A stretch of 64,000 bases of DNA, taken from the NCBI GenBank assembly GCA_035506195.1, contig DATJPV010000048.1, positions 2,011 to 66,010 of the forward strand, written 5' to 3'. The DNA comes from Patescibacteria group bacterium (GTDB lineage: Bacteria; Omnitrophota; Gorgyraeia; Gygaellales; Profunditerraquicolaceae). The position numbers and the translations under genes are program-made. Of the stretch, positions 1 through 64,000 are shown piece by piece. The notes under the pieces are model-generated. The model had not been told where the DNA came from, did not search any database, and worked only from the letters and a program-made list of their open reading frames with translations. How positions within the stretch are numbered: position 1 is the stretch's first letter; each line of letters opens with the position of its first letter.

Positions 1-519
1 GGCAGGCTTGCTCAGGTCGAAAGTTTATTCACCCGGTCCATTATCCCGGACCCCAAGGGCAGCCGCGCAAACGCGTTGAGCCCTAAGAATGAACGTGCGT
101 ATAGGACGCTTGCGGTAGTATGCGAGGAAATGGGCAAGCCCGAGCTGGCCAAAGAGTATGCGCAGAAGGCCGGCAAGTTAAGGTCATTGTATTGCGATCC
201 TCTCACGGCCAAAAATTACCGCAGGCTCAAAGAGGTTCTGGACAGAAAGGGCATACGCCTGGTATGCGTGCAGTACCCTCTGCGCAGTATCGAGCCGTTC
301 AGGAGGATCTTCGAAGGCGACGGAGAAGGGGTTATTTTCGTGGACAATGAAAAGATCTTCCGCGACGCCGTTAAGAAAGACGGCTATACCGCATATTTCG
401 TAGATATGTTCGGCGGCGACTTCGGCCACTGCACCCCGAGAGGAAACAGGCTTTTGGCTGAAAACATCGCAAACGCCATTTTGAAAGAGGCGTTTCATAT
501 GCAGAAGGCAGTATTTTAA
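1..519 (+). CDS. C-terminal fragment (5' truncated by window edge) of a TPR-split SGNH hydrolase paralog
   Basis: Frame 1 is open from nt 1. The C-terminal ~145 aa are near-identical to the C-termini of the ORFs at 3190-4623, 4665-6089 and 7901-9520 (GIRLVCVQYP...FGGDFGHCT...GNRLLAENIA). DFGH is an SGNH block V D-x-x-H. Confidence 0.6.
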   Translation, partial: GRLAQVESLFTRSIIPDPKGSRANALSPKNERAYRTLAVVCEEMGKPELAKEYAQKAGKLRSLYCDPLTAKNYRRLKEVLDRKGIRLVCVQYPLRSIEPFRRIFEGDGEGVIFVDNEKIFRDAVKKDGYTAYFVDMFGGDFGHCTPRGNRLLAENIANAILKEAFHMQKAVF

Positions 520-522
520 TCT

Positions 523-1566
523 ATGCGCGGCAAAACAAAAACCGTCCTTTTCTCAATACTATTAGCGGGCCTTGCGTCTGCTTTGGCTTTTCTTTTTTCG
601 GAATACGCATACCGCAGCTACTTGCGTTACCGCTACGAGAAAGAAGCGGCAGCCTTCAGCAGCCCTCTTTATATCATTAAGCCGCACACCCTGATCGAGT
701 TTAGCATGAGGCCTAACAGCAGTAGAGAAAACAGGCTGAGCCTCGCGCAGCCAGACAAAAAGTGGAGTTATTCTATTAATGCTGACGGTTTCCGCGGCAG
801 GAATATCGTGCATACAAGAGCAAAGAATAAAAGGATACTGTTCCTGGGGGATTCCTACACGTTCGGCTGGTCTGTGAATGATGACCAGGCATATCCGCAT
901 CAGCTGGAAAACTTACTGCTTCAAAATAACTACGACGCCGAAATTGTCAACCTTGGCGTCCCCGCGTATAACACGGTTCAGGAATATCAGTTATTATGCC
1001 AGAAGTTGGATGTGTACAATCCGGATGTAGTTATTTTGGCATATGTGATGAATGACGCCGAGCCGCAGAACATTGTTCCTCTTGCCCCGGAAATAAAGTA
1101 TCAATGTGCCTCCTCCTGGCTTTTTGAAGACTTTAAATTGCTTCTTTATAAGGTACATTTCCCTTTTCGCAAGACTTTTCTCAGGTCGAATACCTACTGC
1201 ATAGGGCGTAATTATCTTGAAGGATTCGAGCCCGGGAGTCCGAAATGGAAACTCTCGAAGAATGCGTTGAAGGATATCGTGTCTTTTTGCAGGAAAAAGA
1301 ATATTACATTCTTTGTAGCCATCCTGCCGGATGTTACGCAGGATTTCGTCGGGTGCTACCGTTGGCGCCCAATACATCAGGTTGTCTCGAAATGGTGCGA
1401 AGAGTTTGGGGTCGGCTATATAGATCTCTTGCCTTATTTTGCGGGGATTGACCACAAAGATTTCTGGGTTGCCGGAGAAGGGCACCCTAACCCGCACGCG
1501 CATATGAGATTTGCGCAGATTTTGTTTGACTGCATAAGGAGGAACGCCCTTGCCGGCCCTGGATAA
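523..1566 (+). CDS. GDSL/SGNH-family hydrolase with N-terminal TM anchor
   Basis: Block I LFLGDSYTFGW, block II VNLGVPAYNT, block III VMNDAEP and a C-terminal D..GEGHPN are consistent with an SGNH esterase/acyl-hydrolase. There is an N-terminal hydrophobic helix. Confidence 0.65.
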   Translation: MRGKTKTVLFSILLAGLASALAFLFSEYAYRSYLRYRYEKEAAAFSSPLYIIKPHTLIEFSMRPNSSRENRLSLAQPDKKWSYSINADGFRGRNIVHTRAKNKRILFLGDSYTFGWSVNDDQAYPHQLENLLLQNNYDAEIVNLGVPAYNTVQEYQLLCQKLDVYNPDVVILAYVMNDAEPQNIVPLAPEIKYQCASSWLFEDFKLLLYKVHFPFRKTFLRSNTYCIGRNYLEGFEPGSPKWKLSKNALKDIVSFCRKKNITFFVAILPDVTQDFVGCYRWRPIHQVVSKWCEEFGVGYIDLLPYFAGIDHKDFWVAGEGHPNPHAHMRFAQILFDCIRRNALAGPG

Positions 1567-2071
1567 CTCCCTTTTTTATTTCATCAACAATGGTTTAAGC
1601 AACGGTTTTCTGAATACCGTCATGCCGTGGCTCAGCAACATGGGAACCCGGGAATTTCTCATCGTCGCCGGCATTGCCCTGCTTTTCGGCAAAGATAGGA
1701 AATTCAAAATAGCCGGCATCACGTTGATCGTAGGGTTGTTTATCTGCCGCAGCGCCGTGTATTCATTAAAAATGTGGATTGCCAGGCCGCGCCCCTTTCT
1801 CGTCCTTGCACACGTACACGTGCTGGCAAAGGAAATGAGCTTTTCTTTCCCCTCCGGGCACAGCACGAACATCTTCATGGCCGCGGCCCTGCTATCGGCG
1901 TATTCCCGGAAATGCCGCTATTTCTATATACTGGCTTTCGTGGTCGGTATTTCCAGGATCTACCTGGGCGTTCACTACCCTTCGGATGTCCTGGGAGGGG
2001 CATTGTTGGGTATTGCATTAGGAGCAGGCCTGGGATGGATAAGCAGAATTGCGCTAAAACAGGAAAGTTGA
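1550..2071 (+). CDS. PAP2-family phosphatase (undecaprenyl-PP/phosphatidate phosphatase-like)
   Basis: The three PAP2 signature motifs are present: KMWIARPRP, PSGHS and SRIYLGVHYPSD. It is a multi-TM protein. Confidence 0.8.
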   Translation: MPALDNSLFYFINNGLSNGFLNTVMPWLSNMGTREFLIVAGIALLFGKDRKFKIAGITLIVGLFICRSAVYSLKMWIARPRPFLVLAHVHVLAKEMSFSFPSGHSTNIFMAAALLSAYSRKCRYFYILAFVVGISRIYLGVHYPSDVLGGALLGIALGAGLGWISRIALKQES

Positions 2072-2074
2072 TCT

Positions 2075-3190
2075 ATGGAAAGAATAGAGATCACTATCGC
2101 AGGGGCGGGGATTATCGGCCTGGCTGTTGCCTTGGAGCTTTCCCGCAACCATCAGGATATCTTCGTGATAGAGCGGGAATATTCTTTCGGGCAGGGGGTA
2201 AGCTCAAGGAACAGCGAAGTGATCCATGCCGGGATCTATTACCCCAAGGATTCCCTTAAGACGCAAGTATGCGTCGAGGGCAGGCGGATGCTGTATGATT
2301 TTTGCGCAGAGAACCGCATCCCCCACAAAAAAACAGGCAAGCTTATCGTCGCCATCAACGAAACCGAAGCCGGGGACCTGATGGACCTTTTTACGCAAGG
2401 ACAGGCCAACGGCGTAGAGGACCTGCGTTTGCTTTCCAGGGATGAAATAAGAGCGCTAGAACCCCGCGTGCAGGCGCAAGCCGCGATCTATTCTCCTTCC
2501 ACGGGCATCATCGATTCCCACGGCCTGATGAAAAATCTGGCTTCGCAATTCCAGGACAACAAGGGCAACATTACATACAATACAGAAGTCGTGGGGATCG
2601 AAAAAGCCAAAGGCGGTTTCCAGGTTACGGTCAGGGATAAAAGCAAAGAGGCCTTCACATTCTTTACCCGCATTTTTATCAACTCGGCAGGATTATTCTC
2701 GGATAAGATCGCCGTGATGGCCGGCCTGTCGAAGGGTGAATACAAATTGAAATACTGCAAAGGAGACTATTTCCGGGCCCATCCGGCTAAGGCAGGCCTG
2801 ATCAACAGGCTGGTATATCCCGTCCCTAAAAGGAAAGGCGCCGGACTGGGGATACATGCGACGTTGGATCTGGCGGGCGGCCTGCGTTTCGGCCCGGATG
2901 ACGAGTATGTAGAGAAGCTGGATTATAACGTTGACGCATCCAAGTCGAAGGCCTTTCATGAAGCGGTCAGGACGTTCTTGCCTTTCATTGACCGGCAAGA
3001 CCTAAGCCCGGACATGGCAGGTATCCGGCCCAAACTTCAGGGGCCGGGGGAGGGTTTCAGGGATTTTATCATTAAAGACGAAAGCGCCTGCGGCCTTGCC
3101 GGTTTTATAAACCTTATCGGCATCGAGTCCCCGGGGCTTACCGGCGCTTTGTCTATTGCCCGCAAAGTTAAAGGTATGGTCAGGAACTGA
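2075..3190 (+). CDS. lhgO: FAD-dependent oxidoreductase, L-2-hydroxyglutarate oxidase-like
   Basis: It has an N-terminal GAGIIGLAVALEL dinucleotide fold, plus SEVIHAGIYYP and CKGDYFR motifs that match LhgO-family enzymes. Confidence 0.7.
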   Translation: MERIEITIAGAGIIGLAVALELSRNHQDIFVIEREYSFGQGVSSRNSEVIHAGIYYPKDSLKTQVCVEGRRMLYDFCAENRIPHKKTGKLIVAINETEAGDLMDLFTQGQANGVEDLRLLSRDEIRALEPRVQAQAAIYSPSTGIIDSHGLMKNLASQFQDNKGNITYNTEVVGIEKAKGGFQVTVRDKSKEAFTFFTRIFINSAGLFSDKIAVMAGLSKGEYKLKYCKGDYFRAHPAKAGLINRLVYPVPKRKGAGLGIHATLDLAGGLRFGPDDEYVEKLDYNVDASKSKAFHEAVRTFLPFIDRQDLSPDMAGIRPKLQGPGEGFRDFIIKDESACGLAGFINLIGIESPGLTGALSIARKVKGMVRN

Positions 3191-4623
3191 TGCCGCTAAA
3201 GAAAAAGATATCCCTGGTTTTGCTAGGGTCATTTGTGTTTTTTATTTTCCTGGAAGCAGGTTTGCGCTTCGGCGGGTTTGTGTTTGTTTCTTTCCAGGAG
3301 TACCGCAACGCGCGTTCTCTGGCGAAAAAAGGTACGTATCGTATACTCTGCCTGGGGGAATCCACCACCGCCAACCAATACCCGCCTTTCCTTGAGCAGA
3401 TCCTGAACCAGCGCCACACGGGAGTACGCTTCAGCGTCATCGACAAGGGCGTCATCGCCACCGATACCCCGGCTATCCTGCGCCGGTTGAGAGAGAACCT
3501 GGCAGCCTACAAGCCGGATATGGTGGTGGCCATGATGGGGTTTAACGACCGGCGCGTTGCCTACTATGCCGATATACCCGAGGTTCGCATGCCTCTGTTC
3601 CAATATTGCAGAACCTACCGGTTGTTGCGGCTGCTTTACAGCCTCCTGATAAAGAAACGGCATCATGCCCCCCAGCCGCAGGATACTCATGCAGATACCG
3701 CGTTAACGGAGGACACGCGGGAACATAACGAGCTTCTTGCCAGAGAGACGGAATCAAAAAGGACGATCGAGTCAGACCCTCAGAACGAAGAAGCGTATAT
3801 AGAGCTGGGAGGCAGCTATCGCCAGCAGGGTAAATTCTCCCAGGCCGAAGAGTCGCTCAGGAAGGCTATTGAGCTGAATCCTCAAAACGAGCGCGCATAC
3901 GTCGAACTGGGGCGGTTGTATCGCGCCGCAGGCAGGTTCTCCCAAGCCGAGGATTTGTACCAGAAGGCCATCGTGCTAAACCCCAAGAATGAGCGGATCT
4001 ATATTGAGTTAGGATGGCTCTATAGGACTCGAGGCAAGCTTTCCCAGGCAGAAGCCGCGTTCAAAAAGGCCATCGAGGCAAACCCTCGCAACGAGCGCAT
4101 GTATGTCGAGTTGGGATGGAGTTATCGGACCCAGGGCAGGTTCTCTCAGGCGGAGGATTTGCTCAAGCAAGCCGTCGCGCTGAAGCCTCTCAACGATGAT
4201 ACTTATGGCGATCGCGCCTACGGAGCTCTCTCGGTCTTATACGAAGAAACGGGTAAACCGGGACTGGCCAGGGCATATGCCGAAAAGGCGGAAGGGTTGC
4301 GGTCGAAGACGCCCAATGCTCTTACGGCTCAGAGCTACCAGAGACTGAAAGATATTTTGGACACACAGGGCATACGCCTGGTATGCGTACAGTATCCCAT
4401 GCGTAACATAGGGCCGTTGAAGGCGATTTTCCGTAGCGGCCAGGAAGGGGTCGTGTTCGTAGACAACGAGAAGATATTCAGGGATGCCCTCAAGAAAGAC
4501 GGATACAACGCATATTTTAGAGACGCATTCGGCGGCGACTTCGGCCACTGCACCGATAAGGGTAATAAGCTCCTGGCGGAAAATATCGCCAACGCCATTC
4601 TTAAAAAGGTATTTCATAAATAG
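3190..4623 (+). CDS. TM-anchored SGNH hydrolase with a 5xTPR array inserted between catalytic blocks III and V (paralog A)
   Basis: There is an N-terminal TM helix. Block I is CLGESTT, block II DKGVIATDT and block III MMGFNDR. Then come ~5 TPR units (AYxELGxxYRxQGKFSQAE), then block V GGDFGHCT. The ATG overlaps the lhgO stop. Confidence 0.6.
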   Translation: MPLKKKISLVLLGSFVFFIFLEAGLRFGGFVFVSFQEYRNARSLAKKGTYRILCLGESTTANQYPPFLEQILNQRHTGVRFSVIDKGVIATDTPAILRRLRENLAAYKPDMVVAMMGFNDRRVAYYADIPEVRMPLFQYCRTYRLLRLLYSLLIKKRHHAPQPQDTHADTALTEDTREHNELLARETESKRTIESDPQNEEAYIELGGSYRQQGKFSQAEESLRKAIELNPQNERAYVELGRLYRAAGRFSQAEDLYQKAIVLNPKNERIYIELGWLYRTRGKLSQAEAAFKKAIEANPRNERMYVELGWSYRTQGRFSQAEDLLKQAVALKPLNDDTYGDRAYGALSVLYEETGKPGLARAYAEKAEGLRSKTPNALTAQSYQRLKDILDTQGIRLVCVQYPMRNIGPLKAIFRSGQEGVVFVDNEKIFRDALKKDGYNAYFRDAFGGDFGHCTDKGNKLLAENIANAILKKVFHK

Positions 4624-4664
4624 AGCGCCTATCATTTCGCAGGGGGCATGGTATAATTTAACAA

Positions 4665-6089
4665 ATGAAACCGCTCAGAACGGAAATATCTCTGCTCATA
4701 TTCGGGCTGTTCTTGTTCCTTCTGCTCCTTGAGGCGGCCTTGCGCCTGGCCGGCTTTGCCTTTTGGTCTTTACAGGAATACAGGAACCTGCAGTCTATGC
4801 GGCAGAAGGGGACCCGGCGTATCATGTGTGTAGGAGAATCTACTACCGCAGGCCAGTACCCTCCTTTTCTGGAAGAAATACTTAATCAGCGCAGCGGCAT
4901 AAAGTTCAGCGTAATCGATAAAGGCGTAGTCGGCACGACAACGTCGGTCATATTGGCTGAATTGGAAGCAAACCTCGATCGCTACCGTCCCGATATGGTA
5001 GTTGCCATGATGGGGATAAACGACTGGGGGCCGCATATCCCTTATGAAGCGGCTACCGCTTCAAAGGCCGCGCTTTTCTTCAGGTCTTTGCGTACGTACA
5101 AGTTGGCCAGGCTCCTGTGGCTGCACATCGTGACTAAAACCAGAGAGGCCGCCGGAACGCCTTCGTATATCGCGCAGGGAATGTGCTATCGCAGCCAGGG
5201 GAAATTTGCTCAGGCCGAAGAGGCCTTCAGGAAGGCCTTGGAAGCGGATCCTAAAAACCGCGATGCGTATCTTATACTCGGGCACCTGTACCGGGAACAA
5301 AGCAAGTTCTCTCAATCGGAAGAGGCCTTCAAGAAGGTCATCGCGCTGAACTATCAGGACGACGGTTTATATATCGGGTTGGGATGGACCTATGAGGGCC
5401 AGGGCAGTTTTGCTCAGGCCGAAGAGGCCTTCAGGAAGGCCATCGAGTTAAACCCCCAAAACGAGGGCGCATACATCGGGCTGGGATGGAGCTATCGCCA
5501 GCAGGGTAAATTCTCCCGGGCGGAGGATGCCTTCAAAAAGGCCGTCGAGTTGAGTCCCAAAAACGACGGCGCGTATGTTGAACTAGGGCTGTCTTATCGA
5601 GCCGAAGGAAAGATTTCCCAGGCCGAAGGCTCGTACAGAAAGGCTATCGAGCTGAACTCTTACAACGACCGCGCGTACGCAGCGCTGGCGGTGGTCTATG
5701 AAGAGACAGGCAGGCCCGCGTTGGCAAAGGAATACGCCAAGAAGGCGGAAGAATTACGATATGCGTATTATGATCCCCGCACGGCGGCCAACTACCGCAA
5801 GCTCAAGGAGATCCTGGATAAAAGAGGCATACGATTTGTATGCGCCCAGTACCCCATGCGCAGCATCGGGCCGCTGAGAAGGATATTCAAGGACCAGGAA
5901 GGCACCATATTCTTTGTGGACAACGAAAAAATATTCAGGGATGCGGTTAAGAAAGACGGCTACAATGCCTATTTCGTAGATATGCTTGGCGGCGATTTCG
6001 GCCATTGCACCCCTAAGGGCAACAGGCTCTTGGCTGAAAATATCGCCGATGCCGTCATGCAAGGCTCATGCGTACATAAAACGCCTTAA
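4665..6089 (+). CDS. TM-anchored SGNH hydrolase with internal TPR array (paralog B)
   Basis: It has the same architecture and near-identical motifs (CVGESTT, MMGINDW, GGDFGHCT) and 5-6 TPR units. Confidence 0.6.
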   Translation: MKPLRTEISLLIFGLFLFLLLLEAALRLAGFAFWSLQEYRNLQSMRQKGTRRIMCVGESTTAGQYPPFLEEILNQRSGIKFSVIDKGVVGTTTSVILAELEANLDRYRPDMVVAMMGINDWGPHIPYEAATASKAALFFRSLRTYKLARLLWLHIVTKTREAAGTPSYIAQGMCYRSQGKFAQAEEAFRKALEADPKNRDAYLILGHLYREQSKFSQSEEAFKKVIALNYQDDGLYIGLGWTYEGQGSFAQAEEAFRKAIELNPQNEGAYIGLGWSYRQQGKFSRAEDAFKKAVELSPKNDGAYVELGLSYRAEGKISQAEGSYRKAIELNSYNDRAYAALAVVYEETGRPALAKEYAKKAEELRYAYYDPRTAANYRKLKEILDKRGIRFVCAQYPMRSIGPLRRIFKDQEGTIFFVDNEKIFRDAVKKDGYNAYFVDMLGGDFGHCTPKGNRLLAENIADAVMQGSCVHKTP

Positions 6090-6102
6090 GCCGAACTTCC
6101 TT

Positions 6103-7035
6103 ATGAAGACAAAATTCCATCAGAGATATCCTCGCTATCTGCCTTTTTATTATATCGTCTTTTTGATCTTGCGAAAGATCATCCGGCAGCGTGCGTTGCG
6201 GCGCTTGGAGGCAAGGACCGCCAAGAGCCCTCTTGCCGGGGAATGCGAGGATGGGCCGGGCCATTGGGCCCGGGAAGATAAACCAAAGAACCCTGTCGGC
6301 GCCATAAATAAAGCCGCATTCTGGATCGACGATGATTTTAAGGAGCCGGCGATCAGGGAGTGTATAGATAACATTGCCGCCTTGAGGGCATCGTTGAATG
6401 CAAGGCGCCTGCGTTATTGCAGCCCGGCCGGGACATTCATTCCGGGAACCTATCTGCCACGCACGTCAAAAACAAAAATGTGGGAAAATGCCTGGGCTAT
6501 CCGTCATCTGGGCGTCAGCCCGACCGATGCAGTGCTTGACCTGGGGGGCGCCTCAACCCTTTTTAGCTTTTATTTAGCCGGTATGGGATGCAGCGTGCGC
6601 GTGATCGATAATGATTGGGGAAACTGCGGGACGATCTATAATACGAATTACGTAGGCAAGAAAATGCATTGGGATATCAGGGCCTACGATCATGACCTGG
6701 CCAGGCCCCTGCCTTTTAAAGACGCTTCTTTCGATGCGGTATTCTCCATATGCGTTTTTGAACATCTTTTCTGCGGGACGAGGCGGCAGGTAATGCGGGA
6801 GATCGGACGGGTGCTCAAACCCGCGGGGAGGCTCGCCCTGACGTTTGATTATGACCCTCCCCGCGCCTGCGGGTTATCCGACAAGGGTTTGCGTTTTGCC
6901 TACAGGGATAAGATCGAGCGCGATATCATTCAGCCTTCCGGCCTAGAGGTCATGGGCAACCAGCAGTGGCTCGACGCCTTTCCTGAGAAGCCATTCTTGG
7001 GAGCGCTGTTTCTCAAAAAGAGGCCCGCGGCATGA
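6103..7035 (+). CDS. class I SAM-dependent methyltransferase
   Basis: Motif I is VLDLGGASTLFSFYLAGMGCSVRVID, and post-motif II/III are AVFSICVFEHL and LKPAGRLALT. The start is placed at the ATG at 6103, after the paralog B stop. The track ORF 5986-7035 extends upstream through the overlap and is not supported. Confidence 0.7.
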   Translation: MKTKFHQRYPRYLPFYYIVFLILRKIIRQRALRRLEARTAKSPLAGECEDGPGHWAREDKPKNPVGAINKAAFWIDDDFKEPAIRECIDNIAALRASLNARRLRYCSPAGTFIPGTYLPRTSKTKMWENAWAIRHLGVSPTDAVLDLGGASTLFSFYLAGMGCSVRVIDNDWGNCGTIYNTNYVGKKMHWDIRAYDHDLARPLPFKDASFDAVFSICVFEHLFCGTRRQVMREIGRVLKPAGRLALTFDYDPPRACGLSDKGLRFAYRDKIERDIIQPSGLEVMGNQQWLDAFPEKPFLGALFLKKRPAA

Positions 7036-7904
7036 ATAATAAAGAGCTGCCGTTTGCTTCGGTTATTATCTGTACACAGAACAGGAAAGAATACCTCCAG
7101 AATTACTCTCTGCGCACCGCCCTGGAATTGGCATATCCCCGTTACGAGGTGATCGTTGTCGTTGACGGCTCGCAGGATAGCACCGATGATTTTCTTGCTT
7201 CTCTCCAGGGCCGGACAGCTAACCTTAAGGTTGTGCGTCACCCTATTCCCAGAGGGGTAGCGTACGCAAGGCAGGCAGGGGTCCAGCGGGCAGCGGGCCA
7301 GATCATCGCGTTTACCGATGACGACTGTATGTTGGAAAAAAACTGGTTAAAGGAACTGGTGCTTATGTATCTGGAAGATAACGAGCTGATGGCCGCCGGA
7401 GGCCTTACGTATGAGGCGGATACGGATAAGCCCTGCTCATCGCCCGAAGACATATTCGGTTTTAATATGTCTTTTCGCAGGGCCGTTTTCGACAGGTTTT
7501 CCTTTGACGCCAATTTATTTTTCCACAGGGCCCCTATGCACGAAGAGACGGATCTTATCGCAAGGATGCGGCATCACGGCTATAAGACAGGGTATACGAG
7601 AAAGGCGATAGTAAGGCATTTCCCCGCTTCCGCATCATACCGCAGGATCAACAAAAGGATCGGCGATCACCTGAACTGGATTTACATGAAAGCAAAGGCA
7701 ACGTCTTTGCCGCGTTACTACTGCGCGTTTTTCAAGAGATCCCGCCAGATGTATTCCAAGATCAAGGACCTGCATCGGGACGGGGTTATTTCTTTTCTGG
7801 ATACATGGCGCAAGTTAGCTTGGGTTAATTACGTGTTGCTTTTTGAGCTGCCCGTTAAGGCAAAGATTGCCCACAGGCAAGAAGAAAAAAAGCTCAAGAC
7901 ATGA
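7032..7904 (+). CDS. glycosyltransferase family 2
   Basis: It has a GT-A fold N-terminus (ASVIICTQNRKEYL, VIVVVDGSQDST) and a DxD-like TDDDC motif. Start and stop overlap the neighbouring genes. Confidence 0.75.
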   Translation: MNNKELPFASVIICTQNRKEYLQNYSLRTALELAYPRYEVIVVVDGSQDSTDDFLASLQGRTANLKVVRHPIPRGVAYARQAGVQRAAGQIIAFTDDDCMLEKNWLKELVLMYLEDNELMAAGGLTYEADTDKPCSSPEDIFGFNMSFRRAVFDRFSFDANLFFHRAPMHEETDLIARMRHHGYKTGYTRKAIVRHFPASASYRRINKRIGDHLNWIYMKAKATSLPRYYCAFFKRSRQMYSKIKDLHRDGVISFLDTWRKLAWVNYVLLFELPVKAKIAHRQEEKKLKT

Positions 7905-9520
7905 CGCCGCTGAAAACGAAAATATCACTGATCCTGTTCGGATTCTTGGTGTTTGTCCTTCTTCTTGAGGCAGCCTTGCGCCTGGCAGGGTTTACCTTAT
8001 TGTCTATTCAGGAGCACCGTAACCTGCAATCCCTCAAACATAAGGGATCCTACCGCATCGTGTGTTTGGGCGAGTCTACCACTGTAGGCCAGTATCCGTC
8101 CCTGCTCGAAGAGATCCTCAACCGGCGCAACATCGGCATGCGGTTCAGTGTCATTGACAAGGGGGTAGTGGGCACTACGACCGACGCTATCATGTCTAGG
8201 CTCCTGCCGAACCTTGCCGCTTATACCCCGGATATGGTAATTGCGATGATGGGGGTTAATGATCGGCAGTTGATGTGCTATAAAGGCATTTCTGCTGTAT
8301 ACACAAGGCTATTCTTGCGTTCAAGGGTTTTCCGCCTCATGTTTTTTGTGTATGAGCGTGTTTCCGAAAAAATAAAGGAAGTCGCGGAATCCGGCCGTGG
8401 TTTTAACTATGGCCAGCTGGAGCTATCCGGCCTGCAACAGAGCCCCTTGCCGTATGACGCAGACCCTCAGCCTCAAGATGTCGATACCTGCCTTCGTTTA
8501 GCGCAGGCCTTTTTAAGCCGGGGCAACTTCTCCAGGGCCGAAGGCGCCTTCAGGAAAGCCATAGAGCTTGAATCGCAAAGCGGGCGTGCGCACCGTCAAT
8601 TCGAGCGGTTCCGTCAGAACTATCCGCGCATTGAGGATACGCTCAAGAAAGCCATCACAGCACATCCGCAGGAGGAGGCTGCGTATATAGAACTGGAGTG
8701 GTTGTATGGTAAGCCGGCAGGCCTGGCCCGGGCCGAAGATACGTTTAAAAAACTTATCGCGCTAAACCCCCGAAACGAACACGCCTATATTATGTTAGGT
8801 TCACTGTATGGGAAAGCGCACCAGCTCTCTGGGGCCCAAGAGTTGTTGGAAAAGGCCGTTGCGCTGGCGCCTCAAAACGAGCGCGCATATGTTCCGCTGG
8901 GGCGGAACTACCGAACCCAGGGCAAGTTTGCTTTGGCCGAGGAGGCATTTCAAAAGGCCATCGCACTGAAACCCCAAAACGAGCGCGCATATACGGAGTT
9001 GGGGTGGAGCTACCAGGCCCAGGGCAAGTTCTCGCAAGCCGAGGAGGCATTTCAAAAGGCCGTCGCGCTGAACCCTCAAGACGAGCGTCCGTATGAAGCG
9101 CTCTCGAAAGTATACGAAAATATAAACAAGCCGGAGTTAGGAAGAGCGTATGCTGAAAAAGCGGCTAACTTGAGGGCAAGAAGATTCGAAGCCGGTACCA
9201 TTCAGAACTACCGGAGGCTTAAGGATATCTTAAGCAAAAAGGGTATACGCCTGGTTTGCGTCCAGTATCCCCTGCGTCCCGTGGGGGCATTACAAGAAAT
9301 ATTCCAGGGCCGCGCAGAAGGGATCGTTTTTGTAGATAATGAGCGGATATTTAAAGACGCCGTTGAAAAAGACGGCTATGATGTGTATTTCGATGATACG
9401 TTCGCAGGCGATTTCGGCCACTGCACCGCTAAGGGCAACCGGCTTTTAGCTGAAAATATCGCCGATACGATCGTGCGTCGGGTATTTACTCCTGATCATG
9501 CATCCCATGCCGCGTTTTAA
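7901..9520 (+). CDS. TM-anchored SGNH hydrolase with internal TPR array (paralog C, longer TPR insert)
   Basis: It has CLGESTT, MMGVNDR, ~7 TPR units and AGDFGHCT. Confidence 0.6.
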   Translation: MTPLKTKISLILFGFLVFVLLLEAALRLAGFTLLSIQEHRNLQSLKHKGSYRIVCLGESTTVGQYPSLLEEILNRRNIGMRFSVIDKGVVGTTTDAIMSRLLPNLAAYTPDMVIAMMGVNDRQLMCYKGISAVYTRLFLRSRVFRLMFFVYERVSEKIKEVAESGRGFNYGQLELSGLQQSPLPYDADPQPQDVDTCLRLAQAFLSRGNFSRAEGAFRKAIELESQSGRAHRQFERFRQNYPRIEDTLKKAITAHPQEEAAYIELEWLYGKPAGLARAEDTFKKLIALNPRNEHAYIMLGSLYGKAHQLSGAQELLEKAVALAPQNERAYVPLGRNYRTQGKFALAEEAFQKAIALKPQNERAYTELGWSYQAQGKFSQAEEAFQKAVALNPQDERPYEALSKVYENINKPELGRAYAEKAANLRARRFEAGTIQNYRRLKDILSKKGIRLVCVQYPLRPVGALQEIFQGRAEGIVFVDNERIFKDAVEKDGYDVYFDDTFAGDFGHCTAKGNRLLAENIADTIVRRVFTPDHASHAAF

Positions 9521-11234
9521 GAATATTCTAAGCGTCAGCATCTTTGTGTTTCTGGTGCTACTTACCTGTGCGGCCAGTTATGTGTGGCTGGCGCGCGATA
9601 ATACCCCTCCGTACGGAATCACCCCTCCTTTGCAAAGCATGCGCTTTTACCTGGCCTGGCAAGATCATGGTTTCAGGTTCTCCGATTTCGCCGCGGTTTT
9701 TGAACCGCAATACCCTCCGTTGACGCACCTTCTGTACACCGGGTACTTTCTTATCTGGGGGCTGCACACCGGCAAAGAGATGCTTGTCAATACCCTGTTT
9801 CTGGTTATCGCTCTCATCGCGCTCTATGGATTGGCCAGGGCCTTGTATGGCGAGCTTGTTGCGGTCGCAGCGGTGGCGCTCTTTTTGTCTTTCCCCGGCA
9901 CGCTTGCCTATTCCCGGCGCGGCTTCACTGAATTTGCCGTTATGGGCATGGTAACTTTAAGCATCTGGCTGCTTGTGAGAACCGAATATTTTTCGCGTCG
10001 CGCATACGCGGTGCTTTTTGGGCTGGCTTTGGGCCTGACCGCACTGACCAAATGGAGTTTCCTTCCGTTTGTCGCCGGGCCGCTGCTGGTGGTTTCCGGA
10101 TACGGATGCCTGCGCAAAGATCCTTCCCGGGCGAAACGGTACTTTCTTCTGTCTATCCTCATCGCGCTTGCCCTAAGCCTGCCATGGTACATTCCTCATA
10201 TGCGGGATGCGTGGATGCGTTTCCATATCGATAAACTCGACGCCTCACCCAGGGATTTCCTATTCACCAAAGCAAACCTTGCGGCATTCCTGCATAACTG
10301 CCGGTCTTATTTTCGGGAAAGCATTGCGGTGCCCTCGGTAAAAGCGCACATGGACCTCAATTACCTGCTTATCTTCCTGTGCGCCGGATCTTGGCGCCTT
10401 GCGTACCGCTGTTTCCATCGGGCAGGCCGCGCTGCCGTTTCCCCTGGGGCATTGGTACTTTTTTTATGGATATCCGTACCTTTCGTTACGCTCTGCCTGC
10501 CCGTTTTTACGGGAATACGCCATCCTTCGCACCTGCTGGCTGTCCTGCCCGCCTGTGCGCTTGCCTTAAGCGTTACGCTCTTACGTATCCGGCCCGCCAG
10601 CGCCAGGATTCTATTTCTTTGCGCTACCGCCGCCGTTGCATTACCCTACTGGTACATTAATCTCTGTGCGCCTTTCCTGCGGCAGCCTGCGCAAAAGAGC
10701 CTGCCCTTACAGATAGAGACGTCTTTTTCGCTGCGCCATCCGTTGTCCAGCAGGCTTCGGCTGGCAAGAGTCCTCCTTACGGACCTCCAGAGGGTTTCCC
10801 TGTTGCCTAGCCAGGAAAACTGGCGGCATAAGGACATACTGGATTTTATAGTCGAGGATCGCGCCAAAGACGCGCGCAAAGAAAAACCCGCGGTATTGCT
10901 GGTAGGGACCTCTCAGTTGTTTCGCTATCGCCAATTTGAGTATTGCAATCTGCGGATGCACGATAAGGTCATGCTTGTCGATGCCTTCCATACCCGCCTT
11001 GAGTTTTACGCGAATCTAGCCGCTTTGCATGACGCTATCTTTGACTCTCCCTTTGATTATATTGTGGTAAGGGACGGGGTGCGCTTAAATCCTCTCACGA
11101 GGGAAGCCTTTGCCCAGCAAGCCACGCTTGCCGTCCTGGAGCGCCGGCAAGAAGAGTTCCGCCGCCTCTATGTAGCGGCGATGCAGTTTGGCCTTCCGGA
11201 CGGAAGCCGGGCAATAGTCTACAGGAGGCTTTAG
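9498..11234 (+). CDS. GT-C-fold membrane glycosyltransferase, ArnT/PMT (GT39/GT83)-like
   Basis: It has ~10-12 predicted TM helices. The N-terminal region (YTGYFLIWGL...LTKWSFLPF) resembles 4-amino-arabinose/mannosyl transferase family proteins. There is a soluble C-terminal domain. Confidence 0.5.
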   Translation: MHPMPRFKNILSVSIFVFLVLLTCAASYVWLARDNTPPYGITPPLQSMRFYLAWQDHGFRFSDFAAVFEPQYPPLTHLLYTGYFLIWGLHTGKEMLVNTLFLVIALIALYGLARALYGELVAVAAVALFLSFPGTLAYSRRGFTEFAVMGMVTLSIWLLVRTEYFSRRAYAVLFGLALGLTALTKWSFLPFVAGPLLVVSGYGCLRKDPSRAKRYFLLSILIALALSLPWYIPHMRDAWMRFHIDKLDASPRDFLFTKANLAAFLHNCRSYFRESIAVPSVKAHMDLNYLLIFLCAGSWRLAYRCFHRAGRAAVSPGALVLFLWISVPFVTLCLPVFTGIRHPSHLLAVLPACALALSVTLLRIRPASARILFLCATAAVALPYWYINLCAPFLRQPAQKSLPLQIETSFSLRHPLSSRLRLARVLLTDLQRVSLLPSQENWRHKDILDFIVEDRAKDARKEKPAVLLVGTSQLFRYRQFEYCNLRMHDKVMLVDAFHTRLEFYANLAALHDAIFDSPFDYIVVRDGVRLNPLTREAFAQQATLAVLERRQEEFRRLYVAAMQFGLPDGSRAIVYRRL

Positions 11235-11324
11235 GCGCCCGTAATAAAATGTATTGCGCAAGGTCGTATTTAGACTATACTTGAACAAAGAGAAAGGTTT
11301 TAGCAAGGGATCAGGAAGGGCTCC

Positions 11325-12365
11325 GTGCAAATGAAAAGGTATGCATATCTGTTGGTGTTCTGCGCGCTGGCCTTGGCGGTATTCATCTTGGCGCCTCATC
11401 ATAAAAGACCGCGCAATATTATTCTTATAGGATGGGATGCCGCCTCGCGGGGCACTGTCCGAAGCCTCCTGGCGCAGGGCAGGCTCCCCAACCTTAAGGC
11501 ATTGGTCTCCCGGGGGGCATTAGTCGATATCGACGCGCAGAGAAGGACGGATACCGCAGCCGGCTGGGCGGAGATATTAACCGGCTATCCGCCCGAAGAT
11601 ACCGGTGTCTGTTGCAATGCGCATTATCAGGCGATACCTCAGGGATACACCGTTTTTGAGCGCCTGAAAGATTTTTTCGGGAAAGAGAATTTTGTGACCC
11701 TGGCGGCCATCAGCAAAAAACACCACATGGATTGCACTCCTGCGCAGAAATATGACAGGATGGAGGATGTGCCGCAAGAACACCAGGGTGTCGTAAGGCC
11801 TGACGGCCGGGGCGTATATTTTCCCGGCGCGCCGTTTGCCAATGCGAAGGGCACAATGGATGTGTTCGCCAATGACCTGCGCAGTAATGACAGAGTACTG
11901 AAGGTAGCGCTGAAGCTGTTGGAGCAGTATCGTAACAAGCCGTTCTTTTTCTTTATACATTTCGGCGATATCGATGGTGCGGGGCATCAGTACGGAGGCA
12001 TCTCTCCGCAGGTAAACGACGCGATTATTTCATGCGATACTTGCTTGGGTGCGTTAATGCAGAAATTAAAAGAATATGGGATATACGACAAGACGCTGCT
12101 GTATATCACCGCCGACCATGGGCTTGATAAGGATGTAGTCTGTCCCGGGCATCACAACGCCGCCCTTATTTTCCTGGCAACCAATAATGCACGGGTCATC
12201 CGGCGCGGCACCAGGATCGACATTACCCCTACCATACTCGATGATTTCGGCATAGACCTAGGAAAGATCAGGCCGGAACTTCCAGGCAGGGCCTTGACCA
12301 ATTTGAAGCGATGCAGGTATTGCATAAGGGTGCATGAGGGCTCCGGCGGCGAGGAAGGGCAATAG
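11325..12365 (+). CDS. alkaline-phosphatase-superfamily enzyme, type I phosphodiesterase/nucleotide pyrophosphatase (PF01663)-like, membrane anchored
   Basis: It has an N-terminal TM and the metal-ligand motifs GWDAASRGT (Asp + Ser/Thr nucleophile region), FGDIDGAGHQYG (D..GH.YG) and TADHGLD. Confidence 0.65.
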   Translation: MQMKRYAYLLVFCALALAVFILAPHHKRPRNIILIGWDAASRGTVRSLLAQGRLPNLKALVSRGALVDIDAQRRTDTAAGWAEILTGYPPEDTGVCCNAHYQAIPQGYTVFERLKDFFGKENFVTLAAISKKHHMDCTPAQKYDRMEDVPQEHQGVVRPDGRGVYFPGAPFANAKGTMDVFANDLRSNDRVLKVALKLLEQYRNKPFFFFIHFGDIDGAGHQYGGISPQVNDAIISCDTCLGALMQKLKEYGIYDKTLLYITADHGLDKDVVCPGHHNAALIFLATNNARVIRRGTRIDITPTILDDFGIDLGKIRPELPGRALTNLKRCRYCIRVHEGSGGEEGQ

Positions 12366-13974
12366 CGTGGATGTCTTTTTGGCGGCCATATGCCTGGTTA
12401 TGCTGGTTCTCATCGGATCAAGAGAGGGCTGGGGGAAGGTATTAAAGATTACAGCTGCCTGGTTCCTGTTTTCGGTCGGTATGATGGAGATCTTCCTGCT
12501 TTCCGGCCACCAAAGGCACTTCCGTATTTGGCTCCCCAGTTATTTCAGCGTGTTCGGCCCTCTGCAATGGTGCGCCTGGGGCATCGGGCTTATTACTTAT
12601 TATGTAATAGGGGCAAAGACCAGGATAGCCTGCTGGATCAGGAGGCTCGCCTTGCTGTTGCTTGTGTGCATACCCATCCCCGTAATTTTCTTGTTCATCT
12701 TTCGGTTTGGGGTAAATGTGCTATATTGGGACCAGTGGCGGATAGTCCCTATCCTGGCGAGGTATCTTAACGGCACCCTGCAGTTCTCCCACCTTTTTGA
12801 AGGCATTGTTGAGCAGCGCGAATTTTTTGGCACGGTGATCACGCTTGTCACGGCCCGCCTGACTCACTACAATACCTGCGTTGAGATGTATGTGAATGCG
12901 TGCATATTATTGTTGTCATTCTGCGTAGTCTTGGCGTCTCTCAAAGAGCGCGCTCCCCTTGTTGGGAACCTGTTTTTTCTTGCGCCGATCTCCTATTTGA
13001 TGCTGGGCCCGAATCAAATCGCCAATATTTTGTATGGGGCCGGGCTTAGCTGGGTTTTGGTCCATACCTGCGCCATCGCCAGCCTCTATTTTCTTTATTC
13101 GGCCACGAAGCAGCCCGCCAGGCGCAAGGCGACCTGTACCCTCATCGTAGCCATGCTCTTGGCTACCGTCGCCACCTTTTCCTTGTCGATGGGCATGTGC
13201 GTATGGTTTGCGGGGTGTTTTTTAGCAGGCCGCCGGCCTCGGCCCGTCATCGGTAGCTGGGCGGCCCTGGGCTTGTTGGAATCGCTGTTCTATTTTCATA
13301 CCCCGGCGTTCCTTGCGCAGATGCTCGCAAAACCGCTTGCCGGCGCAGCCTCCCTGCCCGCCGCCAACCACGTTGGCTACCTAAGTTTTTTCCCTTTATT
13401 CCTTGGTTCTGCGGTAACCGGAAGATTCAATTCTTTGGCTTGGGGCATCTCGTTGTTGTCATTGTCGGCCGTTTGTCTGGCCTTGCTATATGCATATGGC
13501 CAATGGAGGCAGAACGCGCTGTGGTTAAGTATCCTGCTATTCGCGACCTGCGCAACCCTGTTGATCTTTGTAGGAAGGGTTTGCGCAAGGGCAGACCTGG
13601 CGGAAGGGCTTGCGCACAGGTATAAGATCTTTGCAATCCTTATCGTTGCCTCGCTGTATATGCTGATGTTGAATTTGCGCTTCGCCGTGAGGGGCAATTT
13701 TGTCGTTACCGGCTCATACGCCGTGCTTACCTGCCTGATCGTTATCGGCGCTCCCGTTTCTTTTTTCAATAACCTTGCCTATGCGCAAGTACAAAAAAGC
13801 CTTTACCAAAAAGCCGCGTCTGTGCTGGTTGACTACGAGGTTCAATCAGACGATGTCTTGCAGGCCCTTTACAAAGAACCGCAGTTTGTCAGAAAGAACG
13901 CGGCAGTGCTCAAGAAACTCAAATATAACGTTTTCAGCGTGCAACCGCAAAACATGCCGAAAGGAGCCCCATGA
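12334..13974 (+). CDS. polytopic integral membrane protein (>=12 TM), unknown function
   Basis: It has a long run of hydrophobic helices and no soluble catalytic motif that I recognise. It is bracketed by two NPP-family paralogs. Confidence 0.4.
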   Translation: MRAPAARKGNSVDVFLAAICLVMLVLIGSREGWGKVLKITAAWFLFSVGMMEIFLLSGHQRHFRIWLPSYFSVFGPLQWCAWGIGLITYYVIGAKTRIACWIRRLALLLLVCIPIPVIFLFIFRFGVNVLYWDQWRIVPILARYLNGTLQFSHLFEGIVEQREFFGTVITLVTARLTHYNTCVEMYVNACILLLSFCVVLASLKERAPLVGNLFFLAPISYLMLGPNQIANILYGAGLSWVLVHTCAIASLYFLYSATKQPARRKATCTLIVAMLLATVATFSLSMGMCVWFAGCFLAGRRPRPVIGSWAALGLLESLFYFHTPAFLAQMLAKPLAGAASLPAANHVGYLSFFPLFLGSAVTGRFNSLAWGISLLSLSAVCLALLYAYGQWRQNALWLSILLFATCATLLIFVGRVCARADLAEGLAHRYKIFAILIVASLYMLMLNLRFAVRGNFVVTGSYAVLTCLIVIGAPVSFFNNLAYAQVQKSLYQKAASVLVDYEVQSDDVLQALYKEPQFVRKNAAVLKKLKYNVFSVQPQNMPKGAP

Positions 13975-15011
13975 TGAAACGTACATATGTGTATATACTG
14001 GCTGTCTGCGTATCGATCGCTGCGGCATGCGCCTTGGCGGTTACGTGTGTTACCGCGGGTATCGGCAAGAGGCCGCGCAGCATCATTCTTGTGGGCTGGG
14101 ACGCTGCCTCCCGGGACACCGTCCAGGGGCTCATGGCTCAAGGCAGGCTTCCGAACCTTGCGGCGCTGGTTTCCGGCGGCGCGTTCGTCGATATCGATGT
14201 CCAGAGAATAACCGATACTAAAGCCGGCTGGACGGAGATATTGACCGGCTATCCTCCGGAGATAACGGGTACGCACGACAATCACATGTATCAGCAGATA
14301 CCGCAGGGGTATACCGTTTTCGAGCGCCTGCAGGATTTTTTCGGGAAAGGCAATTTCATTACCGTAGCAGTGATCAGTAAGAAGCTCCACATGGATTGCT
14401 TTCCTCCGCAGAGATATGACAGGATCGAGGATGTGCCGGAAGATTATCAAAGCACCGTCAGGACCGAGCTTAATCCGGATGGCCAGGGATGCGTATATTT
14501 TCCCGGCGAGCCGTTCGCCGGCATAAAAGACAAGATAGACGTATTTGTGAATGACCTGCGTTCCAATAGTAACACCCTGCAGGAGGCGTTGCGGCTCCTT
14601 GAGAAGTACCGCCAGAAGCCGTTTTTCTTCTTCGTGCATTTTGGCGATATCGACGGCGCCGGGCACAAATTTGGAGTAAACGCCCCGCAGGTGGCTAATG
14701 CGGTTATCTCATGCGACGCCTGTTTAGGCGCCCTGGTGCAGAAGCTGAAGGAATACAAGATATACGATACGACGAGGATCTATGTCACTGCCGATCACGG
14801 GCTTGATACAATAGGCAATAGCCATCGCGACGCGCCTTTTATTTTTCTGGCGACCAATAATCGCAAGGTTATACGGGACGGCAGGAGGATAGATATCGCC
14901 CCTACCATACTTGAAGATTTCGGCGTAGACTTAAGCAAGATCAAGCCGGCGCTTCCCGGCTGGTCTTTGACCAAGATCAAAAGGTGCAAATATTGCGTAA
15001 GAAAGCGGTAA
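13971..15011 (+). CDS. alkaline-phosphatase-superfamily enzyme (NPP/PF01663-like), paralog of 11325-12365
   Basis: It aligns colinearly with the upstream paralog (VGWDAASRDT, FGDIDGAGHKFG, TADHGLD). It has an N-terminal TM. Confidence 0.65.
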   Translation: MMKRTYVYILAVCVSIAAACALAVTCVTAGIGKRPRSIILVGWDAASRDTVQGLMAQGRLPNLAALVSGGAFVDIDVQRITDTKAGWTEILTGYPPEITGTHDNHMYQQIPQGYTVFERLQDFFGKGNFITVAVISKKLHMDCFPPQRYDRIEDVPEDYQSTVRTELNPDGQGCVYFPGEPFAGIKDKIDVFVNDLRSNSNTLQEALRLLEKYRQKPFFFFVHFGDIDGAGHKFGVNAPQVANAVISCDACLGALVQKLKEYKIYDTTRIYVTADHGLDTIGNSHRDAPFIFLATNNRKVIRDGRRIDIAPTILEDFGVDLSKIKPALPGWSLTKIKRCKYCVRKR

Positions 15012-15820
15012 GAATAATAACCGGCAGCTACGGCTGCCTGTGCGCATTGTTGCTGGTGGCCGGCTGTGCGGGATTGCCCAGCATAAGGGTACCGCAGAAG
15101 GCATACGATGCCGCTATCCCCATACCGGACGCGCGCCTGCCGGATTACGAAAAACTGACCTATGAAATCAGGTGGCTCGGCCTGCGCGTGGGCACGCTTA
15201 CTGCCTCCATAGTCGAAAGGAAACAGTTCCGGGACAGGGAAGTATATGTCCTTGAGGCCACCGTGAAGACAAGCGCGTTCTTTTCGAGCATCTACAAGAT
15301 AGAGGACCGTTTTGTTTCCTATGTGGACGCGCAAAAGTTGTATACCATACGGCACGAGGTATACCGCAGGGACGGCGCATACAAAAAGGACGCCGTCACC
15401 GAGTTCGACCAGGAAAGCCATAAGGCCCATTTCAAGAATTCCCTGGATATGTCGGAGAAAACCTTTGATATACCCGCGGGGGTCCACGATATCTTGAGCG
15501 CCTGTTATTATTTCATGCTTTTGCCGCTGAAGGTAGGGGATAAGATCGAGTATTCCGTATGCAATAACGAGACCAATTACCAGTTCCTCGGCCTTATCCA
15601 GCCTAAGGTATTGATACGGGTGCCTGCTTTGGGCAGGAAGGAGAGCGAGGCGTTTCTCATTCAGCCTTACGCCAAGCTTAAAGGGGAGAAGGTGGATAAA
15701 GGCAACGTAAGCGCGTATTTCAGCTGCGAAAAAAGAAGGCTGCCCTTATTGGCTACCGTGAAGGGCCCGGTATTCACGGAGGTTACTATCGTGCTTTCCA
15801 AGATAGAGAACCGGCAGTGA
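14984..15820 (+). CDS. putative lipoprotein (possibly DUF3108-like)
   Basis: There is a lipobox LLVAGCAG after a signal peptide and no enzymatic motifs. The DUF3108 resemblance is only suggested by an N-terminal YEIRWLGLRVG motif. Confidence 0.4.
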   Translation: MQILRKKAVRIITGSYGCLCALLLVAGCAGLPSIRVPQKAYDAAIPIPDARLPDYEKLTYEIRWLGLRVGTLTASIVERKQFRDREVYVLEATVKTSAFFSSIYKIEDRFVSYVDAQKLYTIRHEVYRRDGAYKKDAVTEFDQESHKAHFKNSLDMSEKTFDIPAGVHDILSACYYFMLLPLKVGDKIEYSVCNNETNYQFLGLIQPKVLIRVPALGRKESEAFLIQPYAKLKGEKVDKGNVSAYFSCEKRRLPLLATVKGPVFTEVTIVLSKIENRQ

Positions 15821-15885
15821 CGCACGGCTGAATTGTATACTATTTTTGGAAGAAAGTGGTATAATAGGCAAAAAGGAGACCCGGA

Positions 15886-16056
15886 ATGATCGAGAGAAGC
15901 GAATACAAAGGTAAGCCGTTGATCGTCCTCAAGAGAGGCGAAGACGATAAGTTCCCTTTTTCTTTTGGCGTCACCAAGGCAAAGCTCATACTCGAGAATA
16001 TCGAGGAGATCAAGAAATTCGTGGAAGAGAACGCTCAGGACGCCCCGCAGGGATGA
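15886..16056 (+). CDS. small conserved-looking ORF (56 aa), unknown function
   Basis: This ORF is not in the track (<60 aa). A good SD AAAGGAGA lies 7 nt upstream, and an extended -10 GTGGTATAAT sits at 15857-15865. The sequence is MIERSEYKGKPLIVLKRGEDDKFPFSFGVTKAKLILENIEEIKKFVEENAQDAPQG. Confidence 0.4.
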   Translation: MIERSEYKGKPLIVLKRGEDDKFPFSFGVTKAKLILENIEEIKKFVEENAQDAPQG

Positions 16057-16132
16057 TTCGGCTTTAAAAAGCATCCGGGATGTGGTATGCTTTGAATAGT
16101 GGGGGAGCGTAGCTGCGCACAGGGAGGATGTC

Positions 16133-16570
16133 ATGAAAAAAGGTTTTACGCTGCTGGAATTGATCGTAGTTGTCATCATTCTGGGCGTATTGGCAATCCT
16201 TGGCTTCACCCAATATGCGACGATCATCGAGAAGTCGCGCGGCGCTGAGGCAAAGATCATCTTAGGCACTATCCGCACGCTGGGCATAGGGTATTACCTG
16301 GAATACGGCAGTTGCGTGGGGTTTGCGCCGATAGCCATGCTTGCCCACATCGGTAATGACCTAGGACAAATTCCCGGCGTCTGCCGGGAATCGCACTGGT
16401 TCAGCTATTCGGTCGTTTCGCCTTCTTTGGGCGTGATAATAGGGACGGCGACGCGTTGTGCCAGCGGCGGCAAGCCCCCTCAAGGAATAAGCGCTGCCGG
16501 AGCGACTATTATTCTCACGTCAGACCTGCTCAATAACCTCGATACCTGGGGAGGCACCGGCGGATATTAA
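16133..16570 (+). CDS. prepilin-type N-terminal cleavage/methylation domain protein (type IV pilin/pseudopilin-like)
   Basis: The N-terminus MKKGFTLLELIVVVIILGVLA is a class III signal peptide with the conserved G-F-T-L-L-E motif. Confidence 0.7.
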   Translation: MKKGFTLLELIVVVIILGVLAILGFTQYATIIEKSRGAEAKIILGTIRTLGIGYYLEYGSCVGFAPIAMLAHIGNDLGQIPGVCRESHWFSYSVVSPSLGVIIGTATRCASGGKPPQGISAAGATIILTSDLLNNLDTWGGTGGY

Positions 16571-16596
16571 GCCTGCCGCCTGCCATCTCGGCCTAC

Positions 16597-17283
16597 ATGA
16601 AAAAAATCCCCGTCATTTTTCTTTTCGTTTTTGCCGTTGTCTGCGTGCTCTTCGTCTCCCAGTATGTTATCCGGCGCGTACAAGAGAATAAGGTCTTGAA
16701 AGAAATAATCGCCAGGCTCCAGGCAGATTCGCGGATTGCGGAAGTCCTGGTCACCGATGTCCGGCCGGATGCAACAACCGGCAAAGAACTGACCACGATC
16801 AAATTCCTGGAATACGACACCAAGGGCAGGCCCCTTGCTCCGCGCTATTTTACCTTTCCCGGCAACATCATCCAGTTCCAGTCACTGGTCATACGGTTCA
16901 ACGACCTGTATATCGCGACCAACGACCCCTTGCGAGGCAAAAGCGTATATCTTTTCTGGAAGGTCTTTATGCTTGACGGAGCCAATACCAGGGAGTTCGA
17001 AATAACCAGGATGGACCAGATCCCTCAAGGGTATAAGATAGACAGGCAGGTCCGGCCTTTCGAAAGAAGATTCTGGAAGCGATTCTGGGAGTACGCGTTG
17101 AATGCGGCAGAAGCCAAGAAAATGGGGATCAAAAATGCTCAGATCGAGGCTCCGGGAACCATGTTCGTTCCGGGCACCCTCTATACCATAAAGATAGAAC
17201 ACGACGGCGGCATGAGGATCGATACCCAGTCTCTCCCTGCGATATTACGCGGCGAGCGTATACCGAAAACAGCTGTCGAATAA
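16597..17283 (+). CDS. secreted/membrane-anchored hypothetical protein
   Basis: It has an N-terminal signal/TM segment and no recognisable catalytic motif. Confidence 0.4.
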   Translation: MKKIPVIFLFVFAVVCVLFVSQYVIRRVQENKVLKEIIARLQADSRIAEVLVTDVRPDATTGKELTTIKFLEYDTKGRPLAPRYFTFPGNIIQFQSLVIRFNDLYIATNDPLRGKSVYLFWKVFMLDGANTREFEITRMDQIPQGYKIDRQVRPFERRFWKRFWEYALNAAEAKKMGIKNAQIEAPGTMFVPGTLYTIKIEHDGGMRIDTQSLPAILRGERIPKTAVE

Positions 17284-17346
17284 ACAAGGCCTGCCCAGGC
17301 AGGGAACTTTTTCCTCCTTTTGATTGTCTAATACTACAGAGGATAC

Positions 17347-17898
17347 ATGCAGGATATCCCCAGAGATATTTTGATCCGGGCATCCCGGGGCAACATCGAA
17401 GCCTTCGAACATATATACAAGGCTGTTTCGGGATTTGTGTACAATGTGGCCCTGAGGATAACCAACAGCAGCCATGATGCCGAGGAGGTCACCCAGGACG
17501 TGTTCATGAAGGTGTACCGGAGCCTTCCCGGATTCCAGTTCCGCTCTTCTCTGCGGACGTGGATATACCGGATCACCGTTAATACCGCGCTCAACAGTTG
17601 TAAGAAGGCGATTAAGGAAACAAGCCGGCGCGGCGATTACGATACGGCGGTCAGGACCCAGAGCGCCCCTGAAACCGCAGATGCGCGCGCTACGCAGGCC
17701 GACCATGAGAGGGCCGTTGCGTCGCTGTTAAGCGCGCTTAACCCGGACCAGCGCGCCTGCGTCGTATTAAGGGAGATCGAAGGGTTTAGCTACAAACAGA
17801 TATCCGAGGCTTTAAAGATCAATATCAATACCGTTCGCTCAAGGCTTAAGAGGGCCAGGGAAACCCTCCTGGCTTCAAGGAAAAGCGAGGTAGGCTAA
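17347..17898 (+). CDS. ECF-type RNA polymerase sigma-70 factor
   Basis: Region 2 is VTQDVFMKVYRSLPGFQ...RTWIYRITVNTALN and region 4 HTH is QISEALKININTVRSRLKRARE. Confidence 0.85.
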   Translation: MQDIPRDILIRASRGNIEAFEHIYKAVSGFVYNVALRITNSSHDAEEVTQDVFMKVYRSLPGFQFRSSLRTWIYRITVNTALNSCKKAIKETSRRGDYDTAVRTQSAPETADARATQADHERAVASLLSALNPDQRACVVLREIEGFSYKQISEALKININTVRSRLKRARETLLASRKSEVG

Positions 17899-17899
17899 G

Positions 17900-18391
17900 A
17901 TGGATTGCGCACACATAAAAGAACTCATTCTGACCGGTTACACCGACGGCCAGATCGACGCCAGGCTCCAGGAACAGGTCCGGGCGCATCTGGCCGCCTG
18001 CGTTGCCTGCCGGCAGCTGGCAGACGCCGTACGCAAAACCGCCGTTGAGCCGTTTAAGAAGGCAGAGCGGATCGGGCCGCCGGATGCCGTATGGCAGCGG
18101 ATAAAACAGGCCCTCATCCTGGAAGAAGAGCGCCGGCCGGCCGGCGTGCTTGAACGCCTGCGCGACTTCCTGCAGGGCGCCTATTCCCTTCCCCGGCCCG
18201 TATATGCCACTGCCGCAGCGATGCTGGTGCTTCTGGCCGCAGCTGCCTTCGCAAGGCTTCCGGCACAACAGCAAAGGACGGTAAACAGGTATTTGCAGGA
18301 GGAAGTAGAGTTCATTACCGATCTTAAAGTAGAGCCCAGGACGGCTGCGTATGATTCTCTTTCCACGAAGATCGAAAAAAGTTTTCTCTAA
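17900..18391 (+). CDS. anti-sigma factor, zf-HC2 type, with C-terminal TM
   Basis: It lies 2 nt after the ECF sigma stop. It has the HLAACVACRQ zinc-finger motif typical of zf-HC2 anti-sigma factors and a central hydrophobic helix. Confidence 0.7.
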   Translation: MDCAHIKELILTGYTDGQIDARLQEQVRAHLAACVACRQLADAVRKTAVEPFKKAERIGPPDAVWQRIKQALILEEERRPAGVLERLRDFLQGAYSLPRPVYATAAAMLVLLAAAAFARLPAQQQRTVNRYLQEEVEFITDLKVEPRTAAYDSLSTKIEKSFL

Positions 18392-18441
18392 AGGGGAACT
18401 TTTTCCCTGATGCGCATGTCTAAGATGACGGGAGGAAAAAA

Positions 18442-18903
18442 ATGAAGACCATGGTGAAACGGTTATGCATATATGCGACTGCGGCGGCTTTTGTATCCTG
18501 GGCGCCGCTTGCGCACGCGCAGCAGGCCGCCGGCCGTCAGGGGCCGCAAGCGGACAGGGGCCAAGAACTGGATAATTTTATCAAAGACCTGAATCTTACC
18601 CCTCAACAGCAGGAACAGATCAAGAAACAGCGTAACGAGCACTTTGAGAAGAACAGGGGAGCAGGCGATGAATTGCGGCAGAAAAGGCTGAAGCTGAAGC
18701 AGGAGCTGGAAAAAGAGGTCCCCGACAGGAAGCTGATCAATGCGCTTGTTGCCGATATCAACACGTTGACCGCAAGAAAACTCCAGGACCGGGTCGACAG
18801 CATCCTTGCGATAAAAGAGATATTGACGCCGCAGCAGTATAAAGCATTCCAGGAGAAGATCAGGAGCCATGCCGGGCCGCGAAGAGAAGGGCCGTGGCAG
18901 TAA
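18442..18903 (+). CDS. periplasmic Spy/CpxP-family (LTxxQ) protein
   Basis: It has a signal peptide and two LTPQQ motifs (LNLTPQQQEQIKKQ and ILTPQQYKAFQEK) within helical Lys/Glu-rich segments. Confidence 0.6.
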   Translation: MKTMVKRLCIYATAAAFVSWAPLAHAQQAAGRQGPQADRGQELDNFIKDLNLTPQQQEQIKKQRNEHFEKNRGAGDELRQKRLKLKQELEKEVPDRKLINALVADINTLTARKLQDRVDSILAIKEILTPQQYKAFQEKIRSHAGPRREGPWQ

Positions 18904-18925
18904 ACACCGAGAGGAGGGTGTGTAT

Positions 18926-19519
18926 ATGTCAAAATTGCTATTAGTCATGGTGTTGGGGGCATTGTTGTTGGTGACGGGCAGCCGAGCTTCTGCCGCGGAA
19001 ACGGTATTGTTCGGCTTTGAAAAAGACGTCTCCGGATGGGAGATCCCGGATTGGGCGATGGAAAAAGAAGATTATGTGGCCAAGAAGATCGCGGTGGATT
19101 CGACGTATGCCGACGAAGGCAAATCTTCCCTCAAGATGGACGTGAAGTTCCCGGGCGGTAAATGGACGGCCGCCTATGTCGAGATACAGCAGTACTTTGA
19201 CTGGAGTGCGTATAGCGCAGTTTCCGTAGATGTCTATCTGCCTCCCACTGCGCCGACAGGCCTGAAATCAAAGCTTATTCTAACCGTTGGGGAATCATGG
19301 CTTTGGGTAGAGATGGCGCGCAGCACTCCCTTGGAGCCCGGTAAGTGGACGACCGTTACCGCTAATCTATTGTCGGGGAGTACCGATTTTCGGGCTACCG
19401 TTGACGAGGCATTCCGGAAAGACGTCCGTAAGCTCGGGGTGAGGATCGAATCGAATATGAAACCGGCGTATGAAGGCCAGGTATTTATCGACAATCTCAG
19501 ATTGGCCGGGAAATCATAA
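18926..19519 (+). CDS. secreted hypothetical protein (beta-rich, possible carbohydrate-binding module)
   Basis: The ATG at 18926 is preceded by GAGGAGGG and followed by a signal peptide (MSKLLLVMVLGALLLVTGSRASA). No catalytic motifs are present. The track ORF 18869-19519 is the same frame extended upstream. Confidence 0.45.
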   Translation: MSKLLLVMVLGALLLVTGSRASAAETVLFGFEKDVSGWEIPDWAMEKEDYVAKKIAVDSTYADEGKSSLKMDVKFPGGKWTAAYVEIQQYFDWSAYSAVSVDVYLPPTAPTGLKSKLILTVGESWLWVEMARSTPLEPGKWTTVTANLLSGSTDFRATVDEAFRKDVRKLGVRIESNMKPAYEGQVFIDNLRLAGKS

Positions 19520-19534
19520 TTAACGGGAGGGTCC

Positions 19535-20023
19535 TTAGAATTTTATCTTGAAGGTATACCGTACCTTATTTTTCCCTTCCACATTCAGGCGGCCCTTTAT
19601 GTGGAATATCTCTACCTTAGTTTTGTCGCATATTTTATTTTCGATTTCCTTGGCCTGGAAGTAAGGCCTAAAGATGTCTACCCCCAGGAATTCTTGCCAC
19701 TGCTGCCTTGATATCCTTCTTTCCTCTTTTATCGGCATAGTGTCATCGTATACCTTCTTGTCGATGTAACCGAGAAAAGAACGGTATTTTTTCACCTTCG
19801 CAGGCTGCGCAGGGGCGGCTCGAGAGGGCAGCGGCAGCGAGACGTCTTTTTCATACTCTTGTTCCGGTATCAGCTGCGTTTCGCCTGGCAGCGCTGAGGG
19901 AGAGAAGAACAGTTTGCTTTGGGCGCAAAGAGGGGGCGCGGTAAAGTGCAATGCGCAGGCAAGGATCAGTATTCTTCTGCCCAGGGTACACATGTCATCC
20001 CTCCTACATAAAGTATAACACAT
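19535..20023 (-). CDS. secreted hypothetical protein (only convincing minus-strand gene in the window)
   Basis: It is the only long ORF in a region with no + strand coding. It has a signal-peptide-like LILACALHFTAPPLCAQ; the probable start is the second Met (~19993). Its position is divergent to the GT2 synthase. Confidence 0.4.
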   Translation of the reverse strand: MCYTLCRRDDMCTLGRRILILACALHFTAPPLCAQSKLFFSPSALPGETQLIPEQEYEKDVSLPLPSRAAPAQPAKVKKYRSFLGYIDKKVYDDTMPIKEERRISRQQWQEFLGVDIFRPYFQAKEIENKICDKTKVEIFHIKGRLNVEGKNKVRYTFKIKF

Positions 20024-20207
20024 TTACGGCCTGTTTTATTGCGCGTATGACCATTAATTTCAATATGTTACGCTTCTCCTGAACAAGGTTTTTCCCCGGA
20101 ATGGCATGCGCTTAAAAATTTCCCTTGAAATTTTCTCTGTTTGTAGTATACTATATCTAATACGAAGGCCAGTTATAGCTTACGGTTAATTTAAAAAGTG
20201 ATTACTT

Positions 20208-20238
20208 AATCCGTATGATATAAATACGGATTTTTTTT
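20208..20238 (+). terminator. hairpin (9-bp AT-rich stem AATCCGTAT/ATACGGATT, 7-nt loop) followed by T8, immediately abutting the ATG at 20239
   Basis: The sequence reads aatccgtat gatataa atacggatt tttttt ATG. It may be an intrinsic terminator or a leader attenuator. Confidence 0.4.
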
Positions 20239-21288
20239 ATGGAGTCCCGCATGCACCCCCAACGCAAAAGCAACCTTACCGTTATCATCCCTGCGTACAA
20301 CGAGGCCAAGACTGTGGGCGATACCATCCGCAGCATTCAGGCTCAGACGATCGCCGCCGATGAGATCATTGTCATCGACGACTGCTCTCAGGATGCGACC
20401 GCCGAGGTCGCGCGCAGCCTGGGGGCAAGGGTGATCTCACCCGCCTGCAATACCGGTTCCAAGGCAGGAGCGCAGAATTTTGCCTTGCAGTTCGTGGAGA
20501 CGGAATTCGTCATGGCGGTTGATGCCGATACGACGCTTGCTCCGGATGCCATCGAGAAGCTGCTGGCTGCCTTATCCGAACAGGGGATGGCTGCGGCCTG
20601 CGGCTTTGTGGTGCCGCGGTACGTCAAGACGGTCTGGGAGCGGGGCCGCTATATCGAATACCTGTTTGCCTTTTCGTTCTTCAAGGAGATACAGGATTAT
20701 TACGAAAAGCCGCTGATCTCTTCCGGTTGTTTCTCTATCTACCGCACCCACATCCTGAAGCTGCATAAGGGTTGGTCCACGCGCACCCTGGCAGAAGACA
20801 TGGACCTGACCTGGACATTCTATCAGATGGGCCACGGCGTCCGTTTTGTGCCCGAGGCATTCTGCTATCCCATCGAACCCCATAATTTCCTCTTTATGCG
20901 CAGGCAGCTGAAACGCTGGTCGCACGGTTTTATGCAGAACGTGCGCCTGCACTGGTGGAAGGTCATGGAAGTCTCGTATTTGCGTTCCATCATTGCCGTG
21001 GCATTATGGGACGCGACGGTCGCGTCTCTGGCCTATCTTTTCCTGCTTCCGTTGCTGGCTCTGTGGTTCAGGAATCCCTTGTTCCTTTTAGGTTACGTCA
21101 TTGACGCTCCCGTAGTGCTGGTGCCTATCCTTTTGAACATCAAGAAAAGAAAGGAGATCCCCCGCATCCTTTCGAGCGTTCCTTCGTTTTTCTTCCTCAG
21201 GGCCGTCAACAGCATTTTTATGCTCGAAGCTTTTTGGAATGAGCTGGTCATGAAGCACACATTCTCCACCTATGAGAAAGGCCACTAA
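20239..21288 (+). CDS. processive family-2 glycosyltransferase (polysaccharide synthase; NodC/IcaA/cellulose-synthase-like) with C-terminal TM helices
   Basis: It has a GT-A N-terminus (LTVIIPAYNE, IIVIDDCSQD), a DAD motif and the Q-x-x-R-W motif (RRQLKRWSHG) followed by several TM helices. Confidence 0.75.
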   Translation: MESRMHPQRKSNLTVIIPAYNEAKTVGDTIRSIQAQTIAADEIIVIDDCSQDATAEVARSLGARVISPACNTGSKAGAQNFALQFVETEFVMAVDADTTLAPDAIEKLLAALSEQGMAAACGFVVPRYVKTVWERGRYIEYLFAFSFFKEIQDYYEKPLISSGCFSIYRTHILKLHKGWSTRTLAEDMDLTWTFYQMGHGVRFVPEAFCYPIEPHNFLFMRRQLKRWSHGFMQNVRLHWWKVMEVSYLRSIIAVALWDATVASLAYLFLLPLLALWFRNPLFLLGYVIDAPVVLVPILLNIKKRKEIPRILSSVPSFFFLRAVNSIFMLEAFWNELVMKHTFSTYEKGH

Positions 21289-21291
21289 CGC

Positions 21292-21645
21292 ATGACTGCG
21301 GGACTTCCCGGAACCGGTATCGGCGGATTCTTTTACCTGCTCAGCGCCCTGCTGATGCCGGTGAATGAGTGCATCTATACGGTCCTGGGGCGCAGCAGGC
21401 CTGCGCGTTGGCGTAAGGTTTCCCGCCAGACCCTCTGCTCGCTGGGCATCTTGGCCGGCATATGGTGTACCGCATGGATCCTGGCCCATATCCTGCACTG
21501 CGCGCATCAGCTGTCTTCCTCCGCACCCTCTGAAGTGCCCCAACTTTTGCGCATCGCTGCGCTTACTTTCGGCCTGGCGACACTGCTGGCCGTGATCCTG
21601 GTGACGGAGATCTTCGGGATCATCGCCGCCTTGCGCAAGCGCTAA
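21292..21645 (+). CDS. small 3-4 TM membrane protein, unknown (possible synthase accessory subunit)
   Basis: It starts 4 nt after the synthase stop and is hydrophobic throughout. Confidence 0.4.
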   Translation: MTAGLPGTGIGGFFYLLSALLMPVNECIYTVLGRSRPARWRKVSRQTLCSLGILAGIWCTAWILAHILHCAHQLSSSAPSEVPQLLRIAALTFGLATLLAVILVTEIFGIIAALRKR

Positions 21646-21740
21646 CCCCTTAGCTGGCCCGCATCTTTCCGGCATTACATCCTTACAAGTTTGGATTGAC
21701 TTATCCCGCCGCAAATAGTATTATGGGGTATGAAAAGGAG

Positions 21741-22472
21741 ATGCCGATGGATAAACTGCTGCTAAGGATAAAAAGGCTGTTGCAATATTTTGCCGTCTCC
21801 TTTGCGGCGATCGAGCTTTGGTATCTTGCCAGCGACCCTCCCGTAAACCCGAATATCCTGCGTATCCAGTTGACCGTCTCCGCAATATATGCGCTTACCG
21901 CCATGGGGTTGATGCTCTGCGTTAGATTCTATATCGATTACAAGAAACAACAGCGCCAGCTGTCGGCAAAGATGGCAGAAGAGGATCTGGCCAGGCGCCA
22001 CGAAGCGCATGCGCAAGAGAAGCAGCAGGAGGCCCAGCGCAGGGAAAAGCTCAAGGCGCAATACGGCAATCTTGACGTTGACGAGATTGTCTTTCACGGC
22101 GCGCTCAACGCGGTTGACAAGAGGTTCTTGCTGACGGATATCCACAAGTTTTCCTGGAGCGAAGCAGAAGGCCTCTTAAAGATCTCGGAGGACGGCCTTC
22201 AGAAGACAAAGCTCCAGCATGTCATAGGAAAGATAATCAAAAAAGCGGACCAGATGTACGGGGATATTCCTTCCGACGATGCGCGAAGCCCCATCCCCGA
22301 TAACGTAAGGATGCTGGTATGGCAGAGGGACGGCGGCAAATGCATCGTCTGCGGCGCGCAGGAGAACCTTGTATTTGATCATATCACGCCGGTTGCAAAA
22401 GGCGGCAGCACCGCCGAGATAAACATCCAGCTGCTTTGTGAGAGGTGTCACCGGGAGAAGCGGGAGCCTTGA
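21741..22472 (+). CDS. membrane-anchored coiled-coil HNH endonuclease-domain protein
   Basis: An AGGAG lies 4 nt before the ATG at 21741. It has two N-terminal TM helices, a charged coiled-coil (QEKQQEAQRREKLKAQ), and a C-terminal HNH/Zn-ribbon (CIVCGAQENLVFDHITPVAKGG...NIQLLCERCHREK). The track ORF 21696-22472 is the same frame extended upstream. Confidence 0.7.
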   Translation: MPMDKLLLRIKRLLQYFAVSFAAIELWYLASDPPVNPNILRIQLTVSAIYALTAMGLMLCVRFYIDYKKQQRQLSAKMAEEDLARRHEAHAQEKQQEAQRREKLKAQYGNLDVDEIVFHGALNAVDKRFLLTDIHKFSWSEAEGLLKISEDGLQKTKLQHVIGKIIKKADQMYGDIPSDDARSPIPDNVRMLVWQRDGGKCIVCGAQENLVFDHITPVAKGGSTAEINIQLLCERCHREKREP

Positions 22473-22480
22473 ACTGCGCA

Positions 22481-24496
22481 ATGAAGAAAGCCATTCTTAT
22501 CCTATCCGCAGCCGCCCTGTTTTTGTGTTGTTCCGGCGGCATATCTTTTGCCGCTAAAGCGCAAGCCACTGCCGCTACAAATGTAGTCCTCCAGCCGGCG
22601 GCTTTGCAGAATGTTTGGCTGTGGGTAGTCGACCCGCAGGAAAAGGAGCGCCGCGTATATATCCGGGTAGCCGCAGGCAGCCTATCGGTTAGCGCCTTTA
22701 GCCCCGAAGACCCCCGCCGTTGCTCATTCGCGCAGCTTGACTTGAATTCGGGAAAGATCCTGCTCATCGACCCGAAAGCACTGGAAGATGTCATACAGCG
22801 CATCCAGCCTTCCCAGGCCCAGGATTATTTAGAAGCGATACGCCTGATGCTCGGGGCGGTCAATACCGCCTATGATATCGGCACCAGCCTCCAGAAGGGC
22901 CAGATCGAGCCGATCCGGGGTTATTTGCAGGCGATCGAATCGCGCTTCGTGACACCCATTCCCGCCAGCGCTCATTGGCAGGTCCGAACGGCGGATCAAC
23001 CCTGGAATGATTCCCGCGGGATCACTTCAAGCTCGGTCGATACCGGCAAAAACGAGCTCGTCCTGCAGGCGGATCTTGACGCCTCCCGGGCTCTTTACGG
23101 TAAAGGCGAGGTCTATATCTATCCCGGCGACATACCCGAGCTGGGGCAGCCAGAGCTGGACATGAAGGCCAAGAGGTTGGCGATGGAGGTGTTCATACCC
23201 GCAGGGTTCGTCGGCGACCCCAAGAACCCGGAACATCTGCGCCTCTTCGCCAAGAGCGGTGATAATTGGCAATCCTGCTACGGCATCTGGAGAAAAATCG
23301 GCTATGCAGACGAAGGCACCTGGGTGGCCGTGGAGTTAAACCCCGCCCGGGATCCGGCCAGCTGGAGGGATGCGGATTTTAATCCCGTCAGGATCTGGGA
23401 GTTCGGCCTTGCCTTTAATAAGGGAAGCGGCCGCTACCAGGGGGATGGCCTGAGGATACGCAATGTCATGATCGAAGCCGGCAGAGAATCCGATATGCAG
23501 CCGCCGGTAGTTACCGATACCCCTCCGGTCGATATTCTGCAATTCGTTGGTTCTTCCGGCCGCAATCTTAATTTCGACGAATATAATTACGGCTGGTGCG
23601 TGGGGGAATTTCCTTCTATCTGGGGGACGGGCCAGGCCCAAGGGTTCAGCACTCCCGCAGGCAGTCAAAAGCTTAGGCAGGGGCTGCTTGATCTTAAAAG
23701 CAAGGGCATCAAGACCGTCAGGCTCATGGCATTGTTTGGGGACCTGCGCACGGGGATACTCCAGGATTCAAACGGCAACTTTATCTTTGACAGGCGGGGC
23801 AACCTGCAGTTTGACGGCAAGGTATACGCCGACGTGAAAGCGTTTTTTGACCTGCTCCATGAAACGGGCATGAAGGCGGCAGTCGGCTTGTTCGACTTTC
23901 GCATCGCCGACGATATCAGCCGGGAAGGCACGCGCGACGCAAGCTGGGCAGTCGGAGAACATCCCGAACTACTCACCGACCGCAAGGCTCAGAACGCGCT
24001 GGTGCGGCTGTTCAGCGGTTTCTTTGCCAAAATATACGCGAAAGGATTCCTGGCGTATAGCCCCAACGAAGTCGTTTCATTCTGGGAGGTTATGAATGAG
24101 CCGGAGGCCGTCTGCGCGGCGGATTTTGCGCGGGTAGCCAGTTTTCATGACCGGTTTTTTGACTTGATCCGCAGGAATGCCCCCGGCGCAAAAGTTACTA
24201 CCAGCAGCCTCAGCGTAGATAGCGCGTTCCGTTTTTGGAAAGACAAGGTTGACGTCATTTCCGTCCACCGCTATCCGAATATCGAACGCCTGGACCCGTC
24301 TAAACCGGTAGGCGCTTACGGCTTCGGCAGCAAACCGGTAGTCTTCACGGAGTTTGGGGACGTCGATATGCGCATCGACGATGCCTTAAGCGACATATAT
24401 GCTTCAGGCGCAGGAGGGCTCTTGTTCTGGGAGGACAGCTATTATCAGTTTTCCGAAGACGAGTATCAGGCCTGGCTTGCTGCGCACCTTCCTTAG
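22481..24496 (+). CDS. secreted glycoside hydrolase, clan GH-A (GH5-like)
   Basis: It has a signal peptide (MKKAILILSAAALFLCCSGG). The catalytic acid/base context is FWEVMNEPE and the nucleophile context is VVFTEFGD, both typical of (beta/alpha)8 clan A hydrolases. Confidence 0.55.
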   Translation: MKKAILILSAAALFLCCSGGISFAAKAQATAATNVVLQPAALQNVWLWVVDPQEKERRVYIRVAAGSLSVSAFSPEDPRRCSFAQLDLNSGKILLIDPKALEDVIQRIQPSQAQDYLEAIRLMLGAVNTAYDIGTSLQKGQIEPIRGYLQAIESRFVTPIPASAHWQVRTADQPWNDSRGITSSSVDTGKNELVLQADLDASRALYGKGEVYIYPGDIPELGQPELDMKAKRLAMEVFIPAGFVGDPKNPEHLRLFAKSGDNWQSCYGIWRKIGYADEGTWVAVELNPARDPASWRDADFNPVRIWEFGLAFNKGSGRYQGDGLRIRNVMIEAGRESDMQPPVVTDTPPVDILQFVGSSGRNLNFDEYNYGWCVGEFPSIWGTGQAQGFSTPAGSQKLRQGLLDLKSKGIKTVRLMALFGDLRTGILQDSNGNFIFDRRGNLQFDGKVYADVKAFFDLLHETGMKAAVGLFDFRIADDISREGTRDASWAVGEHPELLTDRKAQNALVRLFSGFFAKIYAKGFLAYSPNEVVSFWEVMNEPEAVCAADFARVASFHDRFFDLIRRNAPGAKVTTSSLSVDSAFRFWKDKVDVISVHRYPNIERLDPSKPVGAYGFGSKPVVFTEFGDVDMRIDDALSDIYASGAGGLLFWEDSYYQFSEDEYQAWLAAHLP

Positions 24497-24517
24497 GAAC
24501 CTGCGCCGGGGAATTGT

Positions 24518-26866
24518 ATGATAGCCAGAATGTTCAATCAAAAATATAACGCATTCGTCCTGGGCGCGCTGCTGTTATCGGGCGCCCTTGTCTATTCCGG
24601 CACTTTTTACAGTTCTTTCCATTTCGACGACGTTGCCTCCATCATCGAGAATCCCGCCATAAGGAACATCTTGGATCTGCGGGCTATCTGGAATTTCTGC
24701 CCGGCCCGTTTTATAACCTACCTGTCGATAGCTCTCAATTACCGCTTCAACCATCTGCACGTATTCGGTTATCACCTCCTGAACCTGGCTATCCACCTGG
24801 GTTCGGCAGTCCTGACCTGGCGGCTTATGCTGCTTACCCTGTCTACCCCGGCAATGAGGGGGCGCAAGATCGCCGCGCATGCCAGGCTTATCGCTTTTTT
24901 TGCGGGGTTGGTTTTTGTGACGCACCCCCTCCAGACCCAGGCCGTCACCTACATCATCCAGCGAGCGGCTTCTCTGGCAACCCTGTTTTATCTGGCGTCG
25001 CTGAACTTCTATGTTGCCTCAAGGCTCTTACGGCAACAAGGGCAAAACCCCGCAGCCTCAAGGCTCTTTTATTCCGGTTCGTTGATCGCCGCGGTCATCG
25101 CCATGTTCACGAAAGAGACGGCAGCAACCATCCCTTTTGCGGTTTTATTGTACGAGGCCTGTTTCTTAAAAACCAAAGAAAGGCTGGACTGGAAGCATCT
25201 GGCTCCTTTTTTCGCGGCCCTGTCGATCATTCCCCTGACGATGCTTATTACCGGATCGGTAGATGTCATGGGGATCCGCCTGGTCCAGAGATCCGCCCCT
25301 ACCAGCATTTCCCCCTGGCAGTATCTTTGTACGCAGTTCCAGGTCATGGCCACCTACCTCAGGCTTCTGCTGATACCGATACGCCAGAACCTTGACTATG
25401 ATTATCGCGTTGCAAAAGGCCTGCTGGAATTGCCCGTTTTGTCCAGCCTCGTTCTTTTAGCCGCGCTCCTGGCCGCCGCGATCCGCATGCGCTCTAAATA
25501 CAGATTGCTCTCCTTCGGCATTTTCTGGTTTTTCCTGACGCTGTCGGTTGAATCAAGCATTATCCCGATCAGGGATATCATTTTCGAACACCGGCTTTAT
25601 CTGCCGATGGTGGGTTTTAGTTTTTTTGCGGTAGGCGGCATATATTACCTCTTTGAGAACAGGGCCCTGAAGCCGGCGGTCATAGCGCTCTTCATCATAA
25701 CTTCGTGTTACGGGGTCCTTTCTTACAGAAGGAACATGGTTTGGAGAAACGATTTTACCTTATGGAATGATACGGTGCAGAAATCGCCCGGGAAGGCAAG
25801 GCCCTACAATAACCGCGGGGTTGCCTATGGGGATCAGGGCAATTTCGCTCAGGCCATCTCCGACTACACCCGGGCCATCGCCATAAGCCCCGATTACGCG
25901 GAGGCCTATTATAACCGCGCAAACGCCTATGATAAGCAAGGCAATCTTTCCCAGGCCATCGCCGACTACACCCGGGCCATCGCCATAAGCCCCGCTTACG
26001 CAGCGGCCTACAATAACCGCGCGAACGTCTACAATAAGCAGGGCAATTTCGCTCAGGCCATCGCCGATTGCATCCGCGCCATTGAAATAAACCCCGATTA
26101 CGCAGAGGCCTATTATAACCGCGGCCTTGCGTATGATAAACAGGGCGACCTCCCGCAGGCCGTCGCCGACTACGCCAAAGCCATTTCCCTGAACCCCAAC
26201 CTTGAGAAAGCCCACAACAACCGCGGGGTTATCTATGGTAAGCAGGCTAACCTCGCCCAGGCCATCGCCGACTACAGCAAGGCCATTGAAATAAATCCGG
26301 ATTACGCAGAGGCTTATTATAACCGCGCAAACGCCTATGATAAGCAAGGCAATTTTACCCAGGCCATCGCCGACTATACCAAAGCCGTTGCCTTAAACCC
26401 CAACTACGCAGCGGCCTACAATAACCGCGGCGTTGCCTATGGCGCGCGAGGCAAGTTTGCGCAAGCCATTGCCGACTGCACCAGGGCCATTGAGATAAAC
26501 CCCAACCTCGAACAGGCCTATAACAACCGCGGCCTTGCCTATGATAAGCAGGGCGACCTTCCGCAGGCCGTCGCCGACTACACCAAAGCTATTGCCGTCA
26601 ACCCCGTGTATACCGAGGCCTATTATAACCGCGGCCTTGCCTATCATAAACAAGGCAATTTCACCCAGGCCGTCGCCGACTATACCAAGGTCATTGAAAT
26701 GGCTCCTCGTTTTGCCCCTGCCTACAACAACCGAGGCGCTGCGTATTATCGCACGGCAGAGTATGGCAAAGCCTGGGCGGATGTGCACCAGGCAGAGGCA
26801 TTAGGGGCCGTGGTTGACCCCCGGTTCCTTGAATCCCTGAAAAAGGCCTCCGGAACGGATAAATAG
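24518..26866 (+). CDS. GT-C/PMT-TMTC-like polytopic membrane domain fused to a ~13-unit TPR array
   Basis: The N-terminal ~420 aa contain ~10 TM helices (DUF1736/PMT_2-like). The C-terminal region has 13 tandem 34-aa TPRs with the consensus AxAYYNRGxAYxKQGNFxQAIADYTKAIxINP. Confidence 0.6.
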   Translation: MIARMFNQKYNAFVLGALLLSGALVYSGTFYSSFHFDDVASIIENPAIRNILDLRAIWNFCPARFITYLSIALNYRFNHLHVFGYHLLNLAIHLGSAVLTWRLMLLTLSTPAMRGRKIAAHARLIAFFAGLVFVTHPLQTQAVTYIIQRAASLATLFYLASLNFYVASRLLRQQGQNPAASRLFYSGSLIAAVIAMFTKETAATIPFAVLLYEACFLKTKERLDWKHLAPFFAALSIIPLTMLITGSVDVMGIRLVQRSAPTSISPWQYLCTQFQVMATYLRLLLIPIRQNLDYDYRVAKGLLELPVLSSLVLLAALLAAAIRMRSKYRLLSFGIFWFFLTLSVESSIIPIRDIIFEHRLYLPMVGFSFFAVGGIYYLFENRALKPAVIALFIITSCYGVLSYRRNMVWRNDFTLWNDTVQKSPGKARPYNNRGVAYGDQGNFAQAISDYTRAIAISPDYAEAYYNRANAYDKQGNLSQAIADYTRAIAISPAYAAAYNNRANVYNKQGNFAQAIADCIRAIEINPDYAEAYYNRGLAYDKQGDLPQAVADYAKAISLNPNLEKAHNNRGVIYGKQANLAQAIADYSKAIEINPDYAEAYYNRANAYDKQGNFTQAIADYTKAVALNPNYAAAYNNRGVAYGARGKFAQAIADCTRAIEINPNLEQAYNNRGLAYDKQGDLPQAVADYTKAIAVNPVYTEAYYNRGLAYHKQGNFTQAVADYTKVIEMAPRFAPAYNNRGAAYYRTAEYGKAWADVHQAEALGAVVDPRFLESLKKASGTDK
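25790..26720 (+). repeat. nucleotide-level tandem repeat (~102-nt period) encoding the TPR array
   Basis: Near-identical DNA strings (gccatcgccgactacacc..., aaccgcg..gcctatgataagcagggc) recur every 102 nt. Confidence 0.7.
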
Positions 26867-26876
26867 TGGTATAATA
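26866..26876 (+). promoter_or_regulatory. extended -10 element GTGGTATAAT predicting a leaderless transcript for the 26884 gene
   Basis: A TGnTATAAT lies at 26867-26875 and the ATG at 26884, so a TSS at ~26882 is expected. There is no SD. Confidence 0.35.
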
Positions 26877-26883
26877 TAAGAAT

Positions 26884-27822
26884 ATGGAATCTGCTCATAT
26901 ACAACCTGACCGGTTCGCGTTTAGGATGGTGGCATTGATCCTGGTATGCAATGCCGCCGGCAGCACCTTGTACTTTCTGTGGAGTCTATACGCCAGGGCC
27001 GTGGGGCCGACTACCGGCAGGAGCATGGCGTTCATCCTGGTAGATTTGTTTTTTGCTTTTGCGCTTTTTCGGCAGAAGCTATGGGCGCGGCCGTGGGTTA
27101 TTGCGCGCTCTGTCCTGGGAGCGCTTCTATGGGTGGGAGTTTCCGTCTACCAGAGGAACCCCTTTGGCGCGGTCACGCAGGTGGTCTTCTTCGGCGCGAT
27201 CATCGCCCTTCTGAGCGGCTGGGTCGCAAAGCCGGTCGCCAGGGTCCTGGGAGTGGCGGCGATAGGTTTGATCGCCGCCATCGGTTTCAATAATCTCCAG
27301 GCGATTGCCAACTACAACAAGATCGCCGCCCAGGTTATCAATGCGGGAGCCCGTGAGTATGTAAGCGAAAAATTCGGTTACCGCATTACTACGCCGGAGA
27401 ACTGGAAGATCATCAAACGCAGCGATTTTGGCAAGGTAGACAAGTCCCTGCTTACTACCGATGCCGAGATCGCCATGATCAATAAAGAAGGGACCGGGTA
27501 TTGCCTGCTCATCCCGGAAGAGCTTAAAGGTTACGGCACGGCTTATGACCTTCAAATGGTGCGTAACGCGGTACTGGAAAATGCCAAGCGCATAAAAGGA
27601 GTGGAGGTCCTGGAGAATAATCTTGCCTCGCCGTATGGAGAGGCCGGATTCCAGATCAAATACGGCGTTTGGTCGGAAGGGTTCCATTACCGCTACCTTG
27701 TGCTTTACAGCGTGTATCAAAGAACAGGCATACAGTTGCTGGTGTGGGCTTTTGATTCTAATGCCGACAGCGTGTTCAGCGATGTCGTCAAGAACGTCGC
27801 CGGCAAAGTTACCTTTAAATAA
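26884..27822 (+). CDS. membrane protein (4-5 TM) with C-terminal periplasmic/soluble domain, unknown
   Basis: Hydrophobic helices span the N-terminal 140 aa. There are no motifs. Confidence 0.4.
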   Translation: MESAHIQPDRFAFRMVALILVCNAAGSTLYFLWSLYARAVGPTTGRSMAFILVDLFFAFALFRQKLWARPWVIARSVLGALLWVGVSVYQRNPFGAVTQVVFFGAIIALLSGWVAKPVARVLGVAAIGLIAAIGFNNLQAIANYNKIAAQVINAGAREYVSEKFGYRITTPENWKIIKRSDFGKVDKSLLTTDAEIAMINKEGTGYCLLIPEELKGYGTAYDLQMVRNAVLENAKRIKGVEVLENNLASPYGEAGFQIKYGVWSEGFHYRYLVLYSVYQRTGIQLLVWAFDSNADSVFSDVVKNVAGKVTFK

Positions 27823-27839
27823 GAACGGAGGGCCCCGGG

Positions 27840-28172
27840 ATGAAAAAGACCGTTTTCTTTATAGTGGTGTGCCTGGTTCTTTGCGGCAGCCTGTTCGTGC
27901 TCGCCCAGAATAACCAGGAGCAGGCAGCGCCGGATGGCATGGAGTATATCCAGGTAAGTAATGGCTATAAGATCCTTGTCCCCAAGGGCATGAAATTGAT
28001 ACCGGTAGGCTCGTACGAGAGGGTCGAGAAGCTCGATACGTATGTAGCCCGCAGGTTCGAAGAGATGGACAAGCGTTTAAAAGAGATCGAAACCGGCCAG
28101 GCCCAGATGCAGGGAGAGCTTGCGCAGTTAAAGGCGGCGGTAGCCGAGTTGCGCACTAAGATCAAGGAGTAA
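27840..28172 (+). CDS. small secreted coiled-coil protein
   Basis: It has a signal peptide and a C-terminal heptad-like LKEIETGQAQMQGELAQLKAAVAELRTKIKE. Confidence 0.4.
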   Translation: MKKTVFFIVVCLVLCGSLFVLAQNNQEQAAPDGMEYIQVSNGYKILVPKGMKLIPVGSYERVEKLDTYVARRFEEMDKRLKEIETGQAQMQGELAQLKAAVAELRTKIKE

Positions 28173-28193
28173 GCCTTACAAAGGAGGGCAAGA

Positions 28194-28562
28194 ATGAAGG
28201 CTAAAGGCATATTTTTACTCGCGTGCGGCATAGCGGGAGGGGTTTTTGTGTATTTTTTTGATATCATCATGAAAAGGCCTCTTAATTACCTCGGCCCCAA
28301 ATCTATGGTGGCGATGGCGATCTGCGCGATCCTGGCGATCGCCGGGTTTCGCATACTGCAGAAGGGCTCCCAAAGGGCGCACTTGAACAAAAGACAGGTC
28401 ATTATCTCATGGCTGGTAGCGGCTGTCTTCTGTCTCTTGTATGCCTGGGCCGTGTTTGCGATACCTGATCCTCTGGAGGCCTGGTGGTTTATGGTCTCTT
28501 GCACTGCCCCCGCCATGATCGTAGGGGCGCTGCTGCTTTATCTGTTCGGACGCAAGAAGTAA
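28194..28562 (+). CDS. small 4-TM membrane protein
   Basis: Hydrophobic segments are present, and a terminator follows. Confidence 0.4.
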   Translation: MKAKGIFLLACGIAGGVFVYFFDIIMKRPLNYLGPKSMVAMAICAILAIAGFRILQKGSQRAHLNKRQVIISWLVAAVFCLLYAWAVFAIPDPLEAWWFMVSCTAPAMIVGALLLYLFGRKK

Positions 28563-28591
28563 GGCGTTTTAGGGGCAGCCCGCTACACGTA

Positions 28592-28620
28592 AAAACCCGT
28601 CTTTTTTGGCGGGTTTTTAT
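28592..28620 (+). terminator. rho-independent terminator
   Basis: The sequence is aaAACCCGtcttttttggCGGGTTtttat, a GC stem plus T-run, after the 28194 gene. Confidence 0.6.
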
Positions 28621-28648
28621 TTGCCAAAACCGGTATTTTTGATATAAT
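28621..28648 (+). promoter_or_regulatory. sigma70-like promoter for purB (TTGCCA-N16-TATAAT)
   Basis: TTGCCA is at 28621-28626 and TATAAT at 28643-28648. The SD AAGGAGA is at 28661 and the ATG at 28672. Confidence 0.5.
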
Positions 28649-28671
28649 AGATTTTCTTACAAGGAGAACCT

Positions 28672-29964
28672 ATGATCGAACGCTACAGCCTACCCCGCAT
28701 GACCGGCCTCTGGCAGGACGAATTCAAATTCAAGACTATGCTGGACATCGAGATATATGTCCTGGAGGCGCTTGCCAGAAAAAAGAAGGTCCCGGCTCAG
28801 GCAGTGCAAAGGATCCGCAAGAAGGCGCGCTTCAGCGTTGCTGCGATCAGGGCCATAGAAGAGAAGACGCAACATGATGTAGTGGCCTTTGTCAGCAATA
28901 TAGCACAAAATATTGGGGATGACGCCAAGTACCTGCACATCGGCCTTACTTCTTCCGACCTCCTGGATACCACCCTAGGAGTGCAGTTGAAGGAGGCAAC
29001 CGCCATCCTTATCGATGACCTGAAACGGCTGCAGCAGTTGTTGGCGGCAAAGGCGAAAAAATACAAGGATATGGTGTGTATCGGCCGTACGCACGGCATC
29101 CACGCCGAGCCGACTACCTTCGGCTTAAAAATGGCCCTTTGGTTTGATGAAACCGGCCGGTCCCTGGAGCGCCTGCGCCAGGCCGGAGAAGCCGCCGCAG
29201 TGGGTAAGATATCCGGCGCGGTAGGGACGTATTCCAATATCGAGCCGGAAGTCGAAGCCTATGTGTGCAAGAAGCTGGGGCTTAAGCCCGCCGGCATCTC
29301 GACGCAGATCATCCAGCGGGACGTGTATGCCCAGTATCTGGCGGCGCTGGCGATCATCGGCTCAAGCCTGGAGAAATGCGCCACCGAGATAAGGCACCTG
29401 CAAAGGACGGAAGTGTTGGAGGCCGAAGAGCCGTTCGGCAAAGGGCAAAAAGGCTCTTCCGCCATGCCGCATAAACGTAATCCGGTCATCTGCGAGCGCA
29501 TCTGCGGCCTCAGCCGGCTCTTGCGCGGGAATGCCCTGGTGGCCATAGAGAACGTTTCCCTCTGGCACGAGCGCGACATCAGCCACTCTTCCGCCGAAAG
29601 GGTGATCATGCCGGATTCTACGATTACGCTTGATTACATGCTGCACAAGTTTACCGACGTCATCGCGGGCCTGACGGTATATCCGGATAATATGCTGGCC
29701 AATCTCGTCAAGACACAGGGGCTCATTTTTTCGCAGCGGGTCCTTTTGAAGCTTATGTCCAAGGGCCTCAGCCGGACGCGCGCCTACGACATGGTACAGC
29801 GTGCGGCCATGCGCACCTGGAAGGAAAAAATAGATTTTCAGCGGGCACTGCTGGAAGACAAGGAAACATCCGGGTATGTGAGCGCCCGGGAACTGGAAAC
29901 GCTGTTTGACCTGACGTATTATTTGCGCAATATCCATAAGATCTATAAACGCCTGGGTCTTTGA
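28672..29964 (+). CDS. purB: adenylosuccinate lyase
   Basis: It carries the fumarate-lyase signature GSSAMPHKRNPV and HGIHAEPTTFGLK. Confidence 0.9.
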   Translation: MIERYSLPRMTGLWQDEFKFKTMLDIEIYVLEALARKKKVPAQAVQRIRKKARFSVAAIRAIEEKTQHDVVAFVSNIAQNIGDDAKYLHIGLTSSDLLDTTLGVQLKEATAILIDDLKRLQQLLAAKAKKYKDMVCIGRTHGIHAEPTTFGLKMALWFDETGRSLERLRQAGEAAAVGKISGAVGTYSNIEPEVEAYVCKKLGLKPAGISTQIIQRDVYAQYLAALAIIGSSLEKCATEIRHLQRTEVLEAEEPFGKGQKGSSAMPHKRNPVICERICGLSRLLRGNALVAIENVSLWHERDISHSSAERVIMPDSTITLDYMLHKFTDVIAGLTVYPDNMLANLVKTQGLIFSQRVLLKLMSKGLSRTRAYDMVQRAAMRTWKEKIDFQRALLEDKETSGYVSARELETLFDLTYYLRNIHKIYKRLGL

Positions 29965-30019
29965 TAGATCTTGCCTAAAAACGCATTGCGCCTTTCCTGC
30001 CGTTACCTTTGGGGTATCG

Positions 30020-32920
30020 ATGGTCTGGAAGATCGAAATAAAGGATAAACAGGGTATTTTTGATTCCGTCGGAGAGGGGATCAAAAAAGATATCCTGGAC
30101 TTAGGCATCAAAACCGTCCAGGAAGTCCGCTTTGCCCAGGTCTACCTGCTTGAGGGGGACCTTTCCGGCGATCAGCTCAAGAAGATCTGCGAAGAGCTCA
30201 TTACCGACAATATCGTCCAGGAATACGCCGTCAATCCCCGCCTTGAACCTTCCGGCCGCGCCGCAAAGGAACAAGTGGTCGAAGTCGCCTATAACCCCGG
30301 CGTGATGGACCCGGCCGAGGAATCGGTGCGCAAAGGCATCAAAGACCTTGGGATAGAAGGGGCCGTGCGCGTCAGGACTGCCAAGAAATATTTCATCCGC
30401 GGCTCGCTTACCGCCTCGCAGCTGGCGACCATCTCCGAAAAACTGCTTTACAACAAGCTCATCCAGCATATCGTTAAAGACGCCGGGTATGCGCCTTTCG
30501 GCGCTCAACAGCCCGCCTATGTTTTTAAGTTGATCACCGTGGAGCTGCTGAATGCCTCCGCCGCGCAATTGGCCAAGATCAGCCGGCAGGGCCAGCTTTT
30601 TTTGAATGCGGCGGAGATGATGCAGATCAAGGCGCATTTCAGGAAACTCGGCCGTAACCCTACCGATTGCGAATTGGAGACCATCGCCCAGACCTGGTCG
30701 GAACACTGCTGGCACAAGACCTTCAGGGGCAAGATCGACTACCGGGAAAAATTGTTCCGTTCCAAGCCCAGGCGGCTCAAGATCGACAACCTCCTAAAAT
30801 CTACCGTGATGCAGGTGACCCGGCAATTGAACAAGCCCTGGTGCGTGTCGGTTTTCAAGGACAACTCCGGGGTCATCGCGTTCGACGACCGGCACAACGT
30901 ATGCTTCAAAGTAGAAACGCACAATCACCCTTCGGCCCTGGAGCCGTTTGGCGGCGCCAATACCGGCATCGGCGGCGTCATCCGCGACCCGTTGGGCACC
31001 GGCCTGGGCGCCAAGCCCATACTCAACACCGATGTATTCTGTTTCGGCCTTCCGGATTATCCTTTCAGCAAGCTGCCCAAGGGCACGCTGCACCCCAAGA
31101 GGATCATGAAGGGGGTTGTTTCCGGCGTGCGCGATTACGGCAACAAGATGGGCATCCCTACCGTAAACGGCGCCGTCCTGTTCCACGAACGCTTTACCGG
31201 CAATCCCCTGGTGTATTGCGGCACGGTAGGGATCATGCCGAAAGATAAATCCTTTAAACAGGCCCGTACCGGTGACCTGGTCGTGGTGGTAGGAGGCAGG
31301 ACCGGCAGGGACGGGATACACGGCGCGACATTCTCCTCCGGAGAGCTCACTCACGAATCCGAAACTATTTCCAGCGGCGCGGTGCAGATCGGCAACCCCA
31401 TCCAGGAAAAGAAAATGCTGGATACCATCCTGCAGGCGCGCGACCAGAACCTGTACAGCGCCATTACCGACTGCGGCGCCGGGGGGCTGTCCAGCGCGGT
31501 AGGCGAGATGGGCGAAGGCCTGGGCGCGCAGGTCTGCCTGGAAAAAGTCCCCCTTAAATACCAGGGGCTTTCTTATACCGAGATCTGGATCTCGGAATCC
31601 CAGGAGCGCATGGTCCTGGCGGTGCCTGCGCAGAATATCGAGCGGCTGCTGGAGGTCTTTGCCGCGGAGAACGTTGAGGCCACGGTCATCGGCGAATTTA
31701 CTTCCGACAAAAGGCTGAAGCTGTTGTATAACGGCAATCCGGTCTGCGATCTGGATATGCGGTTCTTGCATCACGGCTTGCCCCAGACAGAGAAAAAGGC
31801 GGTTTTCATACAGGCGCATCACCAGGAGCCAAAGGACAGGTCCGCCAAGAACCTGACCCCTGCGCTGTTGCGGTTGCTCTCCCATTACGATATCTGTTCC
31901 AAGGAGTGGATTATCAGGCAATATGACCACGAGGTCCAGGGCGGCTCGGTCCTGAAGCCCCTGGTCGGCTGCGCCAACGACGGCCCCTCCGACGCCAGTA
32001 TCGTCAGGCCGTTGCCGGATTCCGACAAGGGCCTGATCATCGCCAACGGCATCAATTTCCGTTTCGGTTTCATCGACCCCTATTGGATGGCTGCCGGCTG
32101 TATCGACGAGGTGCTTCGGCAGATAATCGCCTCGGGAGGCTCCCTGCAGGAAGTGGCCATACTGGATAACTTCTGCTGGGGCAATCCCGATAAACCCGAC
32201 CGGTTGGGCGGCGTGGTCAGGGCTGCCTACGGCTGTTATGATATTGCCAAGGCCTTTGGCGTTCCGTTCATTTCCGGCAAGGACAGTTTTTATAACGAAT
32301 ATACCGTTAAGCACAACTCGATCGCCATTCCCGGAACGCTATTAATCTCGGGTATGGCGGTGATGGAAGATGTCGGCAAGGCGGTTTCCATGTATGCCAA
32401 GAAAGAAGGGGACCTGGTGTACGTCGTCGGCCAGACCTTCAATGAGCTGGGCGGTTCGCATTATTACGACATCCTCGGTTTCACGGGCAACAGCGTCCCG
32501 CGCGTCGATCCGAAACAGGCCAAGCATACTTTCAATGCCTTAAGCAGGGCCTGCGGCCAGAGGCTGGTCAAGGCCATGCACGATTGTTCGGAGGGCGGGA
32601 TCGCGGTCGCTGCCGCCGAGATGGCCTTTAGCGGCGGCCTGGGCATGGAGCTGTTCATTTCCGAGGTCCCTTATAAAGATAATCAGGCAGGCCGCAATGA
32701 GTGCGTCCTCTTTTCGGAGTCCCATTCCCGCTTCATCGTTTCGATAGACAAGAAGGCCCAGAAGGCATTCGAGGCGATGCTCAAGGGGGTAGCCTTTGGC
32801 CTGGTGGGCTGCGTTTCGCATGATAAAGAATTCAAGGTATACGGCTTGGATGGCAAGCCTTGCATCAAGGCAGGAATCGACGAGCTCAAGCGGCACTGGC
32901 AGGAGACGTTACGTTGGTAG
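30020..32920 (+). CDS. purL: phosphoribosylformylglycinamidine synthase subunit PurL with two N-terminal PurS-like domains (PurS-PurS-PurL fusion)
   Basis: It is 966 aa. The first ~170 aa form two ~80-aa PurS-like units. The remainder is small-PurL (AIR-synthase-related domains; NHPSALEPFGGA..GIGGVIRD). Confidence 0.85.
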   Translation: MVWKIEIKDKQGIFDSVGEGIKKDILDLGIKTVQEVRFAQVYLLEGDLSGDQLKKICEELITDNIVQEYAVNPRLEPSGRAAKEQVVEVAYNPGVMDPAEESVRKGIKDLGIEGAVRVRTAKKYFIRGSLTASQLATISEKLLYNKLIQHIVKDAGYAPFGAQQPAYVFKLITVELLNASAAQLAKISRQGQLFLNAAEMMQIKAHFRKLGRNPTDCELETIAQTWSEHCWHKTFRGKIDYREKLFRSKPRRLKIDNLLKSTVMQVTRQLNKPWCVSVFKDNSGVIAFDDRHNVCFKVETHNHPSALEPFGGANTGIGGVIRDPLGTGLGAKPILNTDVFCFGLPDYPFSKLPKGTLHPKRIMKGVVSGVRDYGNKMGIPTVNGAVLFHERFTGNPLVYCGTVGIMPKDKSFKQARTGDLVVVVGGRTGRDGIHGATFSSGELTHESETISSGAVQIGNPIQEKKMLDTILQARDQNLYSAITDCGAGGLSSAVGEMGEGLGAQVCLEKVPLKYQGLSYTEIWISESQERMVLAVPAQNIERLLEVFAAENVEATVIGEFTSDKRLKLLYNGNPVCDLDMRFLHHGLPQTEKKAVFIQAHHQEPKDRSAKNLTPALLRLLSHYDICSKEWIIRQYDHEVQGGSVLKPLVGCANDGPSDASIVRPLPDSDKGLIIANGINFRFGFIDPYWMAAGCIDEVLRQIIASGGSLQEVAILDNFCWGNPDKPDRLGGVVRAAYGCYDIAKAFGVPFISGKDSFYNEYTVKHNSIAIPGTLLISGMAVMEDVGKAVSMYAKKEGDLVYVVGQTFNELGGSHYYDILGFTGNSVPRVDPKQAKHTFNALSRACGQRLVKAMHDCSEGGIAVAAAEMAFSGGLGMELFISEVPYKDNQAGRNECVLFSESHSRFIVSIDKKAQKAFEAMLKGVAFGLVGCVSHDKEFKVYGLDGKPCIKAGIDELKRHWQETLRW

Positions 32921-32940
32921 CGCTAGCCCGGGGAGGCAGA

Positions 32941-33603
32941 ATGGAAAAAGTTAAAAGAACCATCAGGGACGATTTTACCCAGGAAGATACCTGGCGGATG
33001 TTCCGTATCATGGCGGAGTTTGTCGAGGGGTTTGAGGTCCTTTCCAAGGTGGAAAAGGCGGTTTCCATATTCGGTTCGGCCCGCAGCAAGCCCGACAATA
33101 AATATTATAAACTGACCGAAGAGATCGCCTACCTTTTAGCCAAGGAAGGTTATGCGATCATTACCGGCAGCGGCCCCGGCATCATGGAGGCTGCCAATAA
33201 AGGCGCGCGCCGCGCAAAAGGGCATTCCATCGGGCTTAATATTCAACTGCCCATGGAACAGAAGGCCAACTCGTACGTGGATACGCTGTTGAACTTTCAT
33301 TATTTCTTTGTGCGCAAGGTCATGTTCGTAAAATACGCCAAGGCCTTCGTGATCATCCCCGGAGGCTACGGTACTCTGGATGAGCTCACCGAAGCGCTCA
33401 ACCTTATCCAGACCCACAGGATCCCGTCGTTCCCCGTGGTCCTGTTCGGCAGCGCATACTGGAAAGGGTTCACCGATTGGCTGCGTAGCGAAGTGCTCAG
33501 GGAAAAGAACATCAGCCCCGACGATATGTTCCTTTTCAAGACCACCGATAGCCCCAAAGAAGTGGTCAAGATCATCAACAGATTCTATAATCACAAGCGT
33601 TGA
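32941..33603 (+). CDS. LOG-family/TIGR00730 Rossmann-fold protein (cytokinin riboside 5'-monophosphate phosphoribohydrolase-like)
   Basis: It has the GGYGTLDELTEAL (GGxGTxxE) and PGGYG motifs. The start is set at the ATG at 32941 after the purL stop. The track ORF 32860-33603 is the same frame extended upstream. Confidence 0.8.
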   Translation: MEKVKRTIRDDFTQEDTWRMFRIMAEFVEGFEVLSKVEKAVSIFGSARSKPDNKYYKLTEEIAYLLAKEGYAIITGSGPGIMEAANKGARRAKGHSIGLNIQLPMEQKANSYVDTLLNFHYFFVRKVMFVKYAKAFVIIPGGYGTLDELTEALNLIQTHRIPSFPVVLFGSAYWKGFTDWLRSEVLREKNISPDDMFLFKTTDSPKEVVKIINRFYNHKR

Positions 33604-33607
33604 AGCG

Positions 33608-34390
33608 ATGAAGAAAGTCAAAGTCTGCGTATTGCGCACCGCCGGCACGAACTGCGATCAGGAAACAGCCGCCGCCTTCAAGAAGGCCGACTCAGACCCG
33701 GAGCTGGTGCATGTGAATAGCCTGGTAAGCGGCCAAAAAGACCTGGCGGCCTATCATATCCTGGCAATACCCGGAGGCTTCAGCTACGGCGACGATATCG
33801 CCTCGGGAAAGGTATTTGCCAACGAATTACGCTGTAAGCTGTTCGACCAGATAAAAAAGTTCGTCCAGGAAGGCAAGGCCATCATCGGCATCTGTAACGG
33901 ATTTCAGGTATTGGTCAAAAGCGGGCTCCTGCCGGGCAACCCCGAACTCAAACAGGAGGCCAGCCTCATCATCAATGATTCCGGCAAGTTCGAAGACCGC
34001 TGGGCGTATCTGAAGGCAAGCCAGTCCCGGTGCGTCTGGAGCAAGGGGCTGCCCGAAGTCATCTACCTCCCGGTAGCTCACGGAGAGGGCAAATTTGTCG
34101 CAAAGGATAAGAAGACCCTGGAGAAGCTCAAACAGAACGGCCAGGTGGTCTTACGGTATTGTACGCCCAAAGGAGAGCCGGACGGCTACTCTTGGAATCC
34201 CAACGGCTCAGTCGACAACATCGCCGGCATCTGCGATGAGTCCGGAAGGATCCTCGGGCTTATGCCGCACCCGGAAAGGCACGTCGATATTACGCATCAC
34301 CCCCGCTGGACCGGCCAGAAAACAGGCAAAGACGGCGACGGCATTCTTATTATCAGAAACGGAGTGGAATATGCACGAAGAAACCTGTAA
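33608..34390 (+). CDS. purQ: phosphoribosylformylglycinamidine synthase I (glutamine amidotransferase subunit)
   Basis: MKKVKVCVLRTAGTNCDQE, and the catalytic Cys is in IIGICNGFQVL (class I GATase). Confidence 0.85.
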   Translation: MKKVKVCVLRTAGTNCDQETAAAFKKADSDPELVHVNSLVSGQKDLAAYHILAIPGGFSYGDDIASGKVFANELRCKLFDQIKKFVQEGKAIIGICNGFQVLVKSGLLPGNPELKQEASLIINDSGKFEDRWAYLKASQSRCVWSKGLPEVIYLPVAHGEGKFVAKDKKTLEKLKQNGQVVLRYCTPKGEPDGYSWNPNGSVDNIAGICDESGRILGLMPHPERHVDITHHPRWTGQKTGKDGDGILIIRNGVEYARRNL

Positions 34391-35819
34391 CGACCACCCG
34401 AAAGAGTACTGCGGCTTGTTTGGGATATACGGCCATGCGCAGGCCAGCTGGCTTACCTATTTGGGGCTGTACGCCCAGCAGCACCGGGGGCAGGAAGCCT
34501 GCGGTATCACCGTCAATGAAGACGGCACGTTGTATATTTATAAAGGGATGGGTCTGGTCAGCGACGTATTCACCGGCCAGGTGCTGAATAAGCTCAAAGG
34601 CCATGCGGCGGTCGGGCACGTCCGTTACTCGACGACCGGCTCAAGCGTCCTGAAGAACGCCCAGCCCCTGCTTATCGATTACGCCAAGGGTTCGATATGC
34701 ATCGCCCATAACGGCAACCTGGTAAACTCTTTGGAGCTGCGCCAGTACCTGGAACAGACCGGCTCGATCTTCCAGACTACCACGGATTCCGAACTGATTA
34801 TCCATCTGATGGCCAGGGCCAAGACGCAGAGCCTGGAGGACAGCCTCGTGTACGCGCTCAAAAGGATCAAGGGCGCCTATTCGCTGGTGATGATGGATAC
34901 CAAAAGCCTTATCGGCGTACGCGACCCCTTCGGGTTCCGTCCGCTGTGCCTGGGCAGGCTGGGCAAGGCCTGGTGCCTGGCCTCGGAGACCTGCGCGTTC
35001 GACCTCATCGGCGCAAAGCTTGTCAGAGAGATCAAACCGGGCGAGATCGTTTTCATCAACAAGGACGGCGTGCGTTCAAGCAGCCTTTTAAACGGCCATG
35101 CAAATCACCGGCGCGCCTTTTGTACCTTTGAGCACGTATACTTTTCCCGCCCCGACTCCGTGGTGTTCGGCGAAACGGTGCATCTGGTCAGGCGCAAGCT
35201 GGGGGAGCAGTTGTCCTGCGAGCACCCGGTAAAGGCCGACTTTGTCGTGCCGGTCCCGGATTCGGGGTTCTCCGCGGCGATGGGGTATTCGCACGCTTCG
35301 GGGATACCTCTGGAGATGGGGATCATCCGTAACCATTACGTCGGCAGGACCTTTATCCAGCCGGCGCAGGATTCCCGGGACCTGGGCGTGCGGGTCAAGT
35401 TCAACCTCCTCAAAGACGTCTTAAAAGGCAAGCGCATCGTTATTGTCGATGATTCCATCGTCCGGGGGACTACCTCCAAGATCCGCGTGCGCAACTTGCG
35501 CGCCGCCGGAGTAAAGCAGGTGCACCTGCGTATATCCTGTCCGCCGCACCGGTTCCCTTGTTTTTACGGGATCGACTTTCACCGTTCTTCGGAGCTGATC
35601 GCCAACAAGTATGCGTGTTTGGATGATATACGCAAATATCTGGAGGTAGACAGCCTCGGGTACCTGAGCCTGGAGGGGATGCTGCGTTGCCTCAGGCACG
35701 ACAAGAACAGCTACTGCGCCGCCTGCTGGACAGGCAGATACCCGATCAGGGCGGAGAAAAAGCACGGCAAGTTCTCCCTGGAAACGCACTGCTGCGGGCA
35801 AGGAGATATCACGGTGTAG
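34371..35819 (+). CDS. purF: amidophosphoribosyltransferase
   Basis: It has an N-terminal propeptide then CGLFGIYGH (the Ntn Cys), a PRTase motif VIVDDSIVRGTT, and a C-terminal Cys cluster. It overlaps the purQ 3' end by 20 nt. Confidence 0.9.
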   Translation: MHEETCNDHPKEYCGLFGIYGHAQASWLTYLGLYAQQHRGQEACGITVNEDGTLYIYKGMGLVSDVFTGQVLNKLKGHAAVGHVRYSTTGSSVLKNAQPLLIDYAKGSICIAHNGNLVNSLELRQYLEQTGSIFQTTTDSELIIHLMARAKTQSLEDSLVYALKRIKGAYSLVMMDTKSLIGVRDPFGFRPLCLGRLGKAWCLASETCAFDLIGAKLVREIKPGEIVFINKDGVRSSSLLNGHANHRRAFCTFEHVYFSRPDSVVFGETVHLVRRKLGEQLSCEHPVKADFVVPVPDSGFSAAMGYSHASGIPLEMGIIRNHYVGRTFIQPAQDSRDLGVRVKFNLLKDVLKGKRIVIVDDSIVRGTTSKIRVRNLRAAGVKQVHLRISCPPHRFPCFYGIDFHRSSELIANKYACLDDIRKYLEVDSLGYLSLEGMLRCLRHDKNSYCAACWTGRYPIRAEKKHGKFSLETHCCGQGDITV

Positions 35820-35916
35820 CGGCTGCTAGCGTTGATCAAGTGCGATACGTATATATGCAGCTGAAGTTGATTTTTACAGGCAGGGGGACATAACGATTTA
35901 GCTTGAGGAGCCAGTT

Positions 35917-36915
35917 ATGAAGAATATGACCTACAAGAAGGCCGGCGTGGATATCGAGAAAGCCAGCCTCTTTAAGAAAAAGATTGCTGCCCTGGTCAAG
36001 ACATCCTGCGGCCCCCTGGTATTGAAAGGGGTCGGCGGTTTCGGCAGCCTCTTTAACTTTCCCGGGCAGGAGTACCGCCATCCGGTGCTGGTGTCTTCTA
36101 CCGACGGGGTCGGGACAAAATTGAAGATCGCCCTCCTTGCCCGCTCGCACGATACCATCGGCATCGACCTGGTTGCCATGAACGTTAATGATATCCTGTG
36201 CATGGGCGCACGGCCCCTGTTCTTCCTTGATTATATCGCTACCGGCAAGCTCGACCCGCAGGTCCTTTTAGACGTGGTCAAGGGGATCAACCGCGGCTGC
36301 CTTCAGGCAGGCTGCGCCCTTATCGGCGGGGAGACCGCCGAGATGCCCGGGATGTACCCGGACGGCGAATACGATGTGGCGGGATTCTGCGTGGGCGTAG
36401 TGGATAGAGAGCGCATCATCGACGGATCCCGGATAAGGCCGGGCAATGTCGTCATCGGCCTGGAGTCAAGCGGCATTCACTCCAACGGCTATGCCCTGGT
36501 GCGCAAGGTCCTTTCCCGGAACGAATTGCTGCGCATGAGCGATGAGCTGCTTAAGCCTACCCGGATATACGTCAAGCCGGTGCTGTCCATTTTGCGCGAA
36601 TATGACGTCAAGGGGATATCCCATATTACCGGAGGAGCCTTCTATGACAAGATCGCAAGGATCCTGCCCGGCGATACGGATGTCCTGATCCGCAAGCACG
36701 CCTGGGCTGTGCCTAAGATATTCCGGCTCATTCAAAACAAGGGCGGCATCGACGAAAAGCAAATGTACCATACGTTCAACATGGGTATCGGGATGGTCTT
36801 GATCGCCGACGCCGGGGATGTCTCCGGCATCAGAAAAAGCCTTTTGGGATCGGGCCTGAAAAGCTGGGTCATCGGGGAGGCGGCCAAGGGCAGCAAGGCA
36901 GTAACGGTCGCCTAA
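35917..36915 (+). CDS. purM: phosphoribosylformylglycinamidine cyclo-ligase (AIR synthetase)
   Basis: MTYKKAGVDIEKA..., an AIRS N/C domain organisation. Confidence 0.9.
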   Translation: MKNMTYKKAGVDIEKASLFKKKIAALVKTSCGPLVLKGVGGFGSLFNFPGQEYRHPVLVSSTDGVGTKLKIALLARSHDTIGIDLVAMNVNDILCMGARPLFFLDYIATGKLDPQVLLDVVKGINRGCLQAGCALIGGETAEMPGMYPDGEYDVAGFCVGVVDRERIIDGSRIRPGNVVIGLESSGIHSNGYALVRKVLSRNELLRMSDELLKPTRIYVKPVLSILREYDVKGISHITGGAFYDKIARILPGDTDVLIRKHAWAVPKIFRLIQNKGGIDEKQMYHTFNMGIGMVLIADAGDVSGIRKSLLGSGLKSWVIGEAAKGSKAVTVA

Positions 36916-36929
36916 AAGAGGAGGGTATC

Positions 36930-37802
36930 ATGGATACGCTGTATGTCGTCATCGTCGCGATAGTCGCAATATTCCTTATGGGGATCAGGATCGTCAGGCC
37001 CACGCACCGGGGGCTCATCGAGAGGCTGGGTAGGTACCACCGCTTTGCCGCGCCGGGTTTCAACTGGATCATCCCCTTTATCGACAAGATGTATCAGATC
37101 AATATCACCGAGCAGATGGTGGATGCCGAGCCGCAGGAGATCATCACCTTTGACAACCTCAATGCCAGGGTCGACGCCCAGGTGTATTTCAAGGTCAAGA
37201 CCGACGAACAGAGCGCCAAAAGCTGCATCTATAACGTCAACAATTATCAGTATCAGATCGTCAATCTTGCCCGGACCACGCTCAGGAACATCATCGGCAC
37301 GCTCACCTTGAAGTCCGCCAACAGCGAGCGCGGCAAGATCAACGATGAACTGCATAATACCCTGATGAACGAGACCTCCAGCTGGGGCATCGAGATCGTC
37401 AGGACCGAATTAAAGGAGATCGATCCTCCCAAGGACGTCCAGGAGACCATGAACAAGGTCGTCAAGGCCGAGAACGAAAAGATCGCGGCGGTCGATTTCG
37501 CAACCGCCACCGAGACGGCGGCGGACGGCCAGAAGCGGGCGGAGATCAAGAAGGCCGAAGGCATCAAGCAAGCCAGGATCCTGCAGGCGGAAGGAGAGGC
37601 CGAGGCGATCCGGCTGGTCAACGAGGCCGCGGAAAGATACTTCGTAGGCAATGCCCAGGTCTTAAGGAAGTTGGAAGCCGTAGAGAGGTCTCTTGAACAG
37701 AACGCCAAAGTCGTCATTCCGACCAACAGCGAGCTGGTCAACGTGATCGGCGAGCTTGCGGGCGTGTTGCCCTTGAAAAAAGAGGACAAAGAAAAGAAAT
37801 AA
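36930..37802 (+). CDS. SPFH/band-7 (stomatin/prohibitin-like) membrane protein
   Basis: It has an N-terminal TM, an SPFH core (RGLIERLGRYHRFAAPGFNWIIPFID) and a C-terminal Ala/Glu-rich coiled coil. Confidence 0.8.
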   Translation: MDTLYVVIVAIVAIFLMGIRIVRPTHRGLIERLGRYHRFAAPGFNWIIPFIDKMYQINITEQMVDAEPQEIITFDNLNARVDAQVYFKVKTDEQSAKSCIYNVNNYQYQIVNLARTTLRNIIGTLTLKSANSERGKINDELHNTLMNETSSWGIEIVRTELKEIDPPKDVQETMNKVVKAENEKIAAVDFATATETAADGQKRAEIKKAEGIKQARILQAEGEAEAIRLVNEAAERYFVGNAQVLRKLEAVERSLEQNAKVVIPTNSELVNVIGELAGVLPLKKEDKEKK

Positions 37803-37803
37803 T

Positions 37804-39087
37804 ATGCGCATCCTGGTTGTTGGCTCAGGCGGCAGGGAACATGCGCTGGTCTGGAAGATCGCGCAGTCAAAATTGACTGACAAGATCTTCTGCGCGCCGG
37901 GTAACGGCGGCATCGCGCAACAGGCAGACTGCCTCGATATAAAAGCCGAAGACATCCCCGGGTTGCTTGAGTTTGCCCGTAAGGAGAAGATCGGGCTGAC
38001 CGTGGTCGGGCCGGAGGCCCCGCTTGCCGCCGGCATTGTCGATGAATTCAAAAAATACGGCTTAAGAATATTCGGACCGGACAAAAAGGCCTCCCAAATG
38101 GAGGCCAGTAAGATCTTTGCCAAGGAGTTGATGGCAAAATACGGCATTCCTACCGCCGCATTCAAGGTCTTTGACGATCCCGGCGAAGCCAAGCGCTACA
38201 TTGAAAAAAGAAATACCCCTTGTGTGGTAAAAGCAGACGGCCTTGCCGCAGGCAAGGGCGTAGTTGTTGCCAAGGATGCCGGGGAGGCGCTTAAGGCAAC
38301 AGAGGCAATGATGCAACAGAAGGCCTTCGGCCAGGCAGGCTCCCGGATAGTGGTTGAGGATTGCCTGCAAGGGCCCGAGGCCTCCATACTGGTGTTGGTG
38401 GACCACAAGACCATTATTCCCCTTGCCTCCAGCCAGGACCACAAGCGTATCTTTGATAACGATGCCGGGCCGAATACCGGCGGGATGGGTGCGTATTCGC
38501 CGGCTCCGGTAGTCACCCGGGAATTATTCGCCGACATCCTTGACCGTGTCATATACCGTACTATCGACGGCCTGGCCAAAGAGGGCATCGGCTACCGCGG
38601 CGTCTTGTATGCCGGGATCATGCTTACTGCCGACGGCCCCAAGGTCCTTGAGTTCAACGTGCGTTTCGGCGACCCCGAAACCGAAGCGGTCCTGCCGCGG
38701 CTGACATACGATTTGGTGGAAGTGATGGCGGCGGCAAGCGAAGATAAGCTGTACCGGATCATCCAGGCCGGCGGCTTAAGCTGGGATGACCGTTTCTGCG
38801 TATGCGTCGTAGTCGCCTCCGGAGGCTATCCCGGGGATTATCAGAAGGGCAAAGAGATCATCGGCCTTGCGGATGCCGCCGGGATGAAGGACGTGGTGGT
38901 ATTCCACGCCGGCACGGCGCTGGCAGCTCAGCCGTCGCGTTTCGTCACCAGCGGCGGCCGGGTATTGGGCGTTACCGGCCTGGGCTCGACGGTCAAAGAG
39001 GCGATCGGTCGGACATACCAGGCAGTGGACAAAATAAAATTTGAAGGCATGCAGTACCGGCACGACATTGCGGCGCGGGCATTATAA
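37804..39087 (+). CDS. purD: phosphoribosylamine--glycine ligase
   Basis: MRILVVGSGGREHAL..., an ATP-grasp architecture. Confidence 0.9.
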   Translation: MRILVVGSGGREHALVWKIAQSKLTDKIFCAPGNGGIAQQADCLDIKAEDIPGLLEFARKEKIGLTVVGPEAPLAAGIVDEFKKYGLRIFGPDKKASQMEASKIFAKELMAKYGIPTAAFKVFDDPGEAKRYIEKRNTPCVVKADGLAAGKGVVVAKDAGEALKATEAMMQQKAFGQAGSRIVVEDCLQGPEASILVLVDHKTIIPLASSQDHKRIFDNDAGPNTGGMGAYSPAPVVTRELFADILDRVIYRTIDGLAKEGIGYRGVLYAGIMLTADGPKVLEFNVRFGDPETEAVLPRLTYDLVEVMAAASEDKLYRIIQAGGLSWDDRFCVCVVVASGGYPGDYQKGKEIIGLADAAGMKDVVVFHAGTALAAQPSRFVTSGGRVLGVTGLGSTVKEAIGRTYQAVDKIKFEGMQYRHDIAARAL

Positions 39088-39103
39088 ACAAAAAGGGGTG
39101 TAT

Positions 39104-39592
39104 ATGAAATATCCGGCGGTAAGCGTGATCATGGGCAGTCAATCCGATCTGGAAATAGTCAACGAAGCAATAAGCGTCCTTAAGGAATTCGGCGTTTCCT
39201 TCGAGGCAAAAGTTTTATCCGCGCACCGCAGCCCCAAAGAGCTGGCCGCCTACGTGGAGGCATCTTCTGCCAAAGGGGCCAGGGTGTTTATCGCCGCTGC
39301 CGGCGGCTCGGCAGCCCTGGCAGGCGTGGTTGCCGCGCACACGACCGTGCCGGTTATCGGCATCCCTATCGAGACCCGCAGCCTCAAAGGCCTGGATTCG
39401 TTATTGTCGACCGTGCAGATGCCTGCGGGCATCCCGGTTGCCTGCATGGCGATCGGCAAGGCAGGGGCGAAAAATGCGGGGCTTTTCGCTCTGGCGATAT
39501 TAGGGGCTACCGATACGAAGATAAGGGCAAAATTGGCGGCGCATAAAAAGGCAATGCGTCTTAAGGTCGCCCGGACAAAACTCGCCATATGA
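39104..39592 (+). CDS. purE: N5-carboxyaminoimidazole ribonucleotide mutase / AIR carboxylase
   Basis: MKYPAVSVIMGSQSDL...AGGSAALAGVVAAHTTVPVIGIP (PurE fold). The track ORF 39041-39592 is the same frame extended upstream. Confidence 0.85.
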   Translation: MKYPAVSVIMGSQSDLEIVNEAISVLKEFGVSFEAKVLSAHRSPKELAAYVEASSAKGARVFIAAAGGSAALAGVVAAHTTVPVIGIPIETRSLKGLDSLLSTVQMPAGIPVACMAIGKAGAKNAGLFALAILGATDTKIRAKLAAHKKAMRLKVARTKLAI

Positions 39593-40650
39593 TAAAGACT
39601 CGGATTGTTTCAGTCGATGCGATCAACCCCCGGGAAGAATATTTAAAAGAGGCGGCGGACGTCTTGAGGGAGGGAGGCCTGGTGGTCATTCCTACGGAGA
39701 CCGTCTACGGCGTCTGCGCAAACCTCTTGCACAAAAAAGCGGTGGCGCGGTTGTCCGAGATAAAGGCCCGGCCCAAGGATAAGCCATTCTCCCAGCACAT
39801 CGATAGGAAGGAAAAGATCGAGGCCCTGGCTAGGGATATACCCATCCAGGCCTATAAACTCATGGATGCTTTTTGGCCGGGGCCGCTGACGCTGGTATTC
39901 AAAGCGCGCGATAACGGCACGGTGGGCCTGCGTCTGCCGGATAACGAGATCGCGCAAAAAGTGATCGCGTTTGCGGATGTGCCGGTCGTCTGTCCGTCGG
40001 CAAACTTAAACGGTAAGCCCGCGCCGACGTGTTTCCGGGAAGCGCTGCAGGACCTTGAGGGGCTGGTCGAGTATGCCATAGATGCCGGGCCCACGAAACT
40101 CGGGCTCGAATCGACGGTAGTGGACGTCAGCTCCGATACCGTGGCGGTCCTGCGCGAAGGCGCGATCAAGAAGGAAGAGATCGAAAGGGTTGTCCGGACC
40201 AAGACCGTGCTTTTTATCTGCACGGGAAACTCCTGCCGTTCGGTCATGGCCCAGGCGCTGCTTCAGAAAAAGCTCAAGGAAGCCGGCCGCACCGACGTAG
40301 AGGTCCTTTCGGCGGGCATCATGATGCTCTCCGGCCTGGGGGCAAGCGAACCGACCAAGGAGGTCCTGCGGGAAGAAGGCATCGATGTCTCCGCTCACCG
40401 CTCGCAGCGGGTAACCAAGGAGCTGGCCCTGAAGTCCGATATCATCCTGGTCATGGAAAAGCTGCATGAAGAAAGGCTCTTGCAACTGGTCCCCGGGATA
40501 AAAAATAGGGTTTTTTTACTCAAAGAATTTGCTAAAATAAAGGATAACAATCTCAATATCGATGACCCCATCGGCACGACTCTTGAATTTTACCGGCAGA
40601 CCTGCGCCGTCATCAAGGAATCCGTAGAAAGGGTAAGCAATATCATATGA
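39589..40650 (+). CDS. tsaC: L-threonylcarbamoyladenylate synthase (TsaC/YrdC/YwlC) fused to a low-molecular-weight protein (Tyr/Arg) phosphatase (YwlE-like)
   Basis: The N-terminus has the YrdC motif GGLVVIPTETVYGVCANL. The C-terminus has the LMW-PTP P-loop VLFICTGNSCRSVMAQ (CX5R) and a DP loop near DDPIGT. Confidence 0.8.
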   Translation: MIKTRIVSVDAINPREEYLKEAADVLREGGLVVIPTETVYGVCANLLHKKAVARLSEIKARPKDKPFSQHIDRKEKIEALARDIPIQAYKLMDAFWPGPLTLVFKARDNGTVGLRLPDNEIAQKVIAFADVPVVCPSANLNGKPAPTCFREALQDLEGLVEYAIDAGPTKLGLESTVVDVSSDTVAVLREGAIKKEEIERVVRTKTVLFICTGNSCRSVMAQALLQKKLKEAGRTDVEVLSAGIMMLSGLGASEPTKEVLREEGIDVSAHRSQRVTKELALKSDIILVMEKLHEERLLQLVPGIKNRVFLLKEFAKIKDNNLNIDDPIGTTLEFYRQTCAVIKESVERVSNII

Positions 40651-41108
40651 AAAACGTACTTATCGCTTCCGATCACGCGGGGTTCAGGATGAAGGAGAAG
40701 CTGAAGCCCTACCTTCAGAAAAAAGGGTATGCGGTTAAAGACCTAGGTACCTACTCGACGCAGCGCTGCGACTATCCGGCTACCGCCTATGCCCTGGCAA
40801 AAGAGATCTCGCAAAAACGCTATGCGCGCGGGGTGTTGATCTGCAAGACCGGCATCGGCAATTCCATCGTGGCCAACCGGCTTCCGGGCGTGCGCGCCTC
40901 GCTGTGTTACAACTATTCGGCGGCAAAACTGACCCGCGAGCACAACGACAGCAATGTCCTGGTTCTAGCTTCCGCGTTCGTCACGCTCCCCCAGGCCAAA
41001 CGCATCGCAGGGGTATGGCTTGTGACGCCCTTTGCCGGTGGCAGGCACCAGAGGCGGCTCAACCAGATAAAGGCAATCGAAAAGGATATAAGAAAATGGA
41101 CAGTTTAA
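40647..41108 (+). CDS. rpiB: ribose-5-phosphate isomerase B
   Basis: [19 protein letters not shown]... (RpiB/LacAB family). Confidence 0.85.
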
Positions 41109-42358
41109 AACATCTTAAAGTAGTCGACCCGGATATCTACGCGTTGATCAACGCCGAAGTCAGAAGGCAGGAAGATAACCTGGAGCTGATCGCTTCGGAA
41201 AACTTTACGTCGCTGGCGGTGCTGGAGGCGCAAGGCTCGGTGCTCACCAATAAATACGCCGAAGGCTATCCCCATGCGCGCTGGTACGGCGGCTGCGACA
41301 ACGTCGACGAGGTCGAAGCCCTGGCGGTGGAGCGCGCAAAGAAATTGTTCAATGCCGAGCACGTCAACGTCCAGGCCCACTCCGGCTCGCAGGCGAACAT
41401 GGCGGTCTACTTTGCGGCCCTGGAGCCCGGGGATACGGTCCTGGCCATGGACCTTGCCTGCGGCGGGCACCTGACGCACGGCCACCCGCATAATTTTTCC
41501 GGGATGTTCTACAACATAGTGACCTACGGGGTGGACAAGAAGACCGAGCTCCTTGATTACGACTATATCTTGAGCCTTGCCAAGAAGCATAAACCCAGGA
41601 TGATCCTGGCGGGTGCATCGGCCTATCCGCGCAGGATCGATTTCAAGGCTTTCCGCGGCATCTGCGATAAGGTCGGCGCATACCTGTTCGTCGATATGGC
41701 CCATATCGCAGGCCTGGTAGCCGCAGGCATCCATCCTTCGCCTGTGCCTTACGCCGAATTCGTGAGCTCCACCACGCATAAGACCTTGCGCGGCCCCCGG
41801 GGAGGGTTCGTCATCTGCCGCAAGGACTTTGCCAAAAAGATCGATTCCCGCGTATTCCCCGGGATGCAGGGCGGCCCCCTGATGCACGTCATCGCCGCCA
41901 AGGCCGTCGTCTTTAAAGAGGCGATGACCCCGCGCTTTAAAAGTTACCAGAAACAGATCGTGGCAAACAGCAAGGAGCTTGCCCGCGCATTATCGAAGAA
42001 GGCCTTTCGGATCGTCTCATCGGGCACGGATACGCACCTGATGCTGGTAGACCTGACCGCCAAAGGCATCACCGGCGCGGATGCCTCGGCAGTGCTGGAA
42101 AAAGCCGGCATTACCGTCAATAAGAACCTGATCCCCTATGACCGTAAGAGCCCGGCGACCACCAGCGGCATACGGCTGGGGACCCCGGCAGTGACTACCC
42201 GCGGCATGAAACAGGCCCAGATGCGCCAGATCGCCCAATACATCGATGAGGCGATAGAAGCAAGCAACTACCCGGAGAGCGCCCAAGCCATCAGAAAGAA
42301 AGTCCTGGCCTTGACCGGGAGGTTCCCTCTCTATCCGGAATTGTGGGTGAAAAAATGA
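41096..42358 (+). CDS. glyA: serine hydroxymethyltransferase
   Basis: It has the PLP site [14 protein letters not shown]. The ATG at 41096 overlaps the rpiB stop. The track ORF 40904-42358 is the same frame extended upstream. Confidence 0.9.
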
Positions 42359-42816
42359 GCGCACGCACACAACCGCATAAACGCCCCAGCTGGGATGAAT
42401 ATTTTCTCGAGGTAGCCTGCCTTGTTGCCAAAAGATCGACCTGCCTGCGCAGGCACGTGGGGGCGGTCCTGGTAAAAGACAAAAAGATCCTGGCTACCGG
42501 CTATAACGGCGCGCCGTCGGGGGTCAGGCACTGCACGCAAACCGGATGCCTGCGCGACAGGCTCAAGATCCCCTCGGGCCAGCGCCATGAGCTCTGCCGC
42601 GGGTTGCACGCCGAACAGAACGTGCTCCTGCAGGCCGCGCTCTACGGCGTCAGCACCAAAGACAGCATTCTCTATGTGACCAATCAACCCTGCGTGATCT
42701 GCGCCAAGATGCTCATCAACGCCGGAGTTTGCGAGATCGTCATCTCCGACGGTTACCCCGACGAGCTGGCCAGGAAATTCCTGAAAGAAGCCGGCATCAA
42801 GGTGAGGAAATGTTGA
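42355..42816 (+). CDS. dCMP/cytidine deaminase-family zinc enzyme (ComEB-like)
   Basis: It has the HAEQN and PCVICAKML (H-x-E ... PC-x-x-C) zinc motifs. The track ORF 42343-42816 starts at a non-ATG codon in the same frame. Confidence 0.8.
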
Positions 42817-42817
42817 T

Positions 42818-43291
42818 ATGAGGTGCCCCTTTTGCAACCACAAGGAAGATAAGGTCGTCGATTCGCGCTCCACGCAGGAGGAGTCGGCGATCCGCCGCCG
42901 CCGCGAATGTTTAAAGTGCGGCAAGCGTTTTACCACCTACGAGTATATCGAAGAAGTATCGCTGATGGTCATCAAGAAGGACGGCAGGCGCCAGCCCTTC
43001 GACCGCAAGAAGATCCTCTCCGGCATTATTAAGGCATGCGAAAAGAGGCCCATCAGCATGGAAAAGATGGGAGAGATCGTCACGCAGGTCGAGCGTGCCA
43101 TACAGAAGAGGTCCGACCGCCAGATACCTTCCTCGCGGATCGGGGAACTGGTGATCGAACGCCTGAAGCTTTTGGATGAAGTGGCCTACGTGCGGTTTGC
43201 CTCGGTATACCGGCAGTTCAAGGATATCGGCCAGTTCATGACGGAACTTAAAGACATACTCAAGACCGACACCGGCAAGAAGTCAAAATAG
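42818..43291 (+). CDS. nrdR: transcriptional repressor NrdR
   Basis: MRCPFCNHKEDKVVDSRS...CLKCGKRFTTYE, a Zn-ribbon plus ATP-cone. Confidence 0.9.
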   Translation: MRCPFCNHKEDKVVDSRSTQEESAIRRRRECLKCGKRFTTYEYIEEVSLMVIKKDGRRQPFDRKKILSGIIKACEKRPISMEKMGEIVTQVERAIQKRSDRQIPSSRIGELVIERLKLLDEVAYVRFASVYRQFKDIGQFMTELKDILKTDTGKKSK

Positions 43292-43308
43292 AAAGGGAAG
43301 TTTTCGCG

Positions 43309-43728
43309 ATGGTAGAAATGGAACTGAGCAAGATCGTCATCGACGAGAAGAGGCATGACCAGCTCATCGTCCTGAAAGAAAAGGGGGGCAGCCGCATCCT
43401 GCCCATCGTCATCGGCCTCAACGAAGCCTCGGCGATAAAACTGAAGATCAGCGGTTTCAACCCTCCGCGGCCGATGACGCACGACCTGCTGTTTTCCGCC
43501 ATCGAAAGCCTGGAAGCCAAGATCGAGAAGGTCATCGTCGACAAGCTCGAAGAGAATACCTTTCACGCAAAACTGGTCGTCAGGACCGAATCCGGCAAGA
43601 CCAAGATCATCGATGCCCGGCCTTCGGACAGCATCGCCCTGGCGGTCAGGGCGCACGTATCCATATTCGTGGAAGACGATGTGGTCAAGCAATCGGAGAC
43701 CTTCAATCAGAACAATAAAACCCTATGA
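43309..43728 (+). CDS. bifunctional nuclease family protein (DUF151/BFN)
   Basis: ELSKIVIDEKRHDQLIVLKEKGGSRILPIVIGLNEASAI matches the BFN-domain consensus. Confidence 0.75.
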   Translation: MVEMELSKIVIDEKRHDQLIVLKEKGGSRILPIVIGLNEASAIKLKISGFNPPRPMTHDLLFSAIESLEAKIEKVIVDKLEENTFHAKLVVRTESGKTKIIDARPSDSIALAVRAHVSIFVEDDVVKQSETFNQNNKTL

Positions 43729-44198
43729 AGGTGGGCATACTTTCCGATACGCACGACAACCTCCCCCAGATCGAAAAGGCAATCGCGCTGTTTAACCGCC
43801 AACAGGTTGATCTTGTCCTGCATGCCGGGGATTTCGTCGCTCCTTTTGCCATCGCCAAATTCCAGGAGCTCTCCTGCCCCTGGGCCGGGGTGTTCGGCAA
43901 TAATGACGGCGAGAAGAAAGGCCTGGCTGCCGCTTCGGAAGGCCGGATACAGGAAGGCCCCTTAAGGACTACGCTCGGCGGCCGCAAGATTACCGTTGTC
44001 CACGACATCGCTTCGATCAACCCCCAGACCGAGGAAGCGGACCTGATCGTCTTCGGGCACACGCATAGGCAGGCGGCGCTGAAGCAGCAGGATAAATTGC
44101 TCATCAATCCGGGTGAATGCGGCGGCTGGCTCAGCGGTAAATCGACGGTTGCGGTCGTGGACCTGGAAACGATGTCCGGAAAGCACACTACCTTATAA
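43725..44198 (+). CDS. metallophosphoesterase, YfcE/MJ0936 family
   Basis: It has the motifs GILSDTHDN, VLHAGD and VFGHTH. Confidence 0.8.
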   Translation: MKVGILSDTHDNLPQIEKAIALFNRQQVDLVLHAGDFVAPFAIAKFQELSCPWAGVFGNNDGEKKGLAAASEGRIQEGPLRTTLGGRKITVVHDIASINPQTEEADLIVFGHTHRQAALKQQDKLLINPGECGGWLSGKSTVAVVDLETMSGKHTTL

Positions 44199-44209
44199 GA
44201 TACCTCCAC

Positions 44210-45673
44210 ATGAAATTATCCCCCGAAATTTTTACGCTCCTGAAAGGCACCGCTTCTTTTGCCGCGAAGAAAAAGGCCGCCGTCTACGTGGTGGGCGGGT
44301 TCCTGCGGGATATGCTCCTGAAACGGGAAAAAGAAAATCCCGACATCGATTTTTCCATTGCGCAGGGGGCCATCCGCTTCGGCAGGCAGCTGTCCAGGGA
44401 GCTTTCCTGCGGCTACGTGGTTTTGGATAAAGAGCACGGCTGTTGCCGGCTGGTCAAAAAGATAGACGGCAGCCTTTGTACCCTTGATTTTACGGACTTT
44501 CGCGGGCCGAGCCTTGAAGATGACCTGTTGCACCGCGATTTTACCATCAATGCCATGGCCGCGGAACTGAATACCGTCTTAGGCAGCCGTTGCCTTGACG
44601 GGGGGCTCATCGATCCTTTCGGCGCCAGGCATGACCTCGGCCGCAAGTTGATCCGCATGGTCAACCCCAAGGCCTTCCAGGAGGACCCCTTAAGGATGCT
44701 GCGGGCCTTTAGCCTGGCCTGCACGTTCGGCTTCAAGATCCATCCGCAGACCCTGCGCTGCATACGGGCGACTGCGCCGAAATTATCCCGTGTTTCCTTC
44801 GAGCGCATACGCGAAGAATTGTTCAAGATATTGGAGAGCCCCCAGGCCGGCGTATCCCTTACGCAGATGGATCGCCTGAAGCTGTTGCCGGTGGCCTTTC
44901 CGGAGATAGCGATGATGCGCGGAGTACGCCAAGGCCCGTATCACCACCTGGACGTCTGGAAACACAGCCTGGAAACCGTCAGACAGCTCGACATGCTCCT
45001 GCAACAGCTTCGCCGTAACAAGGATGTGAAGGAGTATCTGGACGAAGCCATTACTTCGACGAGAAAACGCCGGGGGTTGCTTAAATTAGGGGCGCTGCTG
45101 CACGATATCGGCAAACCCAAGGCATTGCGCCGCAGAGACGGCAAGACGATATTTCACGGCCACGAGCGGGTAGGAGTCGGGTTCACGCGCCAGATCAGCA
45201 GGCGCCTGAGGCTCTCTAACGACGAAACACAGGCGCTTGAGCGTATGGTGATGTGGCACCTGCGCCCCGGCTACCTTGCGGATAATGCGCAGATAAGCAG
45301 CCGCGCCAAGTTCAGGTATTTCCGGGACACGCAGAAAGAGGGGGCATCCGTGCTCTTGCTTTCTTTGGCAGACCAGCGCGCGACCTGCGGGCCGCTGACC
45401 ACCCGGGAATCCCGGCTTCAGCATGAGAAGGCATGCCTTCAGTTGATCAAGGAATATTTCCGCAGGCAGAAAGAGGCTTCTCCTGCGCGCCTGATCAACG
45501 GGGATCAGCTCATGCGCAGCCTCAAGATACCTCCTTCGCCGCTTGTCGGCAGGATACTGCTTCAGATCGAAGAGCTGCAGGCGATCGGCAAGGTCAAGAA
45601 TGCGCAGCAGGCGCTGGCGGCCGCGCGGAAGATAGAGAAAGAGATGTCTGCCCTGACTCGTAAACGACGCTAA
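44210..45673 (+). CDS. cca: CCA-adding tRNA nucleotidyltransferase / poly(A) polymerase family with HD domain
   Basis: The Pol-beta head motif is VVGGFLRDMLL..DIDF, and there is an HD domain (GALLHDIGK). Confidence 0.8.
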   Translation: MKLSPEIFTLLKGTASFAAKKKAAVYVVGGFLRDMLLKREKENPDIDFSIAQGAIRFGRQLSRELSCGYVVLDKEHGCCRLVKKIDGSLCTLDFTDFRGPSLEDDLLHRDFTINAMAAELNTVLGSRCLDGGLIDPFGARHDLGRKLIRMVNPKAFQEDPLRMLRAFSLACTFGFKIHPQTLRCIRATAPKLSRVSFERIREELFKILESPQAGVSLTQMDRLKLLPVAFPEIAMMRGVRQGPYHHLDVWKHSLETVRQLDMLLQQLRRNKDVKEYLDEAITSTRKRRGLLKLGALLHDIGKPKALRRRDGKTIFHGHERVGVGFTRQISRRLRLSNDETQALERMVMWHLRPGYLADNAQISSRAKFRYFRDTQKEGASVLLLSLADQRATCGPLTTRESRLQHEKACLQLIKEYFRRQKEASPARLINGDQLMRSLKIPPSPLVGRILLQIEELQAIGKVKNAQQALAAARKIEKEMSALTRKRR

Positions 45674-45737
45674 AATTCTCTACGAGAATTTTAGCGTACT
45701 CGTCAGGATTTCGCTAGATTTAAAATCAAGGAGCTCA
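45667..45737 (+). promoter_or_regulatory. repeated intergenic leader element, copy A: 14-bp perfect hairpin (ACGCTAAAATTCTC/GAGAATTTTAGCGT) + TCGTCAGGATTTCGCT box + SD
   Basis: The hairpin engulfs the cca stop codon. The conserved box lies at 45700-45715, and the ATG of the PilZ gene is at 45738. Confidence 0.45.
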
Positions 45738-46142
45738 ATGCTAAGCGGATATCGGAAATATTCGGGGAATGACCGGCGCAGGTTCCAGCGGCTTGATCTG
45801 AACGTGGTCGTCATGTACAGCGTCGCCGAGCCCCTGACCATCCGCGCCACCGTCGGAGACAGGGAGATAGAGGCGACGATGCTCAACTTGAGCCTCGGCG
45901 GCATGGGCCTGCTTACCGAATACAACCTTCCCGTCTGGACGCTTCTGGACATACGCTTCACCCTGACCAGGATCACCAAGGAAGGCACGGTAGGCATGTA
46001 CGGTCCGATGCGGATACGCGGGGAGGTCCGTTCCAACGTCCCGCTGGACGAAAAGGAATACCGCCTGGGGATCTCTTTTATCAGGATCGAAGACAAAGAC
46101 AAGGTGGGGTTGACGGAGTTCTTAAAAAGCATTATGAGGTGA
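45738..46142 (+). CDS. PilZ-domain protein (c-di-GMP receptor-like)
   Basis: It has an RRFQR N-terminal motif and a D..SLGGMGL motif (RxxxR ... DxSxxG). Confidence 0.7.
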   Translation: MLSGYRKYSGNDRRRFQRLDLNVVVMYSVAEPLTIRATVGDREIEATMLNLSLGGMGLLTEYNLPVWTLLDIRFTLTRITKEGTVGMYGPMRIRGEVRSNVPLDEKEYRLGISFIRIEDKDKVGLTEFLKSIMR

Positions 46143-46768
46143 TCATGGGTGCGTATAAAACCAGGACCATGGCAGGCATCGAGCAGAAGATGGAAGACAT
46201 GGATGAGTCGTCATTCCGGTACCACGTGTTGTCTACCGCAAAAAATTTCAAGACCTCCTGGGTAGAGCTGGGCAGGTCCCTGTACGCGGTATGGAAAGAC
46301 AAGATGTTCAAGGAATGGGGTTTCATTTCCTTTGACGCCTACACAGCCAAAGAGATCGGCATACGTAAACAGACCGCGCTGAAGCTGCTGCGTTCTTACT
46401 ACTTCCTGGAAAAGGAAGAGCCTGCGCACCTGGTTTCCGCTCCCGCCTACGAATCGGTGGACCTTTTACGCCTGGCCAAGAATAAGAAAGAACTGGACGC
46501 GCAGGATTACGACCATCTTAAAAAAGAAGTATTCGACAAGGGCAGGGACGCCCGCGAAATAAAGAAAGATCTGTCCGCGCTTATCCGGCAGAGGCAGGAG
46601 CTCGACCCTCAAGAGGCCTGGGAAAAAAAGAGGATGGCTACCGTCAAGAGGTTCCTGGGAGCGCTTAAGGGCCTTAAGCAGGAGATCGAAAGCGCAAAGC
46701 TGCTTCCTGCCTCGGTTATCAAGGACGCCGAAGCGCTCATAAAGAAACTGGAAGAGGAGATCGCCTAA
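46139..46768 (+). CDS. hypothetical cytoplasmic protein, Lys/Glu-rich C-terminus
   Basis: It is translationally coupled to the PilZ gene. There are no motifs. Confidence 0.4.
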   Translation: MIMGAYKTRTMAGIEQKMEDMDESSFRYHVLSTAKNFKTSWVELGRSLYAVWKDKMFKEWGFISFDAYTAKEIGIRKQTALKLLRSYYFLEKEEPAHLVSAPAYESVDLLRLAKNKKELDAQDYDHLKKEVFDKGRDAREIKKDLSALIRQRQELDPQEAWEKKRMATVKRFLGALKGLKQEIESAKLLPASVIKDAEALIKKLEEEIA

Positions 46769-46769
46769 G

Positions 46770-47312
46770 ATGGTAAAAAGGATCGCTACGGTTATCGCGT
46801 TGTGCGCATGCGTGCAGGCCTTTCCTCTCGGCATCGCCTGCCGCGCTTCGCAGGTCTCTTACGAAGAGTTAAGGCGTACCTATATCCCGCAGTCCAGCCC
46901 CGAGGCAAGTTACCGCCTGGAATATGAGTTGATGCTCAAGGGTATGTATTGTTATGACCTGCCGCTGTTTGACCCCGACTGGCGCAGGAAGGGCCGAGAA
47001 ATCATTTTTTCTTCGGCTTACCGCCAGACGGCACAGGGTTTTGACGCGCCTTTTATGAGCCGCATCGAGGGAAGCTACGCAGTCATCTATTATCCCGACA
47101 ATAAAGACCTGGGTCCGGTGTTCCTGTACCGCGACCGCTCAGGCTGGGTCGTCGACAGGACCAGCGTTATGGATAATATTACCTACAGTTCTTCGAATAA
47201 AGAATGGTTTGCCCAGGACGGCGACTATCCCTACCTTGCCATACTCAAACGGGCTTTTTCCATGGAAAAGGTCAGGCTTAATAGCGGAGCCTGGGCCTAT
47301 AGAGTAAGATAG
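46770..47312 (+). CDS. secreted hypothetical protein
   Basis: It has a signal peptide MVKRIATVIALCACVQA. Confidence 0.4.
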   Translation: MVKRIATVIALCACVQAFPLGIACRASQVSYEELRRTYIPQSSPEASYRLEYELMLKGMYCYDLPLFDPDWRRKGREIIFSSAYRQTAQGFDAPFMSRIEGSYAVIYYPDNKDLGPVFLYRDRSGWVVDRTSVMDNITYSSSNKEWFAQDGDYPYLAILKRAFSMEKVRLNSGAWAYRVR

Positions 47313-47328
47313 GGGCCGGGGATAATCC

Positions 47329-48483
47329 GTGAAACGGCTAAGCATTTTTTTCATTATCGTTGTATTGTGCGCAGGGGCTGTAGCGGTAGCGCTGCCGACG
47401 GTGGCGGCACACTATGCCTTGGGCCGGCTGCGGTCGGTTTTCCCCGGCGCCCAGGTAACCATAGGCGGCTGCCGTCATCGTTTCGCCGGATGGCTGGCGT
47501 TTTCGGATATCAACATCAAAAAAGGCCGCCTCTATGCGTTCTGCCTCAAGCAGCTGCGCATTGACTATAGCTTGCCCTTGCTGTTGCGCGGGGTCATCCC
47601 CGAGGTCGTCGTGCAGGGCGGCTCGGTCAATATTACTACCCCCGGTCAGCAACTCAGCCAGTTTTCCAAACAACTTGTCTTAGGCAGCGGCCGGGGCGCA
47701 AGCGTGCAGATCGCCTCCTGCCGGGTCTCGGATATCGATTGGGATATCGACACGCAGGATTGGCAGTGCAAGGGCAGTATTTCGGTAACAGCGCAACCGC
47801 TGGCATTGCGTCTGGTAGGTCTGCGGCTTGCCTGCGCCTACCTCCAAGGCCAGGGCCTGCGCCTGGATGATGTATTTCTCAAGGTTGACCGCGGCTCATC
47901 GCCGGGAGAAGTGCGCGTCGAGCGGCTGAAATACAACAAGGTCAAAATAGAACAGATCAAAGGCACGGTGGAGCTGACGGATAGACTCCTTTCCTTTAAA
48001 TCGGTAACCGGCCAGGCCCTCGGCGGCAGCCTGACCGCCGACCTTGACCTTCAGATCGACAAGAACCCGTCATACCGTGCCAGGCTATCCGCTTCCCAGG
48101 TGGCCCTGGAGCGGATCACCGGCGACCTCGAGCTGGGAGAAAAGGTCCAGATGCGCGGAAAATTTTCCGGCGCGCTGGAGCTGGCCGGCCAAAACCTTAC
48201 GATGCACAACGTCACGGGAGGTTTTTCCCTGACCGGCGGCGCAGGCAACCTTACCATTAAAGATACCGACATGCTGCAGCGCCTGGCCCAGAATAACCAG
48301 CAGTCCATGGATATCCTGGTGGAAAATTTTAAAGATTACAATTTCGATACGGGCGTGGTAAAATTATTCCTTGATACACAGGGCGATCTGGTGCTTGCGG
48401 TTGACCTTGAAGGCAAAGCCGGCAAGCGCAATCTTGAAGTAGTAGTACACGACATGCAGTTTATCGGAAAGGGGGCACGATGA
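47329..48483 (+). CDS. N-terminally anchored periplasmic hypothetical protein (beta-rich)
   Basis: It has a single N-terminal TM then a soluble domain. An AsmA/YdbH-like function is possible but unsupported. Confidence 0.4.
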   Translation: MKRLSIFFIIVVLCAGAVAVALPTVAAHYALGRLRSVFPGAQVTIGGCRHRFAGWLAFSDINIKKGRLYAFCLKQLRIDYSLPLLLRGVIPEVVVQGGSVNITTPGQQLSQFSKQLVLGSGRGASVQIASCRVSDIDWDIDTQDWQCKGSISVTAQPLALRLVGLRLACAYLQGQGLRLDDVFLKVDRGSSPGEVRVERLKYNKVKIEQIKGTVELTDRLLSFKSVTGQALGGSLTADLDLQIDKNPSYRARLSASQVALERITGDLELGEKVQMRGKFSGALELAGQNLTMHNVTGGFSLTGGAGNLTIKDTDMLQRLAQNNQQSMDILVENFKDYNFDTGVVKLFLDTQGDLVLAVDLEGKAGKRNLEVVVHDMQFIGKGAR

Positions 48484-49040
48484 GAGTCTATTCTTTCGTA
48501 GCGGTGGGTTTGCTTTTGCTGTGGGTAGGCTGTGCGCGGGTAAGGGTGGAGGCTCCGAAAGAGCCTATCAAGGTAGATATCTCCATGCGCCTGGATATCT
48601 ATCAGCACGTGCAGAACGACCTCAACGATATCGAAAACATGGTTTCCGGCAAAGACAAGCACAGTTTGCTTGAGTACATTACGGCTACCGCCTATGCCCA
48701 GGAAGGCTTCTCTTCCGAGGTGGAACAGGCAGCCGGCCGGCGCAAAGACAGAAAGGCCGAGATCGTCTCCTGGGAGAGCAAGAAGGTGATCGGCGAGAAC
48801 AGGATGGGACTGCTTGAGGTCAGGGATGCCGCTTCGGCGGATGCCGGCGTCAACAGCCTCGTCAGCAAAGAGAACAGCGACCGCATGGTCATCTACCGCG
48901 CCGTCGCCGCCAAGAACGGCGTTGCCGTCGACCAGGTCCAGAAGATGCACGCCAAACGCCTGCAGTCGGACGCTCCGGCAGGCACGCCCATCGAAGTGCT
49001 CGATGCATCAGGGGGCCAATACCAGTGGAAGTCCCGGTAG
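48480..49040 (+). CDS. putative lipoprotein
   Basis: It has a lipobox LLWVGCA and is translationally coupled to the upstream gene. Confidence 0.4.
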   Translation: MRVYSFVAVGLLLLWVGCARVRVEAPKEPIKVDISMRLDIYQHVQNDLNDIENMVSGKDKHSLLEYITATAYAQEGFSSEVEQAAGRRKDRKAEIVSWESKKVIGENRMGLLEVRDAASADAGVNSLVSKENSDRMVIYRAVAAKNGVAVDQVQKMHAKRLQSDAPAGTPIEVLDASGGQYQWKSR

Positions 49041-49063
49041 CGTTCCTGCGCGTAAAAAAGTAA

Positions 49064-49091
49064 TTGCAGAAACCTTTTTTTATTGTATAAT
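49064..49091 (+). promoter_or_regulatory. sigma70 consensus-like promoter TTGCAG-N16-TATAAT for the OmpA-LysM gene (near-leaderless)
   Basis: TTGCAG is at 49064-49069 and TATAAT at 49086-49091. The ATG at 49102 is ~4 nt after the predicted TSS. Confidence 0.45.
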
Positions 49092-49101
49092 GGAGAATAC
49101 T

Positions 49102-50064
49102 ATGTATACGAAAAGATATGCGACACTAGCGATCAGTTGTGCGGCGCTGTTGTGTGTTCTGTCGTCCTCCTGGGTATTGGCCGCTCAAGGCCCGGAGGAA
49201 AAGAAGAAGGAAGAACAGGCGCTGCAAGAGCGTTTTAAGTGGTGGCCCACCGATGCCCAGCCTGCTCCGGTAAAGGATCAGGAAAGGGGAGGATACTGGT
49301 GGTGGCCTCAGCAGCCCGGCCAGGTAGGCCCCCTGTGGGGCAACCGCGGTTACTGCTATGTGCGCAAGCTCATCTTCGATTATAAGGAAGAGGAGCTTCC
49401 TCCTCCCAAGCCGCAGGAACTCAGGCCTTCGCTTTTGATCAAAAAGATCATTAAGAACGTCAAGGTCTATTTCGACTACGATAAAGCCGACATCAGGGAC
49501 GATACTTCCTCTATTTTGAGGCAGGCGGCCAAGTCCTTAAAGAGCAATCCCGAAGCCAGCATCTTGATCACCGGCAATTGCGACGCGCGCGGCTCCGAGT
49601 CTTATAATCTAAAGCTCGGTAAACAGCGGGCCCAGGCAGTCAGGCAGTTCATTCTGGACCAGGGGATACCCGAAGAAAGGATACGCATCGTCAGCCGCGG
49701 CAAGCTTGACGCGGTAGCGCCGGTCAAAGACCTGGTGGGGATGCAGAAAGACCGCAATGCCCAATTCATGATCGCCGAGGTCGAAGAGGTCATGATCCCT
49801 TATACGGGACAACCGCCCACGCCCGAAGCCCAGCCGATCGAGGAGGGCAAGTACCTTCAGGAAACCAAAGAAGAGGTTACCGGCCAGATCAAGGTCTCGA
49901 CCAAAGATTACGTAGTGCAGAAAGGCGATACCTTATGGAAGATCGCGGAGAAGGAATACGGGAAGCCTTACCGCTGGAAATATCTTTACGAGCTCAATAA
50001 AGACAAGGTCAAAAATCCCAACAAGCTCAAGGTCGGTCAGACACTAACCATCCCGGTCGAATAA
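49102..50064 (+). CDS. OmpA-family peptidoglycan-binding protein with C-terminal LysM domain
   Basis: It has a signal peptide. The OmpA_C motif is ILITGNCDARGSESYNLKLGKQRAQAV, and the LysM domain is YVVQKGDTLWKIAEKEYG...L.ELN. The track ORF 48814-50064 is the same frame extended upstream. Confidence 0.75.
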   Translation: MYTKRYATLAISCAALLCVLSSSWVLAAQGPEEKKKEEQALQERFKWWPTDAQPAPVKDQERGGYWWWPQQPGQVGPLWGNRGYCYVRKLIFDYKEEELPPPKPQELRPSLLIKKIIKNVKVYFDYDKADIRDDTSSILRQAAKSLKSNPEASILITGNCDARGSESYNLKLGKQRAQAVRQFILDQGIPEERIRIVSRGKLDAVAPVKDLVGMQKDRNAQFMIAEVEEVMIPYTGQPPTPEAQPIEEGKYLQETKEEVTGQIKVSTKDYVVQKGDTLWKIAEKEYGKPYRWKYLYELNKDKVKNPNKLKVGQTLTIPVE

Positions 50065-50080
50065 TCTAACGACATTCTGT

Positions 50081-50572
50081 ATGAGTGCGCAGCGTGCGAG
50101 TGATATGACTCTGTCTCGGTTATTGAAAGAGAAGTTCATCAATTTAGAATTACAGGGTACCGACAAGAACGAAGTTATTACTGAATTGGTCGACCTTATC
50201 GCCAAATCCGGCAAGATCAAGAACAAGAAGGCGTGCGTGCGTTCGGTGCTGGAGCGCGAAAAGCTTGGCTCGACGGGGATAGGTAACGGGGTCGCCATAC
50301 CGCACGCAAAATCAAAGTCTGTACGCGACTTTATCCTGGCCTTTGCCCGCAAGGATGACGGTATCGATTTCGGGGCCCTGGACGGGGAGAAGTCTTATCT
50401 GTTTTTTACTCTCGCCTCTCCCGAAGACGAGGTCGGAGGGCACTTAAAGATACTGGCTGAAATATCCCGCCTGGTAAAGGATAAGTTCATCGTCGATCTT
50501 TTACGCAGGGCAAAGACCAAAAAAGAGATCCTGAAGATCGTTACCGGGATAAGCAGCCAGTCTACGCATTAA
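50081..50572 (+). CDS. ptsN: PTS EIIA(Ntr)-type (fructose/mannitol-family IIA) protein, PtsN-like
   Basis: It has the phospho-His region GIGNGVAIPHAK and an overall PtsN-like length and composition. Confidence 0.7.
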   Translation: MSAQRASDMTLSRLLKEKFINLELQGTDKNEVITELVDLIAKSGKIKNKKACVRSVLEREKLGSTGIGNGVAIPHAKSKSVRDFILAFARKDDGIDFGALDGEKSYLFFTLASPEDEVGGHLKILAEISRLVKDKFIVDLLRRAKTKKEILKIVTGISSQSTH

Positions 50573-50618
50573 GCATCCGCCTCGCGCCTTTTGCACCAGA
50601 CCAACAACATACACGGAT

Positions 50619-51806
50619 ATGTATAAAAAAATAGCGGTGTGCCTGTTTTTTACGCTGTTGGGCTCCTGCGGCCTGCCGTACGCATACGGGCAGCAACAGC
50701 AAGCAAAGCTGCCTACGCTCATGGTCTTCTATTCCTTAAGCTGCCATCGTTGCGAAGAGCTAAGGAGTCAGGTGCTCCCCGCGATCGAAAAGAAATTCGC
50801 CGGTAAGGTCAATGTCGCGTATTTTGAGATCGGAGATATCCAGAATTATAAATTATTGGTGGGCCTGAAAGAAAAACACGGCGTGAAGGGCTCTCAGGCC
50901 CTGCCGGTATTCTACTTCCAGGGGCACTTTCTGTCAGGAGAAGGGGATGTGCGGGCCGCCCTGGAGTGGCTGCTGAGCGCTTCTTCCGGCCAGGCCCAGG
51001 CTGCGCCGGATGCGGAAAATATCGACCTGGTCGCGCATTTTAAAAGTTTTGCGCCCCTGGCGGTAGTCAGCGCCGGCCTCATCGACGGGATAAACCCCTG
51101 CGCCTTTACGGTCATTGTCTTCTTTATCTCTTTTCTTGCCCTGCAGGGGTACCGCAGGAGGCAGCTGGCGGCGATCGGTTTGGTCTTTATCCTGGCGGTC
51201 TTCCTGACTTACCTGTTGATCGGGGTGGGGTTGTTCAGCTTTTTGTACCAGTTCCGGCATTTCTGGATTTTTGTGAAAGCGTTCAATCTTTCCGTGGGCG
51301 TTTTAAGCCTGCTGCTGGGCGTATTGGCTGTGTACGACCTCGTTAGGTTTAAGAAGACAAAGCAGACCGACGGCATGGCCCTGCAATTGCCGCAGGCGGT
51401 TAAAAATCAGATCCATGCGGTTATCGGCCGTTATTACCGCCGGGGCAAGGAAAACGGCCAGGTCATTCCTGTCGCCGACCGGCCTCTGGCCCCTTTACTG
51501 GCCAGCGCCCTGGTGACCGGCTTCCTGGTTTCTATCCTGGAGGCGGTATGCACCGGGCAGGTGTATCTGCCGACGATAACGTTTGTAATGAAGACCTCGT
51601 CCTTAAAAATACAAGCCCTGGGGTATCTGGTGCTGTATAATGCGATGTTCATTGCGCCGCTGGTGGCAATATTCCTCTTTGCGCTGTTAGGGGTTACTTC
51701 CGCCAAGTTCTCCGACGTGCTGCGCCGAAATTTCCTGGCGGTAAAGATCCTCATGGCGGTTTTATTTTTCAGCCTGGGAGCTTTCTTGCTTCTGGGGAAA
51801 GGGTAG
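50619..51806 (+). CDS. thioredoxin-like domain fused to DsbD/CcdA-type thiol:disulfide transporter membrane domain
   Basis: There is an N-terminal soluble part with CHRC (CxxC). The TM core has GINPCAF and a second conserved Cys in LEAVCTGQ. Confidence 0.55.
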   Translation: MYKKIAVCLFFTLLGSCGLPYAYGQQQQAKLPTLMVFYSLSCHRCEELRSQVLPAIEKKFAGKVNVAYFEIGDIQNYKLLVGLKEKHGVKGSQALPVFYFQGHFLSGEGDVRAALEWLLSASSGQAQAAPDAENIDLVAHFKSFAPLAVVSAGLIDGINPCAFTVIVFFISFLALQGYRRRQLAAIGLVFILAVFLTYLLIGVGLFSFLYQFRHFWIFVKAFNLSVGVLSLLLGVLAVYDLVRFKKTKQTDGMALQLPQAVKNQIHAVIGRYYRRGKENGQVIPVADRPLAPLLASALVTGFLVSILEAVCTGQVYLPTITFVMKTSSLKIQALGYLVLYNAMFIAPLVAIFLFALLGVTSAKFSDVLRRNFLAVKILMAVLFFSLGAFLLLGKG

Positions 51807-51808
51807 AC

Positions 51809-52186
51809 ATGAAAAGGAACGGTTTATTGGCCGCGGCATTCCTGGCGTGTATGCTCGTAAGCTCTTATGCGCAGTCAGAGGACCCCTACCTTTGGGATTT
51901 CGGCCGCGTCAGGCCGGCTCAAGTGCTGACGCATACTTTTATGCTGAAGAATGAAACGGGACAACCCCTGACGATCAAGGATATCAGCACTTCCTGCGGA
52001 TGCACCGCTTTCCGGGCGACCAAGACACTGCTTGCTCCCGGAGAAAGCACCGCGATCGAGGTCACCTTTAATACGAAAGGATACTCAGGGCATACTTCGC
52101 AGTTCGTCTATGTGTATACCGATGCGCTTAACAATTCGGTCATTAAATTCACCGTTACCGCGACGATAACGATGGAGGTACAGTAG
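51809..52186 (+). CDS. DUF1573-domain secreted protein
   Basis: It has a signal peptide, and the pair LWDFG...ISTSCGCT is typical of DUF1573 (PVC-abundant). Confidence 0.6.
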   Translation: MKRNGLLAAAFLACMLVSSYAQSEDPYLWDFGRVRPAQVLTHTFMLKNETGQPLTIKDISTSCGCTAFRATKTLLAPGESTAIEVTFNTKGYSGHTSQFVYVYTDALNNSVIKFTVTATITMEVQ

Positions 52187-52207
52187 ATTTGTCCTGGCTC
52201 GCACCAT

Positions 52208-52307
52208 GCGTCAAAATTTCCTACGGTCCCCTTACGAAGACAGGTAATTTTGACGCGTTCGCCAGGATTTCGCTAAACAAAAGCTTTAGGTGCTCAAGGA
52301 GGTCAGA
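52208..52307 (+). promoter_or_regulatory. repeated intergenic leader element, copy B: hairpin (GCGTCAAAATT/AATTTTGACGC, 27-nt loop) + TCGCCAGGATTTCGCT box + SD
   Basis: The box lies at 52259-52274, and the SD CAAGGAGG is followed by the htpX ATG at 52308. Confidence 0.45.
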
Positions 52308-53270
52308 ATGTTTTTTCTAAAACTAAGGATGTGGCTTCTGGTTACGGTACTTTTTGCGATCATCTATGCCGTTATCACGATGCTCGGCACGTCTATGGGT
52401 TTTGGCGGGTTCTATTTTTACCTGGCCATATCGCTGGCAATGATGCTGCTGCAGTATATGATCGGGCCAAAGATCGTGGAATGGACCATGCAGGTCAAGT
52501 ACGTGCGCCGGCAGGAATACCCGCGCCTGTTCCAGATGGTGGAAAGCCTGGCCAACAAGGCCGGGATCCCCGTGCCGAAGATCGGCATAGCCCAGATTGC
52601 CATCCCCAACGCCTTTGCTTTCGGCCGCGGCGTCAATGACGGTCGCGTCTGCGTCACCGAGGGCATCCTGCGGCTCCTGGATGAAAATGAGCTCAGGGCA
52701 GTGCTGGGCCACGAGCTTACGCACCTGAAAAACCGCGATGTCCTGACCATTACCCTGCTTTCGGTCATCCCGATGATCCTGTACCGCATCGCCTGGAATT
52801 TCCTGTTTTTCGGCCGCCGGCGCGATGAGCGGGGCAGCAATACCGTATTGATCGGCCTGGTCGCCTTTTTATTCTACTTTATCACCAATCTTCTGGTGCT
52901 GTACGCCTCGCGCATCCGCGAATATTTTGCCGATAGAGGCTCGGTATTGCTCGGCAACAGCCCTTCCGCCCTTGCCTCCAGCCTCTATAAACTGGTATAC
53001 GGTTCGGCGCGCATGGACCAGGAGACCCTGAAGGAGACCGAAGGGCTCAAAGCCTTCTTTGTCAACGATCCTTCTCAGGCGTTGAATGAGATCAAAGAGC
53101 TCAGGCAGCTTGACCTGGATAAAAGCGGGACCCTTGACCCGAATGAGCTGGCCCTTTTGCGCAGTAAAACCATACGTTTGAGCTTTGGAGACAAGATGCT
53201 TGAGCTTTTGAGCACCCATCCGAATATGCTTAAGCGCATCAAAAGGCTCTCTGAATATCCCAGAGCTTAA
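52308..53270 (+). CDS. htpX: M48-family zinc protease HtpX
   Basis: It has the HExxH motif LGHELTHLKNRD and 4 TM helices. The track ORF 52290-53270 is the same frame extended upstream. Confidence 0.85.
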   Translation: MFFLKLRMWLLVTVLFAIIYAVITMLGTSMGFGGFYFYLAISLAMMLLQYMIGPKIVEWTMQVKYVRRQEYPRLFQMVESLANKAGIPVPKIGIAQIAIPNAFAFGRGVNDGRVCVTEGILRLLDENELRAVLGHELTHLKNRDVLTITLLSVIPMILYRIAWNFLFFGRRRDERGSNTVLIGLVAFLFYFITNLLVLYASRIREYFADRGSVLLGNSPSALASSLYKLVYGSARMDQETLKETEGLKAFFVNDPSQALNEIKELRQLDLDKSGTLDPNELALLRSKTIRLSFGDKMLELLSTHPNMLKRIKRLSEYPRA

Positions 53271-53291
53271 ATCCGGAATGTAGGCCCTACA

Positions 53292-53328
53292 GGGGACGCT
53301 TTTCTCTCGGCAGAAGCGTCCCCTTTTC
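53292..53328 (+). terminator. rho-independent terminator after htpX
   Basis: A perfect 10-bp stem GGGGACGCTT/AAGCGTCCCC (53292-53301 and 53314-53323) is followed by TTTT. Confidence 0.6.
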
Positions 53329-53329
53329 A

Positions 53330-53358
53330 TTGACATAACCCGAATTCTACTATATAAT
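53330..53358 (+). promoter_or_regulatory. perfect sigma70 consensus promoter TTGACA-N17-TATAAT for lysS (leaderless)
   Basis: TTGACA is at 53330-53335 and TATAAT at 53353-53358. The ATG at 53368 is ~3 nt from the predicted TSS and there is no SD. Confidence 0.55.
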
Positions 53359-53367
53359 TATAAAACT

Positions 53368-54810
53368 ATGGATATAAGTGAAATTATCCAGCAAAGAAAG
53401 CATAAATTGGATACGCTGGTGGCTAAAGGCGTGCCGGTCCACGCCGGTCCCTTTGAGGCCAGGGTCGACATTGCCGCAGCTTTGGCCGAATTTCAGGAAG
53501 GCAAAAAGGTTAGCCTTTCCGGCAGGATTATGGCCCAGCGTTCGCACGGCAAGGTCGTCTTCGCGGACCTGCGCGACGCTACTGCCCGCATCCAGTTGTA
53601 TTTGAAAGCCGATTTTCTGGGCCAGGAAAAGTTTGGGCTGCTTGAGAACTTGGACATCGCCGATATTATCGCCGTCAAGGGAGAGCTTTTTAAGACGCAC
53701 ACCGGAGAATTCACGGTCAAGGTAGAAGATTTTGCCATACTTGCCAAGTCCTTAAGGCCCCTGCCGGAGAAGTGGCACGGCCTCAAGGATGTGGAGGTGC
53801 GCTATCGCCAGCGGTATCTGGACCTGGTAGCCAACGAAGAGGTCAAAAAGGTATTCGTCCTGCGTTCCCGGATCATCAAGGCCGTCAGGGATTTTCTGGA
53901 TAGCCGGGGGTTCCTGGAAGTAGAGACCCCGATGATGCACGATATCGCCGGAGGCGCGGCAGGCAGGCCTTTCGAGACCTTCCACAACGAATACAAACGG
54001 CGGCTGTACCTGCGCATCGCCCCCGAGCTTTACCTGAAGCGCCTTCTGGTGGCAGGCCTTGACCGCGTATACGAGATAAACCGCAGCTTCCGTAACGAAG
54101 GGGTCTCTACCCGGCATAACCCGGAGTTCACCATGCTTGAGGTGTACTGGGCGTATGCCGACTACCATAGCATGATGCAGTTGACCGAAGAACTTTTTTC
54201 GACGGTAGCCGCGCAGGTGCTGGGTAGCACCCAGATCGCCTACCAGGGCAAGTCCATTGACCTGACGCCGCCCTGGACCAGGCGCTCCTTTGCGCAGATG
54301 GTCAAAGAGAAGTTCGGGATATCTGCCGATGACGAAGCGGCTCAGATGTTGCAAAAACTGCAGGCCAAGGGTTTTGCCAAAGACAAAAGCCGGCTGACCC
54401 GTTCCCAGGTAGCCAAGATCATCGAAGACCTCCTGGAGCAGGACATGAGCATGAATCCGACCTTTGTGACGGATTATTTTACCAGCCTGTGCCCCTTAGC
54501 CAGGACCAGGAAAGACGACCCGTTGATCTCGGAGCGTTTCGAGCTTTATATCGCCGGCCTTGAAGTGGCGAATGCCTACTCCGAATTGAACGACCCCCTG
54601 GAACAGCGCCGGCGTTTTGAAGAAGAGATCAAAGACGCTCCGGCAGAAGAAAAAAAGTGCGTTGACGAAGAGTATGTGACCGCCCTGGAACACGGCATGC
54701 CTTGCGCAGGCGGCCTGGGGGTGGGCATCGACCGCCTGGTGATGCTGCTTGCGGACCAGGCCTCGATCAGGGACGTGATCCTTTTCCCGCTCCTGCGTCC
54801 CGAGGCTTAA
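53368..54810 (+). CDS. lysS: lysine--tRNA ligase (class II)
   Basis: It has an N-terminal OB anticodon-binding domain and class II motifs (FRNEGVSTRHNPEFTMLE, GGLGVGIDRLVMLL). Confidence 0.9.
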   Translation: MDISEIIQQRKHKLDTLVAKGVPVHAGPFEARVDIAAALAEFQEGKKVSLSGRIMAQRSHGKVVFADLRDATARIQLYLKADFLGQEKFGLLENLDIADIIAVKGELFKTHTGEFTVKVEDFAILAKSLRPLPEKWHGLKDVEVRYRQRYLDLVANEEVKKVFVLRSRIIKAVRDFLDSRGFLEVETPMMHDIAGGAAGRPFETFHNEYKRRLYLRIAPELYLKRLLVAGLDRVYEINRSFRNEGVSTRHNPEFTMLEVYWAYADYHSMMQLTEELFSTVAAQVLGSTQIAYQGKSIDLTPPWTRRSFAQMVKEKFGISADDEAAQMLQKLQAKGFAKDKSRLTRSQVAKIIEDLLEQDMSMNPTFVTDYFTSLCPLARTRKDDPLISERFELYIAGLEVANAYSELNDPLEQRRRFEEEIKDAPAEEKKCVDEEYVTALEHGMPCAGGLGVGIDRLVMLLADQASIRDVILFPLLRPEA

Positions 54811-54816
54811 AAAGAA

Positions 54817-56013
54817 ATGAAGACCGAACTTTTTATAGGGTGGCGTTATCTGTTCACCAGGAGAAAAGAGAAATTCATTTCCCTGATCAGCGTCATTTCG
54901 ATCCTGGGGATCGCCATCGGCGTCTGCGCGCTTATCGTCGTTATCGGCGTGATGACCGGCTTTGACCGTGACCTGCATGACAAGATCATCGGCAATTACT
55001 CCCATATTTCGATATCCGGTTACGGAGGCATAGGCGCAAAAGAATACGACCGCATCATCCTGCAGGTGGCCCCGAACCCGCACGTAAAAGGCATCAGCCC
55101 TTACGTGCTGGGGCAGGTCCTGATCAAGGCCGACGGCAAATTTTTTCCCGTGACCATCAAAGGGATAAAGCCATATACAGAAACGCAGGTCACCAAGCTC
55201 AAAGACTATCTCATCCAGGGGAATATCGACCAGCTGCAGGCTGACCCCGAAGCGGTCTTTATCGGGAAAGAGCTGGCGGTGTCCCTGGGGATGACAGTCG
55301 GCTCGACGTTGACGGTCTATTCGCCCGTGGGCAAGCAACATACCTTGCGCGTGGCGGGCATATTTTATTCCCGGATGTACGATTACGACATGAACCTTGT
55401 CTTTACCCCGCTTGAGACCGCGCAGGCGATCCTCGGTGCCGGCGACAAGGTCAGCGTGGTGGCGGTAAGGCTGGATAATGCCTATGCCGCGGATAAGGTC
55501 AGAAAAGAATTAAGCGCGGCGGTAGGCTCGGAATATGCCTTGAAGACCTGGATCGAGATGAACCCGAATTTCTTCGCGGCATTGAAGCTTGAGAAGCTGA
55601 CGATGTTCATCATCCTGACGCTGATCGTGCTGGTAGCATCCTTTAATATCATCAGCACTCTCATCGTCATGGTCGTCGAGAAGACCAAGGATATCGGGGT
55701 ATTGAAGGCAGTGGGGATGAAAGCCTCGGGTATCCGCAGGATCTTTACGTATGCGGGCCTGATCATGGGCGTCCTGGGGACGCTTCTGGGCACTGCCGCA
55801 GGCCTGGGCCTGTGTTTGCTGTTGCAGCGCTACCAGTTCATCAAGCTGCCGCAGGACATATATTATATCGACAGCCTGCCGGTTTCCGTGCAGCTGTGGC
55901 CGGATATTATCCTGATCGTGCTGGCGGCGATGTGCATTACGCTGGTCTCGACTATCTATCCAGCGATTAAAGCTGCAAGCCTGAAGCCGGTGGATGCCTT
56001 AAGATACGAGTAA
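54817..56013 (+). CDS. lolE: lipoprotein-releasing system permease (LolC/LolE, FtsX-like)
   Basis: It has the FtsX/MacB-type topology, a conserved N-terminus MKTELFIGWRYLFTRRKEKFIS, and a C-terminal FtsX domain. Confidence 0.8.
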   Translation: MKTELFIGWRYLFTRRKEKFISLISVISILGIAIGVCALIVVIGVMTGFDRDLHDKIIGNYSHISISGYGGIGAKEYDRIILQVAPNPHVKGISPYVLGQVLIKADGKFFPVTIKGIKPYTETQVTKLKDYLIQGNIDQLQADPEAVFIGKELAVSLGMTVGSTLTVYSPVGKQHTLRVAGIFYSRMYDYDMNLVFTPLETAQAILGAGDKVSVVAVRLDNAYAADKVRKELSAAVGSEYALKTWIEMNPNFFAALKLEKLTMFIILTLIVLVASFNIISTLIVMVVEKTKDIGVLKAVGMKASGIRRIFTYAGLIMGVLGTLLGTAAGLGLCLLLQRYQFIKLPQDIYYIDSLPVSVQLWPDIILIVLAAMCITLVSTIYPAIKAASLKPVDALRYE

Positions 56014-56015
56014 CG

Positions 56016-56696
56016 GTGATGCCGCTTATCGAAGCAAGAAATGTCCATAAGGTGTATAATCACAGCGTCAAGGCCTTGCACGTCTTGCGCGGAGTCGACC
56101 TAAAAATAGAGCAGGCGGCTTTCATTGCCTTGGTCGGCCCTTCGGGCGCGGGCAAGTCGACCCTGCTGCATATACTCGGCGGCCTGGATAATCCCAGCCG
56201 CGGAGAGGTCGTCTTTGAGGGCCGCAACCTGTATGGCCTGCAAGACGCCGAGATTTGCCGGATACGCAACGGCAGTATCGGGTTTGTATTCCAGTTCTAT
56301 CATCTGCTGCCCGAGTTTACGGTGTTGGAAAACGTACTCCTGCCGGGGCTCATCAACTCTCAGGAGCGCGGCAATAGCGCGCAAGCGCACCGCGGCGCCC
56401 TTGAGCTGTTGCAGCAAGTGGGACTGGCCGCCAGGGCCGGCCATTTTCCGGCGCAGCTTTCCGGAGGGGAAAAGCAGCGGGTTGCGATCGCCCGGGCCCT
56501 GGTCAACGGCCCGCAGCTGCTCTTATGCGACGAACCGACAGGCAACCTTGATTCCGCCAATGGCAACGAGATCATCGCGCTCATCAAGCGCTTGAATAAA
56601 GAGAACCGCATGACGGTAGTGCTGGTGACGCATAACCCGGAACTGGCAAAGGCAGCGGACCATATTTATAGATTAAACGACGGAGTATTGGCGTGA
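56016..56696 (+). CDS. lolD: lipoprotein-releasing system ATP-binding protein
   Basis: It has Walker A GPSGAGKST, the signature LSGGEKQRVAIARAL and Walker B LLLCDEPTGNLD. Confidence 0.85.
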   Translation: MMPLIEARNVHKVYNHSVKALHVLRGVDLKIEQAAFIALVGPSGAGKSTLLHILGGLDNPSRGEVVFEGRNLYGLQDAEICRIRNGSIGFVFQFYHLLPEFTVLENVLLPGLINSQERGNSAQAHRGALELLQQVGLAARAGHFPAQLSGGEKQRVAIARALVNGPQLLLCDEPTGNLDSANGNEIIALIKRLNKENRMTVVLVTHNPELAKAADHIYRLNDGVLA

Positions 56697-56716
56697 TGCT
56701 CAGCCTGACTCACGCG

Positions 56717-56797
56717 CAGCCCAAAATTCTCTGCGATAATTTTGGGCTGTTCGTCAGATTTCGCTGAATAAAAGCTTAAGGTTCTCAAGGAGGGTCT
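56717..56797 (+). promoter_or_regulatory. repeated intergenic leader element, copy C: hairpin (CAGCCCAAAATT/AATTTTGGGCTG, 9-nt loop) + TCGTCAGATTTCGCT box + SD
   Basis: The box lies at 56751-56765, and the SD CAAGGAGGG is followed by the ATG at 56798. Confidence 0.45.
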
Positions 56798-57667
56798 ATG
56801 AAAGTTTACATTAACGGCAAGATGTATGAGAAGAGCATGGCCAAGGTTTCCGTGTTTGACCACGGTCTTTTATACGGCGACGGGGTCTTCGAAGGCATCC
56901 GCGCCTATAACGGGCTGGTCTTTAAATTGAGAGAGCATATCGACCGGCTCTACGAGTCCGCCCATTCGATCATGCTGGATGTGTCGATGGCCAAGCAGGA
57001 GATGATCAATGCGGTGGTCAAGACCCTGAAGGCGAATAATCTCAAGGACGCCTATATCCGCCTTATCATTACCCGCGGCGAAGGCGACCTCGGGCTTGAC
57101 CCGCGCAAATGCAGGGGGAATGCGACCGTCATCATTATCGCCGACAAGGTGGCGTTGTACCCTGAACGGCTCTATAAAGAGGGGCTTTCCATCATCACCG
57201 TGCCTACGATCAGGAACCTTCCGGAGGCCCTGAACCCTCAGATCAAATCCCTGAATTACCTGAACAATATCCTGGCCAAGATCGAGGCGATCAATTCCGG
57301 CTCCGACGAGGCGATCATGCTCGATTCCCTCGGCTACGTGGCGGAATGCACCGGAGACAATATCTTTATCGTCAAATCGAACCACCTCTACACGCCGCCG
57401 CAATGCATGGGGACCCTGCGCGGTATCACCCGCGACACAGTGTTGGAGATCTCCAGGCGGGACAGGATCCCGGTGCACGAGCACGTGCTGACGCGCCATG
57501 AGGTGTTCATTTCCGACGAATGTTTCCTGACCGGTACCGCGGCGGAGATCATTCCCGTCGTCAAGGTCGACGGCCGGACGATCGGAAGCGGCAAGCCGGG
57601 CAAGATGACGTTGAGCCTCATCAAAAAGTTCCGGCAGGTCACCAAGACCGAAGGGGTCAAATATTGA
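56798..57667 (+). CDS. class IV aminotransferase (branched-chain amino acid / D-amino acid aminotransferase family)
   Basis: PLP fold-type IV; the N-terminal LLYGDGVFEGIRAY region and the ~290 aa length match the class. Confidence 0.75.
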   Translation: MKVYINGKMYEKSMAKVSVFDHGLLYGDGVFEGIRAYNGLVFKLREHIDRLYESAHSIMLDVSMAKQEMINAVVKTLKANNLKDAYIRLIITRGEGDLGLDPRKCRGNATVIIIADKVALYPERLYKEGLSIITVPTIRNLPEALNPQIKSLNYLNNILAKIEAINSGSDEAIMLDSLGYVAECTGDNIFIVKSNHLYTPPQCMGTLRGITRDTVLEISRRDRIPVHEHVLTRHEVFISDECFLTGTAAEIIPVVKVDGRTIGSGKPGKMTLSLIKKFRQVTKTEGVKY

Positions 57668-58194
57668 TGCTGTGCGATATCTGTAATAAAAACCAGGCCA
57701 CCGTGCATCTGACCGAGATCATCGATGATCAGATGAACGAACTGCATCTGTGCGAGGAATGCGCCCGTCAGAAGAGCGCCCAGATGGAGCAGCAGTTCGG
57801 CTTAAGCGACCTTTTGGCTGGGATGGCGCAGTCCGAAAAGCCCAACGCGGAAAAAGAGGCCTTGAACCTGAAATGCCCCAGCTGCAAGCTTACCTACGCG
57901 GATTTCAAAAAGATAGGCCGGCTCGGCTGCGGCGACTGTTATGTGACGTTCAAGAGGTTTTTAAGCCCCCTGTTAAAAAGGATCCACGGCTCAAGCCAAC
58001 ATTTCGGCAAGACCCCGTTTAAGACGGGCGGCAAGGCCGTCAGGAAAAAGGCCGACCTGCAGGAACTGCGCGCCGGGCTTCAGAAGGCTATCGAAGCCGA
58101 GGATTTCGAAGAGGCGGCAAGGCTGCGCGACCAGATCAGAGAAATGGAAAGGCAGCAGCATAACGAAGGAAAGGCGACGGAACATGACGCTTGA
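57667..58194 (+). CDS. mcsA: McsA-like protein-arginine kinase activator (2 Zn-finger pairs + UVR motif)
   Basis: It has CDICN...CEEC and CPSC...CGDC motifs, and a UVR domain FEEAARLRDQIREME. The ATG overlaps the upstream stop (TGATG). The track ORF 57520-58194 is the same frame extended upstream. Confidence 0.75.
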   Translation: MLCDICNKNQATVHLTEIIDDQMNELHLCEECARQKSAQMEQQFGLSDLLAGMAQSEKPNAEKEALNLKCPSCKLTYADFKKIGRLGCGDCYVTFKRFLSPLLKRIHGSSQHFGKTPFKTGGKAVRKKADLQELRAGLQKAIEAEDFEEAARLRDQIREMERQQHNEGKATEHDA

Positions 58195-59233
58195 TGAATT
58201 GCTGCATCATTCCAGCGAATGGCTGAAGAGTACCGGCCCCAATTCCGATATCGTTATCTCAAGCCGCATCCGGCTGGCCAGGAATCTCGATAAATTCCCT
58301 TTTCCGCACTGGGCGTCTAAAAAGCAGGGCGAAGAGGTCCTGCTTGCCATCGAAGGGGCGGTTTCGCGCGTAGAGTACCTGAAGAATACGACGGTATTCC
58401 ATCTGGCGGACTTAGACAGCGTGGATAAACAGTTCCTGGTCGAAAGGCACCTGATGTCGCATGAACACGCCCAGAAGACAAACCATAAAGCGGTCATCAT
58501 CGATAGCGAAGAGATCGTGGCGATCATGGTCAACGAAGAGGACCACCTGCGCATGCAGGTCATGCAGTCGGGCTTTAACCTGCGGGGGGCATGGGAGATC
58601 ATCAACAGCATAGACGATGCCTTGGCAAAGGAGCTGCCCATCGCGTTCCTTCCGGAGTGGGGGTACCTGACGGCCTGCCCCACCAATACCGGCACCGGGA
58701 TGCGCGGCTCCGTTATGCTGCACCTGCCGGCCCTGGTGATGACCCGTCAGATCAACCGCGTGTTGGCGGCGATCTCTAAATTAAGCTTTACTACCCGCGG
58801 CCTGTACGGCGAAGGCACGGAAGCAACGGGTAATTTCTTTCAGATCTCTAATCAGGTATCGCTGGGCCATAGCGAAGACGAGATCATCGAGAACATCAAC
58901 GGCCTGATCCGGCAGATCATCGAGCAGGAGAATCAGGCGCGGGAAATGCTGATGCTGCGCAGCAAGGCGATGCTGGAAGACAGGATCAGCCGCGGCTTCG
59001 GGATCCTCAAGAGCGCGCACATCATTTCCAGCCAGGAGACGATCGAGCTTTTGTCTATGGTAAGGCTGGGCAGCGACCTCGGCCTGCTCAAGGATATCGA
59101 CCGCCGGTCGATAAACGAGCTTTTCATCGTCACCCAGCCGGCGCACCTGCAGAAGATCGAGAACAAAAGATTGAATTCCCAGGAACGCGACTTAAAACGC
59201 GCGGAGATCATCCGCGATAAATTGAAAACCTAA
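58184..59233 (+). CDS. mcsB: protein arginine kinase (ATP:guanido phosphotransferase)
   Basis: It has the phosphagen-kinase active-site signature CPTNTGTGMR, and its length and domain order match McsB. Confidence 0.85.
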   Translation: MTLDELLHHSSEWLKSTGPNSDIVISSRIRLARNLDKFPFPHWASKKQGEEVLLAIEGAVSRVEYLKNTTVFHLADLDSVDKQFLVERHLMSHEHAQKTNHKAVIIDSEEIVAIMVNEEDHLRMQVMQSGFNLRGAWEIINSIDDALAKELPIAFLPEWGYLTACPTNTGTGMRGSVMLHLPALVMTRQINRVLAAISKLSFTTRGLYGEGTEATGNFFQISNQVSLGHSEDEIIENINGLIRQIIEQENQAREMLMLRSKAMLEDRISRGFGILKSAHIISSQETIELLSMVRLGSDLGLLKDIDRRSINELFIVTQPAHLQKIENKRLNSQERDLKRAEIIRDKLKT

Positions 59234-59248
59234 CCACGGAGGCACTGA

Positions 59249-61666
59249 ATGTTTAACCGTTTTACGGAAAGAGCGCGCAAGGTCATTATATTGGCAAAGG
59301 AAGAGGCACGGCGTTTCAACCACGACTACATCGGCACCGAGCACATCCTGCTGGGGCTTATCCGCGAAGGAGAGGGAGTGGCGGCGACCGTGTTGCAGAA
59401 GATGGGCGTATCCTTAGAGAACATCCGCCTGGAGGTCGAAAAGCTCGTCCAGCCCGGTCCTACGACCCAGATCATCGGAGACATCCCCTTTACTCCCCGG
59501 GCCAAAAAGGCGCTGGAGCTGGCGGCGGAGGAGGCCCGTTCCCTGGGGCATAATTACATCGGCACCGAGCACCTGCTGCTGGGGCTTATCCGCGAAGGAG
59601 AAGGCGTTGCTTCTCAGGTCCTTCTGAACCTGGGCTTGGATTTGAATACGGTCAGAAATGAGGTCATGGATATCCTCGGTTCGGCGCTCCCCGGCTTTGG
59701 CCAGACCGCGCAGAAAACCAAGACCCCCGCCCTGGATGCTTTCGGCAGGGACCTGACCGCCCTGGCAAAAGAGAATAAACTGGACCCGGTCATCAACCGC
59801 AAGATGGAGATCGAGCGGGTCATTCAGATATTAAGCCGCCGGACCAAGAACAATCCCGTGCTCCTCGGCGAGGCAGGGGTCGGCAAGACCGCCATCGTCG
59901 AAGGCCTGGCCCAGGCGATCATCGCCGGTAACGTCCCGGAGATCCTGCACGGCAAGCGCATCGTGGTCCTGGACCTGGCATTGATGATCGCCGGCACCAA
60001 ATACCGCGGCCAGTTCGAGGAAAGGATCAAGGCGGTCATGGAAGAGATCAAGCGCTCTCAGGAAGTGATCATCTTCGTCGATGAGCTGCATACGCTGGTG
60101 GGCGCGGGCGCTGCGGAAGGGGCGATCGACGCCTCCAATATCCTGAAGCCTTCGCTTTCCCGCGGAGAGATCCAGTGTATCGGCGCCACCACCCTGGATG
60201 AGTACAGGAAATACATCGAGAAAGACGCTGCCCTGGAACGCCGTTTCCAGACGATCATGGTTGAACCGCCTTCGGTCGAGCAGACCATCGATATCCTCAA
60301 GGGCCTGCGCGATAAATACGAGGCCCATCACCGCGTCACCTTCAAGGACGAAGCCCTGGAGGCCGCGGCGAAGATGTCCGACCGGTATATCTCGGGCAGG
60401 TTCCTGCCGGACAAGGCCATCGACCTGATCGATGAGGCGGGTTCCCGCGCAAGGCTCAACGTCCTCATCGTGCCTCCGGATATCAAGAAGCTGGAGGAGA
60501 AGGTTGAGTCTTTACGCAAGGAAAAAGAGGCATACATAAAGAGCCAGGATTTTGAAAAAGCGGCAGCCCTGCGCGACCAGGAAAGGACAGCGCGCCAGGA
60601 ATTGGAGCAGCTCAACAAGGAATGGTCCCAGGCAAAGGATAAGATGCGGCCGCAGGTAGGCGACGAAGAGATCGCCAAGATCGTTTCGCAGTGGACCGGC
60701 ATACCCATCTTCCGTCTCGAGGAGAAAGAAAGCGCCAAGCTTTTGAAGATCGAAGATGAGCTGCACGTGCGCGTTGTCGGCCAGGAAGAGGCCATCCGCG
60801 CCATCGCCTCGGCTATCCGCAGGTCCCGCGCGGGCATCAAGGATCCCCGCCGGCCTATCGGCTCCTTCATTTTCCTGGGGCCCACCGGCGTAGGAAAGAC
60901 CCTTTTGGCCAGGGCCCTGGCCGAGGTCATGTTCGGCGACGAGGACGCGCTCCTGCAGCTGGACATGTCCGAGTATATGGAGAAGTTCAACGTCTCCCGG
61001 CTCATCGGCGCGCCTCCCGGCTATGTAGGCTATGAAGAGGGGGGCCAGTTGACCGAACGGGTCAGGCGCAGGCCGTATTCGGTGGTGCTGTTGGATGAGA
61101 TCGAAAAGGCGCATCCCGACGTATTCAACCTCCTGTTACAGGTGTTTGAGGACGGTCGGCTCACCGACAGCTTTGCCAGAAAAGTGGATTTCCGCAACAC
61201 CCTGATGTTGATGACTTCTAACGTCGGCGCGGAATTGATCCGCAAGGCAAGCTCCCTGGGATTTGCCAACCGCAAAGAAGAGATCACCTACCAGGAGATG
61301 AAGGAAAAGCTCCTGGAAGAGGTAAAACGGACCTTCAAGCCGGAGTTCCTTAACCGTATCGACGACGTCATCGTGTTCAAGCCGTTGACTAAGGAAGACC
61401 TGCAGCGGATCGTCGATATCGAGATAGGCTACGTCGCTGACCGGCTCAAGGAACAGGGCATCAAGCTTGAGCTTACCCCGGAGGCAAGGGATTTTCTCAT
61501 CGAAAAAGGTTTTGATCCGGTTTTCGGCGCCAGGCCCCTGAAAAGGACCATTCAGCGCTTCGTCGAGGATTCTCTGGCTTCGGATATCATCTCCAAGAAA
61601 TTCCAGACCGGAGCAACGGTCAAGCTCTTGCGTAAAAACGAAGAGCTTACTTTTGAACAGGTATGA
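59249..61666 (+). CDS. clpC: ATP-dependent Clp protease ATP-binding subunit ClpC
   Basis: It has an N-terminal Clp_N repeat pair, two AAA+ modules (GEAGVGKTA; GPTGVGKT), a UVR linker and a ClpB_D2-small domain. It is 805 aa. Confidence 0.9.
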
Positions 61667-62466
61667 TTTTTAGTCGCAACCCCATATCGGCGTCGATTAT
61701 CTTGATCGGCAAAAGGGCGATAGCCTTCGGGTATTTTCTGGGAGGCTTAAGCCGGCTGTCCTTCGAGACGTTCTACTGGGCCTTCGTGCCTCCGTACAAG
61801 AAAGAACGGATATTCGAGCAGGCCAAGAGGGCAGGCGTCGACAGCTTGCCGCTCGTTTCGCTGATCGGTTTCTTTATGGGCGTGATCCTGGCGTTCCAGA
61901 CCGCATACCTGATGCAGAAACTCGGCTCTGAAATGTATATCGCCAGTATCGTCGCGCTTTCCCTGGTGCGGGAACTGGGGCCGGTGATCACCGCGCTGGT
62001 AGTGGCCGGCCGCGTAGGCGCGGCCATCGCCGCCGAGATCGGCTCCATGCAGGTGACCGAGCAGATAGACGCGCTGGAGACCATGGCCACCAACCCCATT
62101 AAATACCTGGTGGTGCCCAGGTTCCTGGCGTTAAGCCTGATGCTTCCGATCCTGGTTTTATACTCGGACATCATCGGTATTCTCGGCGGGTATATGATCT
62201 GCGTATACCGCCTGGGGATCCCCGGCAGCATGTACATGACCATAACCTTCGACTCCCTGTTGTATAAAGATGTCTTCACGGGCCTTGCCAAGACCGTGTT
62301 TTTCGGCATGATCATCGCCCTGGTCAGCTGTTATCAGGGCTTTAACGTCGAAGGCGGAGCGGTAGGCGTGGGAAGGGCGACCATGCGTGCGGTAGTCACT
62401 ACGTTCATTCTGATCCTGGCCGCCGACTGTTTCTTTACGGCCTTGTTCTATTTTATTTTCCCTTAG
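61663..62466 (+). CDS. mlaE: phospholipid ABC transporter permease MlaE
   Basis: LVRELGPVITALVVAGRVGAAIAAEIGSMQVTEQIDALETMA is the MlaE/Ttg2B signature. Confidence 0.85.
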   Translation: MIFSRNPISASIILIGKRAIAFGYFLGGLSRLSFETFYWAFVPPYKKERIFEQAKRAGVDSLPLVSLIGFFMGVILAFQTAYLMQKLGSEMYIASIVALSLVRELGPVITALVVAGRVGAAIAAEIGSMQVTEQIDALETMATNPIKYLVVPRFLALSLMLPILVLYSDIIGILGGYMICVYRLGIPGSMYMTITFDSLLYKDVFTGLAKTVFFGMIIALVSCYQGFNVEGGAVGVGRATMRAVVTTFILILAADCFFTALFYFIFP

Positions 62467-62467
62467 C

Positions 62468-63250
62468 ATGATCGACATAAAAAATCTATCGAAGGTATTC
62501 AATAGCCGCCAGGTCATAGACGGCCTCAACCTGAAGATCGAGACCGGCCAGACCCTGGTGATCATCGGTCGTTCCGGCTGCGGCAAGAGCGTCCTGTTAA
62601 AGCACATCATCGGCTTATTGAAGCCCGACCACGGGCACATCTATATTGACGGTAAAGACGTTACCGTCTTGAATACCGACGAAATGAACGCCTTGCGCAC
62701 AAGGGTAGGCATGGTGTTCCAGGGCGCGGCACTGTTCGATTATATGACCGTAGGCGAGAACGTCGGCTTTAGCCTCATCGAACACGGCCACGTGGACCGT
62801 ACGGAACTTTTGGAGCGGGTAGAGGAATCGCTGGCGATGGTCGACCTTCACGGCATAGGCAACCTTATGCCGTCGGAACTTAGCGGCGGGATGAAAAAAC
62901 GCGTCTCCCTTGCCCGGACGATATGCAATCGCCCGGAGATCATCCTGTATGACGAGCCGACGACGGGAGTGGACCCCATCACCGCGGATAGTATCAACGA
63001 GCTTATCAGGAGCCTGCACGATAAATTAAAGGTTACCTCGATCGTCGTGACGCACGATATGAAAAGCGCCTATAAGATCGCGGACAGGATCGCGATGATG
63101 TACCAGGGCAAGATCATCGCCGAAGGGGCGCCCGCGGAGATCGAGCACAGCCAGCACCCCGTGGTGCATCAGTTTGTTAACGGCCTGGCCCATGGTCCCA
63201 TCACCGAGACCATCGAACACTGCCGGCCGGGAGATATTTGTATTACCTGA
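62468..63250 (+). CDS. mlaF: phospholipid ABC transporter ATP-binding protein MlaF
   Basis: It has Walker A GRSGCGKS, the signature LSGGMKKRVSLAR and Walker B ILYDEPTTGVD. Confidence 0.85.
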   Translation: MIDIKNLSKVFNSRQVIDGLNLKIETGQTLVIIGRSGCGKSVLLKHIIGLLKPDHGHIYIDGKDVTVLNTDEMNALRTRVGMVFQGAALFDYMTVGENVGFSLIEHGHVDRTELLERVEESLAMVDLHGIGNLMPSELSGGMKKRVSLARTICNRPEIILYDEPTTGVDPITADSINELIRSLHDKLKVTSIVVTHDMKSAYKIADRIAMMYQGKIIAEGAPAEIEHSQHPVVHQFVNGLAHGPITETIEHCRPGDICIT

Positions 63251-63277
63251 CATATTCATTACAACTGGAGGTTCGAA

Positions 63278-63967
63278 ATGATATTCGGACAAACTAAACT
63301 CGAGTTGAAGGTAGGTATCTTTGTGTTTGTGGGCCTCATCATACTTACCATCTTCATCCTGAAGATCGGCGATTTCCGGACCGCCGCTATGGGGCACCCG
63401 GTGAATTTCGTGTTCCATTTTACCAACGGCGTCAAGACCGGAGCGCCGGTGCGATTTGCCGGAGTGGACATCGGAGAGATCAAAGATATTGTTTTTATAA
63501 CCTCCAAAGACCAGGATAAGACCCAGGTCAGGCTCACCGGTTGGATCAGGAAGGACGTCAAGATCCCCCGGGATTCGACGGTCTGGGTCAACACGCTGGG
63601 CCTGTTGGGGGAGAAGTATATCGAGATCATGCCCGGCAAGAATTACGCGGACTGCGTCGTCGATAATGATACCCTGGTCGGCAACGACCCGCTGGCGATG
63701 CACGAGTTAGGAGAGATCGCCAAGAATGTCGTCATGGACCTGGATGCGGTCATCGTCAAGATCAAGAACAACGAGGGCACGATCGGCAAACTCCTGTCTG
63801 ACGAGTCCCTCTACAAAGAACTGGAAGCTTCTATCGTTGCCTTGCGCCAGCAATTGCAGGCTACCATCGGCAACGTCGGTACCAACTTAGACGGCCTGAT
63901 TAGCGATGTCAGGGCCAACCCTTGGAAGCTCTTTTGGAAGACCAAAGAAAAGCCGCCTAAAAAATAA
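63278..63967 (+). CDS. mlaD: MCE-domain protein MlaD
   Basis: It has an N-terminal TM and an MCE core (VKTGAPVRFAGVDIGEIKDI). Confidence 0.8.
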   Translation: MIFGQTKLELKVGIFVFVGLIILTIFILKIGDFRTAAMGHPVNFVFHFTNGVKTGAPVRFAGVDIGEIKDIVFITSKDQDKTQVRLTGWIRKDVKIPRDSTVWVNTLGLLGEKYIEIMPGKNYADCVVDNDTLVGNDPLAMHELGEIAKNVVMDLDAVIVKIKNNEGTIGKLLSDESLYKELEASIVALRQQLQATIGNVGTNLDGLISDVRANPWKLFWKTKEKPPKK

Positions 63968-64000
63968 ATGAAGTCCGCTAAATCCAAGACTGTTTTCAGT

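Follow-up and report, generated by a model that had tools for sequence, protein, structure and literature searches.

In Ape1, the O-acetyl-peptidoglycan esterase of Neisseria and Campylobacter, a CBM35 domain lies between residues 87 and 228 of the SGNH domain (bioRxiv 10.1101/2021.09.23.461501; review PMC9487903), and a domain nested in the SGNH fold is therefore not unprecedented. TviD, the Vi-antigen O-acetyltransferase, carries a C-terminal TPR domain behind its SGNH enzyme, which mediates membrane association and binds the glycosyltransferase TviE (PMC8760489), so that the expectation of the first-pass annotation of this DNA, that SGNH enzymes and TPR scaffolds normally act as separate proteins, is overstated. 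The SGNH-like AlgX works in complex with AlgK, a TPR scaffold of the periplasm (PMC9734138).

The window analysed here, a stretch of 64,000 nucleotides from a metagenome contig, codes for a different combination of the two elements. The ORF list and translations give four ORFs of the same architecture on the same (+) strand, paralogs 1 to 4, and structure models show one SGNH fold assembled from two separate sequence stretches, with a TPR array between them. These genes and their neighbours are:

1-519, + strand: paralog 1, C-terminal 172 codons only, with the last TPR unit and the C half of the SGNH fold
415-435, + strand: block V of paralog 1
523-1566, + strand: un-split SGNH/GDSL hydrolase of a different SGNH family, 347 aa, with an N-terminal TM anchor
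1550-2071, + strand: PAP2 lipid-phosphate phosphatase (Pfam profile)
2075-3190, + strand: FAD-dependent oxidoreductase, DAO family (Pfam profile)
3190-4623, + strand: paralog 2, 477 aa, TM helix at about aa 8-34
3337-3555, + strand: paralog 2 N half (aa 50-122), with Ser58, Gly87 and Asn119
3556-4314, + strand: paralog 2 insert (aa 123-375)
4315-4620, + strand: paralog 2 C half (aa 376-477), with Asp450 and His453
4665-6089, + strand: paralog 3, 474 aa, the copy used for the structure model
4686-4769, + strand: paralog 3 TM anchor (aa 8-35), from hydropathy, positive-inside analysis, invariant columns and a model helix at 4-46
4815-5030, + strand: paralog 3 N half (aa 51-122), β1-β3, with Ser59, Gly87, Asn119 and Asp120
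5031-5771, + strand: paralog 3 insert (aa 123-369), linker, conserved helix and six TPR helix pairs
5772-6086, + strand: paralog 3 C half (aa 370-474), β4, β5, block V and C-terminal helix
6103-7035, + strand: SAM-dependent methyltransferase, 310 aa (ENA gene call)
7032-7904, + strand: GT2 glycosyltransferase (Pfam profile)
7901-9520, + strand: paralog 4, 539 aa in the window
8051-8269, + strand: paralog 4 N half
8270-9187, + strand: paralog 4 insert
9188-9517, + strand: paralog 4 C half, with Asp504 and His507
9498-11234, + strand: PMT_2/ArnT-like GT-C membrane glycosyltransferase (profile match)

A longer methyltransferase ORF, starting at 5986, would overlap paralog 3. The locus had been described as four tandem paralogs, a count that is set by the window edge: the source contig begins 2,010 nt upstream of the window and contains paralog 1 in full (528 aa, beginning 1,068 nt before the window), and a fifth, partial copy lies at the end of the contig, which thus holds at least five copies. 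Paralog 4 is 572 aa long in the ENA contig, one TPR unit more than in the window version.

The catalytic motifs read from the translations agree with their earlier description: block I is CLGESTT, CVGESTT or CLGESTT in the three complete window copies, block II is IDKG, block III is MMGFND(R), MMGIND(W) or MMGVND(R), and block V, GDFGHCT, is present in all four copies. Among 60 homologues, Ser59, Gly87, Asn119, Asp120 and His447 (paralog 3 numbering) are invariant and Asp444 is kept in at least 90%. The proteins thus have the hallmarks of the SGNH superfamily, namely a nucleophilic Ser in the G-D/E-S motif of block I at the end of β1, an oxyanion hole made of the block II Gly and the Asn of the block III G-x-N-D motif, and a D-x-x-H motif near the C-terminus.

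Several lines of evidence bear out the proposal that the fold is split by the TPR insert. [quoted passage not shown] In the AlphaFold2 model of paralog 3 (pLDDT 86.3, pTM 0.75), β1-β3 (51-57, 81-85 and 111-115) precede the insert, and a helix (371-386), β4 (390-394), β5 (415-418), block V with Asp444-x-x-His447 and a C-terminal helix (450-467) come after it; together the two halves form, around the TPR insert, one three-layer alpha/beta/alpha fold with five parallel strands. Furthermore, there is a natural TPR-less homologue, P0185 (304 aa), which shares 53% identity over 97% of the TPR-deleted query and whose model matches SGNH structures only. In P0185 and P0155, both short-insert homologues, PF00657 matches end to end (1-207 of 208) with D-x-x-H at block V, albeit weakly (E about 1e-3).

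In the model of paralog 3, the insert opens with a linker predicted at low confidence (125-142), continues with a conserved helix (143-162) and then runs through six TPR helix pairs within aa 168-367; its DNA has a periodicity of 102 nt. Across the family the insert is conserved at both ends (helix 143-162 and the final TPR pair), and the middle varies by units of 33-34 residues, from no TPR unit to roughly twelve; the spacing between the block III and β4 motifs spans 102-508 aa over 240 sequences. The paralogs are 54-62% identical over their full length. By region, identity among the four full-length paralogs is 64% in the N half, 32% in the linker after block III, 48% in the TPR array and 65% in the C module. 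The TPR region had been called the most divergent part, and it does exceed the catalytic halves in divergence, but the short linker diverges most.

The amplification had also been taken as recent, or as subject to ongoing gene conversion. However, the C-module DNA of the paralogs is only 66-74% identical, and for each paralog numerous relatives from other metagenome contigs are closer to it than the sister copies in its own genome, which indicates that the paralogs are old and leaves recent amplification unsupported. The identical 24-mers cited earlier do exist as an exact pair, the second copy at 4531-4554 as given and the first at 412-435 rather than at 414; none would be expected by chance (100 shuffles), and variants with 2-3 mismatches occur at 5988 and 9404.

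The family to which these proteins belong comprises more than 1,800 clusters at 50% identity, mostly from MAGs of uncultured Omnitrophota. There are hundreds of loci in species-representative genomes, in every case MAGs or SAGs, often with as many as seven of the genes in tandem, and one MAG carries at least twelve copies. The first-pass annotation did not recognise a described family, and we agree: Pfam and NCBIfam hold no dedicated model, literature searches did not find a description, and the only database name is ‘tetratricopeptide repeat protein’. Membership of Pfam NonGDSL (PF25182; 20-33 bits against a cut-off of 80) or DUF459 (PF04311; 15-26 bits against 27.2) was rejected, the matches covering only the N-terminal third to half of either model.

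The predicted N-terminal TM helix was confirmed by hydropathy in 277 family members, where the best 19-residue window has a mean Kyte-Doolittle score of 2.5, and by the paralog 3 model, in which aa 4-46 form a single long helix. We judge the hydrophobic span, at about aa 8-35, to be too long for a cleaved signal peptide; in paralog 3 it contains the family-invariant Glu23 and Gly30 and the nearly invariant Arg27. The mean net charge in the same 277 members is +4.0 in the N flank and +1.75 in the flank after the helix, a statistical, not decisive, bias. These sequence features support a single-pass, N-in/C-out protein with a putatively periplasmic catalytic domain, and the presence of OmpA-like and LolCE-like genes indicates a diderm cell.

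Among the neighbours, the un-split hydrolase at 523-1566 matches PF13472 over positions 1-176 of 178 (E 4e-15) and, weakly, the NCBIfam LA_2486 family; hhalign aligns it with the split family over blocks I-III only, and 11 of 79 related loci contain relatives of it. Two membrane-anchored AlkP-type enzymes are also encoded in the window. At related loci we found PMT_2, sulfatase, sulfotransferases, carbamoyltransferases, methyltransferases and radical SAM enzymes, the last being the commonest neighbour with just 17 of 141 ORFs, and no conserved operon partner emerged among these 141 neighbouring ORFs from 66 loci. AlgJ, DltD and PatB-type proteins are membrane-anchored and SGNH-like, their genes adjoin an MBOAT or AT3 acyl donor, and they have no TPR insert. 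Neither donor was present among the scanned window ORFs or the 25 commonest Pfam families of the 141 neighbours, and the gene arrangement of a two-component O-acyltransferase of the AlgJ/AlgX, PatB or DltD type was therefore rejected for these loci, although a partner may be encoded elsewhere in the genome; alginate, Pel or PNAG synthase genes and a porin were likewise absent from the scanned ORFs.

We think it reasonably likely that these proteins are periplasm-facing, membrane-anchored SGNH esterases or acyltransferases whose substrates are envelope glycoconjugates and whose TPR array serves as an adaptor. The serine esterase/acyltransferase domain would sit on the periplasmic side of the N-in/C-out anchor, with β1-β3 contributing Ser59 (in G-E-S-T-T) as the nucleophile together with Gly87 and Asn119 of the oxyanion hole, and with β4, β5 and the Asp444-x-x-His447 loop following about 250 residues later. 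In the model the TPR superhelix is predicted to exit at the loop just past block III, beside the active site, and to re-enter at the helix before β4. We infer an adaptor role and a substrate class: the array probably binds a partner protein or a substrate polymer and keeps it close to the catalytic site, its greater divergence may let the paralogs differ in partner or substrate, and the chemistry would be O-deacylation or O-acyl transfer on LPS/lipid A or on a lipid-linked or exported glycan. The structure matches of the models include both esterases and transferases, and hence do not settle the reaction type. AlgK-AlgX (PMC9734138) and the binding of TviE by the TPR domain of TviD (PMC8760489) are precedents for pairing a TPR array with an SGNH enzyme.

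It is possible, if unlikely, that the enzymes are instead membrane-proximal lipases or deacylases of lipid A, lipoproteins or phospholipids, regulated or localised by the TPR array. They are TM-anchored members of the GDSL ‘lipase’ superfamily, TesA-type lysophospholipases are among their structure matches, and the genes grouped with them in the window look like a toolkit for remodelling lipid A: PAP2, GT2 plus ArnT-like GT-C, a methyltransferase and two AlkP-type enzymes. However, the gene surroundings in other genomes are varied and do not point to lipid A in particular, and the best structure matches, a ranking that says little about substrate, mostly belong to short-chain carbohydrate esterases (CE3 and acetyl-xylan esterases) or to peptidoglycan O-acetyl enzymes.

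Slightly less probable still is a cytoplasm-facing, TviD-like O-acyltransferase that would transfer acyl groups from acyl-CoA to a nascent glycan, its TPR array docking on a glycosyltransferase or polymerase and its helix holding it on the membrane's inner face. LapB is a TM-anchored TPR protein that faces the cytoplasm, and most neighbours at the related loci are cytoplasmic tailoring enzymes (radical SAM, sulfotransferase/APS kinase, carbamoyltransferase, methyltransferase), which are compatible with a cytoplasm-facing enzyme too. Yet the charge bias favours N-in/C-out, and the window neighbours PAP2, GT-C and anchored AlkP-type enzymes work on the periplasmic side. The TPR domain of TviD does provide both membrane association and TviE binding, but in its nucleophile, blocks II and III, terminal TPR position and absence of a TM helix TviD departs from this canonical family (PMC8760489). 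A non-catalytic TPR scaffold with a degenerate SGNH remnant, or with a C module independent of SGNH block V, would suit the half-match of sequence profiles and the database name, but is very improbable because the structural results show a single SGNH fold made by both halves, the homologue without TPRs is simply an SGNH domain, and the catalytic and oxyanion-hole residues are all invariant or nearly so.

A bolder reading is conceivable, although we regard it as quite doubtful: the TPR array could be a fast-evolving, length-variable specificity module that directs diversified enzymes to different glycoconjugates or partners, making a programmable surface-remodelling system. If so, the tandem arrays and the twelve or more copies in one MAG would provide Omnitrophota with a diversified set of membrane-anchored esterases or acyltransferases for envelope or host/prey glycoconjugates, beyond housekeeping. 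Two assemblies with 99.4-99.9% identity differ by one 33-aa unit, which suggests that units are gained and lost on population time scales.

A very large, unnamed and uncharacterised enzyme family is now defined, whose conserved catalytic centre is masked by the label ‘tetratricopeptide repeat protein’. Its copy number and tandem arrays suggest that Omnitrophota invest heavily in acyl modification of their envelope or surface, and the natural series from zero to about twelve units, including a TPR-less member, is handy for testing adaptor control of substrate choice.

The architecture varies known themes; it does not amount to a new kind of system in biology, nor does any long-standing question hinge on it. 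GDSL-2/CE3 esterases (PDB 3rjt, 2vpt, 1yzf, 7ddy and TesA 1ivn) are soluble, contiguous proteins of ~180-220 aa, with neither TM anchor nor insert. In AlgX-AlgK, PelA-PelB and PgaB-PgaA a polysaccharide-modifying enzyme also acts while bound to a periplasmic TPR scaffold, but enzyme and scaffold are two distinct polypeptides, the scaffold being a lipoprotein or fused to an outer-membrane porin. With Ape1 and its CE2-type relatives only the principle of a nested domain is shared, and membership of that type was rejected: their insert is a beta-sandwich CBM35 after block I and of fixed size, whereas here it is an all-helical TPR array after block III that expands by repeat units, and Ape1 has a cleaved signal peptide in place of the TM anchor. 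The family is thus a second, different case of a domain nested in the SGNH fold, here a solenoid of repeats placed after block III. Like TviD, these proteins join an SGNH-family acyl enzyme and a TPR array on a single polypeptide; however, the description of TviD (PMC8760489) sets them apart from its type, since TviD is a cytoplasmic protein without a TM helix, with a Cys nucleophile, atypical blocks II and III and a TPR domain behind a complete SGNH domain, whereas the present family has a TM anchor, a Ser nucleophile, canonical blocks I, II, III and V, and its TPR array nested within the fold.

The four SGNH-TPR genes placed by the first-pass annotation at the start of the window were each recovered there, on the + strand, by ORF calling:

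window 1-519, + strand: paralog 1, in translation its last 172 codons only, the gene being severed by the window edge
window 3190-4623, + strand: paralog 2, 477 aa
window 4665-6089, + strand: paralog 3, 474 aa
window 7901-9520, + strand: paralog 4, 539 aa

The complete proteins are colinear and 54-62% identical, and the motifs quoted for them were all found: C[LV]GESTT (block I), MMG[FIV]ND (block III) and GDFGHCT near the C-terminus (block V); block II reads IDKG. The count of four was too low. The window starts at position 2011 of the near-identical ENA contig k141_1671009 (99.9% identity over the first ~9 kb, 99.4% across the 7 kb that follow), and on that contig, of which 2,010 nt precede the window, a fifth, partial paralog stands at the contig start (2-946) and paralog 1 is complete (943-2529, 528 aa), so that the locus holds at least five copies.

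In each paralog, Pfam matches Lipase_GDSL_2 (PF13472) over model positions ~1-88 of 178 only, at residues ~54-141, strong TPR matches come after it, and the last ~100 residues have no match in Pfam or NCBIfam. When the family profile was aligned by hhalign with an un-split SGNH hydrolase encoded at 523-1566, blocks I-III alone aligned (probability 95.6%); sequence profiles thus cannot show the homology of block V, and structural evidence is needed. The whole-family alignment, searched against PDB sequences, returned matches dominated by TPR proteins. Sequence alone therefore leaves open the claim of a split fold. A structure was predicted for paralog 3 (4665-6086) from an alignment of 60 sequences (pLDDT 86.3, pTM 0.75), and the predicted elements, in the residue numbers of that protein used throughout, are:

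aa 4-46: N-terminal long helix
aa 51-57, 81-85 and 111-115: strands β1, β2 and β3, before the insert
aa 125-142, then 143-162: low-confidence linker, then helix, at the start of the insert
aa 168-367: TPR array of six helix pairs
aa 371-386, 390-394, 415-418 and 450-467: helix, β4, β5 and C-terminal helix, after the insert

As the N half (blocks I-III) provides only ~75 residues, structural matches need the C module, the last ~100 residues with block V, to complete the one fold. A query from which the TPR array had been deleted found P0185, a TPR-less homologue of 304 aa (53% identity over 97% of the query) in which a short linker connects the two modules. Its model (pLDDT 79.5) has structural matches to SGNH/GDSL proteins only, which fill all of the top 50 in Foldseek, and PF00657 aligns weakly yet end to end with P0185 and with P0155, a short-insert homologue, the D-x-x-H falling at the model's block V. 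An independently folding C module, named in the first-pass annotation as grounds for abandoning its reading, is thus not what the models and the TPR-less homologue depict: both halves belong to one SGNH fold, the reading of that fold as split by TPR units was correct, and the feature is real. The catalytic residues are conserved, with Ser59, Gly87, Asn119, Asp120 and His447 invariant across 60 homologues and Asp444 kept in at least 90%, and on this basis the protein is most likely an active enzyme. Cys55, Cys393 and Cys448, also conserved, were considered as periplasmic disulfides; the strands bearing Cys55 and Cys393 are presumably non-adjacent, as expected from general SGNH topology. Helix 143-162 was rejected as an in-plane amphipathic membrane anchor, its hydrophobic moment being just 0.2-0.37.

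Across 240 sequences, block III and the β4 motif lie 102 to 508 residues apart, with TPR units counted from the helices of the model and from the stretches matched by Pfam. Both SGNH modules stay at constant positions with respect to the protein ends, and the insert is conserved family-wide at its two ends, in helix 143-162 and in the final TPR unit. As a query, the C module retrieved 2,408 representatives of 50%-identity clusters (E ≤ 1e-3), 1,832 of them with E ≤ 1e-10, and matched at or near the C-terminus in nearly all of 150 listed representatives. Species-representative genomes contain at least 462 loci of the family; the 77 listed all come from MAGs or SAGs, 50 of them labelled Omnitrophota and the remainder mostly 'uncultured Planctomycetales/Planctomycetia' or Elusimicrobia. 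A phage origin was set aside, as no relatives turned up among IMG/VR viral contigs. Tandem copies are typical of the family, with two or more in 27 of 79 related loci and seven consecutive in one. This last, in MAG fen_1321 (PLLJ01000017.1), has its seven genes head to tail within 16 kb, and the MAG carries at least 12 copies over four contigs.

The amplification had been proposed to be recent, or gene conversion to be ongoing. The first proposal is rejected and the duplications are accordingly old: at the DNA level the C modules of the copies share only 66-74% identity, and nearly every paralog, in N and C modules alike, has many relatives in other metagenome contigs that are closer than its in-genome siblings. 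Paralog 1 shares 75% (N module) and 87% (C module) with a database protein, P0055, against ~61% and 71-77% with its siblings, which rank 20th to about 170th among its matches; paralog 3 comes closest to an exception, as paralog 1 ranks second for its C module. The shared 24-mer GGCGGCGACTTCGGCCACTGCACC is exact at 4531-4554 as annotated, with its other copy at 412-435 instead of starting at 414; 2-3-mismatch versions occur in the remaining two paralogs, with zero expected by chance. This identical block V tract (24-27-mer) falls within the motif under the strongest constraint and does not argue for recent amplification. If codons are assumed, crudely, to be chosen independently, its probability is about 0.001 per pair, and short conversion tracts between paralogs may therefore have occurred. 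Identical tracts of 27-28 nt occur in two paralog pairs, 2 and 1 (4527-4553 and 408-434) and 2 and 3 (3814-3841 and 5490-5517), DNA identity being otherwise 61-77%, and one of them connects TPR units at differing positions of two arrays. A change of repeat number in paralog 4 does look recent, whether a real polymorphism or else an assembly collapse: the protein has 572 aa in the ENA contig against 539 aa in the window, through one added, nearly identical 33-aa (99-nt) TPR unit (window about 8873-9087; contig 10860-11196), in assemblies otherwise 99.4-99.9% identical.

Other genes of the window, near the paralogs and further along, encode:

window 523-1566: second membrane-anchored SGNH hydrolase, un-split and of a different kind, weakly matching the NCBIfam 'LA_2486 family' (Leptospira)
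window 1550-2071, 6103-7904 and 9498-15820: PAP2 phosphatase, methyltransferase, GT2, ArnT-like GT-C and two TM-anchored AlkP-type enzymes; a DAO oxidoreductase is a further neighbour
window 12334-13974: ORF between the AlkP-type enzymes, 546 aa, at least 10 TM, no Pfam match; then a DUF3108 protein
window 17347-18391: ECF sigma factor and zf-HC2 anti-sigma partner
window 21696-22472: 258-aa ORF with an HNH endonuclease domain at its end
window 22445-24496: 683-aa ORF, one TM segment, no Pfam match
window 24518-26866: 782-aa protein, at least 5 TM in an N-terminal region that lacks annotation, at least 9 TPRs in the C-terminal part, another pairing of TPR and membrane domain
window 48814-50064 and 54817-56013: OmpA-LysM and LolCE-like (MacB_PCD/FtsX) proteins

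The longest methyltransferase ORF (5986-7035) begins about 100 nt before paralog 3 ends; its true start is probably 6103 (310 aa), as in the ENA gene call. Judged by sequence, the OmpA-like and LolCE-like genes indicate a diderm cell, and the NCBI label 'Patescibacteria group bacterium' is doubtful against these genes and a mostly Omnitrophota family.

We consider it fairly probable that the split-family protein is a membrane-anchored, periplasm-facing SGNH esterase or acyltransferase acting on an envelope glycoconjugate. Since the oxyanion-hole Asn lies in block III, the TPR array would leave the fold next to the active site; its binding target would be a partner protein or the polymer substrate, and the array would differ between paralogs. 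This role and the substrate class are what we infer. The gene set at 1550-2071, 6103-7904 and 9498-15820 resembles a lipid A or envelope glycolipid remodelling kit, and a lipid or lipid A deacylase is a rather unlikely alternative. Across other genomes the neighbourhood is heterogeneous: tblastn of the window neighbours against 79 related loci (E 1e-8) gave no matches except the second SGNH, with relatives in 11, and when 141 neighbouring ORFs were scanned with Pfam, radical SAM came up 17 times, SPASM 6, carbamoyltransferase 5 and PMT_2 4, with sulfotransferases, sulfatases and methyltransferases in individual loci. MBOAT and AT3 acyl donors were absent from the scanned ORFs of the window and from the 25 commonest neighbour families of related loci. 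Together, the two contexts fit variable islands that tailor envelope glycoconjugates. A cytoplasm-facing, TviD-like acyltransferase seems somewhat less likely again. Among 277 members the N-terminal flank has a net charge of +4.0 versus +1.75 after the hydrophobic span, a difference that favours N-in/C-out with the predicted catalytic domain in the periplasm, and a periplasm-facing topology is thereby supported. The span itself is long (about aa 8-35), with Glu23 invariant, Arg27 nearly invariant (i, i+4) and Gly30 invariant, a pattern that may reflect docking to a second membrane protein. A scaffold without catalysis, or a C-terminal module independent of the SGNH fold, is contradicted by the structure models and highly improbable.

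The family is large and unannotated. Source databases name its proteins 'tetratricopeptide repeat protein', we found neither a dedicated Pfam or NCBIfam model nor a paper describing it, in agreement with the suggestion that it was not a described family, and a TM anchor together with a TPR solenoid that can expand and sits within the fold after block III was likewise not found in the literature; the text of the SGNH review PMC9487903 does not mention TPR. No new principle is demonstrated, and function is read from sequence and models; what is noteworthy is the architecture and the family expansion, and the predictions are directly testable. In Ape1 and CE2-type enzymes an accessory domain is also nested in the SGNH fold (bioRxiv 10.1101/2021.09.23.461501; PMC9487903), although there it is a CBM35 after block I, whereas here TPR units follow block III. 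TviD is an SGNH-TPR fusion (PMC8760489) whose TPR units are terminal, whose nucleophile is Cys and which lacks a TM helix, in contrast to the nested TPR array and TM anchor described here, and in AlgK-AlgX, TPR and SGNH cooperate as separate proteins (PMC9734138). The split family combines the nested-domain and SGNH-TPR themes of these systems.

Follow-up and report, generated by a model that had tools for sequence, protein, structure and literature searches.

Organization of the gene run

Positions 523 to 15820 of the window, which is the whole 64-kb stretch of DNA that was analyzed, are filled by thirteen open reading frames on the + strand, neighbors among which overlap by up to 32 nt or lie at most 90 nt apart. 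An earlier note on this DNA had described an unbroken run of overlapping or abutting + strand genes, and the tight junctions bear this out. The ATGA and TGATG start/stop overlaps that it mentioned were found between the genes for the flavoenzyme and SGNH-TPR paralog 1, the methyltransferase and GT2, GT2 and SGNH-TPR paralog 3, and 12TM and NPP2. Its domain calls were reproduced in Pfam profile searches, and the GT-C and NPP assignments, whose survival in such searches was at issue, both held. The predicted features are as follows:

76..519, + strand: 3' end of an SGNH-TPR paralog, C-terminus aligning with the C-terminal SGNH half of the other paralogs, including GDFGHCT
523..1566, + strand: membrane-anchored GDSL/SGNH esterase, 347 aa, accessory (Lipase_GDSL_2, 4.2e-15)
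1550..2071, + strand: PAP2 lipid-phosphate phosphatase, 173 aa (PAP2, 2.8e-23, 82.5 bits)
2075..3190, + strand: FAD-dependent oxidoreductase, LhgO/L2HGDH-like, 371 aa, accessory (DAO, 1e-59)
3190..4623, + strand: SGNH-TPR paralog 1, 477 aa (GESTT, GxND and DFGH motifs conserved)
4649..4657, + strand: extended -10-like element TGGTATAAT, located 7 nt ahead of the start codon (ATG) at 4665
4665..6089, + strand: SGNH-TPR paralog 2, 474 aa
6103..7035, + strand: class I SAM methyltransferase, 310 aa, accessory (Methyltransf_11, 1.9e-12; start taken from the gene call in the source contig)
7032..7904, + strand: GT2 glycosyltransferase, 290 aa, accessory (Glycos_transf_2, 1e-25)
7901..9520, + strand: SGNH-TPR paralog 3, 539 aa (23-nt overlap with the GT-C start)
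9498..11234, + strand: GT-C glycosyltransferase, PMT_2 (GT39/GT83-like), 578 aa (PMT_2 profile)
11325..12365, + strand: NPP1, membrane-anchored NPP-type alkaline-phosphatase-superfamily enzyme (Phosphodiest, 6e-25; start placed at 11331 by the gene caller)
12334..13974, + strand: 12TM protein with GT-C-like fold (AlphaFold2 model and Foldseek; start may be at ~12379)
13971..15011, + strand: NPP2, paralog of NPP1 with 66% identity (Phosphodiest, 3.5e-25)
14984..15820, + strand: DUF3108 lipoprotein, lipobox LVAGC (DUF3108, 2.9e-25)
15857..15865, + strand: conserved extended -10-like element, exact copy of TGGTATAAT, after the DUF3108 gene
15886-16056, start on the + strand: conserved 56-aa ORF
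16133-16570: type IV pilin-like gene (N_methyl match)

The genes share one strand, as stated for the "co-directional island" proposed earlier, but nearly every gene of the 64-kb window lies on the + strand and co-directionality is therefore not special to 523-15820. Nor does the GC content of the run (0.49-0.54, against 0.52-0.58 downstream) point to a foreign island. In the source contig (L047) the cluster continues upstream beyond the window until the contig ends, with a full 528-aa SGNH-TPR gene (943-2529 of the contig), of which the fragment at 76-519 is the 3' end, and part of another paralog. The left border at 523 is thus arbitrary. Four SGNH-TPR genes had been counted in the run; three complete ones lie within 523-15820, and the count of four includes the fragment truncated by the left end of the window.

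The exact element TGGTATAAT occurs three times in the 64 kb, always on the + strand and in gaps just upstream of starts, whereas approximately 0.5 exact copies are expected by our own estimate (128 kb of sequence divided by 4^9). The copy at 4649 is a candidate internal promoter that would yield a leaderless transcript, and a further internal promoter possibly lies in the 90-nt gap (11235-11324) before NPP1. The start/stop overlaps favor co-translation. The exact motif at 4649, upstream of the start at 4665, and the 90-nt gap argue for at least two transcription units and make the single operon claimed earlier doubtful. The nearest relative (contig L004) has an almost unchanged copy of the ribosome-binding site and of the intergenic block TGAATTGTATAC...GTGGTATAAT that precede the 56-aa ORF, and the element at 15857..15865 probably marks the start of the next transcription unit. 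The pilin gene and the 56-aa ORF each have a separate conserved promoter-like element, and 312 nt separate the pilin gene from the DUF3108 gene.

Predicted enzymes of the cell envelope

Judged by sequence, most products are predicted to be membrane-anchored or periplasmic enzymes of envelope type, the envelope signals being N-terminal anchors on the GDSL, SGNH-TPR and NPP proteins and the lipobox on the DUF3108 protein. By the block criteria, the SGNH-TPR paralogs can be classed as SGNH hydrolases: blocks I (GxS), III (GxND) and V (DxxH) are kept as GESTT, MMGxND and GDFGHCT in the paralogs and their Omnitrophota homologs, and the TPR array is inserted between blocks III and V. The order in paralog 1 is accordingly N-terminal anchor, blocks I-III, TPR array and block V. 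Lipase_GDSL_2 scores for the paralogs (29-40 bits) lie around the cutoff of 32.9. Paralog 2 contains a tandem repeat of a 102-nt TPR unit at 5319-5572, and paralog 3 is shorter by a 99-nt TPR unit than its counterpart in an ENA contig that is otherwise 99.9% identical. The family is large and multi-copy, its members with organism names are Omnitrophota, and arrays of ten or more such genes exist without glycosyltransferase genes. Direct coupling of an SGNH-family gene to a gene for a GT-C-fold protein was seen three times, namely in the window at 9498 (23-nt overlap), in contig L008 of the nearest relative (12-nt gap) and in contig L052, where the SGNH-family gene overlaps a 12TM paralog by 4 nt.

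The GT-C protein matches PMT_2 (PF13231) with 30.6 bits (cutoff 26.1, E 4.7e-7), and its homologs P0002 and P0003 also match PF02366. No NCBIfam or PDB sequence match was obtained for the GT-C protein itself. It has about 9 hydrophobic segments and a C-terminal soluble domain of ~170 aa, and loop 1 lacks an invariant acidic residue in an alignment of eight sequences. More distant homologs are neighbored by B12-radical-SAM and AsnB genes.

For the 12TM protein, Pfam, NCBIfam and PDB sequence searches returned no match, and among 60 members of its family no convincing Pfam or NCBIfam match was found; stray matches to four Pfam and three NCBIfam models occur in one of the 60 members each, at E 1e-4 or weaker. 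The AlphaFold2 model (pLDDT 90), which suggests a GT-C-like fold, retrieved STT3, ArnT, AftA and Pmt4 in Foldseek with probability about 1.0, and at a TM-score of at least 0.3 only GT-C enzymes were matched (probability 0.94-1.0); this likeness is one of fold only, at a TM-score of about 0.4. Sequence membership in a described GT-C family was rejected on the basis of the profile searches and of hhalign, which gave 12% probability for the 12TM family against the PMT_2-type family. Asp133, kept in 59 of 60 family members, opens the first loop in the model, between a TM helix that it closely follows and a pair of short helices. A histidine that 57 of the 60 members keep is replaced in the window protein and its ortholog. 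The family comprises 2593 representatives in bacteria and methanogens, and relatives are found alone, in tandem or with a fusion of GT2 and a flippase-like domain.

Profile PF01663 (89 bits, cutoff 23) places NPP1 and NPP2 in the NPP branch of the alkaline-phosphatase superfamily. Alignment showed intact active-site residues in both: Thr77 of NPP1 corresponds to the nucleophile of ENPP3, and both metal-ligand motifs, DxDxxGH and DHG, are retained. The two had been called phosphotransferase-like. The active site is intact, but each protein has one N-terminal helix only and relatives occur in hydrolytic contexts; the label is therefore doubtful, and the reaction may be hydrolysis or transfer. 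Sulfatases account for 15 of 67 neighbors of relatives with 32-55% identity, next to SGSH_C, lectin-like and deacetylase genes, which suggests hydrolases unlinked to GT-Cs. An architecture of the EptA/PptA/PIG-N transferase type, with the catalytic domain fused to a multi-TM lipid-binding domain, was rejected for these single-helix proteins, whose best profile is Phosphodiest and not an EptA-type model.

The remaining products were assigned at the level of families. The GDSL esterase has a single hydrophobic N-terminal helix and matches the NCBIfam LA_2486-like model with 59 bits, far under the cutoff of 300. Best NCBIfam matches of the PAP2 protein are undecaprenyl-diphosphatases, every one below cutoff, and assignment to a specific equivalog was rejected for SepP (82.7 against 250 bits), PRK11837 (49.8 against 229) and LpxE (22 against 177). 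The flavoenzyme appears LhgO-like without being an assigned L-2-hydroxyglutarate oxidase, as its LhgO match, at 247 bits, falls short of the cutoff (299) and is limited to residues 5-275; the closest solved structure is 3dme (9.9e-89). The GT2 protein has no predicted TM helix, reached no NCBIfam equivalog cutoff and has non-carrier GT2s as its best matches. The DUF3108 family has been described as YmcC-fold outer-membrane proteins (PMC4364669).

Conservation in the nearest relative

About half of the cluster, comprising PAP2, SGNH-TPR genes and the GT-C-NPP-12TM-NPP-DUF3108 series, is linked in the nearest relative. This single close relative, which was not found in scans of GTDB species-representative genomes, is represented by two contigs, L008 and L004, each from a different sample, whose joining we infer. 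The joined order is SGNH-TPR, PAP2, SGNH-TPR, GT-C, NPP, 12TM, NPP, DUF3108, 56-aa ORF and pilin, with 46-89% identity to the window counterparts. Identities amount to 46% for PAP2 (L008/L009), 64% for the partial GT-C gene that ends L008, and, in L004, 70% for NPP1, 75% for NPP2 and 73% for DUF3108; the pilin gene and the 56-aa ORF, at 89%, are the best-conserved genes of the locus. The GT-C and NPP1 genes overlap in the relative. No counterpart of the GDSL, DAO, methyltransferase or GT2 gene was found within 20 kb upstream of the relative's GT-C gene (L008). Conservation of gene order thus holds for the core in one relative but not for these four genes, and the more distant homologs of any one component are not linked to the others.

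Interpretation

The gene run probably modifies sugars or lipids of the cell envelope, and a plausible picture is that of an envelope-modification locus in which variable accessory genes accompany a conserved core. We give roughly even odds (about 0.5) to a composite locus of this kind in an Omnitrophota-like bacterium, as opposed to one linear pathway. Folds and families, catalytic residues, membrane anchoring, gene coupling and partial synteny are the observations behind this reading; for donors, acceptor, direction of the NPP reaction and complex formation, the following is what we infer. The conserved core would consist of PAP2, SGNH-TPR coupled to the PMT_2-type GT-C, NPP1, 12TM, NPP2 and DUF3108. 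Its most likely site of action is the periplasmic face of the inner membrane, with a lipid-linked or envelope glycoconjugate as the substrate. By family membership, both GT-C-fold proteins may use polyprenyl-phosphate donors to transfer sugars, phosphate-ester linkages may be made, trimmed or recycled by PAP2 and the two membrane-tethered NPPs, and the SGNH-TPR proteins, anchored by one helix, may remove or transfer O-acyl groups and dock through the TPR array. Strain-variable accessories, which may alter the precursor or the decoration, would be GDSL, the LhgO-like flavoenzyme, the methyltransferase and GT2. Neither a flippase nor a membrane-anchored polyprenyl-phosphate sugar synthase is encoded in the cluster, which counts against the composite reading. 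So do the single relative pieced together from two contigs, the fold-only likeness of the 12TM protein to GT-Cs, its replaced histidine, the sulfatase neighborhoods of NPP relatives and the SGNH-TPR arrays that lack glycosyltransferase genes.

The earlier note had instead placed all thirteen genes in one operon and one pathway, by which a single lipid-linked or wall glycopolymer would receive sugar, acetyl, methyl and phospho groups. The tight spacing with four start/stop overlaps and the coherent set of envelope-type enzyme families speak for this, yet it is unlikely: the relative's locus lacks four of the genes, each part has homologs in unrelated surroundings, 4649 and possibly the gap before NPP1 are candidate sites of internal promoters, and the whole window is co-directional.

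It is rather improbable that the NPP and SGNH-TPR enzymes are directed outward and strip phosphate and acyl groups from envelope polymers of prey or host, with the glycosyltransferase genes as bystanders. Predation has been reported for some Omnitrophota (10.1101/2023.11.21.568195). Such a lifestyle, the sulfatase-rich neighborhoods of NPP relatives and the great expansion of the SGNH-TPR family would all fit. The proteins, however, have membrane anchors at the N-terminus in place of obvious secretion signals, the two NPP genes flank and overlap a GT-C-fold gene in conserved order, and the threefold coupling of SGNH genes to GT-C-fold genes also weighs against bystanders.

Modification of a protein is doubtful to a slightly greater degree. 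GT-C, 12TM and the NPPs would then glycosylate a secreted or surface protein and add phospho-forms to it, the most obvious target being the type IV pilin-like protein encoded just downstream. Analogous cases are the GT-C TfpW of Pseudomonas, which is encoded beside pilA, and PptA of Neisseria, a pilin phospho-form transferase of the alkaline-phosphatase superfamily. PMT-type GT-Cs include protein O-mannosyltransferases, NCBI gives the GT-C gene the name GT39, and the pilin-like gene and 56-aa ORF remain neighbors of the core in the relative. Such adjacency, seen in two genomes, is nevertheless weak evidence, and the promoter-like elements of these two genes and the 312-nt gap set them apart. 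Least likely is an undescribed periplasmic machine of NPP-12TM-NPP-DUF3108, SGNH-TPR and the PMT_2 GT-C, in which the His-less 12TM protein would be the lipid-binding partner of two NPPs, a split analog of EptA/PptA/PIG-N that places phospho-linked groups onto LPS or the adjacent pilin.

Omnitrophota have not been cultivated; they are very small bacteria, some of them predatory. The locus does not overturn current knowledge and provides testable targets for the building or remodeling of their cell surface. Handles are the conserved five-gene core, in which a pair of NPP enzymes accompanies a pair of GT-C-fold proteins, a sizeable GT-C-like family (~2,600 cluster representatives) matched by no Pfam or NCBIfam model, and a large lineage-typical SGNH enzyme family split by a TPR array.

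Comparison with known systems

GT2 and GT-C-fold proteins occur in one cluster in the three-component GtrA/GtrB/Gtr* and CsbB-GtcA-YfhO systems, as they do here, and in Methanothrix the gene of a distant 12TM relative, which lies between NDP-sugar epimerases, comes directly after one that joins GT2 to a flippase-like LPG_synthase_TM domain. The window GT2, in contrast, lacks a TM helix and is missing in the nearest relative, and Pfam searches found no GtrA, ArnE/F or LPG_synthase_TM gene in the cluster. A three-component periplasmic glycosylation system was rejected: GT-Cs are present, but there is no flippase and the GT2 has non-carrier matches.

The mycobacterial genes for arabinan precursors and arabinan transfer include Rv3806c, the PAP2 gene Rv3807c, the flavoenzyme DprE1 and the GT-Cs Aft/Emb. 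There, as in the window, PAP2 adjoins an FAD oxidoreductase and clusters with GT-C transferases, whereas the window flavoenzyme is of DAO/LhgO type, not DprE1 type, and is absent in the relative, and a UbiA-like prenyl-phosphoribosyl transferase is lacking from the window.

PatA/PatB, OafA and AlgI/AlgJ/AlgX pair membrane acyltransferases with periplasmic SGNH enzymes. The translational coupling of a multi-TM gene to one for a periplasmic SGNH-fold enzyme is shared, but the membrane partner here has a GT-C-like fold instead of MBOAT/AT3 and a TPR array splits the SGNH domain. Fusions of GT-C and TPR are known from eukaryotic TMTC O-mannosyltransferases and bacterial look-alikes; they likewise associate a TPR array with a PMT-like GT-C, although in the cluster the TPR units lie inside a separate SGNH protein and are not fused to the GT-C. 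The window also encodes a multi-TM and TPR protein at 24518-26866.

Compared with the remodeling toolkit of lipid A and LPS core (the GT-C ArnT, EptA-type phosphoethanolamine transferases and the PAP2 phosphatases LpxE/LpxF), the window GT-C has no NCBIfam match, the LpxE model reaches 22 bits (cutoff 177), and neither an ArnC-like anchored GT2 nor an ArnE/F-like flippase is present in the cluster. EptA combines 5 TM helices with a sulfatase-type domain, whereas the window NPPs belong to the Thr-nucleophile NPP branch and have one anchor helix. Both sets combine PAP2, a PMT_2-family GT-C and alkaline-phosphatase-superfamily enzymes, and action at the periplasmic face is expected for all of them.

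Gene content and borders of the cluster

The gene run at 523-15820, analysed by profile searches with Pfam and NCBIfam models, comprises 13 ORFs on the + strand. Neighbouring ORFs overlap by up to 32 nt or are separated by up to 90 nt.

Genes of the cluster
523-1566, + strand, GDSL esterase (Pfam/NCBIfam)
1550-2071, + strand, PAP2 phosphatase (Pfam/NCBIfam)
2075-3190, + strand, DAO-type flavoenzyme (LhgO model 247 bits, below the cutoff of 299)
3190-4623, 4665-6089 and 7901-9520, + strand, SGNH-TPR proteins 1 to 3 (Pfam/NCBIfam)
6103-7035, + strand, class I methyltransferase, MT (Pfam/NCBIfam)
7032-7904, + strand, GT2 (Pfam/NCBIfam)
9498-11234, + strand, PMT_2 GT-C (30.6 bits, cutoff 26.1)
11325-12365 and 13971-15011, + strand, two Phosphodiest/NPP proteins, NPP1 and NPP2 (89 bits each)
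12334-13974, + strand, multi-TM protein, 12TM (without family match)
14984-15820, + strand, DUF3108 protein (lipobox LVAGC)

The domain assignments of the earlier note, including GT-C and NPP, were reproduced in these searches, and the ATGA and TGATG overlaps it described were seen at DAO/SGNH-TPR1, MT/GT2, GT2/SGNH-TPR3 and 12TM/NPP2. Three of its four SGNH-TPR genes are complete and lie within the interval, but the fourth is a fragment at 76-519. The run is indeed co-directional, although nearly every gene of the 64-kb window is also on the + strand. The idea of a foreign island was rejected, as the base composition of the run is not distinctive. A search of the window against Rfam returned no RNA families, and PDB sequence searches with the GT-C, 12TM and DUF3108 proteins gave no match. 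The source contig, L047 (ENA ERZ27256505, 94,913 bp), extends 2,010 nt further upstream than the window and there contains the full gene of the 76-519 fragment and part of another SGNH-TPR paralog. As the run continues upstream until this contig ends, position 523 is an arbitrary left border.

Probable conservation of a core in a relative

Only a handful of GT-C homologs were found among 5.8 billion clusters, and a scan of GTDB species-representative genomes with the GT-C alone detected no relative. The closest homologs (53%), on contigs L001-L003, occur in a different context: two or three GT-C copies in tandem, and after them three B12-radical-SAM genes and one asparagine-synthase gene. One close homolog of 12TM (63%) was found on contig L004, in the order GT-C C-terminus, NPP, 12TM, NPP, DUF3108, 56-aa ORF and pilin-like gene. 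Contig L008 (71.7 kb), whose organism is represented by L009 as well, ends in a GT-C N-terminus with 64% identity, upstream of which lie an SGNH-TPR gene, two small ORFs, PAP2 (46%), Smr and a cNMP-binding protein, and beyond these two SGNH-TPR genes, DUF2284 and another SGNH-TPR gene. No homologs of DAO, MT or GT2 were detected within 20 kb upstream of GT-C in L008, nor was a GDSL ortholog, the SGNH halves of the SGNH-TPR genes giving no more than a weak match to GDSL. We infer that L008 and L004 join as one locus. If so, PAP2, the SGNH-TPR genes and GT-C-NPP-12TM-NPP-DUF3108 would be conserved and the other four genes variable. Of the gene set proposed in the earlier note, the core would then be linked in the relative; GDSL, DAO, MT and GT2 were not found in the 20 kb upstream of GT-C there.

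The best-conserved neighbours of the cluster are the 56-aa ORF (15886-16056) and a type IV pilin-like gene with an N_methyl motif (16133-16570), both downstream of it. Their counterparts in L004 (4816-4986 and 5086-5514) show about 89% identity.

Transcription units

Generic scans did not pick out an operon boundary: sigma-70 promoter-like sites were no commoner than in shuffled sequence, and terminator-like sites were approximately 1.9 sd above it. The exact 9-mer TGGTATAAT is present in three copies in the window, with about 0.5 expected by chance. All three (4649, 15857 and 26867) occupy short gaps on the + strand directly upstream of a start codon, and a one-mismatch copy is found at 28640. 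Between the 4649 copy and the ATG at 4665 there are 7 nt, and the spacing of 7-8 nt before the starts at 4665 and 26884 suggests leaderless transcripts. The 15857 copy, after DUF3108, forms part of an intergenic block that the relative has in nearly identical form; downstream of the copy come a ribosome-binding site and the conserved 56-aa ORF. Both this ORF and the pilin-like gene have an extended -10-like element of their own ahead of them, which is conserved. A 90-nt gap separates GT-C from NPP1 in the window; the two genes overlap in the relative. We regard 15820 as a credible right border and a single operon for the whole run as unlikely. The candidate internal promoter at 4649 and the gap before NPP1 speak against the one-operon proposal.

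The SGNH-TPR family

From N- to C-terminus, the SGNH-TPR proteins consist of one hydrophobic helix, SGNH blocks I-III (GESTT, DKG, MMGxND), a TPR array and the remainder of the SGNH fold, which holds block V (GDFGHCT). The array is inserted between blocks III and V and is built from a variable number of 34-residue units. The proteins retain the catalytic Ser, Asn and Asp-x-x-His and on this basis look like active esterases or acyltransferases. At least 120 matches were obtained, all listed ones above 550 bits, and single contigs often carry several. Arrays without glycosyltransferase genes reach at least ten paralogs in a row on L005 and seven on L050, an Omnitrophica genome in which a methyltransferase and six B12-radical-SAM genes precede the array. 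Large genes without Pfam match within the arrays of other contigs were considered as GT-Cs and rejected, as they are further SGNH-TPR paralogs. The glycosyltransferase-free arrays point to a lineage-typical multi-copy family rather than a marker of this cluster. A split SGNH fold with TPR insert and single anchor defines this large family, whose organism-named members are Omnitrophota. The association of B12-radical-SAM genes with GT-C homologs (L001-L003) and with the L050 array looks like a recurring one.

Direct coupling of an SGNH-family gene to a GT-C-fold gene was observed in three instances: in the window, SGNH-TPR3 and GT-C share 23 nt; 12 nt separate the end of an SGNH-TPR gene from GT-C in L008; and on L052, a contig from the same sample with a gene product under the same "Patescibacteria group" NCBI label, a shorter SGNH-family gene shares 4 nt with a 12TM paralog.

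SGNH-TPR3 has 539 aa in the window and 572 aa in L047. The two assemblies are 99.9% identical and differ within a 102-nt tandem repeat by 99 nt, or one TPR unit (window 8850-9070, L047 10962-11080), which reflects either repeat-number polymorphism or assembly collapse. Downstream of the cluster (17347-18903) lie an ECF sigma factor, a zf-HC2 anti-sigma factor and Metal_resist/LTXXQ proteins. The same trio is found at 17603-20674 of L051, another Omnitrophota contig without the GT-C core, approximately 6 kb downstream of an SGNH-TPR gene.

The source MAG is labelled "Patescibacteria group bacterium" at NCBI. Among the 120 SGNH-TPR matches listed, all organism-named homologs are Candidatus Omnitrophota/Omnitrophica except six entries, five of which carry the "Patescibacteria group bacterium" label (source MAG and sibling contig) and one "bacterium" only. 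The organism was therefore treated as Omnitrophota-like. Gene content (ECF sigma factor, LPS-type enzymes) and a GC of 54% fit Patescibacteria poorly, and the label is probably wrong.

The 12TM protein

The 12TM protein matched no Pfam or NCBIfam model. An exhaustive profile search yielded 2,593 cluster representatives with E <= 1e-3, of which 124 had E <= 1e-30. Scanning 60 members gave no convincing curated-family match, only seven single-member matches to seven different models, none stronger than E 1e-4. Members with a name are annotated "hypothetical protein" and come from Eremiobacterota, Paludibacter and the "Patescibacteria group" label. An AlphaFold2 model from a 2-sequence alignment was unusable (pLDDT 36.6), and a 60-sequence alignment was used instead (pLDDT 90, pTM 0.89). 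Foldseek searches of the PDB with this model returned GT-C enzymes as the sole fold class at TM-score >= 0.3, namely STT3A, ArnT, AftA, Pmt4 and PglB (probability 0.94-1.0, TM-score 0.33-0.43). Asp133 (YWDQW), at the start of the first loop, is present in 59 of the 60 members. A Methanothrix homolog is preceded by a GT2-LPG_synthase_TM fusion and flanked by two NDP-sugar epimerases, the usual company of a GT-C. On fold and context, 12TM is read as a putative second GT-C-fold transferase; hhalign of its family against the PMT_2-type family gave a probability of 12% and no evidence of homology.

In the column of residue 161 (consensus HNEHR), 57 of the 60 aligned members keep His, and Gln occurs in just two, the window protein and its ortholog. 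These two are also the only members found with flanking NPP genes, and both have approximately 100 extra N-terminal residues (three helices). Other relatives have conserved flanks (a regulator and rpoN) and no NPP genes, and lie in tandem or beside an SGNH gene. In L049 and L052 these flanks (GAF regulator, rpoN) are conserved at 87-90% and enclose two tandem 12TM paralogs or an SGNH-family gene and one 12TM paralog, respectively; the interval looks like a variable cassette.

A scan of GTDB species-representative genomes with a 5-sequence 12TM alignment found only two loci, both archaeal. Their hosts, Methanothrix sp. (L010) and a Methanoregulaceae (L011), are methanogens. An Omnitrophota predator preying on Methanothrix/Methanosaeta has been described (10.1101/2023.11.21.568195), and any link of this predation to 12TM in methanogens may be coincidental, the scan consisting of two peptide patterns.

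The NPP proteins

NPP1 and NPP2 are 66% identical, and their duplication predates the split from the relative. Each has one N-terminal helix and intact DxDxxGH and DHG metal-ligand motifs, and Thr77 was aligned with the nucleophile Thr of ENPP3. A metagenome scan yielded further relatives (32-55% identity) at 35 loci (L012-L046), sometimes in tandem. GT-C, 12TM, DUF3108, PAP2 and SGNH-TPR were near none of these, and 12TM, GT-C and SGNH-TPR profile HMMs matched none of the neighbouring proteins. The neighbours are enriched in sulfatases (15/67), SGSH_C and lectin-like domains (Laminin_G_3). Such sulfatase-rich neighbourhoods make hydrolysis by the NPPs at least as likely as group transfer.

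A second glycan-related stretch

A second glycan-related stretch was noted at 20239-27822.

Genes of the second stretch
20239-21288, GT2
22445-24496, 683-aa signal-peptide protein, no Pfam match
24518-26866, 782-aa protein with multi-TM N-terminal domain (FHFDD motif) and TPR run, no Pfam match for the TM domain
26884-27822, 5-TM protein

The 782-aa protein has about 9 TPR units by 102-nt tandem-repeat count, and its architecture is one that we take to resemble TMTC-like GT-C-TPR proteins.

Proposed function and comparison with known systems

The cluster is best read as a composite envelope-modification locus, to which we assign a probability of about 0.5. The two GT-C-fold proteins would work at the periplasmic face as sugar transferases with polyprenyl-phosphate donors, the PAP2 phosphatase and the two tethered NPPs would carry out phosphate-ester chemistry, and the SGNH-TPR enzymes would act on O-acyl groups. 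The DUF3108 lipoprotein may be the outer partner; DUF3108 has been described as a YmcC-fold outer-membrane protein (PMC4364669). The analysis shows folds, catalytic residues, anchoring and coupling; which donors and which acceptor are used, and which way the NPP reaction runs, we infer.

The earlier note had assigned all genes of the run to a single pathway. The core is probably linked in the relative, but four genes were not found within 20 kb upstream of GT-C there, and we consider this version improbable. Slightly less probable still is that the locus serves outward-directed hydrolysis in a lineage of predators (10.1101/2023.11.21.568195). Protein modification, for example of the adjacent, highly conserved pilin-like protein, is by a small margin the least likely of these alternatives.

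With regard to the composite locus, the cluster proteins did not reach the equivalog models for ArnT, LpxE and LhgO, and neither a flippase nor an anchored GT2 was found in the cluster. EptA-type transferases possess a multi-TM domain, whereas the cluster NPPs are without one. While a member of none of them, the locus has its nearest analogies in the lipid A remodelling toolkit (ArnT, EptA, LpxE/F), three-component periplasmic glycosylation, the mycobacterial PAP2-flavoenzyme-GT-C arabinan genes and membrane-acyltransferase/SGNH pairs.

Follow-up and report, generated by a model that had tools for sequence, protein, structure and literature searches.

An envelope and glycan gene string with a two-gene glycosyltransferase module, possibly a mosaic of independently evolving parts

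The window analyzed here comprises 64,000 nucleotides of contig DATJPV010000048.1. It carries four plus-strand open reading frames of an envelope and glycan locus separated by gaps of 3-21 nt: a membrane glycosyltransferase of family GT2 (A, 20239-21288), a small membrane protein (B, 21292-21645), a glycoside hydrolase (D, 22445/22481-24496) and a tetratricopeptide repeat (TPR) protein (E, 24518-26866). The first-pass annotation had listed these four genes, all of which are real, but had overlooked a fifth reading frame (C) between B and D. The packed string runs on past E with three further membrane or secreted reading frames, up to 28562. These are F (26884-27822, 312 aa), in which five membrane helices precede a soluble C-terminal domain and which matches no Pfam or NCBIfam family; G (27840-28172, 110 aa), which has a signal peptide and a repeat-rich, coiled-coil-like C-terminal stretch; and H (28194-28562, 122 aa), with four transmembrane helices, which closes the string. 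All three are likewise on the plus strand.

A promoter-like site, TTGAAA-16-TATACT, lies 5' of A on the plus strand (20125-20152, 10/12 in a consensus scan), and a terminator-like hairpin of 11 pairs with a T run lies 3' of H on the same strand (28604-28629). A second promoter-like site before purB (28621-28648, 11/12 matches) overlaps this hairpin; each of the three is a pattern match alone. The hairpin and the overlapping promoter-like site likely mark the end of the transcription unit. The promoter-like site at 20125 and the terminator-like site at 28604 were counted in favor of one transcription unit from A to H, and 20239-28562 is probably a tightly packed, co-transcribed string of envelope and glycan genes.

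Motifs and profile matches place A, a membrane GT2 of 349 aa, in the BcsA/PgaC/NodC class. Its cytoplasmic GT-A domain is followed by three highly conserved hydrophobic C-terminal segments, and an N-terminal segment is absent. In an alignment of 26 sequences, the residues D47/D48, D95xD97, E186-D187 and Q223xxR226W227 are invariant, as are the polar residues W257 D258, Y286 D289 and R321 N324 E335 of the membrane helices; the C-terminal end has an invariant YEKGH. By alignment, the catalytic signature of inverting beta-glycan synthases (D, DxD, ED, QxxRW) is complete in A. The protein matches the Pfam families Glycos_transf_2 (E 5e-32) and Glyco_trans_2_3 (E 5e-19), and in NCBIfam it matches PgaC_IcaA best (E 8e-33, residues 6-273), scoring 114 bits where the equivalog cut-off is 422. 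In the PDB, BcsA gives the longest match (profile positions 21-307). The claim of a processive-type GT2 with QxxRW and C-terminal transmembrane helices was thereby borne out at the level of the class signature. Neither a PilZ nor a GGDEF domain was found on A, in keeping with the stated lack of a c-di-GMP-binding domain there, and the PilZ protein placed at 45738 was also confirmed (45738-46142, PF07238, E 2e-10); it lies 19 kb from the locus, beyond purB, purL and purF. More than 3,600 homologues of A were detected; among the best 120 listed, identity is 63-74% and many phyla, archaea included, are represented.

B is a plus-strand protein of 117 aa with two or three hydrophobic helices and a conserved N-terminal motif, GLPGTGIGGxFY. 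It starts 3 nt past the stop codon of A. No Pfam or NCBIfam family was matched, GtrA and SMR included. A homologue of B stands directly downstream of A in all 40 orthologous loci with downstream DNA, across many bacterial and archaeal phyla, and is absent beside distant GT2s (identity to A of 36% or less); the proposed small membrane partner is therefore an obligate one. The module is shared by monoderm and diderm bacteria and by archaea, with no other dedicated gene needed. In three loci of Gemmatimonadota, B is fused to 4-5 TPRs and a strand-rich domain of 300 aa. Comparison of the orthologous loci identifies A and B as an autonomous two-gene membrane glycosyltransferase module, and this uncharacterized pair is the sole mildly novel element of the locus.

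C (21696-22472, plus strand) is a 258-aa reading frame for a membrane-anchored protein with a C-terminal HNH nuclease domain (PF01844, E 1.1e-10; HNH_5, E 5e-9). Its true start is probably an ATG at 21723-21747. A single transmembrane segment spans residues 57-75, and a charged stretch reads like a coiled coil. PADLOC returned weak generic nuclease matches and nothing more. At 83-87% identity, C occupies the same position between B and D in two related genomes, L004 and L005, and is absent from all other A-B loci.

D (22481-24496, plus strand) is a secreted GH5-like hydrolase, whose homologues begin at an MKK codon corresponding to 22481. The signal peptide is followed by a variable region, a module resembling a carbohydrate-binding module (CBM-like; about 22952-23479) and a GH5-like (beta/alpha)8 domain (about 23537-24493). 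The window protein gave no sequence match in Pfam or the PDB, whereas 15 of its 31 relatives match PF00150/GH5 (best E 5e-12). In its AF2 model (pLDDT 90.8), D folds as a (beta/alpha)8 barrel, with GH5 beta-1,4-mannanases as the nearest structures (Foldseek E 5e-12). Like these mannanases (for example 4oou, 3vup, 2c0h and GH5_7 enzymes), D combines a signal peptide and this barrel with an Asn-Glu ending strand 4 and a Glu ending strand 7, both invariant, and the signature residues R, H-x-Y and W. Unlike them, it has an extra CBM-like module and falls below Pfam detection, with 12-17% identity to the solved enzymes. E552 in NEP and E636 in TEFG are both invariant and are the predicted acid/base and nucleophile, respectively. 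Assignment to clan GH-A was upheld.

The CBM-like module of D is also seen in giant proteins, reaching 7,866 aa in length. A separate secreted protein of 216 aa, Mann_GBD_bact/CBM27-like, is encoded upstream of A on the plus strand (18869-19519; PF21253, E 1.3e-10; CBM27, E 1e-5). Homologues of this protein (54-58% identity) accompany D homologues in two other loci, L001 (two copies) and L002, and it is likely a glycan-binding companion of D. At 60% identity, D homologues are found in catabolic loci with ABC permeases, a solute-binding protein, GH113, GH94, ROK, LacI and the CBM-like protein.

E joins a polytopic N-terminal domain of about 11 membrane helices (24518-25795) to a C-terminal domain of 10 TPRs (residues 427-766) and a short tail (25796-26866), both on the plus strand. 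The fusion of TPRs to a GT-C domain had been proposed with 13 repeats; the fusion stands on AF2/Foldseek and motif evidence, and the array counts 10. The N-terminal 430 aa have no Pfam match at all, DUF1736, PMT_2 and other GT-C models included, and hhalign comparison of E with two PMT_2 proteins was negative. The AF2 model of this domain (pLDDT 82.8, pTM 0.88) has as its top-probability Foldseek matches ArnT (5f15/5ezm), STT3/PglB/AglB, EmbB, Pmt1/2/4 and ALG3, at marginal E-values of 1.6e-3 upward. The DD (D37 D38) and K199-E-T-x-x-T204 motifs are present. With about 11 helices ahead of C-terminal TPRs, DD in the first extracytoplasmic loop, KETxxT and ArnT as the top structural match, E resembles TMTC1-4 and bacterial TMTC-like proteins of the GT-C/PMT clan, for which these motif definitions, this architecture and the ArnT match have been reported (PMC7801869). 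It differs in lacking DUF1736 and PMT_2 matches, in its bacterial, periplasmic context and in a TPR number that varies by recent tandem duplication. The array (TPR_1, E 2e-101) has a 34-residue period, and its DNA shows tandem duplication, with TRF periods of 102 nt (8.8 copies) and 408 nt (80% matches). E is best described as a putative bacterial TMTC-like GT-C enzyme, the GT-C assignment resting on predicted structure and two short motifs. More than 4,600 homologues were detected, several of them named 'protein O-mannosyl-transferase' at JGI. E homologues have a PMT_2 protein as neighbor in L086, stand beside purB-purL alone, immediately ahead of them, in L088, or are surrounded by unrelated genes.

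All three available close relatives share the gene order A-B-C-D. The four genes A, B, D and E occur together elsewhere only in L004 (79% identical), which also keeps G and H, with F after E as in the window. L005 (70% identical) retains A-B-C-D-F but not E, and F follows straight after D. Across phyla, none of the 43 orthologous A loci contains C, D, the N-terminal domain of E, F or the CBM-like protein. Clustering of the neighbors at these loci left A and B as the only conserved genes; 114 neighbors match 157 different Pfam families, each in at most four loci. As co-occurrence is confined to two near-identical relatives, the four are not supported as one exopolysaccharide system.

The locus is, on balance, somewhat better read as a mosaic of independently evolving modules of known kinds than as one synthase-dependent exopolysaccharide machine. 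A-B would use a nucleotide sugar to polymerize a beta-linked glycan or oligosaccharide, and would thread the product across the membrane, B supplying the helices missing from the N-terminus of A, by conceptual analogy with PgaD/IcaD and PgaC/IcaA. The pair resembles the poly-beta-1,6-GlcNAc synthase PgaC-PgaD/IcaA-IcaD in its GT2 motifs and in the obligate small membrane partner encoded directly downstream; it differs in the low PgaC_IcaA score, in the missing N-terminal helices of A, in a B without detectable similarity to described families, and in the lack of the PgaA porin and PgaB deacetylase at the window locus and all 43 A loci. C is a membrane-tethered HNH protein confined to the window lineage. 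D is a Sec-exported enzyme with a CBM-like module and a retaining GH5 beta-glycanase domain, and its relatives in ABC-transporter/GH113/GH94/ROK/LacI loci suggest depolymerization of an external beta-mannan-type glycan as its primary job. E would use a polyprenyl-phosphate sugar at the periplasmic face to glycosylate proteins picked by its 10 TPRs. A lineage-specific link between A-B and D may nevertheless exist: co-transcription, if real, is the arrangement expected of a synthase and its trimming hydrolase, by analogy with BcsA/BcsZ, and trimming of the A-B product by D in the window lineage is possible.

It is less probable, but deserves consideration, that A adds sugar to diacylglycerol, ceramide or a polyprenyl-linked glycan in one or a few rounds, with B as an accessory or lipid-handling subunit. 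The D/D/D/QxxRW signature is also found in non-processive lipid glycosyltransferases such as the GT21 glucosylceramide synthase. Since A shares this signature and also matches Glyco_transf_21 (E 3.9e-8), a polymer is a putative product of A. Weak matches to carotenoid and hopanoid glycosyltransferase models point the same way, as does the match (E 9e-11) to 6yv7, a 355-aa membrane GT2 that we take to be an archaeal mannosyltransferase, non-processive and folded like a minimal cellulose synthase. The N-terminal transmembrane helices that A lacks are present in PgaC, BcsA and NodC, and the self-sufficient A-B pair is spread over monoderms, diderms and archaea. By score, however, the closest characterized families are polymer or oligomer synthases (PgaC/IcaA 114 and NodC 60 bits vs. 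33 for GT21), the invariant polar residues in the membrane helices of A fit a conduit, and the B-TPR fusions of Gemmatimonadota suggest periplasmic handling of the product.

The single exopolysaccharide system proposed in the first-pass annotation is improbable. It would consist of A-B as inner-membrane synthase, D as periplasmic trimmer and the TPRs of E as periplasmic scaffold, with the GT-C domain either replacing the beta-barrel porin or decorating the polymer with sugar. Bcs cellulose, Pga PNAG, Pel and alginate systems likewise combine a GT2 synthase-like enzyme, a glycoside hydrolase and a TPR protein in one string, and the shared strand, the 3-21 nt gaps, the promoter-like and terminator-like sites on either side of A to H, the full arrangement in L004, the synthase class of A and the endo-glycanase-like GH5 fold of D are all consistent with such a system. 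The B-TPR fusion indicates that a TPR link to this synthase family exists somewhere. Against this, L005 lacks E, neither D nor E stands beside A-B in the 43 loci, and the window locus has no beta-barrel porin or linked c-di-GMP receptor. Relatives of E occur in unrelated contexts, and those of D in catabolic rather than biosynthetic loci, which sets D apart from trimming hydrolases of the BcsZ/PelA type. The TPRs belong to an enzyme with intact TMTC-type catalytic motifs, which argues against the export-scaffold role given to them as a modified porin scaffold.

A system of the GtrB/GtrA/GtrC or ArnC/ArnEF/ArnT type, with A making a polyprenyl-phosphate sugar, B as its flippase and E as the transferase to a periplasmic acceptor, matches the string of a GT2, a small multi-TM protein and a GT-C enzyme and the need of the GT-C class for a lipid-linked donor, but is very improbable: A is of the synthase class, with the acceptor-sugar motifs ED and QxxRW that, to our knowledge, DPM1/GtrB/ArnC-type enzymes lack, PDB entries of that type match only the N-terminal 100 residues of A, B is neither GtrA-like nor SMR-like, A, B and E are not linked across genomes (other A-B loci have no GT-C neighbor, and L005 has no E), and a more typical short GT2 near a PMT_2 GT-C is found upstream. 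In the window, this short GT2 lies at 7032-7904 and the PMT_2 GT-C at 9498-11234.

The coding capacity of the window lies almost entirely on the + strand. Between 20239 and 28562, eight ORFs on this strand (A to H) follow one another with gaps of 3-51 nt; the 51-nt gap separates B from C, and all others measure 3-21 nt. The string comprises the membrane GT2 A (20239-21288), its small membrane partner B (21292-21645), the HNH protein C (21696-22472), the GH5-like hydrolase D (22445/22481-24496), the GT-C/TPR protein E (24518-26866) and three membrane or secreted proteins, F (26884-27822), G (27840-28172) and H (28194-28562). A promoter-like site at 20125-20152 and a terminator-like hairpin of 11 pairs at 28604-28629, overlapping a near-consensus promoter-like site 5' of purB, are pattern matches only; together they suggest that A to H may form a single transcription unit. 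A 9-bp stem-loop with a T run (20208-20238) ends right at the ATG of A, where the ribosome-binding site is expected. It may be a leader hairpin acting on translation initiation, or a product of chance.

The first-pass annotation had read the GT2, its partner, the hydrolase and the TPR/GT-C protein as one synthase-dependent exopolysaccharide system. All four components are real, but C had been missed and F, G and H lay beyond the point where that description stopped. Direct sequence searches gave no Pfam, NCBIfam or PDB match for F, G and H. C (258 aa) has a single TM helix and a charged stretch resembling a coiled coil, and carries an HNH domain at its C-terminus (PF01844, E 1e-10). An HNH domain on a membrane anchor thus stands between the synthase partner and the hydrolase, inside a glycan operon. 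C is kept at 83-87% identity in both close syntenic relatives of the locus and is not found in any other A-B locus. A reading of the string as a defence system was abandoned, as the PADLOC models had no match among A, B, F, G and H and only weak generic nuclease matches in C.

The most economical reading of A-H is a mosaic operon, the components of which evolve and move independently. The proposed co-occurrence of the four genes fails outside two near-identical relatives. The first (79% identity) retains A-B-C-D-E-F-G-H, and the second (70% identity) retains A-B-C-D-F-G and is already without E. In three loci with 60%-identical D homologues, A, B, C, E and F are all missing. In this reading, A would be a synthase-class GT2 that forms an autonomous unit with the membrane protein B, and C an HNH membrane protein particular to this lineage. 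D would be a secreted beta-glycanase (CBM/GH5) that goes with the CBM-like protein encoded at 18869-19519 and, among relatives, with the catabolism of glycans. E would be a protein glycosyltransferase of the TMTC-like type, and the three membrane or secreted proteins F, G and H complete the mosaic.

A matches the Pfam families Glycos_transf_2 (5e-32), Glyco_tranf_2_3, Glyco_trans_2_3 (5e-19), Glyco_transf_21 (4e-8) and Chitin_synth_2 (2e-6). More than 3,600 homologues were obtained in a word-indexed search; among the best 120 listed, identity is 63-74% and length 341-400 aa, and their sources are Omnitrophota, Planctomycetota, Acidobacteriota, Elusimicrobiota, Deltaproteobacteria and Methanoperedens. 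An alignment of 26 sequences (mean column identity 71%) shows the synthase motifs D, DxD, ED and QxxRW, the invariant catalytic set being D47/D48, D95xD97, E186-D187 and Q223xxR226W227. Invariant polar residues are also held in the C-terminal membrane helices (W257 D258, Y286 D289, R321 N324 E335), and the C-terminal E-K-G-H is invariant as well. The hydropathy profile has three C-terminal segments and none at the N-terminus. In a PDB profile search, BcsA gave the longest match (profile positions 21-307).

Scanning one genome per GTDB species with an alignment-based query revealed 43 orthologous A loci (48-71% identity) in more than 12 phyla, including Methanotrichaceae, Methanosarcinaceae and Nitrososphaeraceae; the same scan with the A sequence alone found none. 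A homologue of B, detected with tblastn and an HMM of B, begins directly 3' of A in all 40 loci having any downstream DNA. B was not found in 37 loci of more distant GT2s, nor in viral loci. It has no Pfam, NCBIfam or PDB match in direct sequence searches; its N-terminus carries the conserved motif M-x-A-G-L-P-G-T-G-I-G-G-x-F-Y, followed by two weakly conserved hydrophobic helices. Clustering of neighbouring ORFs recovered A and B alone, and a Pfam scan of 114 flanking proteins returned 157 different families, each in at most 4 loci. D, E, C and F are not present in any of the 43 A loci. The constant succession of B after A, with nothing else conserved around them, indicates that A-B is an autonomous two-gene module placed in arbitrary genomic contexts. 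The pair as a whole is spread at 48-74% identity over more than 12 bacterial phyla, methanogenic and methanotrophic archaea and Nitrososphaeraceae. It stays within a known concept, that of a GT2 synthase with a small co-subunit; the strict pairing and the patchy cross-domain spread at high identity are mildly surprising.

The commonest neighbour of A-B was a protein with an adenylate/guanylate cyclase domain (4 of the 114 flanking proteins), which is too rare to call and is the sole recurrent signalling domain near the pair. A search of plasmids with A gave matches of at most 37% identity, so that a plasmid vector is not evidenced, and a scan of viral contigs gave relatives of at most 40% identity, none with a B homologue beside it. 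No paper dealing with the A-B family came up in the literature; the cyanobacterial Ogt, considered as a candidate, is actually a GT41 enzyme and irrelevant.

For the product of A-B, a minimal polymer or oligomer synthase-translocon is favoured. This reading draws on the motifs of the PgaC/BcsA class, on the polar residues conserved in the membrane helices, on the obligate nature of the partner and on a fusion in Gemmatimonadota. In three loci of that phylum (9022-10944 in L030, 1392-3227 in L024 and 3826-5371 in L008), the reading frame of B stays open and extends into another hydrophobic segment, then 4-5 TPRs and a strand-rich C-terminal domain of about 300 aa, which has no Pfam or PDB match. 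The fused part may serve the A-B product as an in-built scaffold or barrel in the periplasm. The synthesis of a glycolipid instead of a polymer stays a serious rival, because the non-processive GT21 lipid glycosyltransferases also carry the D/D/D/QxxRW signature and because an exporter or regulator is carried by none of the 40 A-B loci.

A three-component scheme of the Gtr/Arn kind, with a lipid-linked sugar made by A, flipped by B and transferred by E, is attractive on gene content but conflicts with the motifs of A, with its PDB matches and with the absence of linkage between A-B and E. A was likewise rejected as a polyprenyl-phosphate glycosyltransferase of the GtrB/DPM1 type, as QxxRW is invariant and the DPMS, ArnC and GtrB-like PDB chains cover profile positions of about 14-132 only (roughly the first 100 residues). 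Nor is A a PgaC/IcaA equivalog: PgaC_IcaA (TIGR03937) is its best NCBIfam model (E 8e-33), yet the score of 114 bits compares with an equivalog cut-off of 422.3, the N-terminal hydrophobic segment is missing and B has no family match.

The synthase-translocon reading can be extended, tentatively and with more doubt than confidence, to an undescribed, self-sufficient and horizontally mobile two-protein system that would make a polymer without a dedicated regulator, scaffold or porin. In such a system, a GT2 devoid of N-terminal helices would be completed in trans by a 3-helix partner with an invariant GLPGTGIGG motif. In Gemmatimonadota the partner would be fused to TPRs and a possible barrel, and in the present Omnitrophota lineage the pair would have been recruited beside a product-trimming GH5 enzyme.

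The D protein of the window has no Pfam, NCBIfam or PDB sequence match, and its assignment is based on relatives and on a model. Only six close homologues are present in the indexed database; an exhaustive profile search produced 437 relatives. PF00150 (GH5) is matched by 15 of 31 aligned relatives (best E 5.2e-12) and by three of the six close ones, and not by the window protein itself. In D numbering, the residues R435, N551, E552, H608, Y610, E636 and W662 are invariant or nearly so, a set which we take to be the classical GH5 active-site pattern. Modelled with AF2, residues 340-683 fold into a (beta/alpha)8 barrel (pLDDT 90.8). In model numbering, strand 205-212 precedes N212-E213 (N551-E552), which places E552, the predicted acid/base of the NEP context, after strand 4; E297 (E636), the predicted nucleophile, lies within strand 293-298 (strand 7). 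Both glutamates are invariant. The best Foldseek matches are the GH5 beta-1,4-mannanases 4oou, 3vup, 5y6t and 2c0h (E 5e-12 to 5e-11, TMq 0.60-0.66), followed by GH5_7 and GH5_18 enzymes and GH1. The earlier placement of the hydrolase in clan GH-A was correct, and D is, as modelled, a putative secreted CBM/GH5 beta-glycanase of that clan.

Two modules were delimited on the D profile, a CBM-like one (positions of about 171-340) and the catalytic one (about 365-688). Among the 437 relatives they occur alone, in combination or as repeats, and some of these proteins are giants of up to 7,866 aa. P0250, P0260, P0349 and other homologues of 2,000-7,866 aa contain them often in up to 8 repeats, which suggests that giant surface proteins of the Omnitrophota type carry glycanase modules. 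The middle domain of D has no BLASTP similarity to the CBM-like protein encoded at 18869; a profile-profile comparison of the two (probability 14%, E 0.002) is suggestive only.

The three loci with 60%-identical D homologues contain ABC sugar permeases, a solute-binding protein, GH113, GH94, a ROK kinase and a LacI regulator as neighbours. The same three loci carry one or two copies of the CBM-like protein (Mann_GBD_bact), 54-58% identical to the ORF at 18869-19519. Given these copies where A and B are missing, the conserved partner of D is the CBM-like protein and not the synthase. The order CBM-like gene, A-B-C, D would fit an insertion of A-B-C into a CBM-D unit that was there before. In L002, one of the catabolic loci, a GH94 phosphorylase-like gene overlaps a GT2 of 378 aa (Glyco_trans_2_3/GT21 type) by 11 nt (5023-8509). 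GH113 and the D homologue lie next to them, and it is unusual to see a phosphorylase paired with a membrane GT2 in this way. This GT2 was rejected as an A orthologue (22% identity, over the N-terminal 120 residues only).

The TMTC1-4 proteins combine 11 TM helices and a C-terminal luminal TPR domain with two motifs, a strictly conserved DD in luminal loop 1 and KET(Q)xxT; their closest structure is ArnT, and prokaryotic homologues exist (PMC7801869). E shares with them the GT-C fold with ArnT closest, both motifs, with DD placed in the first extracytoplasmic loop, and a TPR array after the last TM helix; it differs in that residues 1-431 have no Pfam match at E <= 10, so that DUF1736 (the TM7-TM8 loop) is not found. 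Direct NCBIfam and PDB sequence searches had no match to this N-terminal part either. D37-D38 is at least 90% conserved in 41 sequences, and in K199-E200-T201-x-x-T204 the residues K199, E200 and T204 are invariant. For the N-terminal 431 residues, more than 4,600 homologues were detected, mostly from Omnitrophota and nearly all with C-terminal TPRs; several are named protein O-mannosyl-transferase by JGI. The AF2 model of this part (pLDDT 82.8, pTM 0.88) is an all-helical polytopic bundle. GT-C enzymes make up every Foldseek match with a probability near 1 (TMq 0.37-0.49), at marginal E values from 1.6e-3 upward; ArnT (5f15/5ezm) holds ranks 1-2 (probability 1.00, TMq 0.44-0.46), followed by STT3, AglB, PglB, EmbB, Pmt4, Pmt1/2 and ALG3. 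An hhalign comparison of the E family with two PMT_2 proteins was negative, being a weak test with single sequences. The DD and KETxxT motifs with the TPR tail point to a bacterial TMTC-like GT-C enzyme of known architecture, with a predicted catalytic role. E and D thus belong to known kinds.

The TPRs of E number 10 (34-residue register, residues 427-766) and not 13 as counted earlier. At the DNA level, 25803-26696 is a tandem array of 102 nt x 8.8 copies in TRF (71% matches) with a younger higher-order unit of 408 nt (80% matches), and the orthologue in the 79%-identical relative has a different length. The number of TPRs is thus evolving through recent duplication.

The closest relatives of E adjoin a PMT_2 protein (L086), unrelated genes (the P0014 locus) or purB-purL directly downstream (L088 and L089). 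The last two loci share the E-purB-purL backbone of the window without A-D or F-H. In L088 (5578-10615), purB and purL come immediately after an E homologue of 67% identity, which has RHS/YD-repeat proteins on its 5' side. The arrangement points to E-purB-purL as the older synteny and to F, G, H and A-D as lineage-specific neighbours.

The Bcs, Pga, Pel and Alg systems resemble the locus in their inner-membrane GT2, as A likewise carries D, DxD, ED and QxxRW and matches BcsA. These systems have a c-di-GMP receptor on or beside the synthase, whereas A-H has no PilZ or GGDEF domain; the PilZ protein pointed out in the first-pass annotation is real (45738-46142, E 2e-10) and lies 19 kb downstream, past purB, purL, purF and other genes. 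Their TPR scaffold comes with an outer-membrane beta-barrel porin, whereas in A-H the TPRs occur only on the GT-C enzyme domain and no porin family is matched. The notion of a TPR scaffold mounted on a GT-C domain within an exopolysaccharide system is not upheld, E being an ordinary TMTC-like member not tied to the synthase. Finally, the components of those systems are conserved together across taxa, whereas here only A and B co-occur (40/40), and D and E are also found elsewhere alone.

The GT2-plus-partner module is now clearly defined, with a very wide and patchy distribution, and is a tractable target in the search for a minimal glycan synthase of a new kind. The analysis also identified a divergent GH5/CBM module, which Omnitrophota use in giant surface proteins too. 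As a worked example, the locus shows how little the close packing of genes on one strand says about a shared pathway when genomes are small.

A separate, independent envelope-glycosylation cluster lies 5' of the string (523-15820). It encodes a GDSL lipase-like protein, three GDSL+TPR proteins (3190-4623, 4665-6089 and 7901-9520), a methyltransferase, a short GT2 (7032-7904), a PMT_2 GT-C protein (9498-11234), two phosphodiesterase/alkaline-phosphatase-like proteins (11325-12365 and 13971-15011), a 546-aa protein with no database matches (12334-13974) and a DUF3108 protein. Just 5' of the CBM-like gene, the region 17347-18903 encodes an ECF sigma factor, a zf-HC2 anti-sigma factor and a Metal_resist (LTXXQ-type) periplasmic protein, possibly an envelope-stress regulatory unit near the locus.
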